This document shows positions 1-32,000 of a DNA stretch of 32,000 nucleotides, piece by piece. Below the pieces are notes generated by a model. It saw only the letters and a list, made by a program, of their open reading frames with translations. It was not told where the DNA came from and ran no database searches. Made by a program: the position numbers and the translations under genes. Numbering within the stretch: the stretch's first letter is position 1; every line of letters begins with the position of its first letter. The stretch comes from Promethearchaeota archaeon (GTDB lineage: Archaea > Asgardarchaeota > Lokiarchaeia > Sigyniarchaeales > SOKP01): assembly GCA_030606485.1 (NCBI GenBank), contig JAUWGH010000006.1:120001-152000 (forward strand), written 5' to 3'.

Positions 1-1
1 C

Positions 2-460
2 GTGGAGAATTTTCCTGCCGGTGTAGGTAATCCAATTTTCAATAATCTCCAATCTGATATAAGTAAAGCAATATTTTCAATTCCAGCTGTCAAAGGAATT
101 GAATTTGGAGCTGGTTTTAAAGCCGCAAGAATGAAAGGTTCGGAGCACAATGATCCATGGATCATTAAAGATGGGAAAATAAAAACCTCTAAAAATGATG
201 CAGGTGGAATAATTGGGGGTATATCAACCGGAATGCCTATTGAATTTAATGTATGCTTTAAACCGACAGCATCAATCTCCAAATCCCAAAAGACGATTGA
301 TATTAAGCTGATGGAGGAGACAGAACTGATAATCGAAGGAAGGCATGATCCATGCATTGTTCCTCGAGTTATCCCTGTTGTAGAGGCTATGACTGCAGTT
401 GTTTTATTGGATCATCTCTTAATGGCTCAAAAAATTCCGCTTGTCCTTGAAGAGAAATAA
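2..460 (+). CDS. aroC: Chorismate synthase, C-terminal part (5' end lies outside the window)
   Basis: Family motifs SIPAVKGIEFGAGF, NDAGGIIGGISTG, FKPTASI and GRHDPCIVPRVIPVVEAM; the frame is open to the left edge. Confidence 0.96.
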   Translation: MENFPAGVGNPIFNNLQSDISKAIFSIPAVKGIEFGAGFKAARMKGSEHNDPWIIKDGKIKTSKNDAGGIIGGISTGMPIEFNVCFKPTASISKSQKTIDIKLMEETELIIEGRHDPCIVPRVIPVVEAMTAVVLLDHLLMAQKIPLVLEEK

Positions 461-542
461 TTATCCATTAAGTGAAAAATTATAAAATTATAAATATAGT
501 TTAAAAATAATTTAAATAAGAAAAAACTATTAACTTTAAACA

Positions 543-770
543 ATGCCGATAGAAGATACTTCATCGCAATTTATTGAATTTTATAAGAAAAAAGCAAGAA
601 ATTTAGTTGAAATTGCAATGAATCATTATAAAAATAGAGAATTAAAAAAGTCTTGCGAGTTATTAAGTCAAGCATATACTTTCTATAAGAAAGCTGGTGA
701 ATCAGATAATGCAGAGCAAGTGAAAAAAAGGTTTGAAGAGATTAAAGCCGAATTAAAGAGTGGCGTATAA
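543..770 (+). CDS. Small all-helical protein (single TPR-like or three-helix bundle), function unknown
   Basis: 75 aa ORF with ATG start, AT-rich TATA-like sequence upstream and three amphipathic helices; the pattern A..Y....E...S.ELL.QAY.FY..AG....A resembles a TPR. Confidence 0.6.
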   Translation: MPIEDTSSQFIEFYKKKARNLVEIAMNHYKNRELKKSCELLSQAYTFYKKAGESDNAEQVKKRFEEIKAELKSGV

Positions 771-778
771 AAAAACCT

Positions 779-1267
779 TCAATCTATTTCTATCTTTTTA
801 ATTTTAAGCAAAATATCTTCTATATGAGTTCCATACCAATATATCTTATTGCAAGTACGGTTAGAACATCGAAAAAATTCATTTATGTGATTATAAGTTC
901 CTTTATTCACTAAATCTTTTACATCTTCTTTATTCTCTATTCTAAATAATGTATGATTACAAACGGAACATCTTGCTTTTTCGGCTTTATACTTAAAATC
1001 GTTTTTAAACCTGATTTTAATCTGTTTTAAATATCCATATACACTTTCTCCCTCTAGAAATAAACTATTTGGAGCGGCTTTTCTGCTTAATAACTTATCT
1101 TTTGTAAGAATTATTCTATTTTCTCCATTTGCAAATTTAACGAGCTCATCATCAGGAACTGGAGTGTTATTATCACTTTCTAAATCTTTAGCATAAACCG
1201 TATCATATGCGAATATTCTCAAAAAGCGAGTTAGCCTACCTAGCATAAGGTCAGTAAGAAATTTCAT
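779..1267 (-). CDS. Mut7-C RNase domain protein (PIN-like fold plus Zn ribbon)
   Basis: N-terminal MKFLTDLMLGRLTRFLR..YDT, then RIILTKD, RCSVCN and FRC...C.KIYWYGTH match the Mut7-C/DUF82 pattern. Confidence 0.9.
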   Translation of the reverse strand: MKFLTDLMLGRLTRFLRIFAYDTVYAKDLESDNNTPVPDDELVKFANGENRIILTKDKLLSRKAAPNSLFLEGESVYGYLKQIKIRFKNDFKYKAEKARCSVCNHTLFRIENKEDVKDLVNKGTYNHINEFFRCSNRTCNKIYWYGTHIEDILLKIKKIEID

Positions 1268-1388
1268 AGAACTATTATTTTAAACTTTTTTGTGAAAATT
1301 TTCTCATTATGGGATATAAATCTGAAATTTTAATTAAAATTATACTTTAAAACAATTACTCATTTTCGATTGTAAAAAGTTGATAATA

Positions 1389-2486
1389 ATGTCCAAAAAT
1401 TTATGGAATAAAGTAACGGAAACAATTGTAAAAGCTGGCCAAATGCCTATGCCCATTAGCGATACCCTTATTGAACTATTGAAAATTATCATTACTGAAG
1501 AACAAGCTAAATTTCTGATAATTTTTAAAGAACCCTCTTTAAATCTTAACCAAATCAAAGAAAAAACAGATTTGGAGGAATCCCAGTTAGAAAAAATATT
1601 AAATGATTTAATGCATAACGGAATTATTACAGGAACAACCAGTAGAAGTACAGGGGTTAAAGTATATCGTTTAATGGGTCCTTTTCCCGGCATCTTTGAA
1701 TTTACCTTGATGAGAGGTGAAACAACAGAAAAAGAAAAGAAACTTGTAATATTATTTGATAAATTATTTGAGGAAATGAGTCAAGCAACTCAAAAAAATT
1801 ATGATATATTAATCCCACAATATAAAAAAATAATTCCTGCTATCGCTAGGGTTGTGCCAGTTGAGAAAGAGATCGAGACTCCGAAAGAAGTAGTATTACC
1901 ATTTGATGAAATCTCAAAAATTGTTGAAAAATATGATTATATTGCCTTAACTCACTGTTATTGCCGTCATGAGAAAGATCTATTGGGCGATCCATGTAAA
2001 GTTACGGATGAAAGATTAAATTGCTTTTTGTTTGGAAAAACTGCACAATTTGCCATTGAACAAAATTTTGGTAAGCCAATTTCAAAAGAAGAAGCAAAAA
2101 AAATCTTTCAAAAAGCGGAAGATGAGGGCCTTGTTCATAAGGCTTTTCACGTTCATCTAGACCCTCAAAAGGAAGAGGAAGCAATTTGTAATTGTTGCAA
2201 ATGTTGTTGTGGAATTTTTCAAATGTATTACCGAGGCGCTATGCCATACCACACGAAAACCTCATATTTAGCGGTGGTTAATGAAGAAGAATGCATAGGT
2301 TGTGGAACATGCGTTGAAAAATGTCCAATGGAAACGATTTCTTTAATAGATGATATTGCGAAAATTAATAATGAAAAATGTATTGGATGTGGGGTTTGTG
2401 CTCATCATTGTCCTCAAGAAGCAATAAAGTTAGAGTATAATAAAAGAGATGTTTTTATTCCTCCTAAAAAAATTGCAGTCAATTAA
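1389..2486 (+). CDS. 4Fe-4S dicluster protein with an N-terminal wHTH-like region and a Cys-rich middle domain
   Basis: Two ferredoxin motifs (CIGCGTCVEKCP, CIGCGVCAHHCP), plus CYCRH, CNCCKCCC and HTH-like LNLNQIKEKTDLEESQLEKILNDLMHNGII. ATG at 1389 is preferred over TTG at 1380. Confidence 0.85.
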   Translation: MSKNLWNKVTETIVKAGQMPMPISDTLIELLKIIITEEQAKFLIIFKEPSLNLNQIKEKTDLEESQLEKILNDLMHNGIITGTTSRSTGVKVYRLMGPFPGIFEFTLMRGETTEKEKKLVILFDKLFEEMSQATQKNYDILIPQYKKIIPAIARVVPVEKEIETPKEVVLPFDEISKIVEKYDYIALTHCYCRHEKDLLGDPCKVTDERLNCFLFGKTAQFAIEQNFGKPISKEEAKKIFQKAEDEGLVHKAFHVHLDPQKEEEAICNCCKCCCGIFQMYYRGAMPYHTKTSYLAVVNEEECIGCGTCVEKCPMETISLIDDIAKINNEKCIGCGVCAHHCPQEAIKLEYNKRDVFIPPKKIAVN

Positions 2487-2603
2487 TATTTTAAATGATT
2501 TAAATCATTATGATAGAATGCTTACTGGAAAATTTAATAATAAATCTTGATTTTAATCTTAATTCACTTCTAAAATTAGTAAATAATTGAGAGTTGATGC
2601 GAA

Positions 2604-3287
2604 TTGATAAAGGAAGGTATATTAAAAGGAGCAAAACGTAAGGATCCAGGCTGGAATAAGGTTAAATTTGGGGAACCATTTAAAAAAGCACTGGATCGAT
2701 TTAGAGAAGAAGTTCTCGGCCGAGATGATTTCGATCCCACATCATTATTGCAGTTTGGGCTTTTTATGTCGATGGCTGTTATTAATATATTGAAAGAAGC
2801 TGAAAAAAATTTTGGTATAGATGGTCAGAAAATGGTAAATGATGCCTTGATTAAAACTGGCTATGAAGTTGGTAAACAAATACTTAAAGATATTAAAATC
2901 CAATTTGATATTTCAGATATCGAATTAATAAGCTTTTTTGCGACCATTATAAATACTCAGGCTTGGACATCAATTGAAGATCCCCGAATTGTTAATGATG
3001 ATGAATGCTCATTTGATATTTTGTGGTGCCCGCTTCAGGATGTTTATTCTGCATTTGATTGTCGAGTTCAACGTTATTTGGTGCAAGGCCTTATTAATTA
3101 CTTCAGAGAGGTATATACTAAATCTGATTTTCAAGTGGAATTTAAATCAACGATTCCAGCCGGAGCAGATTGTTGTAAATTTATTTTTTCTCGGAAAAAG
3201 CATGGTGAATCTGATAAATGGGAGATCTATTCAAAGGAATTAGAAAAAAGAGCAATAAGAAGGTTAGAAAAAAGAAAAAATAAATAA
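2604..3287 (+). CDS. V4R / L-2-amino-thiazoline-4-carboxylate hydrolase-like small-ligand-binding protein
   Basis: C-terminal pattern CSFDILWCP...DC...VQG...VEFKSTIPAGADCCKFIF is typical of the V4R/ATC-hydrolase fold. Confidence 0.65.
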   Translation: MIKEGILKGAKRKDPGWNKVKFGEPFKKALDRFREEVLGRDDFDPTSLLQFGLFMSMAVINILKEAEKNFGIDGQKMVNDALIKTGYEVGKQILKDIKIQFDISDIELISFFATIINTQAWTSIEDPRIVNDDECSFDILWCPLQDVYSAFDCRVQRYLVQGLINYFREVYTKSDFQVEFKSTIPAGADCCKFIFSRKKHGESDKWEIYSKELEKRAIRRLEKRKNK

Positions 3288-3298
3288 TCTCTTTTATA

Positions 3299-5491
3299 TT
3301 AGATATGGAGTTTCATTTTCCAAAAAACCAATTTTTTTTGGATTTCATTTATTCCTGCTTCATCTAATACTCCTGGAACACTATTAAGATCAGATATACT
3401 TCGATTAATCGCATCTAAAACACCTGAAAATCCCTTTATCTTTAAAATAGTATCATGTAGCTTTCCTAACAATATGGAAATTTCAACCGCAGATTTTTTA
3501 TTAAGAGATTCTTTGATAAAGTTAAAATATTCGGATAGAACTTCAATAGTAGTTATTTCCATCTTTTCAAAATCCATTATTGAGACGGTTTTTTGTTCTT
3601 CAATAATCTTTTGTTTAGAAACTAAAGACTCTTCCGAAATTGGTGCAGGAGGCTCTATTTCTTCTTGAACTTTAATCTCCTCTTTACTAGGCTCAGGTGG
3701 AAATTCTTTTTTTATCTCTTTTTGAGGTATTTTTGGTTTTTCAAGTGATATTTGAAGTTTTACTGGCTTTTCAATTTCTGATTTAACCACACCTTTATGA
3801 GGACTGTAAAAAACATCTTTTTGAGCTCCGACCCAAGCATCCTCCAAAATTGGTACAAAGATTTTAATATGTTCTTCAATAATACTGCCAATTCCGGCGA
3901 TTTCAGTTTTCATTTCACCTCGAATTTCCGTTTTCGAGATAACACAAATAACCACCTCTTCATAATCTCTATTAATTGCCCATAGATTCTGTAATCTTCT
4001 ATGTCTATAAGAAACATTAGTCATTTGATCTAATTCTTGTAAGATTGCCATATGAGCTGAGGAAGATGGATTAATATTTGCAGCAATTCTAATATTTACA
4101 TGTGATCGTAGTGCTTTTAATGCATCAATATCTATATCCGTAATCTCAGGGGCTACAATTAATATTCTCATTTTAGCCTTTGAAATTTCTTCGTTGATAT
4201 GGGCTTTAGCACCTTCAATAGATCGTATAAACCAAATATCCCTCATAGAAAATAAGGTCACTCTTTTAGCCCTTTCCCAGAATTCAGCGGTAACCTTTTC
4301 ATTAATTTCCAACCTTCTGAGAATATCATCTAAAACATCATCTAAGGTTTTCATTACTTGGTTTGTAAATATATTTTTTAAACCAATAAGTGGTGCTGAA
4401 ATGTTGTCAGTAATTCCAGAGAGTTTCTCTTCCGCCATTACGATTGTTTTACTAAAGCTTTTACTCATATCGGCAAAAATTTCATTTATATTCTCTCCAG
4501 AACTTGCCGTTGTTTTAGTGATCTCATTAATATTGGTAATTAAATTACCCAATAAAGTATTTAATTTTAAACCAAATTTAGAGCTCATTTTTTCATTAAT
4601 TCGCTCTAATCCCACCGCAAAAACTTTTTCTATTACTTGATCTACGGTTTCTTGAATAACTCCAAGTCGTAACTTTTTTAGATTTTCTGAAATTGTACTT
4701 CGAATATCCTCAAAATTCTTACTTAAATCTCCAATTTCTGTTACCATAATTTTTTTTGATTCTTCCTCAATATCCTCAAGTACTTGGGTAACCGGTCTAA
4801 TTTTATCAATTTCAGATAATCTTTTTTCAAAAGCAACTTTTTGAGCATTCATCTTTGATAGCATGTCTTGTTTTAAAGTATTCATGAAATCACCGTAATC
4901 TCGTAATGTCTTAAGACCTTCAGTTTTTTCTTCAAATTGAGAAAATGATCCCTCTAACTGAGGTGAAATATTTTCTTTAATATTTCTTATATAAGAATTA
5001 AAATCTTGTAATTGACTAATTAATGCAGCATAAGGAGGTAATGCAGAATAGTGGGGAGTAGCTCCAATAATTTTTTTATATAATCCTTTTTGAACAAATT
5101 TTTCCGCAATAACTTCGCAATCTTCTTTTGGTTTGCCAATTAAGATTGACATTTCTCCAAGAGATACAGCATCTCTACCTGTTGTTAAAAAATATAATTC
5201 TATTTCATCATCAGATAATTCAATATCACTTAATACTTGTTTTGTTAGTTCCTGAGAATAGGATACATCCTTCTCTAAAATATCTTCGACTTTGAAATTT
5301 ACAATTTCCAAGTATTTATTTAAATACACTATTAATCTATGAGGAGGTGTTCCATGAACATCCACTTTTTTAATAGGAAATTTGGTTGTATTATTATATT
5401 CATCAGCTTTAATTTCAAACTTGATCTCTTCCAAACAAAGCTTACATGTGAAGGGAATTGAAACTTTATCTTTACCATTAAATAAATCCAT
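3299..5491 (-). CDS. Multidomain protein, copy 1: CxxC..H..H Zn-binding domain, TrmB-type wHTH, long helical/coiled-coil region, degenerate PLD-like domain, Pro/Lys/Glu linker, C-terminal helical domain
   Basis: FTCKLC...HGTPPH; TrmB-like LSDDEIELYF...SLGEMSILIG...KGLY...PHYSALPP; IWFIRSIEGAKAHINEEISKAKMRILIVAP matches the start of a TrmB/PLD-like C-domain. Clear paralogue of 12011-14218. Confidence 0.7.
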   Translation of the reverse strand: MDLFNGKDKVSIPFTCKLCLEEIKFEIKADEYNNTTKFPIKKVDVHGTPPHRLIVYLNKYLEIVNFKVEDILEKDVSYSQELTKQVLSDIELSDDEIELYFLTTGRDAVSLGEMSILIGKPKEDCEVIAEKFVQKGLYKKIIGATPHYSALPPYAALISQLQDFNSYIRNIKENISPQLEGSFSQFEEKTEGLKTLRDYGDFMNTLKQDMLSKMNAQKVAFEKRLSEIDKIRPVTQVLEDIEEESKKIMVTEIGDLSKNFEDIRSTISENLKKLRLGVIQETVDQVIEKVFAVGLERINEKMSSKFGLKLNTLLGNLITNINEITKTTASSGENINEIFADMSKSFSKTIVMAEEKLSGITDNISAPLIGLKNIFTNQVMKTLDDVLDDILRRLEINEKVTAEFWERAKRVTLFSMRDIWFIRSIEGAKAHINEEISKAKMRILIVAPEITDIDIDALKALRSHVNIRIAANINPSSSAHMAILQELDQMTNVSYRHRRLQNLWAINRDYEEVVICVISKTEIRGEMKTEIAGIGSIIEEHIKIFVPILEDAWVGAQKDVFYSPHKGVVKSEIEKPVKLQISLEKPKIPQKEIKKEFPPEPSKEEIKVQEEIEPPAPISEESLVSKQKIIEEQKTVSIMDFEKMEITTIEVLSEYFNFIKESLNKKSAVEISILLGKLHDTILKIKGFSGVLDAINRSISDLNSVPGVLDEAGINEIQKKLVFWKMKLHI

Positions 5492-5530
5492 CTTTTATCT
5501 TACACCTGTTTTTTCTTTCTAATTTTTTAA

Positions 5531-6784
5531 TCACCAATCAACCTTTTCAGGGTAAGTAACCTCTAATAATTCCAAGGCTTTTTTTGCAATTTCAATTGAT
5601 ATCTTTTGTTCTTTATCTTCAGATTTAAAAAATTCTCTAATTTTAGGTAATAAAAATTCGGGAAAAATAATAAGTGGCTTAATATCAGTAAGTAATATTA
5701 CCCAACCTTGATCTTCTTTATCTTTAAGTGTAGTAACTATTTTTAAATCTTCTAAAATGCTTAATATAACCTCAATGTCAAACCAATCCGAAAAAATTTT
5801 AGGGAGTTTGTCCAATGGATAATAAGAATTTCTCATTAATGCTAAAAAATCATAACTATCCGGATTTAGAAGTAATCCGGAAATTTTTTTCAACTCTTCA
5901 ACAGATTGTTTATTAACATCATAAGTTGAAAAATAATCTGCAACTTTATCTTTATATATATCATATAAATTTTTCTTATTTTCCCTTAAACGATTTAAAA
6001 TATTTTCATTGGGTAATCTTGCCAATAAAATATCCTTAGTTAAAAACAAATATTCTCCCTTATTTTTGACGATTCCAGTTTCTTTGTCCTTTTCTCCTTT
6101 TATCCAATCACGTCGAATTAAATTTAATTCTAAGAATGGGTCAAGCAATACATCTATATTTATATTCGGTTTCATTCTTTCTAAGATACCTTTTAATTCT
6201 TTTTTTGCGATTGGTCGTTCTCGTAATATCTCTAATATTTTTAATCTCTCATCACTGTGAAAAATTAAAGATGCTTTCTGTAATTTATCTAATTGAGATA
6301 ATCGATCAATTTGAAAAATAGTAAATTTTAATTCACTTTCTATTTTAGAGTGAATTTTCTCAAGCAGAGAAATTTGTTTTAAAGGATTAATATTTATTAA
6401 CTTCTTGAAAATTAAAAGTAATCTTTTTGCCATAGTATTAATTAGATCTTGGAATATTTCTACCTCATCATCCAGTTCAAAAAATGAAATAGTAATATAT
6501 TTTGAACTATCTGTTTCTTGCCTATAATATGATACTACTTGATAAGGTGTTTCCTTCAATCTTCCTGTATAAAAATTACTAAATGCGCCTTTATCTTTAA
6601 ATATCCCAGTTGTATGCTGATAAAATATACCAAAAATATCGTTTATAGAAATTAATTCCGTATAATTGGATTCATTGAACTTTTTGTTATGAAAAATTAA
6701 TTTTATTGGTCTAAATTCTGGCTCAATTTCGCCCGACTCTTCTTGATTTAGAATAAACTGAAAATTTAATATGCCTTGGATCAT
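5531..6784 (-). CDS. Longin-like N-terminal domain plus two winged-helix domains, copy 1
   Basis: Strand/helix pattern b-b-a-b-b-b-a-a from MIQGILNFQF; wHTH-like ERLKILEILRERPIAKKEL...LLDPFLELNLIRRDW and PDSYDFLALMR...LEDLKIV. Paralogue of 18171-19418; ends 39 bp before the 5491 start, so probably co-transcribed with it. Confidence 0.55.
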   Translation of the reverse strand: MIQGILNFQFILNQEESGEIEPEFRPIKLIFHNKKFNESNYTELISINDIFGIFYQHTTGIFKDKGAFSNFYTGRLKETPYQVVSYYRQETDSSKYITISFFELDDEVEIFQDLINTMAKRLLLIFKKLININPLKQISLLEKIHSKIESELKFTIFQIDRLSQLDKLQKASLIFHSDERLKILEILRERPIAKKELKGILERMKPNINIDVLLDPFLELNLIRRDWIKGEKDKETGIVKNKGEYLFLTKDILLARLPNENILNRLRENKKNLYDIYKDKVADYFSTYDVNKQSVEELKKISGLLLNPDSYDFLALMRNSYYPLDKLPKIFSDWFDIEVILSILEDLKIVTTLKDKEDQGWVILLTDIKPLIIFPEFLLPKIREFFKSEDKEQKISIEIAKKALELLEVTYPEKVDW

Positions 6785-7320
6785 TCAAAATCATTCCCGG
6801 AAAGATTATTTAATTTCAATTTTAGTATGCACATTAGATTTATTATAATCTTATACTATAATTATTATATTCAATCTTCATTAATATATTGTTACCTTAG
6901 AAATTCTGATTAAATTTAACAACAATAATTAATTTTATCGAAAACACTTAAATTGTTTTTTGTGCTGTATCTGAGAGAAAAAAAAAACCTATTAGCTAAA
7001 AATATTTTTCTTATAGAATTAACCAAGGAAATTTATCATGATTGCAAATTATTTTAAAGAATGCAATTTCTTTTGCCCTAAGATTTAAGAGATGAGTTAT
7101 TGATGGGATACTCGCTGATTTCAAATGCAAATAAAATGATATAGTAGAATGTTATTTTTAAAAAATTTCATTTATCAGCAAATTATGAGAAATGTAAATA
7201 TTCGTTCCAATTTTCTTTTTTTTATTTTAAATTTTAAAATGCAAAATTACACTGTTTTTAACTTGTTACTTAAATATTTGTGAATATATATTTAGATAGA
7301 ATAGATTAAAATTTCTTAAA

Positions 7321-7821
7321 ATGCCTATAAAGAAAATAGAAGAAATCCCGATAAAAGGGTTAAGTAAGGAATTACAATTAATTATCTTTTTTTACCAAGA
7401 ATATAAAAATAATAATAAAAAAATTGCAGCTGATCAAATTTTTAAAAGGTTTCCACCTCCGGGAAGTGTTTCTTATAACTTAGATAAATTAACAAAACTT
7501 GAATTTTTAAAAAAAGAAATTCTAAATGGCACTTCGCAAAAGTTGGGACAACCGAAGGTTATATACAGTATAAATCCAGACCGTCTTCCTGATGTTGAAC
7601 AATATTTAAAAGAAAATTTATCCCTACTTAAACCCTTATTTTCAATATTATTTGCCGACTCTTCTGCTTCAGAATTGAAAGATAAAAACATTCTTAGACT
7701 TTTTGAAGATTTGAAATTTGAATTAAAATCATATTTAGAAGATCTAAAAATCAAAAATACTCCTAAACAAGTTAAAAAATTGTATGAGAAGATATATCAC
7801 TTTTTTCTTGATAATTCTTGA
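7321..7821 (+). CDS. Winged-helix protein, putative transcription regulator
   Basis: IAADQIFKRF..PGSVSYNLDKLTKLEFLKK...GQPKVIYSIN fits a helix-turn-helix plus wing with a G-x-P-K-x-x-Y wing motif; the C-terminal half is helical. Confidence 0.65.
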   Translation: MPIKKIEEIPIKGLSKELQLIIFFYQEYKNNNKKIAADQIFKRFPPPGSVSYNLDKLTKLEFLKKEILNGTSQKLGQPKVIYSINPDRLPDVEQYLKENLSLLKPLFSILFADSSASELKDKNILRLFEDLKFELKSYLEDLKIKNTPKQVKKLYEKIYHFFLDNS

Positions 7822-8071
7822 GTCTAAAGAAATCTTCCTTCTATAGGCAATGTTTAATTTCATATATTTTTATTTTAAATTTTAAAATATAATCTTATTA
7901 AGTACCAAATACGACTCTAAAATTAAATTATTACTGTTTATTAAACCTATGAAGAGTCAAAAACTTTTTAATAAATTAACAAAAGAGTTTAAATATTAGA
8001 TTGATATTAATAAAATTAAATAAAAAGTTACTAAAAAGGGAGATATATTTTAAAAAAAAGGTGAATTTATT

Positions 8072-11000
8072 TTGAAAAAAATATTTAATCGAAATTATAA
8101 AAAAATCTTAATTCTTAGCAGTTTAATGATTATATTATATCTAAATTTTATTACATTTGGTAATATCATAAATGAGTATGTTTATTTTAATAACTATGAT
8201 GACGAAACAAATGAGTTTTTTCAAAATGATAGTATAAGGTCTCAAGATTATTTTGAGCAGCATTTTGATAATATAGAATGGCTTAAAAATAATACTTTTG
8301 ATCCCCCCGTAACTGAATGGTATAATACAACAGAAGGAGATATTACAGATGTAAATGCATCATTAAGTCCAGGTGTGGCAAATTTTGAGGTTCTAGGAGA
8401 TTCGGGAGAAATTAAAATCGATGATCCCTTTGATGACACCAATTGGACGCGTTTCAACAATCCAGAATTCCCAGTTTTACCTGATACTGCTTTAATTAAT
8501 TCAGCTGGCTGTTATATTGCCCATACATGGAATGAAAATGATAATCAAACTCGTAATACTCCTAGTGCCAATTGGAAAAGAAATATCGAAATGCCTGTTA
8601 ACATGTCAGATTATAAAATCACCTCCGCGTCACTTGAGGCAGTATTTAATGCATCTGTACAAGCAACACCTCTTATTGGAGGTATTGAGTGCCCCGGTGA
8701 TTATACTAATGGTCCAGGAAGTGATCCCCAATTTGCTACGGGTGATCAGGCAAAATTTTATGTCTTAATTTCAGATGTTGATCAAATCCAAGAATATAGA
8801 ATAGCATATAATCAAACCATTGATTTAGGACAAGATCTGGGTCCAATTGAAAGTTATGGTGAAACCCAAATGAATTATATTCCAGAGAACGTATTAATTG
8901 ATCTATTAACAGCGATTTTACAATACGATGATTATAACTTTACTATTACTGTAGGAATTGATTTATACTGTGAAGATAATGAATATGGTGCGGATATAGA
9001 CACATGGAACTATTTAATTATCAGATCTCTCAATTTAACTATTACTTACGAAAAATGGGTGAATCAATTTACATCAGTATCTTGGTGTCAAGATGGAGAT
9101 AAAATAAGCGGAACCAATGTCATTATTAAAAACGCCACACTTAACTTTAAATATAAAATTGATCAAAACTGGACTGACTCATCTCCAAATTCCGAAATTA
9201 GAATTTTAATTAATAATTTGTTGCATTCGGAAACCGTTAAATTAAGTACGGCTAATACCTCCTTTCAAGACGCAAAAATTGGTGGATTTGATGTCTCTTC
9301 TTTAATTCCAATAAATGAAAACATTAATACAACAATTCAAGTATATCTCGCAGATACATTTGCATTAGATCAGAAAATCAATATTTCAATTGATGATGTT
9401 TACCTTAAAATTTCTTATAAAATAATTACAATCGGAGAACAAACAGATTTTGTATTGTTTTTAAATGGAGAAAATAAAACTCTGGGAAAATTTCTTAAAG
9501 TTCCTTACGGGGATCCTATAAATATTACTATGAAATACATCAATTTATCGAGAGACTTTATACCGGGTGCAGATGTAACATTAACAGGGCTGGATGGTGT
9601 TAAAGATTTAGATGAAAATGGTCTACATGAACATTATAATATAACGCTCGATACAGGAACTTTTTCACTTGGAGAACATATTTTTACATTATATGCATAT
9701 AAGGAAGGTTATGATCCTCAAGAGATTTCACTTACTATAGAAATAATTGAAAGGACTACTTTTCTTGACGAAATTCACCTAAATCAGACAGAAACTAAAA
9801 TAATTGCATTTCCGTATGGGGAACCTTTGAATATCACAGTAGCATATAGAGATAATGCCACTAAAAATTTCATCGAAGGAGCTGAAGTAAAATTATTTGA
9901 TGGGGAGGATCTTAAAGGAACTTTCGATCAACAACTACCCTATGAACAATATAATCTTACGATAAATACTACTGATATTGGAATTGGATCGAGTCTTTTG
10001 ACAATTTATGCAAGTCAAGATAATTATTCAGCTTCTTTTGATACAATAATAACTGTTATAGAAATGAAAACGGAATTACATCTAGAAATAAATGGTAGTG
10101 AAATATTATATAATGAAGTTTACGAACTTCAAGTAAATGAGTCAATACTACTTACAGTTAACTATACAGACTATTATACTGGGGATCATATTGGGAGTGC
10201 AAATGTATCATTAACAGGGGCAGATATTTCGGAAAATTTAACAGAAAACATAGCATTAAAGCATTATAACATAACTTTGCACGCAGTAAATTTAACTAAA
10301 GGATTTAATTTTTTAACAATTATTGCCCAAAAAGAAGATATTATGCCTCAAGCCATTTCGTTTTCAATTAATATAATTGAGAGAAAAACGGTTCTAAACC
10401 TATTAATCAATGATACGGATATAACAACAACTAAAACTTATGTATTTCAAATAGGGGAAACTATAAACATTAAAGTGGATTATACAGACATTGAAACTGG
10501 ACAATTTATTGACGTTGCAACCATAGAAATAACGGGAGGAGGCATTTCAGCTACTTTAAATGAATATAGTAATTATTATTTGATCACCATAAGCGCAGAA
10601 GATTTAACTCAAGCAATCAACTTTATAAGAATTCTTGCCGAAAAGAAAAATTATCAACCTCAACCTATTGAGTTTAGAATTGATGTTATTGAAAGACAAA
10701 CATATGCAAGTTTCTTATTGAATCAGATAAATAAAACGCTTGATAAGACAATGGAACTTCCAATAGGTGATAATTTAAACATTACTTTTAAATATTTTGA
10801 CGCTAAGACGGGGGAGTATATCAATAATGCAACAGTGCAACTAATAGGAACGGATATTCCTTTGAATTTAACGGAATATTCTCAATTACAACATTATTCG
10901 CTAAATATAGATACAAGAAATTTGACTCGGGTTCAATTTTTAACTATTGTTGCTGAAAAGACGAATTATCAACCCTCATCAAACGTTCTGAAGATAACAG

Positions 11001-11752
11001 TTAGACAAATAAAAACAAATATTTCTGTGGTATCTGGAGAAGTTGTGAATATAGGAGTTGGTGGATCTCATCTTATCAATATTACTATATATGATATAGA
11101 CAATAATGTATCCTTAACCAATGTTACTGTCAGGTTCTCGGGTGATTTAGGCCAAGGAGTTCTTATTGAAGATCCAAATAATCCGGGTTCCTATCAAGCA
11201 TATTTTGAAAATGTAGGGCTTGGTACTTATAGAATTATTATAATTGTTACTGAAAGCAGCGGTGATTATTCATTTGAAGATAAAGAGGTTACATTGAGTG
11301 CAACTATATCTGAAGGAGAAGTCATGTTAATTTGGGGTAGTTTGATAGCATCTATCGTTGCTGCTATTACGATAGGGGGCTATTTCATTGCATATCAGAG
11401 ATACCTTAAATATCCAAAACCAGTTAGAAAGGTTCATAAATTCAAAAGGACTCTAAAGAGGAAATCAACCCCATCAGTAGATATTATTAGTCGTGATGAT
11501 TCATTCAAATCTCTACATAAAGAAGGATTGGGAAAAGTATCTAGATTAAAACCAGGTAAACTAGAAGAAGATAAACTTCCATCAGTCGATATAAAATCTG
11601 AAGCTAAATTTGCAGAAGAAACTCCGTCAACTAAAACGCAACCCGAAATTAAACCTCCTGAAAAAAGCCTGGTTTCTGATGAAAAGTTAAAAAAAAAATC
11701 TGACAAATCAAAAGATAAAACGTTAAACAAATCCAGTAAGACAGATAATTAA
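8072..11752 (+). CDS. Large single-pass cell-surface glycoprotein with about 6 Ig-like repeats, copy 1
   Basis: N-terminal basic-then-hydrophobic signal segment; roughly 105 aa repeats (T.L.L.N...NITV.Y.D...G..I..A.V.L.G...Y.ITI....L..G...LTI.A.K.NY); many NxS/T sequons; C-terminal TM near 11321-11392 and a charged cytoplasmic tail. Confidence 0.85.
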   Translation: MKKIFNRNYKKILILSSLMIILYLNFITFGNIINEYVYFNNYDDETNEFFQNDSIRSQDYFEQHFDNIEWLKNNTFDPPVTEWYNTTEGDITDVNASLSPGVANFEVLGDSGEIKIDDPFDDTNWTRFNNPEFPVLPDTALINSAGCYIAHTWNENDNQTRNTPSANWKRNIEMPVNMSDYKITSASLEAVFNASVQATPLIGGIECPGDYTNGPGSDPQFATGDQAKFYVLISDVDQIQEYRIAYNQTIDLGQDLGPIESYGETQMNYIPENVLIDLLTAILQYDDYNFTITVGIDLYCEDNEYGADIDTWNYLIIRSLNLTITYEKWVNQFTSVSWCQDGDKISGTNVIIKNATLNFKYKIDQNWTDSSPNSEIRILINNLLHSETVKLSTANTSFQDAKIGGFDVSSLIPINENINTTIQVYLADTFALDQKINISIDDVYLKISYKIITIGEQTDFVLFLNGENKTLGKFLKVPYGDPINITMKYINLSRDFIPGADVTLTGLDGVKDLDENGLHEHYNITLDTGTFSLGEHIFTLYAYKEGYDPQEISLTIEIIERTTFLDEIHLNQTETKIIAFPYGEPLNITVAYRDNATKNFIEGAEVKLFDGEDLKGTFDQQLPYEQYNLTINTTDIGIGSSLLTIYASQDNYSASFDTIITVIEMKTELHLEINGSEILYNEVYELQVNESILLTVNYTDYYTGDHIGSANVSLTGADISENLTENIALKHYNITLHAVNLTKGFNFLTIIAQKEDIMPQAISFSINIIERKTVLNLLINDTDITTTKTYVFQIGETINIKVDYTDIETGQFIDVATIEITGGGISATLNEYSNYYLITISAEDLTQAINFIRILAEKKNYQPQPIEFRIDVIERQTYASFLLNQINKTLDKTMELPIGDNLNITFKYFDAKTGEYINNATVQLIGTDIPLNLTEYSQLQHYSLNIDTRNLTRVQFLTIVAEKTNYQPSSNVLKITVRQIKTNISVVSGEVVNIGVGGSHLINITIYDIDNNVSLTNVTVRFSGDLGQGVLIEDPNNPGSYQAYFENVGLGTYRIIIIVTESSGDYSFEDKEVTLSATISEGEVMLIWGSLIASIVAAITIGGYFIAYQRYLKYPKPVRKVHKFKRTLKRKSTPSVDIISRDDSFKSLHKEGLGKVSRLKPGKLEEDKLPSVDIKSEAKFAEETPSTKTQPEIKPPEKSLVSDEKLKKKSDKSKDKTLNKSSKTDN
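9437..11305 (+). repeat. About six tandem Ig-like domain repeats (approximately 105 aa each)
   Basis: Repeat junctions IEIIE-RTT, ITVIE-MKT, INIIE-RKT, IDVIE-RQT and ITVRQ-IKT are visible in the translation; boundaries are approximate. Confidence 0.75.
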
Positions 11753-11977
11753 TATTAATCTTATTTAATTTTACTCTCTTTTTTTGATTTTATATTATTT
11801 TTTCTTAATATTGTTTAAGTTTACAAATTTTAATTTTTTCTATGATTAGATATGCTTCAACATAATATTTAGTGGTTATTGATGAAGTTAAATGCATATT
11901 ATTTGAAAAAACCTATTGAGGTTGCTAAATAGGAAGCATACTTTAAAAATTTAGAAGATAAAATATTAAGAAGATTG

Positions 11978-11995
11978 AAAAAAAGAGAAAAGAAA
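11978..11995 (-). terminator. Possible oligo-T terminator for the 12011-14218 gene
   Basis: On the minus strand, TTTCTTTTCTCTTTTTTT follows about 15 nt after the stop codon. Archaeal terminators are T-tracts, but T-tracts are common in this AT-rich DNA. Confidence 0.3.
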
Positions 11996-12010
11996 CAATC
12001 CTTTTTTTCT

Positions 12011-14218
12011 TTATAAATTCATTTTCTTTTTCCAAAAATTCAATTTTTTCTCTAATTCTTTTTGTTCTTCATTATTTAATACATTTAGTTGAGTAGTAAG
12101 AGGAGGGATAGTATTTTTTATGCCAATTAAAACTCCCAAAAATCCTTTGATCTTCAAAATAGCACCTTGTAATTTTATTAACTGTTTGGAAATTTCTACA
12201 CCAGTTTTTTTCTCAAGCTGGTTTTTTATAAATTCAAAATAGTTTGCTAAATCATTGAGTGTTGTTATTTCAGAACTTTCAACCTCAGCAGAAACTATGT
12301 TTTCTTTTTCTCGAATTATTTTTTTTTCAGGAATTTGAGTTTGTACTGAAGTAGATTGAGCGGTCTTCATTGGTTCTAGTTTTTGAGGTTTTATATTTAT
12401 GGGAGTTTCCATTTTATCTTTTGTTTCAATTTGTCCTTTTATCTCTATCTTTTTAGATTGGAAGGATGGTTGAGTCGGTTGGGGGCTTACAGGTATTTGT
12501 TCTGAAGGTTTAGTACCTCTTCTTTCAAGGACATGGAAAATTTCTTTACGTGCTCCAATCCAAGCCTCTTCTAAAATCGGTGCAAATATTTTTATATGTT
12601 CTTCAATTATGCTGCCAATGCCAGCAATTTCAGTTATCTCCTTACCTCCAACTTCCGATTTTGATACTACACAGAGTACAACTTCTTCATGATCTTTATT
12701 AACTCCCCATAAGTTTTGCATTTCTCGATGCCTATAGGTGACATTTTGCATCTGGTCTAATTCTTGTAAAATCGCTACGTGAGCGGAAGAAGAAGGATCT
12801 ATATTGGTCGCAATCCTGATGTTTATAAATTTTGGAATTTTCTGAAGGGCATTAACATCAATATCTGTGAGTTGAGGAGTAATAATTAATAACCTCATTT
12901 TTGCTTTTGAAATTTGTTCATTAATATGAGCTTTCGCACTTTCAATAGATCCTATAAACCAAATATCTCTCATCGTAAATTGCGAAACTCTTTTAGATCT
13001 ATCCCAAAACTCTCTGGTGGTTATGTCGCTAATCTCTAATCTATTTAGAATTTTTTTTAAAACATCTTCAAAGGTTTTAATAACTCTAATTGAAAAATCA
13101 TTTCTTAAGTTGCTAAATGATTCTAAAATCGCTTCAGAAATTCCTGAAAGCTTCTCTTCTGCCATTATTATTGTTTTATTAAAATTTATACTTATATTAC
13201 CAAAAATATTTTTCATATTTTCTCCAGTCTGTGCCGTAGAGTTAGTGATATCATTCATATTGTTAATCATTGTTCCTAATATTTTATTTAATTTTAAAAT
13301 AAATTGTTCATTGAACTCTTTATTAATCTCCTCTAATCCTATTTCAAAAACTTTTTGAATTATCTGCTCTACGGTTTTTTGAATAACTCCAAGACGTAAA
13401 TTTTTCAGATTTAGGGAAATCTTTTTCTGTATATCATTAAATTTTTTACTTAGATTTTCAATTTGTGTTTCCATAATCTTTCTTGTTTCATCCTCAAGAC
13501 CTCCAATTACCTCAGTAATCGCTTTTATTTTATCGATTTCGGCTAAACCATTCTCAAAATCTGCTTTTTGAGAACTCATTTTTGATAACATATCTTCATT
13601 TAAATTATTCATAAAATCGCTATAATCTTTAAGCTTTTTAACACCTTCAGCTTTTGATTCCATTTGAGCTAATGATTGTTTTAATTGAGGTGGAACCTTT
13701 TCTATAATATCACTTATAAACGAGTTAAAATTTTTTAATTGACTTATTAAGGCAGCATAAGGAGGTAGCGCAGCATAATGTGGTGTACCTCCAATGACTT
13801 TTTTATATAATCCCTTTTGAACAAATTTTTCAGCAATTGTTTCACATTCTTCTTTAGGTTTATCAATTAAAATCGATATTTCTCCAAGAGATACTGCAGG
13901 TCTCCCAGTTGTCAAGAAATATAATTCTATTTCCTCATCGGATAGTTCAATTTCGCTTAAAACTTGTCTAGTTAATTCACGAGAATAAGATACGTCTTTT
14001 TCTATAATATCTTCTATATTAAAATTTGCAATCTCTAAATTCTTATCAAAAAATACGATCAATCTATGTGGAGGTTCACCATGAATATTTTCTTTTCTAA
14101 TAGGAAATTCTGTAGTATTTTTATACTCTTCCGCTGTAATTACCAATTTTATTTCCTTTAAACAAGATTTGCATATAAAAGGGATTGTTATTTCTTCTTG
14201 ATCTTTAAATAAATACAT
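12011..14218 (-). CDS. Multidomain Zn-finger / TrmB-type wHTH / coiled-coil / degenerate PLD-like protein, copy 2
   Basis: FICKSC...HGEPPH; same domain order as 3299-5491; the wHTH segment is 67/77 identical to copy 1 by hand count. Confidence 0.7.
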   Translation of the reverse strand: MYLFKDQEEITIPFICKSCLKEIKLVITAEEYKNTTEFPIRKENIHGEPPHRLIVFFDKNLEIANFNIEDIIEKDVSYSRELTRQVLSEIELSDEEIELYFLTTGRPAVSLGEISILIDKPKEECETIAEKFVQKGLYKKVIGGTPHYAALPPYAALISQLKNFNSFISDIIEKVPPQLKQSLAQMESKAEGVKKLKDYSDFMNNLNEDMLSKMSSQKADFENGLAEIDKIKAITEVIGGLEDETRKIMETQIENLSKKFNDIQKKISLNLKNLRLGVIQKTVEQIIQKVFEIGLEEINKEFNEQFILKLNKILGTMINNMNDITNSTAQTGENMKNIFGNISINFNKTIIMAEEKLSGISEAILESFSNLRNDFSIRVIKTFEDVLKKILNRLEISDITTREFWDRSKRVSQFTMRDIWFIGSIESAKAHINEQISKAKMRLLIITPQLTDIDVNALQKIPKFINIRIATNIDPSSSAHVAILQELDQMQNVTYRHREMQNLWGVNKDHEEVVLCVVSKSEVGGKEITEIAGIGSIIEEHIKIFAPILEEAWIGARKEIFHVLERRGTKPSEQIPVSPQPTQPSFQSKKIEIKGQIETKDKMETPINIKPQKLEPMKTAQSTSVQTQIPEKKIIREKENIVSAEVESSEITTLNDLANYFEFIKNQLEKKTGVEISKQLIKLQGAILKIKGFLGVLIGIKNTIPPLTTQLNVLNNEEQKELEKKLNFWKKKMNL

Positions 14219-14412
14219 TTTTTATAATCCACATTTTTGTATTTTATTTTATCAAAATTTAAATTTCTCTAAATAAGCAAGATCTAATAAGTTAAAAGAA
14301 TTCTTAACTTTTTCTTGTGCTATTTTTAATTATATTATATATAAATTTTATCTAATATCACTAAAATTAAATATCCCAAAATATTTGAAATAAAAAAATA
14401 TTTTAAATATTA

Positions 14413-14452
14413 ACTCTATTAGCATCAAAATTATATTTATGGAATATAATAG
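14413..14452 (+). promoter_or_regulatory. Conserved upstream element (probable BRE/TATA promoter) of GTPase gene 1
   Basis: 34/40 nt identical to 16269-16308 and at nearly the same distance (88 vs 90 nt) from the inferred TTG start; contains an A-run followed by TTTAT. Confidence 0.5.
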
Positions 14453-14539
14453 AAATATTTAGAAATATTAATATAATCATTAAATCCAAATTTAATTTTT
14501 GTTAATTTTAAATAATTTGAATTATTGAGGAAAAGGTCT

Positions 14540-16168
14540 TTGTCAATAAATAAAGCTCCACTCTTTACTGAATTGTTTAAAAATTTTTTAGAAATTAATA
14601 AAGAATTAGAAGCCGTAATCGTCTCTGATGAAGATGGATTAATTATTGCTGGGGAAAAAAGAAAAGACATTGATCTGGAAATCATCTCTTTTTTAACCGC
14701 TGTCATCAATCCCGTCTTAGAACGGATTCGTAATGAATTTACCTTTAAAAAATTTGGTACTGCAAGTTTCGATACGGAGAATAATCGTTTATTATTTGTT
14801 TCTGTGGATAAATCGACAACTTTAAGTTTTATTTTGGAACAAATGGCTTCGGCTGATAAATTAGCGCCTTATGCATATTTTCTCGCTGAAAAGGTTGCGC
14901 AAATTCTTAATGCTATCGAAGGTGATTTAATACAACTATCAATTCCCAAATTTGAATACGAACCGAAATTTTCTGACTCCTCTGATAGATTAAAAAATCA
15001 AATATATCAGAGTAAATTGGATCACGGAGGAGATTATACTTTTAAATTCATAATAATCGGTGATCACAAAGTTGGAAAGACTTCAATAATTAGAAGGTTT
15101 GTAGAAAAGAAATTTTTAGCAGATTATCGTACAACTATTGGTCTTAACATTATGTCGCATAATTTTGAAGCTTTTGGAAATCAAATCAACTTGCTCCTTT
15201 GGGATATAGGCGCACAAAAATATTTTAAAAGATATCGAAAAACTTATTATAATGGTGTTCAAGCGGCATTTATCGTTTTTGACCTAACTGCTCCAGAAAC
15301 ATTTGAAAATGTAAAAACGTGGTACAAAGAGTTAAAAGAATTCAGTGAAAATAAAGATTTTCCAATTATAATAATAGGAAATAAAAATGATTTAACTGAA
15401 CAAAGAGTGATTAGCTACCAAGATGGTACAAAATTAGCAAGTGATTTATCTTATTTATCTGATTTCTCTGATCTATCTGAATTATCTGAATTCTCTGATT
15501 TATCTAATATAACAAATACAAAAATACCATATATTGAAACGAGCGCTTTAACTGGAGCTCATGTCGATGATGCTTTTAATTTAATTTCTTATCATTATAT
15601 ATTAAAGAGTACTGAAATAGAAGAAGAAAGATTAAAAAATAATATATTAAGCATTATTAAATCAATTTTAGAGGATAAAGGGTCTTTAACTCTATCTTTT
15701 ATCACGGAAGATCTATTATGGAGCCCTTGCTTACAGGTTTTAACAGATATAAGAAAATTAGGAGAATATTCAAAAGTTAAAGATAAAAAGATAGAAAAAT
15801 TATATAAATATCAAAATGGGTTAGTTTTAAAGAATTTTGTCTTTGAATCATTTAGTGTTTCTGATTCTGATGGTGTATTTTGTATATTTGATGCCAGAGA
15901 GAAAGAGCATATCAATCCAAATTGGAAAGAGATTGTAATTAAAATTATTAAAAAAATTAAAAAGAATAAAGTTATTTTAATTGGAATTAGAGTATCTGAA
16001 AAGTCAGAATGGTCACAATTGATGGAAGAATTTGATATCAACGAACAGGCGGAGGAAAAAATGATCTCACTCTTATTCTTTAAAATTGGACAAGAATATC
16101 GCTCGGAAATATACGAACAACTTGAAATTATGCTGGATACGATCAAAAATCTTCTTTTTGTTTATTAA
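14540..16168 (+). CDS. Roadblock/LC7 + Rab-like small GTPase + degenerate second G-domain, copy 1
   Basis: Roadblock AVIVSDEDGLIIAG; G1 GDHKVGKTS, G2 YRTTIG, G3 WDIGAQ, G4 NKND, G5 ETSAL; Rab-like YYNG. Start TTG 14540 is preferred over 14525 because it aligns with the paralogue start and follows GAGGA at 14527. Confidence 0.88.
   Translation: MSINKAPLFTELFKNFLEINKELEAVIVSDEDGLIIAGEKRKDIDLEIISFLTAVINPVLERIRNEFTFKKFGTASFDTENNRLLFVSVDKSTTLSFILEQMASADKLAPYAYFLAEKVAQILNAIEGDLIQLSIPKFEYEPKFSDSSDRLKNQIYQSKLDHGGDYTFKFIIIGDHKVGKTSIIRRFVEKKFLADYRTTIGLNIMSHNFEAFGNQINLLLWDIGAQKYFKRYRKTYYNGVQAAFIVFDLTAPETFENVKTWYKELKEFSENKDFPIIIIGNKNDLTEQRVISYQDGTKLASDLSYLSDFSDLSELSEFSDLSNITNTKIPYIETSALTGAHVDDAFNLISYHYILKSTEIEEERLKNNILSIIKSILEDKGSLTLSFITEDLLWSPCLQVLTDIRKLGEYSKVKDKKIEKLYKYQNGLVLKNFVFESFSVSDSDGVFCIFDAREKEHINPNWKEIVIKIIKKIKKNKVILIGIRVSEKSEWSQLMEEFDINEQAEEKMISLLFFKIGQEYRSEIYEQLEIMLDTIKNLLFVY
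15440..15511 (+). repeat. Eight imperfect 9-bp units (consensus TCTGATTTA) encoding S-[DE]-[LF] repeats
   Basis: agtgattta tcttattta tctgatttc tctgatcta tctgaatta tctgaattc tctgattta tctaatata. Confidence 0.85.
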
Positions 16169-16268
16169 TAAAGAAAACATTACAAACAAAAATTATCTTT
16201 TATTAGAAATTTTTAATTTAAAAAAATTTTATTTTAAAAATTTGACTTAAAAAATAATCTAAAAATTT

Positions 16269-16308
16269 ACTCTGTTAACATCAAAATTAAATTTATAAAA
16301 TATTATAG
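16269..16308 (+). promoter_or_regulatory. Conserved upstream element (probable BRE/TATA promoter) of GTPase gene 2
   Basis: Duplicate of 14413-14452; contains CAAAATTAAATTTATAAAA. Confidence 0.5.
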
Positions 16309-16397
16309 TAATAGTTAGAAATTTAATTTTTTTAATTATAATAATCTAAATTTAATTTTTATCAATACTAATTAATTTAAATTTTAGAGGAAATATT

Positions 16398-18035
16398 TTG
16401 CCAATAAATAAAGCTCTACTCTTTACTGAATTGCTGAATAATTTTTTGGAAATTAATAAAGAATTAATAGCTGTAATTGTCTCTGATGAAGACGGATATA
16501 TTATTGCTGGGGAAAAAAGAAAAGACATTGATATAGAAATAGTCTCTTTTTTAACCGCTGTTGTTAATCCAATATTAGAACGGATTCGTAAAGAATTTAC
16601 ATTTAAAAAGTTTGGGACAGCAAGTTTCGATACCGAAGATAATCGATTACTATTTGTTTCTGTGGATGAAGCAACAACTTTAAGTTTTGTTTTGGAGCAA
16701 ATGAGTTCTGTTGATAAGTTAGCGCCTTATGCATATTTTCTAGCTGAAAAGATTGCACAAATTCTTACCGCTGTTGAAGGTGATTTAATACAATTAACTA
16801 TTCCCAATTTCGAATATGAAGCGGAACTTTCTAAAAGTTCTGACAGATTAAAAAACCAAATTTACCAGAGTAAATTAGATCACGGGGGGATGTATCGTTT
16901 TAAATTTATAATAATTGGGGATCACGAAGTTGGGAAGACCTCAATAATTCGTAGGTTTGTAGAAAATAAATTTTTAGCAGATTATCGTACGACCATAGGC
17001 CTTAATATTATGTCACATAATTTTGAAGCTTTTGGAAATAAGATTAACTTGTGGCTCTGGGATATTGGTGCACAACAATATTTCAAAAGATTTCGAAAAA
17101 CTTATTATAATGGTGCCCAAGCCGCATTCATCGTTTTTGACTTAACATCTCAAGAAACATTTGAAAATCTAAAAAATTGGCACAATGAGCTTAAAGAATT
17201 CATTGAGAATAAAGATTTACCAATAATAATAGTAGGAAATAAAAATGATTTGACTGAGCAAAGAGTAATTAGCTATCAAGATGGTGTGAAATTAGCAAGC
17301 GATTTATCTGATTTATCAAGTTTATTTGATTCATCTATTTTATCTGAGTTTTCTGATCTATCTGATTTATCTGAAGGTATAAAAACTAAGATATCATATA
17401 TTGAAACAAGTGCATTAACTGGAGATAATGTTGAATACGCTTTTCGGTTAATTTCTTATCATTTTATGTTAAAAAGTAAGGAAATAGAAGAAAAAAGATT
17501 AAAAAATGCGGTATTGGGTGAAATTGATTCAATTTTAGAGGATCATGATTCTTTAACTCTGTCCTTTATTACTGAAGATCCATTATGGAGCCCTTGTTTA
17601 CAGATTTTGGCAGGAATAGGAGAATTAGGGGATTATTTAAAAGTAAAAGATAAAGAGAACGAAAAAATATTTGAATATTCAAATGGGTTAGTTTTAAAGA
17701 ATTTTGATTGTGAATCATTTAAAATTTCTGATTCTAATGGCGTCTTTTGTATATTTGATGCGAGAGAGAAAGAACATATTGAACCAAAATGGAAGGATAC
17801 AGTAATTAAAATCATTGAAAAAATCAAAAAAAACAGAGTAATTTTAATTGGAATTAGGGTTTCTGAAGAGACAGAATGGTCACAATTGATGGAAGAATTT
17901 GATGTTAGCGAGAAGGCGGAAGAAAAAATGATATCACTCCTGTTCTTTAAAATTGGAGAAGAACATCGCTTGGAAATTTACAACCAACTTGAAGTCATGC
18001 TGAATACTATTAAAAATCTTCTTTTTAATTATTAA
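16398..18035 (+). CDS. Roadblock/LC7 + Rab-like small GTPase + degenerate second G-domain, copy 2
   Basis: G1 GDHEVGKTS, G2 YRTTIG, G3 WDIGAQ, G4 NKND, G5 ETSAL; the G-domain core is 76/83 identical to copy 1 by hand count; GAGGA precedes the TTG start. Confidence 0.88.
   Translation: MPINKALLFTELLNNFLEINKELIAVIVSDEDGYIIAGEKRKDIDIEIVSFLTAVVNPILERIRKEFTFKKFGTASFDTEDNRLLFVSVDEATTLSFVLEQMSSVDKLAPYAYFLAEKIAQILTAVEGDLIQLTIPNFEYEAELSKSSDRLKNQIYQSKLDHGGMYRFKFIIIGDHEVGKTSIIRRFVENKFLADYRTTIGLNIMSHNFEAFGNKINLWLWDIGAQQYFKRFRKTYYNGAQAAFIVFDLTSQETFENLKNWHNELKEFIENKDLPIIIVGNKNDLTEQRVISYQDGVKLASDLSDLSSLFDSSILSEFSDLSDLSEGIKTKISYIETSALTGDNVEYAFRLISYHFMLKSKEIEEKRLKNAVLGEIDSILEDHDSLTLSFITEDPLWSPCLQILAGIGELGDYLKVKDKENEKIFEYSNGLVLKNFDCESFKISDSNGVFCIFDAREKEHIEPKWKDTVIKIIEKIKKNRVILIGIRVSEETEWSQLMEEFDVSEKAEEKMISLLFFKIGEEHRLEIYNQLEVMLNTIKNLLFNY
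17298..17378 (+). repeat. Nine imperfect 9-bp units encoding S-[DE]-[LF] repeats
   Basis: agcgattta tctgattta tcaagttta tttgattca tctatttta tctgagttt tctgatcta tctgattta tctgaaggt. Confidence 0.8.
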
Positions 18036-18170
18036 TCACAAATATCTCTGTTATTAAAAAGTAAAATTACAAAACCAATAGCAGTAATTCAAAAATCTTT
18101 TGATAAATTAACTCAAAAAATGTCTAAAAAATCACCAGACAAAATAAAAAATTGGAAATAAATAAAATTT

Positions 18171-19418
18171 TTAGAATTCAACTTTCTCTGGATAAGCAAC
18201 TTCTAATAATTCGAGGGCTTTCTTAGCAATTTCATGTGTTATTCTTTCATCTTTATTTTTAAAAGCTTCTCTGATTTTAGGAAGTAAGTATTCAGGAAAA
18301 AATATTAGAGGTTTAATATCAGTTAATAAAAATATCCAATTCCTTTCATCTTTATCTTTTATCTCAATTATCACATTAGACTCTTTTAAATCATTTAATA
18401 TCATTTCAGTATCGGCGAATTCTGAAAAAATCTTTGGCATTTTATCTAAGGGATAATATTTACTTCTCATTAAAACGAAAAAATCATATACATCTGGATT
18501 CAAAAGAATAGAAGCTAAATATTTCGTTTCTTCAATGGACTGTGTATTAGGATCGTACTTAGAAAAGAAATCAACTACTTTTTGTTCATATTTAGGATAT
18601 AACACATGATTGATTTCTTTTAAATGGTTTAATAATTTTATGTCTGGAACTCGGACTAAAAATATATCTTTTGTTAAAAATAAAAATTCACCCTGACGAC
18701 CAATTAAACCCGTTCTTTTATCCCTTTTTCCTTTAATCCAATCACGTTTTATTAAGTTTAATTCTAAAAAAGGGTCAAGTAGCACATCCACATTAGGATT
18801 CTCTTTTATTTTTTCTAATGCATTTCTCAATTCATTTTTTGAAATAGGTTTTTCTCGTAAAAGTTCTAATATTTTTAGTCTCTCTTCACTTTGAAAAATC
18901 AAAGCTGCTTTCTGTATTTTATCTAATTGAGATAAACGATCAATTTCAAAGATGGCAAATTTTAATTCACTCTCAATTTTAGAAATCATTTTATCAAGCA
19001 GAGAAATTTGCTTTAATTCACTTATTTTTACTAATGCTTCGAAATTACTATTTAATTTTTCTGCCATATTTTTAATTATATCCCAAAATATTTCGACCTC
19101 ATCCTCCAATTCAAAAATTGATATCGTTAAATATTGAAAACCATCAGATTCTTGTCTAAAATATGAAACAATTTGATATGGTGTTTCTTTTAATCTTCCT
19201 GAGTAAAAATTACTAAAAACACCTTTATCTGCAACTATTCCAGTTGTATGTTGATAAAATATTCCAAAAATATCATTTTGAACAATTAATTCCGAATAAT
19301 TAGCTTCAGTGAATTTTTGATTATTAAAAACTAGTTTTATCGGTCTGAATTCCGGTACAAATTCGCCCGTTTCTGTTTGATTTAAAACAAATTTAAAAAT
19401 TAAAATACCTTGAATCAT
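18171..19418 (-). CDS. Longin-like N-terminal domain plus two winged-helix domains, copy 2
   Basis: 45/60 identical to 5531-6784 over the first 60 residues (hand count), with similarity along the whole length to the C-terminal YPEKV(DW/EF). Confidence 0.55.
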   Translation of the reverse strand: MIQGILIFKFVLNQTETGEFVPEFRPIKLVFNNQKFTEANYSELIVQNDIFGIFYQHTTGIVADKGVFSNFYSGRLKETPYQIVSYFRQESDGFQYLTISIFELEDEVEIFWDIIKNMAEKLNSNFEALVKISELKQISLLDKMISKIESELKFAIFEIDRLSQLDKIQKAALIFQSEERLKILELLREKPISKNELRNALEKIKENPNVDVLLDPFLELNLIKRDWIKGKRDKRTGLIGRQGEFLFLTKDIFLVRVPDIKLLNHLKEINHVLYPKYEQKVVDFFSKYDPNTQSIEETKYLASILLNPDVYDFFVLMRSKYYPLDKMPKIFSEFADTEMILNDLKESNVIIEIKDKDERNWIFLLTDIKPLIFFPEYLLPKIREAFKNKDERITHEIAKKALELLEVAYPEKVEF

Positions 19419-19512
19419 TTAATATCAACCCCTAACATACTAGTTAAAATTTTTTCATTTATTCATTAAATTTTATAATGGCAATTAATGCTAATAATTA
19501 TATAGTTTTATT

Positions 19513-19544
19513 ATTAGTATTGTACTAATTACTATTCAATAGTA
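19513..19544. promoter_or_regulatory. Two abutting palindromes (putative operator) in the divergent intergenic region
   Basis: ATTAGTA-ttg-TACTAAT (19513-19529) is immediately followed by TACTATT-c-AATAGTA (19530-19544), about 11 nt upstream of TTTATA (19556-19561). Confidence 0.5.
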
Positions 19545-19589
19545 CTCCCAAATATTTATAATAAGTGGTAAAAATTAGGGTTGGTTATT

Positions 19590-22500
19590 TTGAAAAAAAA
19601 AAATAGCATAAGTTATAAAAAAATTTTAATTCTATTCAGTTTAATACTTATATTCTCTTTAATTTTCATTACGCCTGGTATTTACACAAATAAAAATGGA
19701 TATTTTAATAATCCTACTGATGAAACTAATACTGATGAAATCAATACTGATCTTCAGAATAAAGATTTTAGGTCTCAAGGTATAACCTCCGATAATATTT
19801 ATTCAGGAATTGGGGCTCCTTGGAATCTAACTCATTGGGCTAATCGAACGGATTATGATATCCCAGTAGATTTTACTAGTCCACTTATACCTAATGATGA
19901 TGGTAAATGGGGTAGAATGTGTCCGCTTGTAATACAATCTAGTAAGGTTAATAGCGACTTATCGAATTTCACTATCCTTTTAACAAATGATACACTTCCA
20001 TCTGAAATGTTTAATGCAGATGGTCTTTACCCTGCATTAGATGGTGGAGGGGATATTCGTTTTTCGACCGATCTAAACGGTGACAACCTTCTTCCCTGTG
20101 AAATAGTCACATTTACAACTGATAACAACCCTGCTAACGGTAAAGCTGAGATTTGGGTTAAAGTTCCTTCTATTAGTTCCTCTACCGATACCACCATCTA
20201 TGTCTGGTATAACAAACTTGGATACAACGAAGCTGCAATGAACCAACCTGCTGCGGATGATATTCTTGGTTCGGAAGCTGTGTGGTCAAATAACTTTGAG
20301 GGCGTTTGGCATTTGAATGAAAGTTCTGGGAGCGCAAAAGACAGTACATCTAATGGATATGATGGCTCTTTTCAAGGAGATTTACCAGACGCTCAAATTG
20401 GACAAATTGGGGAGGGACAAGATCTTGATGGAACCGGCGATTATGTAGATATAGGCGATGCAGGAACTGGGATACAGACTATTGAGTTTTGGATGGAATC
20501 AGATGATCTTACTGATAGTTTGGATACTGATACTGGTTGGAATATTCCAAGTAATTATGATGATGATTATTGGGATTGGGATTATCCAGGTAATGTCTCC
20601 ACAAATAATAATCAATACGCATCAGAGCCCGATGCTAGTGGTTCACAAGATTGGTATGACTTTAATTTTGGTATACCCGGCGGTTCTTCGATCAATGGTA
20701 TTTGGGTACATATTGAAGCAAATGAAATGGGTGTGGGTACTGCTGGTGCAGACATTGAACTTTCTTGGAATGGAGGTAATTCTTATACCAGCACAGGTTA
20801 TGGAGATGACTACTCTGGTTCTGATGTTAATTATTATTATGGTAGTTCATCAGATCTTTGGGGCAGAGTATCATGGGCTGATACTGAATTAAGCAACGCT
20901 AATTTTAGGGTTAGATTAACGAAAAATGGTGTAACAACTCCTAGAGTTGACCTTCTAAGGGTAAGGGTTTATTATACCATAACCAACGTTAACAGGAAAA
21001 TAATTGATATAGATGGTACCGACCAGATAGAAATCGACGGAAGTACTGCTGATATACTTGCCACTAGTTTTCCAGGTACTACAACAATTTATGTAGACGG
21101 AGCAGTTGCATCTGGTGTAACAACAAACTGGCATCATGTTGTAATTACTGATACGACCGGAGTCAATCCTTCTGATATGGATATTGGTCGAGTTTCATCA
21201 AGGTACTTTGACGGTATCATCGATGAGGTCCGGATCTCAGATACTGTAAGAAGTGCCGACTGGATTAATTCACTATACAACAATCAAGATGATCCGAGCA
21301 CCTTTGTTATTAACGGAACTCCAATAGAGGGCGGCATCATCTCAATCTATATTATCGAACAAATATCTAATATTGTAGATATGCCTTTAGATCTTGGGTG
21401 GCAAGGTAAAAAATTAAACGCTACCATAAAGGACTTGTATGATAAAAGAAATTGGATCAATGGAACTTTCCACGCTGGACCTGATGATAATGACCCTTCC
21501 TGTCCTGAAAATGATAGTATTTATCTTCAAAATTGGACTTATGGTGAATATGATGTTGTGGGTGATTATAGTAATGATATGTCTGGAAATTATTTTGATA
21601 GCACAAACGATCCTTCTAACAATGGCAGTGATTGCTTGGAATTAAGAATGGATGGAGATGGTTTTGGATATGATAAATATGATAGATGTTGGTGGGAGTC
21701 GAATTTCACTTTGCCAAGGGGAAAGGTGATTGAGGGTGAAATAAATCTTGTGATATGTCCTTATACGCAATATTACGAAACCCGTGAGTTTGGAACGCAT
21801 TGGAGTGTTCAAGTTATCTTAAATGGTATAGTAATTGATGACAAGAATCTTATATGGTTAGAATATAGTGGGGGTGGTGATTGGTATCCCTTGAAATTAC
21901 AGTTAACGAATTGGTTAGACGATCCAATAGTATTTCCGGATAATGAGAAAAATATGAGCCTTAGGATACAATTAATAAGAAATGGACCAACACTTAGTCA
22001 CGGCCCGTATGGTTCATATCAACAAGTACTTTTTGATGACGTATCATTAATCGTAAAAACAGAGGTTAAACCTACTCAAATCGGCTTAAAAATGAACCAA
22101 ACTGCTGTTATAGATACTTCAAATTGGGGTGAAGGCACTGTAGAAATAGATGGTGATTGGAATGGCACCCAGTTTCCTTTAGTGCACGCTAATTTTAGCA
22201 ATGATGAGGTCTGGGCATTAGGTGATTATGATATCGATTTTAAAACGAATGTAAATCTTTTTGCGACAAAACATACTCCAGAAACTAATTATGAGACAAA
22301 TGCAGCTTCGTTAGGCACCGGGTTTTCTGTAAGTAATGATAGTTTAGTAAATTGGGAATGTTATGGGTATACTTCGGTCCCAACGGGATATGCCGAAACA
22401 GAAATGAGACTTGAATTTCCAACTGATGTTTATATCACTTGGGTTTCCTATCCTTCAGACCCGCTTATTAATAAATTAGATTTATGTGATAATTCAACTG

Positions 22501-25500
22501 CTGGACTTTTAATTGTTAACGTGTCCAAAATATCAGCTACACCAGATGGTTTTTGGAAGTTTGAAGCAATATCCCCAAATTATTTTGAGCAATTAAATAT
22601 ATATAACAATGCTACAGGTAGTTGGATCGAAGATAACGAATTTTTAAGTGGAGAATATATAAATATTACTGCGAAAATAACGAATAGTCCATTGATATCT
22701 GCTTATATTTTGGATACTAAAGCAATTCTCCATGTAAGATTCCCAAATGGCACTATATGGACAGAAAAAACACAAGAAAAAAACCTTATTTCAAACGGTT
22801 TTGTTTATTTTGATTCTTTTCAAATACCTTCCAACATTCCTAATTATAAAGTAGGAGAATATGATGCAATAATTTCGTGGAATAATTCTCATTCTATTTA
22901 TGGGTTAAATGAAACTGGCATAATCTACAAAAAATTTACCGTAATTCACAATTCTACATTAATACCTGACCAAAGCTATTACGCAGATATATTTGAAGGC
23001 ACTTCAATAAATTTAAAAGTTTCATTTAATGATCTTAAAGATGGCAAGGCTATAGAGGGTGCTGTTGTATATACATATAATTTTACTCATCCTACTATAA
23101 TACAGAATTTCAGTGAAATTAGTCCAGGTTATTATGTTTTTTTAGATTTTAATGTTAGTGGTGCTCCACAAGCTGGTGATAATATTATAACAATTTATGC
23201 AAATTCTTCTTTATATACGAATAATGAAGTTGATGTAACTATTGAAGTAATAAAAGCAACGACTCTTACTGTAGATAAGTCAATTTTATCTGTCCAGTGG
23301 AATGATAATTTTACAATCCAATTAAACTATACTGAGGAAGTTAGTGGGACAGGTATTGATACTACACCAATAAATAATTGGGTAGGAGAAACCCATACTG
23401 TTAGAATCTCTCAAGGAGTATATAACATAACTTGTAATAGTTCCGCATATGAAGTAAATAAACGTTATAATTTATATGTTGATTTTAATGAAACTGGTTA
23501 TGAAACACAATCAATAACAACTATAATTGAAATTGTTGAAAGAGAAACATATATCGACGATATTTTCATAAATGGTAGTGATTGCACGACTAATAAATCT
23601 TATAATGTTAAAGCAGGAGAACTTTTGAATCTTACCGTAAAATATAGGGATATTGAAACAGGTGGGACTTTTATTAATAATGCTCTAGTAAAATTAATAG
23701 GAACGGGAATAGAAAAGACTTTTAACGAAAGGATATCATTCCAATACTATAACTTAACTTTAAATTCAACAGAATTAGGTGTTGGCGTAAAGTTTTTAAC
23801 TATTACTGCTCAAAAAGATAATTATACATCTGCTTCAGAATTGTTAACCATAACTGTTTTTGAAAGAGGAACTAATTATATTTTATATTTGAATGAAACT
23901 GATTCTACAAGCGATCCATCTTACCAACTAACTGATAACCAGCTCTTGAATATCACTGTCTCCTATATAGATACAATATTGACGGAACATATTAGTGGTG
24001 CTACAGTGGATATAAACGGATCAGGAATCTCTAAACAATTTGTTGAGGCTTTCAATAATTATTCTGTAGAAATAAATTCGACAGATTTAAATCTAGGTGT
24101 AAATTTTTTAACTATCTATGCTCAAAAAGAAACTTATGAACCCCAATCAATACTGATTACAATAGAAGTAATACAAATAGAAACAGAATTAAATCTATAT
24201 TTAGATGGAGAGGATAAAACAAGTGAACCATCAATTACAAAATATACAAATCAGAGCTTAAATATTACAATATCGTATAGAGAGTTCGAAATACCCAATA
24301 AACATGTTAGCGGAGCTATAGTGGACATAAATGGATCAGGAATATCTGAGCCTTTATATGAGGCATTCAATAATTATTCTGTGCTTATAAATACGACTAA
24401 ATTAAATCTAGGAGCAAATTTTTTAACAATTTATGCTCGTAAAGATAAGTATGAACCACAAACGATTTTACTTTCGATAGAGATAATACAAATAGAAACA
24501 AATTTAACATTATATAAAAATGGGATAGATATAACAGCTATACCATCAATTAAACAATACACAAATCAAATTCTAAATATTACAGTATCATATAAAGAGG
24601 CTACAGGTCCCTACAAACATGTGAGCGGCGCTATAGTTGATATAAATGGATCGGGAATTTCAAAGGTTTTTAATGAATTAGGAACCAATTATTCAGTTCT
24701 TATTGATACTACAAATCTTAATCAAGGAGCAAATTTTCTGACAATTTATGCTCGTAAAGAAAACTTTGAGCCTCAAACGATTTTACTTACAATAGAGATA
24801 ATACAAATAGAAACAGACTTAAAGTTATTTTTAAATGGAGTGGATAAAACAAATGAACCTTCTATTGACGTAATTACACTTGAAACTTTAAATATCACTA
24901 TAAAATATACCACTTATGGAACTGGAGTCCATATTAGTAATGCAACAATTGAATTATCTGGAAGTGGACTTTCGATAAATATAAGTGAAAATCTTGGTTT
25001 AAAGCAATATTCATTTATTATTAATACAATAGATTTAAACGTAGGATTTAATTTCTTAACAGTTTATGCTCAGAAAAGCAATTATGAAGCTCAAACGATT
25101 TTAATCACAATACAGCTAATTGAAAGAAAAGCATATGATGAGATATATTTAGACAATGAAGATAAAACACTTGAAAAATCAATCGAAACTCCAATAGGTA
25201 AGGAGTTAAATATCACTTTTAAATATTTTGACGATATAACAGGAAATCACATTCCTCAAGCACTAGTACAACTTATAGGAGCAGGACATACTTGGAATTT
25301 TACGGAAAATAATTCATTAAAGCAATATTCGCTAATTATAGATACTACAGAATTAGATATTGGACTTAAATTTCTAACCATATATGCTCAAAGGACATAT
25401 TATCAATCTTCTTCAGAGCTTTTAGAGATAACTGTTAGACAAATAAAAACAAATATTACAACAGAATCTGGAGAAGATGTAATAAATATACAAGCTGGTG

Positions 25501-26105
25501 AATCTTATACTCTAAGAATAACTTTACATGATTTAGATTTTGGAAGTATAATAAAGAATGCAACTGTTAGATATACATGGGAATTAGGACAAGGTTACCT
25601 TACAGATGATGATAATAATGGCATTTTTGAGGTCACATTAGAAAATATACCTGAAGGCACTTTTACTATTACTTTCACTATTTTGAATGTAAGTGATGAT
25701 TATTTATTTGAGCGAAAAACAATAACTCTAAATGTGGTTAGTCCTCCAGAAGAAACTCTAATATTTCTGATATTAACTATAGTCGCCATTGCTGCCTTTA
25801 TTAGTGTCACCAGTTATTTCATAGCATATCAAAGAGTATTAAAGTATCCAAAACCTGTTAGAAAAATTCATAAATTCAAGAAGACTTTAAAGAAGAAAAA
25901 ATCTCCTGATGTTGAAATTCTCTCGAGTAAAGTTCTATTAAAAGCCCTCTACAATGAAGAATTAGATCCTGTTGCTAAACTTTTTAAAGGGAAGATGAAA
26001 TATGAACAACCAGAAAAACAACTAGAACTAAAACCATCAAAAGATGAATTAATTGATACTTTATCCGAAATATCACCTGAAGAATCCGAAAAAAATGAGA
26101 AATAA
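19590..26105 (+). CDS. Giant single-pass cell-surface glycoprotein: DUF2341 + LamG/ConA-like domain, further beta-rich domains and about 9 Ig-like repeats, copy 2
   Basis: DUF2341-like GGDIRFS...CEIV...AEIWVKVP...IYVWY; LamG-like GVWHLNE...DGTGDYV...WHHV...FDGIIDEVRIS; Ig repeats; TM and tail as in 8072-11752. TTG 19590 is preferred over 19581 because it aligns MKK.....YKKILIL with copy 1. Confidence 0.85.
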   Translation: MKKKNSISYKKILILFSLILIFSLIFITPGIYTNKNGYFNNPTDETNTDEINTDLQNKDFRSQGITSDNIYSGIGAPWNLTHWANRTDYDIPVDFTSPLIPNDDGKWGRMCPLVIQSSKVNSDLSNFTILLTNDTLPSEMFNADGLYPALDGGGDIRFSTDLNGDNLLPCEIVTFTTDNNPANGKAEIWVKVPSISSSTDTTIYVWYNKLGYNEAAMNQPAADDILGSEAVWSNNFEGVWHLNESSGSAKDSTSNGYDGSFQGDLPDAQIGQIGEGQDLDGTGDYVDIGDAGTGIQTIEFWMESDDLTDSLDTDTGWNIPSNYDDDYWDWDYPGNVSTNNNQYASEPDASGSQDWYDFNFGIPGGSSINGIWVHIEANEMGVGTAGADIELSWNGGNSYTSTGYGDDYSGSDVNYYYGSSSDLWGRVSWADTELSNANFRVRLTKNGVTTPRVDLLRVRVYYTITNVNRKIIDIDGTDQIEIDGSTADILATSFPGTTTIYVDGAVASGVTTNWHHVVITDTTGVNPSDMDIGRVSSRYFDGIIDEVRISDTVRSADWINSLYNNQDDPSTFVINGTPIEGGIISIYIIEQISNIVDMPLDLGWQGKKLNATIKDLYDKRNWINGTFHAGPDDNDPSCPENDSIYLQNWTYGEYDVVGDYSNDMSGNYFDSTNDPSNNGSDCLELRMDGDGFGYDKYDRCWWESNFTLPRGKVIEGEINLVICPYTQYYETREFGTHWSVQVILNGIVIDDKNLIWLEYSGGGDWYPLKLQLTNWLDDPIVFPDNEKNMSLRIQLIRNGPTLSHGPYGSYQQVLFDDVSLIVKTEVKPTQIGLKMNQTAVIDTSNWGEGTVEIDGDWNGTQFPLVHANFSNDEVWALGDYDIDFKTNVNLFATKHTPETNYETNAASLGTGFSVSNDSLVNWECYGYTSVPTGYAETEMRLEFPTDVYITWVSYPSDPLINKLDLCDNSTAGLLIVNVSKISATPDGFWKFEAISPNYFEQLNIYNNATGSWIEDNEFLSGEYINITAKITNSPLISAYILDTKAILHVRFPNGTIWTEKTQEKNLISNGFVYFDSFQIPSNIPNYKVGEYDAIISWNNSHSIYGLNETGIIYKKFTVIHNSTLIPDQSYYADIFEGTSINLKVSFNDLKDGKAIEGAVVYTYNFTHPTIIQNFSEISPGYYVFLDFNVSGAPQAGDNIITIYANSSLYTNNEVDVTIEVIKATTLTVDKSILSVQWNDNFTIQLNYTEEVSGTGIDTTPINNWVGETHTVRISQGVYNITCNSSAYEVNKRYNLYVDFNETGYETQSITTIIEIVERETYIDDIFINGSDCTTNKSYNVKAGELLNLTVKYRDIETGGTFINNALVKLIGTGIEKTFNERISFQYYNLTLNSTELGVGVKFLTITAQKDNYTSASELLTITVFERGTNYILYLNETDSTSDPSYQLTDNQLLNITVSYIDTILTEHISGATVDINGSGISKQFVEAFNNYSVEINSTDLNLGVNFLTIYAQKETYEPQSILITIEVIQIETELNLYLDGEDKTSEPSITKYTNQSLNITISYREFEIPNKHVSGAIVDINGSGISEPLYEAFNNYSVLINTTKLNLGANFLTIYARKDKYEPQTILLSIEIIQIETNLTLYKNGIDITAIPSIKQYTNQILNITVSYKEATGPYKHVSGAIVDINGSGISKVFNELGTNYSVLIDTTNLNQGANFLTIYARKENFEPQTILLTIEIIQIETDLKLFLNGVDKTNEPSIDVITLETLNITIKYTTYGTGVHISNATIELSGSGLSINISENLGLKQYSFIINTIDLNVGFNFLTVYAQKSNYEAQTILITIQLIERKAYDEIYLDNEDKTLEKSIETPIGKELNITFKYFDDITGNHIPQALVQLIGAGHTWNFTENNSLKQYSLIIDTTELDIGLKFLTIYAQRTYYQSSSELLEITVRQIKTNITTESGEDVINIQAGESYTLRITLHDLDFGSIIKNATVRYTWELGQGYLTDDDNNGIFEVTLENIPEGTFTITFTILNVSDDYLFERKTITLNVVSPPEETLIFLILTIVAIAAFISVTSYFIAYQRVLKYPKPVRKIHKFKKTLKKKKSPDVEILSSKVLLKALYNEELDPVAKLFKGKMKYEQPEKQLELKPSKDELIDTLSEISPEESEKNEK
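23860..25115 (+). repeat. Tandem 315-bp (105 aa) Ig-like repeats
   Basis: The identical junction ATACAAATAGAAACA occurs at 24171, 24486 and 24801 (exact 315-bp spacing); VDINGSGIS and NFLTIYA recur; outer boundaries are approximate. Confidence 0.85.
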
Positions 26106-26343
26106 ATTAAAAAAAAAACTAAAAATTCTTCTTTTTTATAGATTCCCCCTTTTCTTCAGCTGTATTTATTCAGCAAGCTTCATTAGTATAAAATATAATA
26201 TTTTTTCATCTCTATAAATATAAAGAGTGCATAGATTTATCTTAAAGAAAATTTTTAAAAAAAAATGAATAAGAAGGGAAATTAAAAATAACCGTTTTTC
26301 ATATTATATTAATAAATACAATATGATAAAAGAGTAAATTACA

Positions 26344-27108
26344 ATGGATAGTTCTAATCGTAATATAATGCCTGGTGCGGGACCTTTTTATTTTGAAGGA
26401 AATGATGTAGGAATATTATTACTTCATGGTGGGGGCGGGGGAACCGCAGCCGATTTAAAGCCAATGGCAGAATTTTTACATAATGAAGGAAGTTTTACAG
26501 TTAGAGTTCCATTGTTATCCGGATTTGGAACAACACCAGAAGAATTAAAAGATACACCGATCTCTGCTTGGATGGAAGATCTTGAAGTTGAATATAATTT
26601 CTTAAAACAAAAAGTAAAAAAGATTGTTGTTGGAGGGCATAGCATGGGAGCAATTTTCAGTTTATATTTAGGTGCTATAAAAAATCCCGATGCAATATTT
26701 GCCATAAGTGCTCCTATTGGTATACAGAGATTCTTAAGAAGAATATTGTCAAATATTAAAAATCTAAAGAGATATTACCCCATTTCCAAAGAAGAATTAG
26801 AAAAAGAAACAGATGGAGCATGGGTAGGATATGATAAATTTCCTTTAAAAGCAGGTAGAAGATTACTTAAAATAATTAAAACTTTCAAAAAATATTATAC
26901 TCAAGTTAATTGTCCAACATTATTAATTCAGGGAAGATTGGATAGTGAAGTAAAACCTTCCAGTATGGATAAAATCTATGATATGATAAAATCAGAAAAA
27001 AAAAAAAAAATTTGGCTTGAAAATAGCGATCATCCCATATTAAAAATTCCTGATGAGGATTTATTATTTTCTGAAATTCTAAATTTCCTAAATGAATTTA
27101 TAGTATAA
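26344..27108 (+). CDS. Alpha/beta hydrolase (carboxylesterase / monoacylglycerol lipase-like)
   Basis: PFYFEG..VGILLLHG, nucleophile elbow GHSMG, acid residue in QGRLD and catalytic His in ENSDHP. Confidence 0.9.
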   Translation: MDSSNRNIMPGAGPFYFEGNDVGILLLHGGGGGTAADLKPMAEFLHNEGSFTVRVPLLSGFGTTPEELKDTPISAWMEDLEVEYNFLKQKVKKIVVGGHSMGAIFSLYLGAIKNPDAIFAISAPIGIQRFLRRILSNIKNLKRYYPISKEELEKETDGAWVGYDKFPLKAGRRLLKIIKTFKKYYTQVNCPTLLIQGRLDSEVKPSSMDKIYDMIKSEKKKKIWLENSDHPILKIPDEDLLFSEILNFLNEFIV

Positions 27109-27162
27109 AAATTGAAAGAGTCCTTTTAATAGAGATTTCGCCTATTATCTTTTTTCCCAAAT

Positions 27163-27828
27163 TTATTTTTCTATTAAAACAGTATGGATTAAATTTTGAT
27201 TTAAATCTCTAATACTTTTTAATATTATGTGAGGAACTTGTATATTGTCTATTAATTTTTGTCTTGATGTCGTTCCCGTTAAAAGCCCAATAAATGGACA
27301 ACCAAGCATTTCTGCGACCTTAACATCGTTTATATGATCTCCAATAACAATTATTTGCTTATTAGGAAAAGTTTGTTCTAGTTCCTTTTTTGTAATTGAG
27401 TCGTATTTTTTCTTTCTTTGTTCAGTTTCTCCTAAATATAAATCAAAAAAGTGATCTATTTTTAAAATCTTTAGAATATTATGGACCATTTCATGCTTTT
27501 TAGAAGATAAAACTCCTAAGAGAAAACCGTTTTCTTTTAATTCTTTTAATTTTTTCTTTACGCCTTTAATTAATTTTGACTGATAAATTCCTTTCTTTCC
27601 ATAAAAGTCACGGAAGGCAGATACATATTTTTCAGCGGATTCATGTGTTATTTCTCTAAACATCTCGTATAAAGGAGTTCCAATCATTTGCTTTATAATC
27701 TTAGAGGAAACTTTCTCTTTTTTGTATTTCTTCAAAGCATAGTTAAAGGAGTTAATAATTCCTTTAGTGTTTTTAATTAGGGTATTGTCAAGATCAAAAC
27801 TTAAATATATTTCGCTGGAGTTCATCAA
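27163..27828 (-). CDS. HAD-superfamily hydrolase (phosphoglycolate phosphatase-like)
   Basis: Motif I FDLDNTL, motif II LSSK, motif IV IGDHIND. Confidence 0.88.
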   Translation of the reverse strand: MMNSSEIYLSFDLDNTLIKNTKGIINSFNYALKKYKKEKVSSKIIKQMIGTPLYEMFREITHESAEKYVSAFRDFYGKKGIYQSKLIKGVKKKLKELKENGFLLGVLSSKKHEMVHNILKILKIDHFFDLYLGETEQRKKKYDSITKKELEQTFPNKQIIVIGDHINDVKVAEMLGCPFIGLLTGTTSRQKLIDNIQVPHIILKSIRDLNQNLIHTVLIEK

Positions 27829-27938
27829 CCGTTCATGTTACTTTTTTTAAAAGTTTGATTTTAAACCTAATATTAATAGAATTTATTTTATTATTATAAA
27901 ATGAATTAAACATTCATAAAATATTATATAAATCATAA

Positions 27939-28490
27939 TTGGTGAGATTTATTTCTGATAAAGAAGAAAAAAGTAGAAATAGAAAACGTATAATTGTCTT
28001 AATAGTAAGCGGGATATATGTTATTATAATTTTACCAATAATTGGAGTCTTCATATCTTTATACATTGATGCTTTCTTTGGTTTTTCAATTTTAATAACC
28101 ACCCCATTTAATATAATTATTGCAGTAATTTTTTTAGTAGTTGGATTTTTTTGGGCAATCTGGGCTAATATTGAATTATATAGAATGGGACAGGGAAGTC
28201 CAGTTCCATTCAAAGAAACCCAGACAAGAATTCTAGTTATAAGAGGACCTTATGAATATACCAGAAATCCTATGGTTTTTGGATATATCCTTATCTGGAT
28301 AGGTATGGGTTTCTTTTTTAACTCTTTATTTCTTACACTTGGATTCACATCAATAATTGTGGTATTACTGATTGCATTAGTTAAACTCTGGGAGGAAAAA
28401 AATCTCGAAAAACGATTTGGGGAATCGTATGTTGAATATAAAAAGAAAATCTCTTTTATAATTCCCTTACCACGAAAAAAGCAGAAATAA
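27939..28490 (+). CDS. Isoprenylcysteine carboxyl methyltransferase / PEMT (Ste14-like) membrane methyltransferase
   Basis: Several TM helices; GSPVP, LVIRGPYEYTRNPMVFG and EEKNLEKRFGESYVEYKK. Confidence 0.85.
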   Translation: MVRFISDKEEKSRNRKRIIVLIVSGIYVIIILPIIGVFISLYIDAFFGFSILITTPFNIIIAVIFLVVGFFWAIWANIELYRMGQGSPVPFKETQTRILVIRGPYEYTRNPMVFGYILIWIGMGFFFNSLFLTLGFTSIIVVLLIALVKLWEEKNLEKRFGESYVEYKKKISFIIPLPRKKQK

Positions 28491-28538
28491 ATGCTATTTA
28501 TTAAAAGTTTATTTTTATGCCTTGATTTTAATACAATA

Positions 28539-29819
28539 ATGAAGGTCCATTTTAAATACGGTAAAAATGGGTTAAATATTGAACTATCTGATAATTTAAA
28601 CTTTACAATAATAAAAGCACCAGAAGAAAAAGAAATAGTCAACCCTGTGGAAGAAATTAAAGCAAAAATAAATGACCCAATTGGAATTTTACCTTTGAAA
28701 GAATTAATTCAACAAAAAGCAAAATTTCATGAAATTTCTCTCATAATTGTTATTAGTGACGCCACAAGACCATCTCCTTCTAAAACAATATTAAAAGCTT
28801 TAACTGAAATATTTGAAGAAATCGGAATCAGAGATGAACAAATAAAAATTTTAATAGCTACTGGACTTCATAGAGAAAGCAGACAAGATGAACTAGAAAG
28901 AATGATTGGTGCTAATTTTCTTAAAAGATTTGAAATTATTGACCACAATGCTAACGATGAAACCAGTTTAGCTTTTGTTGGATATAGCAATGATAGAACA
29001 CCTATTTATTTAAATACATATTATCTTGAAAGTGATTTTAAAATTTTGACGGGCTCCATAGAACCTCATTTTTTTATGGGATTCTCTGGAGGGAGGAAAT
29101 CGATTGTCCCTGGAATAGCTGGAGAAAAAACAATTAAGGGCAATCACTCTGCTAAAAATATTGCTTCTCCATTTGCCCGTTTTGGAGTATATAAGAAAAA
29201 CCCACTCCATATTAATGCAGTTGAAATAGCTAAGAGAGTTGGTGTAGATTTTATAGTTAATGTATGTATTAATGAGAATCATAATATAACTCAAATTGCC
29301 GCCGGGGATCTTGAAAAAGCTCACGAAGCTCTAGTAAAATATCAGTTAAAGCAAGTATATCAAAAGATTAATCTACTTTATGACATAGTTATTTGCGGGA
29401 ATGGAGGCTACCCGCTAGATTTAAACCTTTATCAAGCAGTTAAAAGCATGGCGCTAGGTGAGATGGCTGTAAAGAAGGGGGGAATCATTATCTCTGTAAA
29501 TGAATTATCCGATGGAATTGGACATGAAAAATTTAAGGAATTAATATATTGTGGAAGAACTCCAAAAGAGATCTATAAAGATATCATAAATGAAAAAATT
29601 AAAGTGGCTGATCAATGGGAAATACAAATATTAACTCGAGTCTTACAAAAAGCTGAAATCATTGTCGTTTCTCAATTATCAAAAGATGAGGTTGGAAATA
29701 TTGGTCTAATCTATGCAAATTCAGTTGAAGAAGCAATCGAAATGGCATTGAAAAAAATTGGACCTAATGCAAAAATACTTGTATTACCAGATGGACCACT
29801 CGTTTTACCAAAATTATAA
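28539..29819 (+). CDS. larA: Nickel-pincer-dependent lactate racemase (LarA family)
   Basis: SDATRP, IATGLHR, EPHFFMGFSGGRKS, GNHS and GYPLDLNLYQAVK cover the known LarA active-site His/Lys/Arg/Asp positions. ATG 28539 (MKVHFKYG) is the more typical start than 28491. Confidence 0.9.
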   Translation: MKVHFKYGKNGLNIELSDNLNFTIIKAPEEKEIVNPVEEIKAKINDPIGILPLKELIQQKAKFHEISLIIVISDATRPSPSKTILKALTEIFEEIGIRDEQIKILIATGLHRESRQDELERMIGANFLKRFEIIDHNANDETSLAFVGYSNDRTPIYLNTYYLESDFKILTGSIEPHFFMGFSGGRKSIVPGIAGEKTIKGNHSAKNIASPFARFGVYKKNPLHINAVEIAKRVGVDFIVNVCINENHNITQIAAGDLEKAHEALVKYQLKQVYQKINLLYDIVICGNGGYPLDLNLYQAVKSMALGEMAVKKGGIIISVNELSDGIGHEKFKELIYCGRTPKEIYKDIINEKIKVADQWEIQILTRVLQKAEIIVVSQLSKDEVGNIGLIYANSVEEAIEMALKKIGPNAKILVLPDGPLVLPKL

Positions 29820-29919
29820 ATTATCTTAATTGTAATTTTAATTAATTTTTAATATCTTACACATTAAGAAGCATCATAATCCCAAATAATGTAGAAGAAC
29901 AAATCTTCAGTGTAATTTT

Positions 29920-31659
29920 TTGATTGAACCATACTCAAATATTTCAGAGGAAATTTATCAACAATTAAAAGATATCGTGGGAGATGAATTTATCTCAAAA
30001 GATCTTGAAATTTTATGGTGTTATGCATTTGATGGTACTATATTCAAGGAAAATACTGTCCCAGAAATCGTAATTTTACCTGAAAATAAAGATGAAATAT
30101 CTGAAACTTTAAAAATTGCCAACAAAAATAAAATTATCCTTATACCAAGAGGGAGTGGAACAAGTTTATCTGGTGGTCCTATATCTGTCTTTGGTGGTGG
30201 AATTATACTTGATTTGACCAGAATGAATAAAATTCTCTCAATTGATATTCCAAATAATCTCACAGTAGTTGAACCCGGTGTAATTTGTGATGATCTTAAT
30301 TTTGAATTGAATAAATATGAATATTTCTTTCCACCAGACCCAGCCTCGAGCTGTATTTGCACAATAGGAGGGATGGTTGCCAATAATTCAGGTGGAGTTC
30401 AGGCGTTTAAATATGGTGTAACCAAAGATTATGTAATGTTTTTAGAAGTTGTCCTTGCTGATGGGCAAATAATAAATATTGGTTCTTCAGTTAGAAAATC
30501 AGTATCTTCTTATAATTTTACTGGATTATTTGTTGGTTCTGAAGGCACACTAGGAGTGATTACTAAAATCGGGCTTAAAATAATCCCCTTACCTAAATCT
30601 AGGAAAACGGGGCTTTTTATGTTTGATTCTATTGAATTAATCATTCAAGCTGTAATAGAATTAAGAGAAAAAGGAATTATTCCGAACTTACTCGAATTTA
30701 TGGATGAAATAACAACTAAAGCGAGTTTTGAATATCTTGGTGGAGAATTTCTTTCATATCCTAAAGGAATTGTTTTATTAGCAGAAGTTGATGGGAATAA
30801 AACCCAAGCTGATTCTGATTTTTCAAAATTATTTAAAATCATAATGAAATATAACCCAAAATTTCATAAAATAGCAGAATCTGATAAGGAAAGAGAAATT
30901 TTATTGGATGCAAGGAAAGCAGCGCTACCAGCTCTTTCAAGAATTAAACCATCATGTTGTATAGAAGATTGTACAGTTACAATCGATAAATTCGCTGAAT
31001 GTGTTCAAAAGATTAAGGAAATTACCGAAGAATTAAAATTAGATAATATTAAGATTGCCAATTTTGGACATATGGATGGAAATATGCACCCAACATTTTT
31101 ATTTAATGAGAATAATGAATCTGATCGTAAATCACTATTAGTAGCTATGAAATACTTATATGAAAAAATTGTAATACCATTAGGAGGAACAATTACAGGC
31201 GAACATGGAGTAGGTTCTGTTAAAACTCCTTTTCTGAATCTAGAATATGATAGAGAAACCTTAAATCTAATGAGAGAAATTAAACTCTTTTTTGATCCTA
31301 ATATGATCCTTAACCCAGGTAAAGGAAAAGGAGACCCTCGGATAATAAAAAATAATATATTGAATAGAAAGTTAAAAATACCGGGAGATTTAGCCTTATC
31401 TTGTATGAGGTGCGGGTTCTGTATCCCACTATGCCCATCAAAAGATTATTATAAATTCGAAGCATATACTCCAAGAGGGAGATTAAGTATATTAAATGGA
31501 TTAGTCTATGGAGATTTGAAATTATCAGAAAAAGTCAATGAAATTTTGCATACTTGCATTCTTTGTGGTGCATGTTCTGTATTATGCCCTGCAGGAGTGC
31601 AAACTTATGAAATTTTTGAGAAAGCCAGAGAATTAATACATAAAAATAAAAAATTTTAA
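29920..31659 (+). CDS. FAD-linked 2-hydroxy-acid oxidase/dehydrogenase (GlcD / D-lactate dehydrogenase family) fused to a C-terminal 4Fe-4S dicluster domain
   Basis: PRGSGTSLSGG, PDPASS..CTIGGMVANNSGG, GSEGTLGVIT, GEHGVG and DPNMILNPGK, followed by CMRCGFCIPLCP and CILCGACSVLCP. Confidence 0.9.
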   Translation: MIEPYSNISEEIYQQLKDIVGDEFISKDLEILWCYAFDGTIFKENTVPEIVILPENKDEISETLKIANKNKIILIPRGSGTSLSGGPISVFGGGIILDLTRMNKILSIDIPNNLTVVEPGVICDDLNFELNKYEYFFPPDPASSCICTIGGMVANNSGGVQAFKYGVTKDYVMFLEVVLADGQIINIGSSVRKSVSSYNFTGLFVGSEGTLGVITKIGLKIIPLPKSRKTGLFMFDSIELIIQAVIELREKGIIPNLLEFMDEITTKASFEYLGGEFLSYPKGIVLLAEVDGNKTQADSDFSKLFKIIMKYNPKFHKIAESDKEREILLDARKAALPALSRIKPSCCIEDCTVTIDKFAECVQKIKEITEELKLDNIKIANFGHMDGNMHPTFLFNENNESDRKSLLVAMKYLYEKIVIPLGGTITGEHGVGSVKTPFLNLEYDRETLNLMREIKLFFDPNMILNPGKGKGDPRIIKNNILNRKLKIPGDLALSCMRCGFCIPLCPSKDYYKFEAYTPRGRLSILNGLVYGDLKLSEKVNEILHTCILCGACSVLCPAGVQTYEIFEKARELIHKNKKF

Positions 31660-31674
31660 AATTAAACCTATAAT

Positions 31675-32000
31675 TTATCTTTTTTTTCTCGCTCGCATCT
31701 TTGTCTTCTCAATAAATTCAAGGCAAACTCCTAATACATCTGTTGTATCAAAATAGTCCCATTTTAGATTGGCAAATTGACTAGCATTAACAGATTGAAA
31801 GCCCATTTCTTTCATTTTTGTTGAATATGATTCTAGATTCTCAACATATACACCATAATGATGTAATCCCTCTTTTCCTTGCTCAAGAAATTCCTTATAA
31901 ATACTATCTCCATCAACCCATTGGATTAATTCTAACTCTAACATACCCAATTGGCTAAACCCTGCCTTAATATCAACGATAGTGCGTTTATCTCGAAATT
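31675..32000 (-). CDS. VOC / glyoxalase-family protein (methylmalonyl-CoA epimerase-like), 5' end outside the window
   Basis: The frame stays open to the right edge (FRDKRTIVDIKAGFSQLGMLELELIQ), then GDSIYKEFLEQGKEGLHHYG and GVCLEFIE. Confidence 0.82.
   Translation of the reverse strand, partial: FRDKRTIVDIKAGFSQLGMLELELIQWVDGDSIYKEFLEQGKEGLHHYGVYVENLESYSTKMKEMGFQSVNASQFANLKWDYFDTTDVLGVCLEFIEKTKMRARKKR

Follow-up and report, generated by a model that had tools for sequence, protein, structure and literature searches.

Two tandem gene cassettes in an Asgard archaeal genome raise the question of whether their surface proteins, cytoplasmic proteins and small GTPases belong to one pathway. In the stretch of DNA that we analysed (32,000 nucleotides, hereafter the window), two units of identical gene order and orientation were found, with ORF positions exactly matching those of the original prediction (Table 1). 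The A, B, S and G paralogue pairs contain no internal stop and are intact, as had been claimed for the first three; their divergence, which had been called heavy, is not heavy by the family's own standards. We consider it probable that two copies of one Asgard module lie in tandem in the window, coupling surface proteins (S) through a cytoplasmic adaptor (B) to small GTPases (G), and we document below the gene order, folds, motif conservation and gene fusions that bear on this reading. Our literature search found no paper describing an S-B-A/GTPase module.

Table 1. Features of the two units in the window (positions in nucleotides of the window, residues in each protein; identities from pairwise BLASTP).
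Feature	Position	Strand	Residues	Description
A1	3299-5491	-	730 aa	TrmB/TrmBL2-like protein
A1 C2H2-type beta domain			1-70
A1 wHTH			79-150
A1 helical insert			153-411	~260 aa
A1 PLD-like domain			425-555	without HKD residues
A1 linker			562-639	disordered
A1 C-terminal four-helix bundle			649-727
B1	5531-6784	-	417 aa	adaptor; same strand as A1, 39 nt upstream of it
B1 longin domain			1-165
B1 two winged-helix-like units			~167-257 and 295-373	from model topology only
B1 long helices				after longin domain
B1 C-terminal helix			397-410
W	7321-7821	+	166 aa	ORF between B1 and S1
S1	8072-11752	+	1226 aa	predicted single-pass surface protein
S1 conserved N-terminal module			~69-450	preceded by N-terminal hydrophobic segment
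S1 five tandem repeats			452-982	~110 aa each
S1 TM helix	11321-11377	+	1084-1102	hydropathy scan
S1 juxtamembrane motif	11384-11551	+	tail 1-56 of modelled segment	predicted docking motif (FIAYQRYLKYPKPVRKVHKFKRTLKRK...)
A2	12011-14218	-	735 aa	A1 paralogue, 57% identity over full length
G1	14525-16168	+		Roadblock-like + Rab-like GTPase
G1 Roadblock-like N domain			~1-165
G1 Rab-like G domain			170-354
G1 C-terminal domain				~190 aa, after G domain; no recognised fold
G2	16398-18035	+	545 aa	tandem paralogue of G1, 79% identity
B2	18171-19418	-	415 aa	B1 paralogue, 65% identity; convergent with G2
S2	19581-26105	+	2174 aa	predicted surface protein; 39% identity to S1 over C-terminal ~730 aa
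S2 DUF2341 region				near N terminus
S2 tandem repeats			1143-1957	at least 7, ~110 aa each
S2 TM helix	25755-25811	+	2059-2077
S2 tail motif	25818-25985	+

The neighbourhood of these genes is conserved well outside the window. A and B lie side by side on the same strand at all 20 orthologous loci, from five genera, with S-type genes beside them wherever the contig extends, a count that overstates independence, genomes within one family being kin. At six loci of a deeper paralogous lineage S, B and A are co-linear, with overlapping or nearly abutting genes; families f4 and f14 have B+S pairs too. The co-location of all four families in other genomes, a check proposed at the outset, was found as the layout A(-)G(+)B(-)S(+) in three genera (six genomes in one of them), while S-B-A loci are found across the order. 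It is S-B-A that forms the conserved core, without the GTPase, contrary to the original prediction: unit 1 and most S-B-A loci have no GTPase gene, and the G family, although present in 51 of 51 genomes of the family, has most of its members elsewhere, in unrelated housekeeping synteny. The module may thus do without a GTPase or receive one in trans. The W ORF, which had been counted as a wHTH component of unit 1, is genus-specific and lies outside the module, being present in 3/3 congeners (shortened to 37 aa in one), not found in 27 genomes of 12 other genera in the same family and devoid of a Pfam match.

S1 and S2 have an N-terminal hydrophobic segment, one C-terminal TM helix and tandem repeats of 105-112 aa, and with 3-4 N-x-S/T sequons per 100 aa they are predicted from sequence to be type-I glycosylated single-pass surface proteins. 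The description of S as a repeat-bearing surface protein thus stood, whereas for the "Ig" character of the repeats the Pfam matches were sub-threshold. The hydrophobic segment, a single TM helix and a tail motif were present in every complete S-type gene adjacent to B, with ectodomains ranging from ~480 to 2174 aa. The basic cytoplasmic tail noted earlier is a real motif common to all S paralogues, KYPxPVRKVRK (in its longer form roughly Y-Q-x-x-L-K-Y-P-x-P-V-R-K-V-R-K); in alignments of 35-38 tails, P11 and R15 were invariant (35 tails) and Y4, K16 and R18 were conserved at 90% or more.

The B1 structure model (m32eb5754fac4, pLDDT 86.7) describes a longin domain followed by two winged helices, in agreement with the longin-wHTH assignment made before. 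Residues 1-165 match longin domains with Z 12.5-12.8 and rmsd 2.7-3.3 Å over 131-139 residues (VIA-align). The matches include Lst4 (Z 12.8), a Lokiarchaeal Roadblock-Longin protein (12.5), C9orf72-SMCR8 (12.0), GATOR1 (11.6-11.3), FNIP2 (11.5) and sigma-adaptins (9-10), and B has a conserved R/K75 that might be an arginine finger.

The complex model of B1 with the S1 tail scored 0.86, against 0.01 for the best of three controls; the score expresses model confidence and is not a measurement, and the calibration of its mark, which 58 of 80 solved complexes attained against 2 of 110 mismatched pairs, is only approximate because our own alignments were used. At least 72% of contacts agreed among runs, with a partner pLDDT of at least 67. 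The predicted interface comprises positions 188, 251-291 and 371-411 of B and residues 11-56 of the tail, with no longin-domain residue named in it, and its positions are more conserved (0.60) than the rest of B 166-417 (0.46); the interface value was reached by 44 of 20,000 random subsets. The S tail motif is thus predicted to dock on the winged-helix half of B, leaving the longin domain free. The suggestion of modelling the tail against each cytoplasmic protein, pursued here for B1, led to a confidently predicted contact, but not on the longin domain. In other Asgard lineages the two partners are fused in 17 proteins of 943-2202 aa, in which an ectodomain, a TM helix, the motif (...KIPxFVKKVR...) and ~70 aa precede a B module that is complete in 16 of the 17; the fusions retain the interface residues D251, R256, P258, Y277, F285, Y288, D367, P375, L404, L407 and Y411.

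The G domain of the window GTPases is Rab-like (Pfam Ras E 2.8e-41 for G1; family profile against PDB, Rab14/Rab1 at ~1e-42), and G1, whose probable start by alignment with G2 is 14540, has intact G motifs and a DxGAQ switch II. The Roadblock half of the original "Roadblock-Rab-like" label is less firm, with Pfam Robl_LC7 detected in 8 of 16 family members at a best E of 2.5e-4, below the curated cut-off. The predicted association of B with GTPases holds at the genomic level in several Asgard families. In five other families, B-like genes abut Arf-like GTPases of 280-305 aa with a longin-Arf-like architecture (2/2 loci in f9, 4/5 in f13, 4/4 in f20, 5/29 in f8 and 2/4 in f14), often with gaps of 4-40 bp. 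Fused S-B receptor genes are flanked on three contigs, mutually syntenic and hence a single lineage, by GTPases of 308-327 aa that match both the Roadblock and Rab-like parts of the window G profile (E 1e-56 to 1e-66).

Protein A, found in one order only, is a TrmB/TrmBL2-type protein lengthened by a 260-residue helical insert. A Foldseek search with the A1 model (me9b12bce005c, of middling quality, pLDDT 68) returned TrmBL2 (5bqt, E 3.8e-7), TrmB (3qph, E 1.1e-4) and PLD-fold proteins; the family profile matched TrmB 3qph in the PDB (E 3.2e-4), and Pfam TrmB was found in 12 of 21 members and apolipoprotein-like matches in 13 of 21. C16, C19, H46 and H51 are invariant in all 12 domain-bearing members. 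The wHTH, helices and PLD-like fold are as first described, but since the protein is of TrmB/TrmBL2 type it could be an output that binds DNA, in place of a generic "coiled-coil effector".

Taken as a pathway, S would combine freely varying ectodomains with one common juxtamembrane motif, which the tandem winged-helix half of B would clamp, while the free longin domain could provide the platform to which a small GTPase binds, possibly the G1/G2 pair in unit 2 and a longin-fused Arf-like GTPase in other Asgard families. B might act on its GTPase as a GAP or a GEF, and A, co-transcribed with B, would likely act downstream, as an output that binds DNA or as a scaffold beneath the membrane. Information could flow outside-in, as signalling, or inside-out, with a GTPase controlling where surface proteins are placed or clustered. 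Co-location, the tail motif, the predicted S-B docking, the S-B fusions and the adjacency of B-like and GTPase genes lend partial support to the receptor-GTPase pathway originally proposed, in which the GTPase now falls outside the core and W drops out.

A and B could instead form a membrane-sequestered transcription factor, held on S tails and released to DNA upon ectodomain engagement, with GTPases incidental or modulatory. Such logic is known from Mlc held by PtsG and from membrane-tethered anti-sigma systems, and it would suit the TrmB-type wHTH of A, whose best structural matches span both the wHTH and the PLD-like domain, the co-transcription and nearly constant adjacency of B and A, the winged helices of B itself and a core without GTPase. 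We nevertheless regard it as unlikely: A is limited to one order whereas S+B and B+GTPase pairs are phylum-wide, and therefore looks like a later addition; its insert, with apolipoprotein-like matches, and its C-terminal bundle set it apart from known TrmB regulators; the B winged helices are predicted to hold peptide, not DNA; and no operator or target for A was identified.

The absence of a GTPase from unit 1 and most loci would also suit a passive envelope scaffold, in which a sub-membrane B/A lattice spaces and anchors glycoprotein tails, with no nucleotide switch and with GTPase adjacency reduced to co-regulation. Most of A is a long rod of helices, which would dimerise by way of the PLD-like and helical domains, and a single B/A pair is accompanied at a locus by as many as four S paralogues that share one tail. 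This seems quite improbable to us, given that adjacency of B-like and GTPase genes in five families, and of Roadblock-Rab-like genes and fused receptors, would be difficult to account for if no functional tie existed, and that the B longin domain is of a class regulating GTPases in eukaryotes. Finally, the genes might be merely co-located and co-duplicated, with the basic, juxtamembrane motif acting, like positive-inside signals, in stop-transfer or membrane interaction. We give this very little credence, since the invariant Pro and Arg and the order-specific residues go well past a charge cluster, S-B fusions exist, the complex model is strong, well separated from controls and placed on a conserved B surface, and the adjacency is conserved across families.

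The reading that we prefer, a module coupling surface proteins through B to small GTPases, has partial counterparts among known systems. A has in common with TrmB/TrmBL2 (PDB 3qph, 2f5t, 5bqt) the wHTH, the next helix and the PLD-like domain in identical order, but it has an extra N-terminal C2H2 beta domain, a ~260-residue helical insert separating wHTH and PLD-like domain, a disordered linker and a C-terminal four-helix bundle, no counterpart of the sugar-binding C-terminal subdomain of TrmB, and a longin adaptor and surface proteins as conserved operon partners. As for sigma and mu of AP-1/AP-2 with Arf1, a short tail motif of many membrane proteins would be read by a longin-containing adaptor with Arf/Rab-like genes nearby; this likeness is one of logic only, as the tail is here predicted on the winged-helix half and not on the longin domain, and a coat, vesicle or heterotetramer is not evident for the B-S module.

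The N-terminal domain of B has the longin fold of the eukaryotic longin GAP complexes (GATOR1 NPRL2-NPRL3/RagA/B; FLCN-FNIP/RagC/D; C9orf72-SMCR8/Arf), with Lst4, FNIP2/FLCN, C9orf72-SMCR8 and GATOR1 chains among the closest solved structures (Z 11-12.8), and B-family genes repeatedly adjoin small GTPase genes. However, the alignment covers the longin domain only, the C-terminal half consists of two winged helices predicted to grip the receptor tail and not of a DENN/NPRL C-terminal domain, and B lacks the contiguous GP motif that GAP-type longins are reported to have (PMC12290439). Rag-type GTPases have a C-terminal roadblock, whereas the neighbours here are Rab- or Arf-like with an N-terminal Roadblock or longin domain. 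Such RB-GTPase and longin-GTPase architectures are already known from MK-D1 and further Asgard genomes (Tran et al. 2024, PMC10933270; Liu et al. preprint, 10.1101/2020.10.19.343400); G1/G2 have the former, to which they add the ~190-aa C-terminal domain, and the Arf-like neighbours of distant B-like genes have the latter. In MK-D1, GTPase genes generally do not share an operon with RB or longin genes, so that their partners are hard to predict (Tran et al. 2024, PMC10933270), whereas here defined adaptor and receptor families are linked to GTPases, and an adaptor recurring beside small GTPase genes offers testable partners for some of the numerous Asgard GTPases still without explanation.

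The open reading frames of the original prediction were recovered at the same positions, and four paralogue pairs proved to be real: the TrmB/TrmBL2-like proteins A1 and A2 (57% identity), the longin and winged-helix adaptors B1 and B2 (65%), the single-pass surface proteins S1 and S2 (39%, counted over the C-terminal 730 residues) and the Rab-like GTPases G1 and G2 (79%), which are confined to unit 2. Ordinary metabolic genes lie on both flanks of the two-unit region, and the GC content of the window is about 0.29. The atlas clusters holding A and B belong to Promethearchaeota, and the window's DNA is also present in cold-seep and marine-sediment metagenomes from several studies, with no RNA run among the public sequencing runs listed for the locus. 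At a locus of a congener (L054) the two units are arranged otherwise than in the window, with fragments of the HAD and alpha/beta-hydrolase genes that border the window on its right lying between two B-S pairs, thereby indicating a recent rearrangement around the duplication.

Related loci were gathered by sampling genomes. B was present in all 54 sampled genomes of the window's family (f1), and B and A were same-strand neighbours in all 20 orthologous loci, which come from five genera, with one to four S-type genes beside the pair wherever the contig extends. In a deeper paralogous lineage, which the B tree sets apart as a deep clade of its own, the S, B and A genes are co-linear in that order and abut or overlap. 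With respect to the clades 'with GTPase' and 'without GTPase' of genus g4, the tree gives a polytomy and thus does not assign the window's B1 and B2 to either. The G family was found in each of 51 genomes of the window's family, mostly in tandem pairs, and the majority of copies have thiamine genes and a small RING-TPR gene as neighbours. One sub-branch of G occupies precisely its unit-2 position, with A on one side and B on the other, in genus g1, in six genomes of g4 and in g7. Given the S-B-A adjacency and the location of G mostly elsewhere, the conserved core is S-B-A and the GTPase is a recurrent addition. The stand-alone G pairs, near thiamine biosynthesis genes, always have a divergent gene for a 194-aa RING-finger and TPR protein ahead of them (zf-RING_2, E 1.8e-7). 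The 166-aa ORF between B1 and S1 (W) was found only in the window's genus.

S1 and S2 each comprise a hydrophobic N-terminal segment, tandem repeats of 105-112 aa, one transmembrane (TM) helix and a cytoplasmic tail. The repeats were revealed with a single repeat unit as the query, the self-BLAST of both proteins giving the diagonal only. Sequons number 3-4 per 100 aa in the S ectodomain versus 0-0.8 elsewhere. Despite an ectodomain length of about 480 to 2174 aa among the S-type proteins beside B, a juxtamembrane motif is common to every complete S-type protein adjoining B; its main type is YQxxLKYPxPVRKVRKYRKTL, the co-linear type has YQTHFKYPPMVRKIRKLKKK, and family f4 has YYFKYPKIIRKIRG. 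An atlas feature search with the S1 N-terminal module returned only leads below 0.85, and five short S paralogues had no Pfam match. Inside the DUF2341-bearing N-terminal part of S2, the stretch 20001-22000 of the window has a GC content of 0.386, versus about 0.29 elsewhere.

A search with the B profile for longer proteins recovered, from other lineages of Asgard archaea, 17 fused S-B proteins with lengths of 943-2202 aa, all in the order of ectodomain, TM helix, the motif KIPxFVKKVR, about 70 residues and the B module, which is complete in 16 of them. Their ectodomains carry LamG, DUF2341 and CarboxypepD_reg domains, of which DUF2341 is present in S2 as well. Another set of over-long B-like proteins (514-692 aa) was ruled out as receptor fusions, their additional length being C-terminal extensions with no TM helix. 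S and B are also predicted to be physically coupled, according to a model in which B1 was paired with the S1 tail (its first 70 residues), each partner being entered as an alignment. The complex scored 0.86, a measure of model confidence only, versus 0.01 for the best of three controls. Of 80 solved complexes 58 attained that mark, as did 2 of 110 mismatched pairs, and with custom alignments these counts are only rough. Contact agreement between runs was at least 72%, and the partner pLDDT was at least 67. On the tail, the predicted interface takes in residues 11-56; on B it involves residue 188 and the stretches 251-291 and 371-411, which belong to the winged-helix half and the last helix. 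Conservation is higher at these B positions (0.60) than in the remainder of 166-417 (0.46), the higher value being matched by 44 of 20000 random subsets, and the positions are retained in the 16 fused receptors with a complete module. No such complex is known to us to have been solved, and it thus seems unlikely that the model recalls a known structure.

The structure of B (417 aa) was modelled confidently (pLDDT 86.7). Residues 1-165 form a beta-beta-alpha-beta-beta-beta-alpha sandwich (E2-14, E20-31, H47-58, E68-75, E81-89, E95-103 and H108-135) that superposes on solved longin domains, and thus belong to the longin superfamily. The closest match was Lst4 (Z 12.8, rmsd 2.7 A, 131 aligned), with the Lokiarchaeal Roadblock-Longin protein 8yqg (Z 12.5, rmsd 3.3 A, 139 aligned), C9orf72-SMCR8 (Z 12.0), the GATOR1 chains (11.6-11.3) and FNIP2 (11.5) behind it, and the TRAPP and AP sigma subunits at a Z of about 10. 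Long helices and two winged-helix-like units are predicted C-terminal to the longin domain.

In other lineages, genes for B-like proteins of about 360 aa directly adjoin those for 280-305-aa GTPases in 2 of 2 loci of family f9, 4 of 5 of f13, 4 of 4 of f20, 5 of 29 of f8 and 2 of 4 of f14, where the pairs are divergent and S occupies the opposite side. These GTPases are Arf-like, and their N-terminal extension matches sigma-adaptin-type longin models in 4 of 14 cases. On three mutually syntenic contigs, the genes for fused S-B receptors likewise have GTPases of 308-327 aa on their flanks. With E values of 1e-56 to 1e-66, these GTPases match the window's G-family profile across both the Roadblock and the Rab-like part. 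The unit-2 layout and the GTPases flanking the fused receptors thus link S and B to Roadblock-Rab-like GTPases in two lineages with differing gene structure. In all three contigs, a conserved 286-aa protein is encoded between the fused receptor gene and the GTPase gene; neither this gene nor one of about 366 aa near the fused receptors matched the A or B profile.

Coordinates of the features in the window and at related loci
Feature	Location	Strand	Remark
Window	G000:C4:120001-152000		
N-terminal part of S2	window 20001-22000		GC-richer stretch inside the DUF2341-bearing part
Ser/Asp/Leu-rich insert, G1	window 15440-15511		between helix 4 and the G5 strand
Ser/Asp/Leu-rich insert, G2	window 17298-17378		between helix 4 and the G5 strand
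Congener locus L054	G129:C212		
Locus with extended G genes, L047	G207:C3:248900-268899		
RING + TPR gene	L042:7125-7709	-	counterparts in L041, L043-L046, L056, L057
286-aa gene	L109:13994-14854		no Pfam match
286-aa gene	L111:14384-15244		no Pfam match
286-aa gene	L112:14733-15593		no Pfam match
658-aa protein, two tandem small-GTPase domains	L111:5565-7541	-	divergent to the fused S-B receptor gene

G1 and G2 have the G1-G5 nucleotide-binding motifs and are closest to Rab, the family profile matching Rab14 (5.5e-42), then Rab1 and Rab11, and a Thorarchaeota Rab (1.9e-39) in the PDB. GxxxxGKT, T199, NKxD and SA are invariant in the family, and switch II reads D-x-G-A-Q, not DxxGQ. There are no prenylation cysteines at the C terminus of G1 or G2, which end in ...LLFVY and ...LLFNY after an extra domain of about 190 aa. 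Roadblock/LC7 (PF03259) matched the N terminus of 8 of 16 members, with a best E of 2.5e-4, under the curated cut-off; the window's G1 alone gave an E of 0.15, and one member matched MAPKK1_Int. With hhalign there was no support for reading the C-terminal domain as a G domain that has degenerated (probability 4%), for the N-terminal domain as kin of that of the Arf-like proteins, or for either as a relative of the B longin domain, results that do not in themselves exclude these ideas. The Ser/Asp/Leu-rich insert of G1 and G2 (SDLSYLSDFSDLSELSEFSDLS...) gives way in most members of 521-528 aa to a far shorter stretch, as judged by the family consensus. At L047, two extended G genes (822 and 896 aa) alternate with genes for DUF2341-type surface proteins, one of which has a TM helix and a 20-residue tail with no motif.

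A (730 aa) is a TrmB/TrmBL2-type protein, with an N-terminal TrmB-type wHTH (PF01978 in 12 of 21 members, best E 3e-8) and a PLD-like domain after the dimerisation helix. In the PDB its family profile matched TrmB 3qph (E 3.2e-4, query 84-212 on chain 7-129), and the best Foldseek match, TrmBL2 5bqt (E 3.8e-7), covers both the wHTH and the PLD-like domain; further PLD-fold matches were the TrmB sugar-binding domain 2f5t (E 1e-3) and Nuc 1byr (1.2e-4). The phospholipase D catalytic motif H-x-K-x4-D is absent from residues 425-555, where the positions of the same spacing, an equivalence set by motif spacing on the strand without superposition, read N502-x-W504-x4-D509 (N in 19 of 21 members, W and D in 21 of 21). 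H541-x-K543, at the start of the helix following the last PLD-like strand and thus off the canonical position, is invariant (21 of 21). Orthologues of the A type are limited to one order (f1, 53 of 54; f2, 4 of 5). The weaker A-like genes of families f3, f4 and f22 are not beside B-like genes where comparable, being about 50 kb off in genomes G001 and G013.

In the best-supported account, B would be an adaptor docking on a motif common to many surface proteins, and its longin domain, of which no residue is named in the predicted interface, would be free as a putative platform for a small GTPase. A would be an order-specific partner of B, and here two other explanations have to be weighed. The TrmB ancestry of A suggests DNA binding, as would suit a transcription factor sequestered at the membrane, and its long rod suggests scaffolding, as would suit a passive scaffold. 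A third and least likely reading is that the genes are merely co-located. The B family, however, is tied to the surface-protein family not only by gene order but by gene fusion and by an interface model separated from its controls, and it is tied to two kinds of small GTPase by repeated adjacency. Beyond the adaptor account, we consider it rather doubtful, though worth stating, that the module is a prokaryotic precursor of the way in which a short tail motif on membrane proteins, an adaptor and a small GTPase cooperate in eukaryotes. On this view a longin-bearing adaptor would read a motif shared by many surface proteins and put them under Rab-like or Arf-like switches, and defined patches of the cell surface, such as those on protrusions, could then serve for sorting, clustering or signalling.

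Asgard archaea have dozens of Ras-superfamily GTPases and longin/Roadblock proteins, the partners and roles of which are, to our knowledge, unknown; gene order has seldom been useful for pairing them, according to published work (PMC10933270). The tail peptide, B, G1/G2 and A make a cloneable set for asking whether membrane proteins are already coupled to small-GTPase switches in the archaea most closely related to eukaryotes, a question that bears on the origin of the eukaryotic trafficking and nutrient-signalling machinery. Our literature search found no paper on the B family, the S tail motif, the S-B fusion or the S-B-A module. In Asgard genomes, longin- and Roadblock-fused GTPases, NPRL2-like longins and an operon of LAMTOR1-like, Rab-like and DENN genes have been described (PMC10933270; 10.1101/2020.10.19.343400; PMC12290439).

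The window's proteins were also compared with known systems. In Rag GTPases the roadblock is C-terminal to the G domain, whereas the Roadblock-like region of G1 and G2 is N-terminal; G was rejected as a Rag GTPase, its Gtr1_RagA Pfam match being weak (1.2e-5) compared to that of Ras (2.8e-41). The GAP-type longins of the FLCN/SMCR8/C9orf72/NPRL2 class have a contiguous Gly-Pro where the beta1-beta2 loop ends or beta2 begins (PMC12290439), which is absent from the B family alignment: G18 is invariant, the following residue is variable and a near-invariant P26 comes eight residues further on. Position 75 of B is R/K in 27 of 30 members and is a candidate counterpart of the catalytic arginine finger of this class (NPRL2 R78, FLCN R164, SMCR8 R147). 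GAP-type longins also form longin-longin heterodimers and have a DENN or NPRL-type C-terminal domain; the alignments of the NPRL2, FNIP2 and SMCR8 chains reach B 1-165 only, or scattered residues up to 309. Finally, A lacks two TrmB features, the short linker formed by a coiled coil and the sugar-binding subdomain at the C terminus of TrmB proper; about 260 residues of long helices separate its wHTH from the PLD-like domain, its C-terminal part is a disordered linker followed by a four-helix bundle, and it has gained an N-terminal C2H2-type beta domain with invariant ligands.

Follow-up and report, generated by a model that had tools for sequence, protein, structure and literature searches.

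A Lokiarchaeial longin and tandem winged-helix protein family linked by gene context to single-pass surface proteins

In a 32,000-nucleotide window of a Promethearchaeota archaeon genome (contig JAUWGH010000006.1; the window is this whole stretch, and all coordinates refer to it), we found a gene whose product carries an N-terminal longin domain followed by two winged helices and whose relatives are tied, by gene order and by fusion, to large single-pass surface proteins. The gene, LWH-A (positions 5531 to 6784, minus strand, ATG start), encodes the 417-aa protein P0001, as documented by its open reading frame and translation, an AlphaFold2 model, and homologues. P0001 is a member of a Lokiarchaeial family without a name, called LWH in this analysis. 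We tentatively read LWH as a cytoplasmic, membrane-proximal adaptor of single-pass surface proteins with a shared basic tail, a proposal nearly as apt to hold as to fail. It is based on the longin and two-wHTH fold, the linkage to surface genes and to the gene of a second protein, T730, the fusions, the operons of distant relatives, the matched distribution of tail and LWH, and the charges of the two.

The LWH family and the second copy in the window

All P0001 homologues share the N-terminus MIQGIL. In a set of 5.8 billion proteins, the LWH family comprises 592 relatives in 139 clusters at 50% identity and has a constant length of about 417 aa, so the family lies far beyond chance. P0001 displays both family traits, an alignment over the full length and adjacency (in other members, fusion) to a tail-bearing single-pass surface protein. 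The window holds a paralogue, LWH-B (P0002, 415 aa; 18171 to 19418, minus strand), which is convergent with a GTPase gene, divergent from the gene of surface protein 2, and 65% identical to P0001 over the full length. In trees, P0001 and P0002 form one group (support, 94 to 98). A genus-level duplication as the sole origin of the pair was considered and dropped, since cassettes of the LWH-B kind (type B) occur in other genera. Several genomes likewise hold two LWH copies of the 417-aa type, each with its own partner genes, and the separate T730 and surface protein of each copy argue for parallel modules. As for transcription, RNA-library contigs cover positions 5682 to 6854, spanning most of LWH-A, which is a hint of its expression. 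The same contigs leave the T730 and surface genes uncovered and, being contigs, are uninformative on them.

A longin domain followed by two winged helices

The AlphaFold2 model of P0001 (32-row alignment; pLDDT, 88.5; pTM, 0.75) consists of a longin domain, a helical hairpin, two winged helices, and C-terminal helices. DSSP analysis of the model and VIA-align comparisons place the longin domain at residues 1 to 165 (6290 to 6784, minus strand), with strands at residues 2 to 14 and 20 to 31, a helix at 47 to 58, strands at 68 to 75, 81 to 89, and 95 to 103, and helices at 108 to 130 and 138 to 163. In the model, residues 2 to 163 thus run strand-strand-helix-strand-strand-strand-helix-helix, and this is the longin topology, a five-stranded antiparallel sheet with the order beta-beta-alpha-beta-beta-beta-alpha(-alpha) that marks the superfamily. 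By VIA-align, the domain matched more than 25 solved longin domains with Z scores of 12.3 to 9.3 over 114 to 152 residues, the best matches covering 131 to 152 residues each. A Lokiarchaeal longin ranked first (Z, 12.3); further matches were Lst4 (Z, 11.9), the FLCN-FNIP2 chains (Z, 11.9 and 11.3), a GATOR1 chain that fits NPRL2 (Z, 11.7; rmsd, 2.9 over 131 residues), C9orf72/SMCR8 (Z, 11.6), and a SEA-complex chain (Z, 10.4). The longins of VAMP7 and TRAPP scored within about 1 Z unit of the best GAP longins.

Foldseek against the PDB, with the full and C-half models, returned longins and wHTH proteins in its top rows, but weakly (E of at least 0.01), and Atlas searches gave Asgard clusters without names, one Longin-Pfam cluster (TM, 0.32/0.51), and nothing else. 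Searches of the PDB by sequence and by profile produced no meaningful match for LWH. The model and the VIA-align results agree with the sequence-only reading, in which the N-terminal 160 or so residues had been assigned longin topology. The alignment also confirms its observation that the motif FY(T/S)GRLKETPYQ is kept in both P0001 and P0002.

Winged helix 1 spans residues 164 to 258 (6011 to 6295, minus strand) and has an extended basic wing; the model of the C-terminal half reaches a pLDDT of 94.2. Winged helix 2, at residues 293 to 376 (5657 to 5908, minus strand) and likewise matched in the C-half model, ends in a conserved FPE(Y/F), with F374, P375, and E376 near-invariant across the family. 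Two helix-plus-hairpin units after the longin domain, each ending in a similar strand, had been predicted from the letters, and the segments singled out for this are the last strands in the model (243 to 248/251 to 257 and 360 to 364/367 to 373). The closest structures were SrnR (Z, 7.4) and YtfH (Z, 6.8) for winged helix 1 (residues 1 to 90 of the C-half model) and CzrA and an ArsR repressor (Z, 6.9) for winged helix 2 (residues 128 to 210). Each domain superposes on ArsR/SmtB repressors with Z scores of 6 to 7.4 and rmsd values of 2.6 to 3.1 over 76 to 81 residues. The best 50 matches of the C-terminal half were prokaryotic-type wHTH proteins with Z scores of 7.4 or less; they included no NPRL C-terminal domain, ESCRT-II, or other eukaryotic tandem winged-helix protein, and no GATOR1 chain was among the matches listed. 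The match of the full model to the GATOR1 chain is confined to residues 1 to 164. In P0001, P0002, and 32 LWH members, Pfam gave nothing beyond weak wHTH-type matches, such as HVO_A0261_N in 12 members. The LWH domains differ from the repressors in standing in tandem within a larger protein, in showing no metal-site or dimer features, and in having acidic and hydrophobic helices at the recognition position. These helices carry a net charge of -3 and -3 in P0001 (family medians, -2 and -1), and judged by sequence charge, neither domain has the basic or polar recognition helix needed for contacts with DNA.

Linkage to T730 and to tail-bearing surface proteins

The gene for T730-A, a 730-aa partner (3299 to 5491, minus strand), lies 39 bp downstream of LWH-A. 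T730-A has a CxxC/H Zn-ribbon-like start, a TrmB-like wHTH, about 250 aa of amphipathic helices, and also a conserved globular domain followed by a C-terminal helical domain. Among the 79 loci fetched, 73 have a T730 homologue directly downstream of LWH on the same strand, with a gap of 9 to 61 bp (median, 33 bp). Pfam and PDB profile searches with T730 gave compositional or weak matches only; Pfam reported Apolipoprotein (PF01442) in 7/20 members (best E, 2.9e-5) and, weakly, TrmB in 5/20, and TrmB is found in 33% of the members of an Atlas neighbor cluster. T730 is absent beside distant LWH relatives of about 365 aa, which restricts the three-part module to one family and counts against the adaptor reading.

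On the other side of LWH, one to five tail-bearing surface genes are divergently oriented upstream in 71/71 loci testable for such a gene (median distance, 266 bp). In the window, surface protein 1 (1,226 aa; 8072 to 11752, plus strand) is divergent from LWH-A and comprises an N-terminal signal-like segment, a large ectodomain, one TM helix, and a cytoplasmic tail. By tail alignment, its juxtamembrane tail (11390 to 11605, plus strand) follows the motif AYQ.yLKYPkPVRKV.K...L...P...I...F, in which Y2, Y8, P9, R13, K14, and L22 are invariant across 94 tails. The same motif is matched at about 25824 to 26042 in surface protein 2 (2,174 aa; 19581 to 26105, plus strand). The window's genome has just two strong tail matches, the one in surface protein 1 and one at 25824 to 26033 in surface protein 2, and each lies beside one LWH copy of the 417-aa type. 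Among families, the tail occurs in f1 (37/40), in f2 (1/3), and weakly in f21, and the 417-aa LWH occurs in f1 (40/40) and f2; the canonical tail and this LWH type have the same narrow distribution.

Fusions and operons extend the association beyond divergent neighbors. Fusion proteins representing 50%-identity clusters (P0198, P0204, and P0240) consist of an ectodomain, a TM helix, the tail motif, and a complete LWH module. Of six distant relatives sampled (about 365 aa each, belonging to other families of the phylum), four were in an operon with an 860- to 1,550-aa single-pass protein, and these single-pass proteins carry a related P-x-hydrophobic-x-K-K tail; one such operon-type relative is the third LWH copy of the window's own genome. 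For a 375-aa type, the tail motif is matched immediately upstream of at least 15 genes, in the same orientation. The tail is strongly basic, and LWH is acidic (median net charge, -9 for the longin domain and -4 for winged helix 2; family median pI, 5.3). Complex prediction of LWH with a 72-residue tail scored 0.00, which has no bearing on binding either way. A basic juxtamembrane stretch could also merely follow the positive-inside rule and bind lipids, and gene neighborhood cannot separate an adaptor from a chaperone, a sorting factor, or a signal transducer.

A divergent orientation combined with wHTH domains, of which LWH and T730 together have three, is a classic signature of a regulator and its target, and it speaks against an adaptor. 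LWH and T730 could accordingly be DNA-binding wHTH regulators of the divergent surface genes, with the longin-like head as a sensor or dimerization domain, a reading that we regard as unlikely. The short divergent intergenic region at every testable locus fits it, as do the ArsR/SmtB repressors as best matches of both winged helices, the weak TrmB signals in T730, and the category K label of the HTH part in asCOGs. In addition, the relatives P0169 and P0180 join the tandem winged-helix module to helix-hairpin-helix repeats, a DNA-binding domain type. However, the helices at the recognition position are hydrophobic and have a negative net charge, the proteins are acidic overall, and surface conservation maps to the wings and to the stretch following wing 2 rather than to those helices. 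Moreover, simple regulation needs neither a whole LWH fused behind a TM helix and tail nor co-directional operons, and proteins with a longin fold are typically partners in membrane traffic or of GTPases.

GTPase genes in the LWH-B cassette

The type-B cassette contains T730-B (735 aa; 12011 to 14218, minus strand), a paralogue of T730-A with 57% identity, and two tandem Ras-family GTPase genes (14525 to 18035, plus strand; 14525 to 16168 and 16398 to 18035, encoding 545 to 547 aa), which lie between T730-B and LWH-B and match Pfam Ras with an E value of 1e-41. The sequence-only reading spoke of neighboring GTPases; their genes are part of the LWH-B cassette and not of the LWH-A cassette. The arrangement of T730, GTPase, LWH, and surface genes recurs at no fewer than 12 loci in several genera. 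The GTPase gene lies 30 to 140 bp from LWH-B in at least 12 loci and is its convergent neighbor in loci L089 to L094. Orthologues of this three-domain Roadblock-GTPase family are present in 44/46 genomes of the family.

These observations raise the reading that LWH is a longin platform (GEF-like, effector, or anchor) for the Roadblock-GTPase family that works without an arginine finger, the surface tail being a membrane anchor only, as LAMTOR1 is for Ragulator, of which it is the membrane anchor. The wide occurrence of the GTPase family and its repeated proximity to LWH-B favor it, and dimers of longin and roadblock domains serve generally as platforms for GTPases (PMC3747258). On the other hand, the commoner type-A cassette is without a GTPase gene (73 of the 79 loci fetched), and six distant loci examined had no adjacent GTPase gene. 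As an account of the whole family, we consider the platform improbable. For type B, our analysis suggests that the longin head is probably a GTPase platform in addition to its proposed adaptor role, and not an NPRL2-style arginine-finger GAP.

Arginine 75 and the comparison with NPRL2/NPRL3

The proposal made from the letters pictured the paralogue pair as an Nprl2/Nprl3-like longin heterodimer with GAP activity toward neighboring GTPases and with R75 (codon at 6560 to 6562, minus strand) as the arginine finger; we find this very improbable. In its favor, NPRL2 and NPRL3 consist of a longin domain and two or more wHTH repeats (Levine et al. 2013, PMC3747258), and the P0001 model has the same domain order, starting with the N-terminal longin. 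The best fold matches include the GAP longins of GATOR1, FLCN-FNIP2, Lst4, and C9orf72/SMCR8 (Z, 11.3 to 11.9), the type-B cassette conserves a GTPase gene, and G18 and P22 of the beta1-beta2 region are conserved. Thus, the architectural analogy, a longin domain followed by wHTH units, is correct; membership by sequence was not borne out. NPR2/NPR3 Pfam models matched neither P0001 nor P0002 at E values up to 10 and none of 32 LWH members at E values up to 1, and NPR2 (PF06218) had no match in the whole genome at E values up to 1.

R75 itself fits a finger poorly. Among 75 type-A orthologues, the position is R in 60, K in 9, H in 5, and M in 1, and four full-length members at a greater distance have Q, K, H, or T there. 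It is the least conserved residue of its motif, in which G74, L76, K77, and T79 are near-invariant. All 12 GTPase-adjacent type-B copies have R at this position, but they come from only about three clades, and the count is therefore not significant. R75 ends strand 3 (DSSP, 68 to 75) and, by the topology of the model, lies at the sheet edge opposite the beta1-beta2 loop, the opposite edge from the site of the known fingers, whose strand-level placement follows PMC12290439 and the sequences of NPRL2 and FLCN. Arg78 of Nprl2 is reportedly the subject of a 2019 paper by Shen et al. The beta4-beta5 loop of LWH has no conserved Arg, position 88 there is mostly K, and the sole invariant Arg of the longin domain is R161 in helix 3. 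In GAP longins, a GP motif ends the beta1-beta2 loop and the finger is beside that loop (PMC12290439). LWH has no invariant arginine finger beside the loop and no contiguous GP motif; the invariant G18 and P22 of the 417-aa type are spaced as G-x-x-x-P, and both are missing from the 375-aa type. The close scores of the VAMP7 and TRAPP longins, and the separate T730 and surface-protein partners of each copy, likewise argue against a GAP heterodimer. Altogether, the arginine-finger proposal for R75 is weak, and gene context is a stronger signal than R75.

Discussion

In the adaptor reading that we prefer, the LWH winged helices would serve as protein-binding modules, and the acidic surfaces of the longin domain and winged helix 2 may engage the basic tail or the adjoining membrane. 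The 730-aa protein transcribed together with LWH, which has amphipathic helical repeats and additional domains, would be recruited as an effector or scaffold, and in the type-B cassette the Roadblock-GTPase gene would be part of the module. The analysis establishes the fold, the family, the linkage of the genes, and the fusions; physical binding, the direction of signaling, and action on any GTPase are points that we infer.

Several known systems share parts of this design. Like NPRL2/NPRL3 (GATOR1; Npr2/Npr3 of yeast SEACIT), LWH has an N-terminal longin followed by wHTH repeats, and it has paralogues, one of whose cassettes includes a small GTPase gene. LWH differs in having no detectable sequence relation, no conserved Arg at the finger site, C-terminal wHTH domains whose best 50 matches are of prokaryotic type, such as ArsR, with no NPRL C-terminal domain among them, and surface-protein tails and a 730-aa protein as partners instead of DEPDC5 and Rag. 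The longin-DENN GAP longins (FLCN/FNIP, Lst4, and SMCR8/C9orf72) are among the best longin matches (Z, 11.9, 11.9, 11.6, and 11.3), whereas LWH is without a DENN domain. The longins of AP sigma, the AP mu N-domain, VAMP7, Sec22, and Ykt6 have the same fold (Z, 9.3 to 11.2), and eukaryotic adaptin and SNARE longins work beside the cytoplasmic tails of membrane proteins, the role proposed here for LWH. This resemblance is at the fold level only, as LWH lacks an adaptin large chain or SNARE motif and its tandem wHTH half has no counterpart there. Asgard FLCN/SMCR8-type longins keep the GP motif and the arginine finger (PMC12290439), which LWH does not have in that form.

Many Asgard proteins carry an NPRL2-like longin domain (Liu et al., bioRxiv 10.1101/2020.10.19.343400), and the Asgard NPRL2-like longin asCOGs (table in PMC9834061) fit the multicopy 375-aa and 417-aa LWH types, by description only. 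The asCOG papers, as far as searched, make no mention of a surface-tail link, a 730-aa partner, or a GTPase cassette. Cultured Lokiarchaeia have no S-layer, many complex surface proteins, and a single membrane (PMC9834061); the large surface proteins linked to LWH probably make up this unusual envelope. A search of the literature on cytoplasmic tails of Lokiarchaeal surface proteins gave no relevant paper.

Asgard longin, roadblock, and small-GTPase genes rarely stand in informative operons (PMC10933270); there are many such genes, and almost none has a known partner or site of action. LWH is a longin protein with fixed genomic partners, namely, large surface proteins, a helical protein of 730 aa, and a GTPase in one of the cassettes. 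This partner set turns the role of longin domains before eukaryotic endomembranes into specific questions of binding and localization in organisms that can now be cultured. It also offers a caution that the NPRL2 GAP mechanism is not transferable on architecture alone. A bolder extension, which we hold to be quite unlikely, is that tail, LWH, Roadblock-GTPase, and 730-aa protein constitute a membrane-anchored GTPase signaling or sorting module in Lokiarchaeia, resembling Ragulator-Rag-GATOR/FLCN or a primitive cargo adaptor, with receptor tails replacing the lipid anchor. If true, such a module would be a prokaryotic precursor of the control that longins exert at eukaryotic membranes.

Two paralogous members of a large and uniform protein family

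LWH proteins (longin head, helical hairpin and two winged helices) form an unnamed Lokiarchaeial family with two copies in the window, where G+C is about 29% and gene content is of Asgard type. Translation of the LWH-A gene (5531-6784, minus strand) confirmed the open reading frame described in the sequence-only reading and gave a 417-aa product, P0001. The LWH-B open reading frame (18171-19418, minus strand) encodes P0002, of 415 aa, which is 65% identical to P0001 over its full length; both share the motif FY(T/S)GRLKETPYQ and the two strand segments quoted in that reading, and the paralogue pair that it proposed therefore stands. Neither protein matched Pfam families or the sequences of solved structures. 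A word-indexed search returned 592 relatives, the majority exactly 417 aa long and 57-62% identical. An exhaustive search resolved the family into 139 clusters at 50% identity, among them those of shorter relatives, about 365-380 aa in length, which can be aligned across their whole length. Thus, the LWH family is both large and uniform.

A longin head followed by two winged helices

The AlphaFold2 model of P0001, built on a 32-row alignment, had a pLDDT of 88.5 and a pTM of 0.75, and the secondary-structure elements of its residues 2-163 (two strands, a helix, three strands and two helices) follow the longin order. The best structure matches, ranked with an aligner independent of Foldseek, were the longin domain from a Lokiarchaeal Roadblock-Longin protein (Z 12.3), Lst4 (Z 11.9), chains of FLCN-FNIP2 complexes (Z 11.9 and 11.3), residues 6-144 of GATOR1 complex chain B, which we take to be NPRL2 from its chain length (Z 11.7), C9orf72/SMCR8 (Z 11.6), VAMP7 (Z 11.2), a TRAPP chain (Z 10.5) and an SEA-complex chain (Z 10.4). 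Foldseek placed the same kinds of proteins on top, with weak E-values. Given the modeled order of strands and helices and the Z scores to solved longins, the N-terminal domain is certainly a longin fold, as had been predicted. The ranking is suggestive of a leaning toward the FLCN/NPRL/SMCR8 group, with other longins within about 1 Z unit. Modeled alone (pLDDT 94.2), the C-terminal half forms two winged-helix domains, each of which separately matches ArsR/SmtB-type domains (Z 6-7.4; rmsd 2.6-3.1; 76-81 residues). These are the two wHTH-like units with similar end strands recognized earlier, and the quoted segments are their wing hairpins.

LWH genes are linked to a 730-aa partner and to surface proteins with a conserved tail

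Neighbors were counted in 79 loci, with one genome per species. A homologue of the 730-aa partner, T730, directly follows LWH in the same orientation in 73 of the 79 testable loci, with a gap of 9-61 bp (median, 33); in 4 loci a long, convergent Ras-family GTPase gene lies between the two. T730 has no strong match to any domain model, the apolipoprotein amphipathic-helix family being matched by 7 of 20 members (best E value, 2.9e-5) and TrmB weakly by 5 of 20; one-third of the members of a language-model neighbor cluster carry TrmB, and the recognition helix of the TrmB-like helix-turn-helix appears acidic by eye. The two window copies, T730-A (3299-5491, minus strand) and T730-B (12011-14218, minus strand), of 730 and 735 aa, are 57% identical. 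The apolipoprotein A1/A4/E matches fall in the central ~250 aa, and these predicted helices could bind membrane or lipid.

All 71 testable loci have a large, divergent surface-protein gene upstream of LWH (median distance, 266 bp), and loci with the full flank present hold one to five such genes. Their products have a signal-like N terminus, a single transmembrane helix near the C terminus and a cytoplasmic tail. The initial ~40 residues of the tail are extremely conserved, with Y2, Y8, P9, R13, K14 and L22 invariant in 94 tails. Searched genome-wide with a tail profile, the window's genome yielded two strong tails and no more, each beside one 417-aa LWH copy: those of surface protein 1 (8072-11752, plus strand) and surface protein 2 (19581-26105, plus strand). 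Between LWH-A and surface protein 1, a 166-aa open reading frame with a wHTH-like middle (7321-7821, plus strand) expands the divergent gap to 1,287 bp; it has no Pfam match and, among the fetched loci, occurs only in the closest relatives, L004 and L006 (93-97% identity).

The canonical tail and the 417-aa LWH type share the same narrow distribution, namely, the window's GTDB family plus one order-mate. NCBI titles the metagenome-assembled genomes of L010, L011, L018, L026, L055, L074, L080 and others as Hod-, Hermod-, Thor- or Odinarchaeota, and their LWH proteins nest within Promethearchaeota clades; since the GTDB-based sample confines the 417-aa type as described, these phylum titles look unreliable.

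In clusters P0198, P0204 and P0240, an ectodomain, a transmembrane helix, the tail motif and a whole LWH module follow one another in a single chain. Six distant relatives of ~365 aa were sampled in other families of the phylum, and four of them lie in an operon with a single-pass protein of 860-1,550 aa whose tail has a related P-x-hydrophobic-x-K-K motif. One of the four is a third LWH copy in the window's own genome, a distant one of 366 aa encoded on a different contig (C10). Its gene starts at the stop codon of that for a 1,493-aa single-pass protein, the two together occupying 3589-9170 of locus L088; the tail of the single-pass protein carries the motif variant RIPEFTKKVNKMRKAIK and then PE-rich repeats. 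When genome-wide LWH-profile matches were crossed with tail-profile matches, 15 or more genes of the 375-aa LWH type proved to be directly preceded by a tail match in the same orientation. In other genomes, the tandem winged-helix half is attached, without a longin head, to three helix-hairpin-helix repeat units in P0169 (720 aa) and P0180 (625 aa); the module can therefore also occur with a domain of DNA-binding type.

Two cassette types

The second window copy (type B) is ordered T730-B, two plus-strand GTPase genes, LWH-B and surface protein 2, and six further loci of two other genera share this order with a single GTPase gene, as do L007, L008, L065 and L069. The three-domain GTPase family was detected in 44 of the 46 genomes of the window's family. 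Its genes are often tandem pairs, in the window (14525-18035, plus strand) as in, e.g., G147 (contig C154), G153 (C36) and G132 (C33), which recalls paired Rag-type GTPases. In trees, the main clade of type A, the commoner cassette, had a support of 99, type B copies formed three basal groups, and the window's two LWH copies grouped together (support, 94-98); type B may have a single origin. The LWH paralogue pair is a recurrent feature of the window's family. Because each copy comes with a T730 and a surface protein of its own, parallel modules are favored over an obligate heterodimer.

Occurrence, expression and prior knowledge

In one metatranscriptomic library, contigs of 95-99% identity span 5682-6854, a hint that LWH-A is expressed in a close strain, although the library may contain DNA. 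These contigs stop ~50-70 nt upstream of the start codon (6834-6854), one with a loose end at 6854 that may be a transcript end or just a strain difference. Matching DNA is present in sequencing runs of cold seeps and marine sediments, contributed by about ten studies. NPRL2-like longin domains have been described in many Asgard proteins (Liu et al., bioRxiv 10.1101/2020.10.19.343400), and the longin asCOGs tabulated in PMC9834061 are probably the 375-aa and 417-aa LWH types. Our literature search found no paper tying longin-HTH proteins to surface proteins, the 730-aa partner or the GTPase cassette.

LWH as a candidate adaptor of surface-protein tails

The best-supported function, which we propose tentatively, is that of a tail-proximal cytoplasmic adaptor that serves the surface proteins together with T730. 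The tail is strongly basic, whereas the longin head (median charge, -9) and the second winged helix (-4) are acidic, which makes direct contact between them no more than plausible. Alternatively, LWH could be a wHTH transcription regulator, a reading that fits the divergent gene layout, the winged-helix folds and the relatives with helix-hairpin-helix repeats. However, the helices at the recognition positions carry a net negative charge (family medians, -2 and -1), the proteins are acidic (median pI, 5.3), the conserved surface residues are located in the wings, and simple regulation needs neither fusions behind a transmembrane helix nor co-directional operons; we consider this role unlikely. 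Regulation of a GTPase without an arginine finger is just as doubtful; the GTPase link is genuine for type B, and type A has no GTPase gene.

An Nprl2-type GAP is the weakest candidate. The sequence-only reading was right in its architectural analogy, since NPRL2 and NPRL3 consist of an N-terminal longin domain and two or more wHTH repeats (Levine et al. 2013, PMC3747258), a layout also seen in LWH. Its suggestion of homology fared less well: the NPR2 model matched neither LWH family members nor anything in the window's genome. R75, the arginine finger that it proposed, is the final residue of strand 3 and, judging from the topology (a 2-1-5-4-3 antiparallel sheet), would lie on the sheet edge opposite the β1-β2 and β4-β5 loops. 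The arginine fingers of NPRL2 and FLCN are situated in the β4-β5 loop; no Arg is conserved in the equivalent LWH stretch, and K predominates at position 88. What defines GAP longins is a GP motif that closes the β1-β2 loop, with an adjacent arginine finger (PMC12290439); in LWH, the conserved G18 and P22 are spaced G-x-x-x-P. R75 is also the most variable position of its own motif (R in 60, K in 9, H in 5 and M in 1 of 75 type A orthologues, i.e., replaced in 15), with G74, L76, K77 and T79 near-invariant, and distant full-length members carry Q, K, H or T there. All 12 LWH copies adjoining a GTPase gene retain R75, but this is not significant because they derive from about three clades; the odds that the finger idea survives for P0002 are low. 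Altogether, homology to NPRL2/3 and an arginine-finger mechanism are not supported, and a GAP of this type is very improbable.

Lokiarchaeal cells lack an S-layer and have many complex surface proteins (PMC9834061). As a putative adaptor at the tails of such proteins, LWH may, in type B cassettes, also offer its longin head as a GTPase platform.

Follow-up and report, generated by a model that had tools for sequence, protein, structure and literature searches.

Two adjacent genes in the window, a 32,000-nucleotide stretch of contig JAUWGH010000006.1 from a Promethearchaeota archaeon (assembly GCA_030606485.1), encode paralogous proteins in which a Roadblock/LC7 domain, a Rab-like G domain and a second, predicted G fold without a P-loop follow one another in a single chain (Table 1). 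We consider it probable, with some reserve, that these are three-module small-GTPase proteins, belonging to one Asgard (Loki-type) family among the sampled genomes and working by the mechanism set out below. An earlier note on this DNA had described two co-located paralogues in tandem, with an N-terminal Roadblock domain, a Rab-like GTPase, a dead G domain and no C-terminal Cys for lipidation, and the analysis upheld this three-domain reading, the G domain being active-looking and the second G fold a prediction.

Table 1 Features of the GTPase locus, with positions counted from the first nucleotide of the window
Feature	Position	Strand	Basis
Neighbour X, 735 aa, no named family	12011..14218	-	Same position in loci L001, L034, L035, L036
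GTPase paralogue 1 (copy 1)	14540..16168	+	ORF; 542 aa from TTG 14540
Copy 1 Roadblock/LC7-like domain, aa 1-125	14540..14914	+	Pfam Robl_LC7 E=0.12; family-level Pfam; hhalign
Copy 1 Rab-like G domain, aa 165-342	15032..15565	+	Pfam Ras 2.8e-41; GDHKVGKT, WDIGAQ, GNKNDL, ETSAL
Copy 1 Ser/Asp/Leu insert, helix 4 / strand 6 of G domain	15442..15505	+	TRF: period 9, 7.1 copies
Copy 1 predicted pseudo-GTPase domain, aa 383-542	15686..16165	+	Homology to modelled copy 2 domain
Intergenic spacer with duplicated upstream region	16169..16397	+	Alignment of upstream regions; bridged by contigs of other studies
GTPase paralogue 2 (copy 2)	16398..18035	+	ORF; 545 aa
Copy 2 Roadblock/LC7-like domain, aa 1-125	16398..16772	+	DSSP of AF2 model; family-level Pfam; hhalign
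Copy 2 Rab-like G domain, aa 165-345	16890..17432	+	Pfam Ras 4.7e-42; Foldseek; phmmer
Copy 2 Ser/Asp/Leu insert	17301..17374	+	9-bp repeat, 8.2 copies
Long helix, aa 346-385, from G-domain helix 5 into second domain	17433..17552	+	Copy 2 model, H345-383
Copy 2 predicted pseudo-GTPase domain, aa 386-545	17553..18032	+	Domain model, Foldseek, VIA, ESM Atlas
Neighbour Y, 415 aa, unnamed family	18171..19418	-	Same position in loci L001, L034, L035, L036
Neighbour S, surface protein, 2174 aa	19581..26105	+	Tail conserved in L001; gene-order clusters

Both open reading frames were confirmed, and their products are 79% identical across the full length. The start codon is TTG in both copies, 7–9 nt past a GAGG, and alignment of the two upstream regions reveals that about 170 nt were duplicated together with the gene. 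A second in-frame TTG is found upstream of copy 1, at 14525, and is the less likely start, since 14540 is favoured by the upstream duplication, by the GAGG site and by the way the two copies align. Because its upstream region was duplicated, copy 2 probably has a promoter of its own. The tandem is not an assembly artefact, since contigs from the metagenome assemblies of three other studies span the junction between the end of copy 1 and copy 2, and a 9-kb JGI contig repeats the order X-GTPase-GTPase-Y. The full-length AF2 model of copy 2 (pLDDT 77, pTM 0.63) places the modules in the order Roadblock, G, pseudo-G. The protein, of 540 aa, looks soluble, and its domain boundaries are clear.

The N-terminal domain is strongly predicted to be a Roadblock/LC7 domain, an assignment that is not obvious from the window sequences and has its support at the level of the family. 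The window's own domains fall below the Pfam cut-off (PF03259), with an E-value of 0.12 in copy 1 and no match otherwise. Among the 65 orthologues, 51 match the Roadblock family at E ≤ 1 (best 7.9e-6) and 23 match MAPKK1_Int/LAMTOR3, while an hhalign comparison with nine bona fide Roadblock proteins from the window's genome gives a probability of 85.6% and an E-value of 5.6e-6. In the AF2 model of copy 2, DSSP assigns the elements H5-19, E23-30, E35-40, H46-66, E74-78, E83-88, E93-99 and H105-123, which is the alpha-beta-beta-alpha-beta-beta-beta-alpha topology of Roadblock domains.

The middle domain matches Pfam Ras at about 1e-41, and its best PDB matches are Rabs, both by sequence (phmmer, Rab14 at 3.7e-31) and by fold, where Foldseek with the copy 2 domain returns Rab1, Rab10, Rab3, Rab8, Sec4 and Thor-Rab at target TM 0.86–0.92. 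According to Vargova et al., the Rabs have no specific sister among the Asgard RasL proteins. The earlier note had called this G domain intact, which is correct for G1 (GDH[KE]VGKT), G2 (YRTTIG, with the switch-I Thr), G4 (GNKNDL) and G5 (ETSAL) and needs amending for G3, where, in place of DxxGQ, an ungapped alignment sets WDIGAQ opposite the WDTAGQ of Rab14. The Asp and Gln are retained and the Gly is shifted by one position, such that Ala occupies the position of Ras Gly60 and Gly the one before it. This DxGAQ is present in 36 of the 37 family members examined; in the four two-domain Roadblock-GTPase paralogues that the window's genome also encodes, G3 is the canonical DLAGQ or DIGGQ. Across the family there is little or no variation in NKxD, SAL/SAK, the switch-I Thr and the catalytic Gln, and a His in the P-loop is conserved. 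The Ser/Asp/Leu insert is encoded by a 9-bp tandem repeat and varies among relatives. Vargova et al. describe a Rup3 group with G-domain insertions; it was considered and rejected, being specific to Heimdallarchaeia according to their description. No Cys that could serve for prenylation is present within the last 20 residues of either protein, which end in LLFVY and LLFNY.

For the C-terminal domain, the strands that the earlier note had picked out as a repeat of the G-domain pattern, LTLSFITED, DGVFCIFDAR, VILIGIR and ISLLFFKIG, coincide with the predicted beta1, beta4, beta5 and beta6. The model of the copy 2 domain is confident (pLDDT 90.6) and has a predicted small-GTPase fold, and small GTPases were also what its structural comparison matched first. 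A non-P-loop fold of this domain, which the earlier note had named as an outcome that would speak against its reading, was thus not what the model showed. The best VIA match is HodArfR1-GDP (8oul_A; Z 15.1, rmsd 3.5, 164 residues aligned, 13% identity), and the five best are all Arf, Sar or Arl (Z 12.8–15.1, 151–164 of 174 residues aligned), with the first non-GTPase fold 2–4 Z units lower; TIR and CheY-like chains are matched as well, at Z 9.7–10.9. With Foldseek (E 2e-6), small GTPases make up 48 of the best 50 rows; the remaining two rows, likewise GTPase-related, are a receptor-G-protein complex and an EF-Tu-type factor. ESM Atlas models of relatives give TM values of 0.88–0.94.

The sequence of this domain has no Pfam or NCBIfam match, and its profile is in register with beta4-alpha3-beta5 of Rho6 (E = 3.5e-4). 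Profile-profile comparison with the live G domain of the same protein is in register but weak, with a probability of 4%; therefore, the GTPase descent of the C-terminal domain is drawn mainly from structure and from one modest sequence match, and a recent internal duplication of the live domain was rejected as its source. When the C-domain profile was run exhaustively with HMMER against 1.84 billion representatives, the matches did not extend to any bona fide GTPase, and the only other architecture for the domain was that of TPR-extended members. As the earlier note had observed, catalytic motifs are missing, in fact all five of them: the loops after beta1, beta3, beta5 and beta6 (EDPLWSP, CESFKISDSNG, VSEETEW and GEEH) contain no GxxxxGK[ST], DxxG, NKxD or SAK, and the same is true of 65 relatives. 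The domain has Trp, Pro and Asp residues that are invariant. On sequence grounds, it is a putative pseudoGTPase of the class-i type, which would neither bind nor hydrolyse nucleotide; its predicted fold is Arf-GDP-like. The long helix that precedes it is the least conserved part of the protein (65% identity and dN/dS 0.65 between the copies).

The gene pair is flanked by conserved neighbours. X is divergent from copy 1, and a TrmB-like winged helix found in the Atlas is a lead only; Y is convergent with copy 2, has 600 homologues found, and is 59% identical to its orthologue in the same position in L001. Apart from the TrmB lead for X, look-ups with a language model retrieved nothing for X and Y other than the unnamed Asgard clusters to which they belong. 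The last 160 aa of S match a 1070-aa protein located after Y in L001 (52% identity over 119 aa). The order X, GTPase, Y (and S) is kept in five loci, and in the orthologous loci of related genomes a single GTPase gene is present between X and Y. When copy 2 (545 aa) was paired with Y (415 aa), with alignments for both chains, complex prediction scored 0.01, where the mark was 0.32, a result that counts neither way.

Members of the protein family were found in every one of the 25 genomes sampled from the GTDB family to which the window belongs; the 125 genomes of 26 further Asgard families yielded none. Exhaustive HMMER searching of the 1.84 billion representatives gave 45 matches, almost all of them family members or fragments thereof. 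The window copies form one clade (support 100/98), and the pair is a recent tandem duplication within its genus, present only in this lineage. Purifying selection acts on both copies (dN/dS 0.22), and no RNA data set among the public runs was listed as containing the locus; by domain, dN/dS is 0.23 for the dead domain versus 0.18 for the live one, and this value, together with the invariant residues, indicates that the dead domain is constrained. An older tandem pair (A/B), with proteins of about 522 and 521 aa, occupies another locus and is found side by side in two genera; a RING-TPR protein is a neighbour of this subfamily. The window pair is not an ancient obligatory couple, and both of its copies are maintained by selection, each with its own upstream region.

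Roadblock domains usually dimerise, which favours an arrangement where the window paralogues form an obligatory heterodimer through these domains, like RagA/C or Gtr1/Gtr2, with cross-talk between the subunits. The continued adjacency of the older pair in two genera and the purifying selection on both window copies point in the same direction, and an operon pair of MK-D1 has been modelled as a Roadblock dimer (Tran 2024, PMC10933270). However, since the window duplication is young and limited to one lineage, with 79% identity, and since related X-GTPase-Y loci have only one GTPase gene, the pair can hardly be an obligatory heterodimer for the family. In addition, the domain order is the reverse of that in Rag and the G domain is Rab-like, while the Roadblock domains of the two copies are 84% identical, so that modelling cannot separate homo- from heterodimers. 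Taken together, a Rag-type couple appears quite unlikely.

Another explanation is that DxGAQ and the P-loop His lock the "live" domain in one nucleotide state, with both G folds acting only as binding surfaces of a scaffold that does not cycle. The Ala at the Ras Gly60 position is family-wide, and the Ras G60A substitution impairs the GTP-driven switch, but such strong conservation of SAL/SAK, NKxD, the switch-I Thr and the catalytic Gln is difficult to account for unless the function depends on nucleotide, and we regard this explanation as unlikely. As for the C-terminal domain, it could be a three-layer alpha/beta domain of a generic kind (flavodoxin-, CheY- or TIR-like), similar to a GTPase in appearance only and no degenerate G domain. 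This would fit the matches to TIR and CheY-like chains, the lack of significant profile similarity to the live G domain of the same protein and the exhaustive sequence search that reached no GTPase; it is nevertheless very improbable, given the distance in Z between the Arf, Sar and Arl matches and the first non-GTPase, the GTPase-related character of all 50 best Foldseek rows and the in-register match to Rho6.

We favour instead the three-module small GTPase. Its G domain retains the GTP- and Mg-binding residues and the catalytic Gln, carries the DxGAQ switch II common to the family, and is connected with the dead G fold by the long helix. The Roadblock domain would dimerise and form a platform on which the G domain is held or regulated in cis, as in MglB, Ragulator and the Rag C-terminal domains. 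The dead domain may serve as a module for docking or allostery that works without nucleotide, with the common helix coupling it to its live counterpart, and the altered switch II may lead to a slow or partner-dependent cycle. The whole could operate as a membrane-proximal switch, working with X, Y and the single-pass surface protein. A more far-reaching proposal, which we think improbable, is that of a single-chain archaeal counterpart of Rag-Ragulator, in which live and dead G lobes would sit on a Roadblock platform, the paralogue pairs (the old A/B pair and the window pair) would heterodimerise, and single-pass surface proteins would be coupled via Y and the winged-helix X to a cytoplasmic or transcriptional response. 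If true, a module for GTPase signalling from membrane to cytoplasm would have evolved here independently of its eukaryotic counterpart, or before it.

Ideas on the origin of eukaryotic membrane signalling from Asgard archaea give a central place to small GTPases and their Roadblock and longin partners. Here, a live and a predicted dead G fold are found behind a built-in Roadblock domain, together with a rearranged family-wide switch II and a conserved neighbourhood with surface proteins. With its soluble look and clear domain boundaries, the protein lends itself to asking whether the Roadblock regulates the G domain in cis, what the dead G domain contributes and whether DxGAQ alters the GTPase cycle. 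In the literature searched, we found no paper on this Roadblock-GTPase-pseudoGTPase architecture in archaea, and none tying pseudoGTPases to Asgard archaea or to archaea generally.

The Asgard "RG" fusions of Ca. Prometheoarchaeum MK-D1 (Tran et al. 2024, PMC10933270) also combine an N-terminal Roadblock domain with a Rab-like G domain and have no prenylation Cys, and the window's genome has four such two-domain paralogues, 34–37% identical over residues 4–304. These proteins end after the G domain (329–369 aa) and have a canonical DxxGQ or DxGGQ, whereas the window family adds the predicted dead G fold of 160 aa and has DxGAQ. The supplement of that paper contains the architecture codes RG, GR, LG, LGR, LGX and GXLX, with RGX absent.

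Rag/Gtr and Ragulator share with the window family a G domain and a Roadblock domain in one chain and two G-fold lobes per functional unit. In Rag/Gtr, however, the G domain is N-terminal and the Roadblock C-terminal, which is the reverse order, and the second G fold is an active second subunit, whereas here it is in cis and predicted to be dead; the window G domain is Rab-like, with 141 bits for Ras versus 25 bits for Gtr1_RagA. In MglA-MglB (Myxococcus, Thermus), a Roadblock protein likewise acts on a Ras-like GTPase, but it is a chain of its own, and its dimer serves as a GAP in trans; MglA-GDP is a middling structural match to the C-terminal domain (Z 11.3).

Eukaryotic class-i pseudoGTPase domains (p190RhoGAP pG1/pG2, PMC5593906; AAGAB, PMC12490416) have a motif-less G fold, there used for protein binding, and the chain of p190RhoGAP also contains a live G domain. 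They have no detectable sequence kinship with the window domain, which is archaeal, Arf-GDP-like and fused behind a Rab-like domain and a Roadblock domain. Asgard ArfR (HodArfR1, PDB 8oul; Vargova et al. 2024 preprint) is the best structural match of the C-terminal domain, and the match takes in the N-terminal helix as well as the additional edge strand seen in the GDP form. The C-terminal domain is 13% identical to HodArfR1 and has none of the G motifs, whereas ArfR proteins stand alone, retain the full set of motifs and bind GTP or GDP.

The three-domain proteins are encoded by two adjoining open frames whose products are 79% identical over their full length, in a window of about 29% G+C from an Asgard genome of 3.75 Mb in 13 contigs. 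Contigs from three independent metagenome studies bridge the end of copy 1 and copy 2, and the gene order recurs on a 9-kb JGI contig, so the tandem arrangement, which the earlier note had described, is real. Both copies have a TTG start a few bases 3' of a GAGG, and the approximately 170 nt 5' of the copy 1 start align well to the same region of copy 2. This favours 14540, the position proposed earlier, as the most likely start of copy 1, and indicates that the region upstream was included in the duplication. The 320-nt spacer common to copy 1 and the divergent gene X (14218-14540) is very A+T-rich, and strain variants from other metagenomes have small indels just 5' of the TTG (14523-14535).

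Coordinates of the GTPase genes, their repeats and associated genes (window positions, or locus:positions for relatives)
Feature	Position	Strand	Remark
GTPase copy 1	14525/14540-16168	+	open frame
GTPase copy 2	16398-18035	+	open frame adjoining copy 1
Ser/Asp/Leu insert, copy 1	15442-15505	+	9-bp (27-bp) tandem repeat, 7.1 copies
Ser/Asp/Leu insert, copy 2	17301-17374	+	9-bp (27-bp) tandem repeat, 8.2 copies
Upstream second module, X	3299-5491	-	57% identical to GTPase-flanking X
Upstream second module, Y	5531-6784	-	65% identical to GTPase-flanking Y
Upstream second module, surface protein	8072-11752	+	
RING-H2 + TPR gene	L016:5294-5866	-	zf-RING_2
RING-H2 + TPR gene	L031:9903-10493	+	zf-RING_2
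TPR-extended member, 822 aa	L037:1156-3624	+	
DUF2341/LamG surface protein, 1652 aa	L037:3707-8665	-	
TPR-extended member, 894 aa	L037:9001-11685	+	

In the full-length AF2 model, obtained with a 65-sequence alignment (pLDDT 77, pTM 0.63), residues 5-123 form a helix, two strands, a helix, three strands and a helix. Pfam Robl_LC7 gives E=0.12 or no match with the window's own two sequences, and is matched by 51 of the 65 orthologues (best 7.9e-6), while 23 match the LAMTOR3 family. The Roadblock profile, compared with nine bona fide Roadblock proteins encoded in this genome, gave a probability of 85.6% (E 5.6e-6). The genome also encodes four two-domain Roadblock-GTPase paralogues (34-37% identity over residues 4-304), two of which pass the Pfam Roadblock cut-off. 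Its repertoire, with 41 matches for the GTPase query and 16 for the Roadblock family, these four genes included, is large, as is typical for Loki-type Asgard archaea.

Residues 165-345 form a Rab-like G domain (Pfam Ras, 1e-41), for which the best Foldseek matches are Rab1, Rab10, Rab3, Rab8, Sec4 and Thor-Rab, and the phmmer search against the PDB gave Rab14 (3.7e-31). The domain had been called intact, which holds for G1 (GDH[KE]VGKT), the switch-I Thr, NKxD and SAL, all present and nearly invariant, but not for G3, which reads WDIGAQ opposite WDTAGQ of Rab14 in an alignment without gaps. DxGAQ is found in 36 of the 37 family members examined, and the two-domain paralogues have DLAGQ or DIGGQ. 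The P-loop carries a His at the position of Ras Gly12 (GDHEVGKT; 15059-15082 and 16917-16940), which is unusual, as Rab-like proteins have Ser there; this H176 is invariant in the 65-sequence alignment. Between helix 4 and strand 6 lies a Ser/Asp/Leu-rich insert, variable or absent among relatives.

A single long helix (residues 345-383) continues in the model into the last domain, which has no match in Pfam or NCBIfam. For this C-domain modelled alone (pLDDT 90.6, pTM 0.87), 48 of the 50 best Foldseek rows against the PDB are small GTPases (best HodArfR1-GDP, E 2e-6), and the other two are a receptor-G-protein complex and an EF-Tu-type factor. A structure search independent of Foldseek also gave the HodArfR1-GDP chain (Z 15.1, rmsd 3.5, 164/174 residues), followed by other Arf, Sar and Arl proteins (Z 12.8-13.7), with the first non-GTPase fold at Z 10.9. 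ESM Atlas models of relatives superpose with TM 0.88-0.94, so the same fold is obtained with a second predictor. The sequence profile matches Rho6 (E 3.5e-4), with DGVFCIFDAR...VILIGIR opposite DAVLLCFD...VLLIGCK, corresponding to beta4-alpha3-beta5. The four strings from which a second G fold devoid of catalytic motifs had been proposed (LTLSFITED, DGVFCIFDAR, VILIGIR and ISLLFFKIG) coincide with predicted beta1, beta4, beta5 and beta6, and the loops at the expected G1, G3, G4 and G5 sites are without any motif residues, in agreement with that proposal. The C-domain and the live domain match in register but weakly, so the C-domain is old rather than a recent internal copy. It is under constraint, with dN/dS between the copies of 0.23; the corresponding values are 0.18 in the live domain and 0.65 in the linking helix. 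Promethearchaeota 'hypothetical proteins' of about 196-202 aa, in ESM Atlas clusters that carry no Pfam family (one with 1136 members), resemble the C-domain model with TM 0.63-0.68, and may be divergent or dead GTPases in free-standing form.

The initial homology search returned at least 865 matches (57-66% identity) from sources labelled Loki-, Thor-, Hod- and Hermodarchaeota. When 151 genomes of the phylum, sampled on the basis of GTDB, were searched with the C-domain profile, it was matched in 25/25 genomes of the window's family (six genera) and in 0/125 genomes from 26 other families, so the submitters' labels are probably loose. HMMER, run exhaustively against 1.84 billion cluster representatives, gave only 45 matches, almost all family members or fragments, including forms with added C-terminal TPR repeats.

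A tree of 37 members and gene-order clustering revealed two settings. In one, the 545-aa type is flanked by divergent X (700-850 aa) and convergent Y (415-417 aa), with a large surface protein, S, after Y. This order occurs at five loci (the window, L001, L034, L035 and L036), with a single GTPase gene between X and Y; the exceptions are the window and L035, a near relative. The window's copies form one clade (100/98 support), which indicates duplication within its lineage. The second X-Y-surface-protein module, upstream in the window, has no GTPase gene between its X and Y; the other module looks as if the GTPase genes had been inserted between its Y and X, in opposite orientation. The second setting is an older tandem pair (about 522 and 521 aa) in two other genera, adjoining a divergent RING-H2-TPR gene; in the window's genus this locus holds one 532-aa gene (contig C5, 75193-76761). 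The 190-aa RING-H2 + TPR protein (zf-RING_2, E 3e-8 to 5e-7) is always the divergent neighbour in this setting, at L016, L031 and 14 further loci, including that of the window genome's third member. At L037, TPR-extended members lie on both sides of a DUF2341/LamG surface protein, which is a second and independent case of the family lying next to large surface proteins.

The anatomy of the three-domain protein is thus observed or strongly predicted, and from what has been established for Roadblock proteins (MglB, Ragulator, Rag C-terminal domains) and class-i pseudoGTPases (PMC5593906, PMC12490416) we infer a working model for its functional roles. In this model the Roadblock domain would form dimers and act in cis on the live domain, holding or regulating it. 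The dead domain would serve as a nucleotide-free module for binding or allostery, linked to the live domain via the helix they share. Owing to its rearranged switch II, the live domain would have a slow or partner-dependent cycle. The family's genes recur next to those for X, Y, surface proteins and TPR proteins, which suggests a role close to the membrane.

Among known systems, the live domain resembles Rab, but the absence of a prenylation Cys, as the earlier note had observed, excludes a Rab proper. A Rag is likewise rejected, on account of the reversed domain order and of a G domain of a different, Rab-like type, which bears out the caveat attached to that comparison. The earlier observation is confirmed, and its interpretation finds partial support: it stands for the Roadblock, the Rab-like G domain and the predicted motif-less second G fold, but not for an intact G3. 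The live domain belongs with the Asgard RasL of Klinger and Vargova. Roadblock-GTPase ('RG') fusions are known from MK-D1 (Tran 2024, PMC10933270), but no such fusion in the supplement of that work carries X as the code of a third domain, whereas the window proteins do have a third domain. Our literature search found no paper connecting pseudoGTPases with Asgard archaea or archaea generally. The family combines two known kinds, a Roadblock-GTPase fusion and a pseudoGTPase, and is relevant to the cell biology of Asgard archaea.
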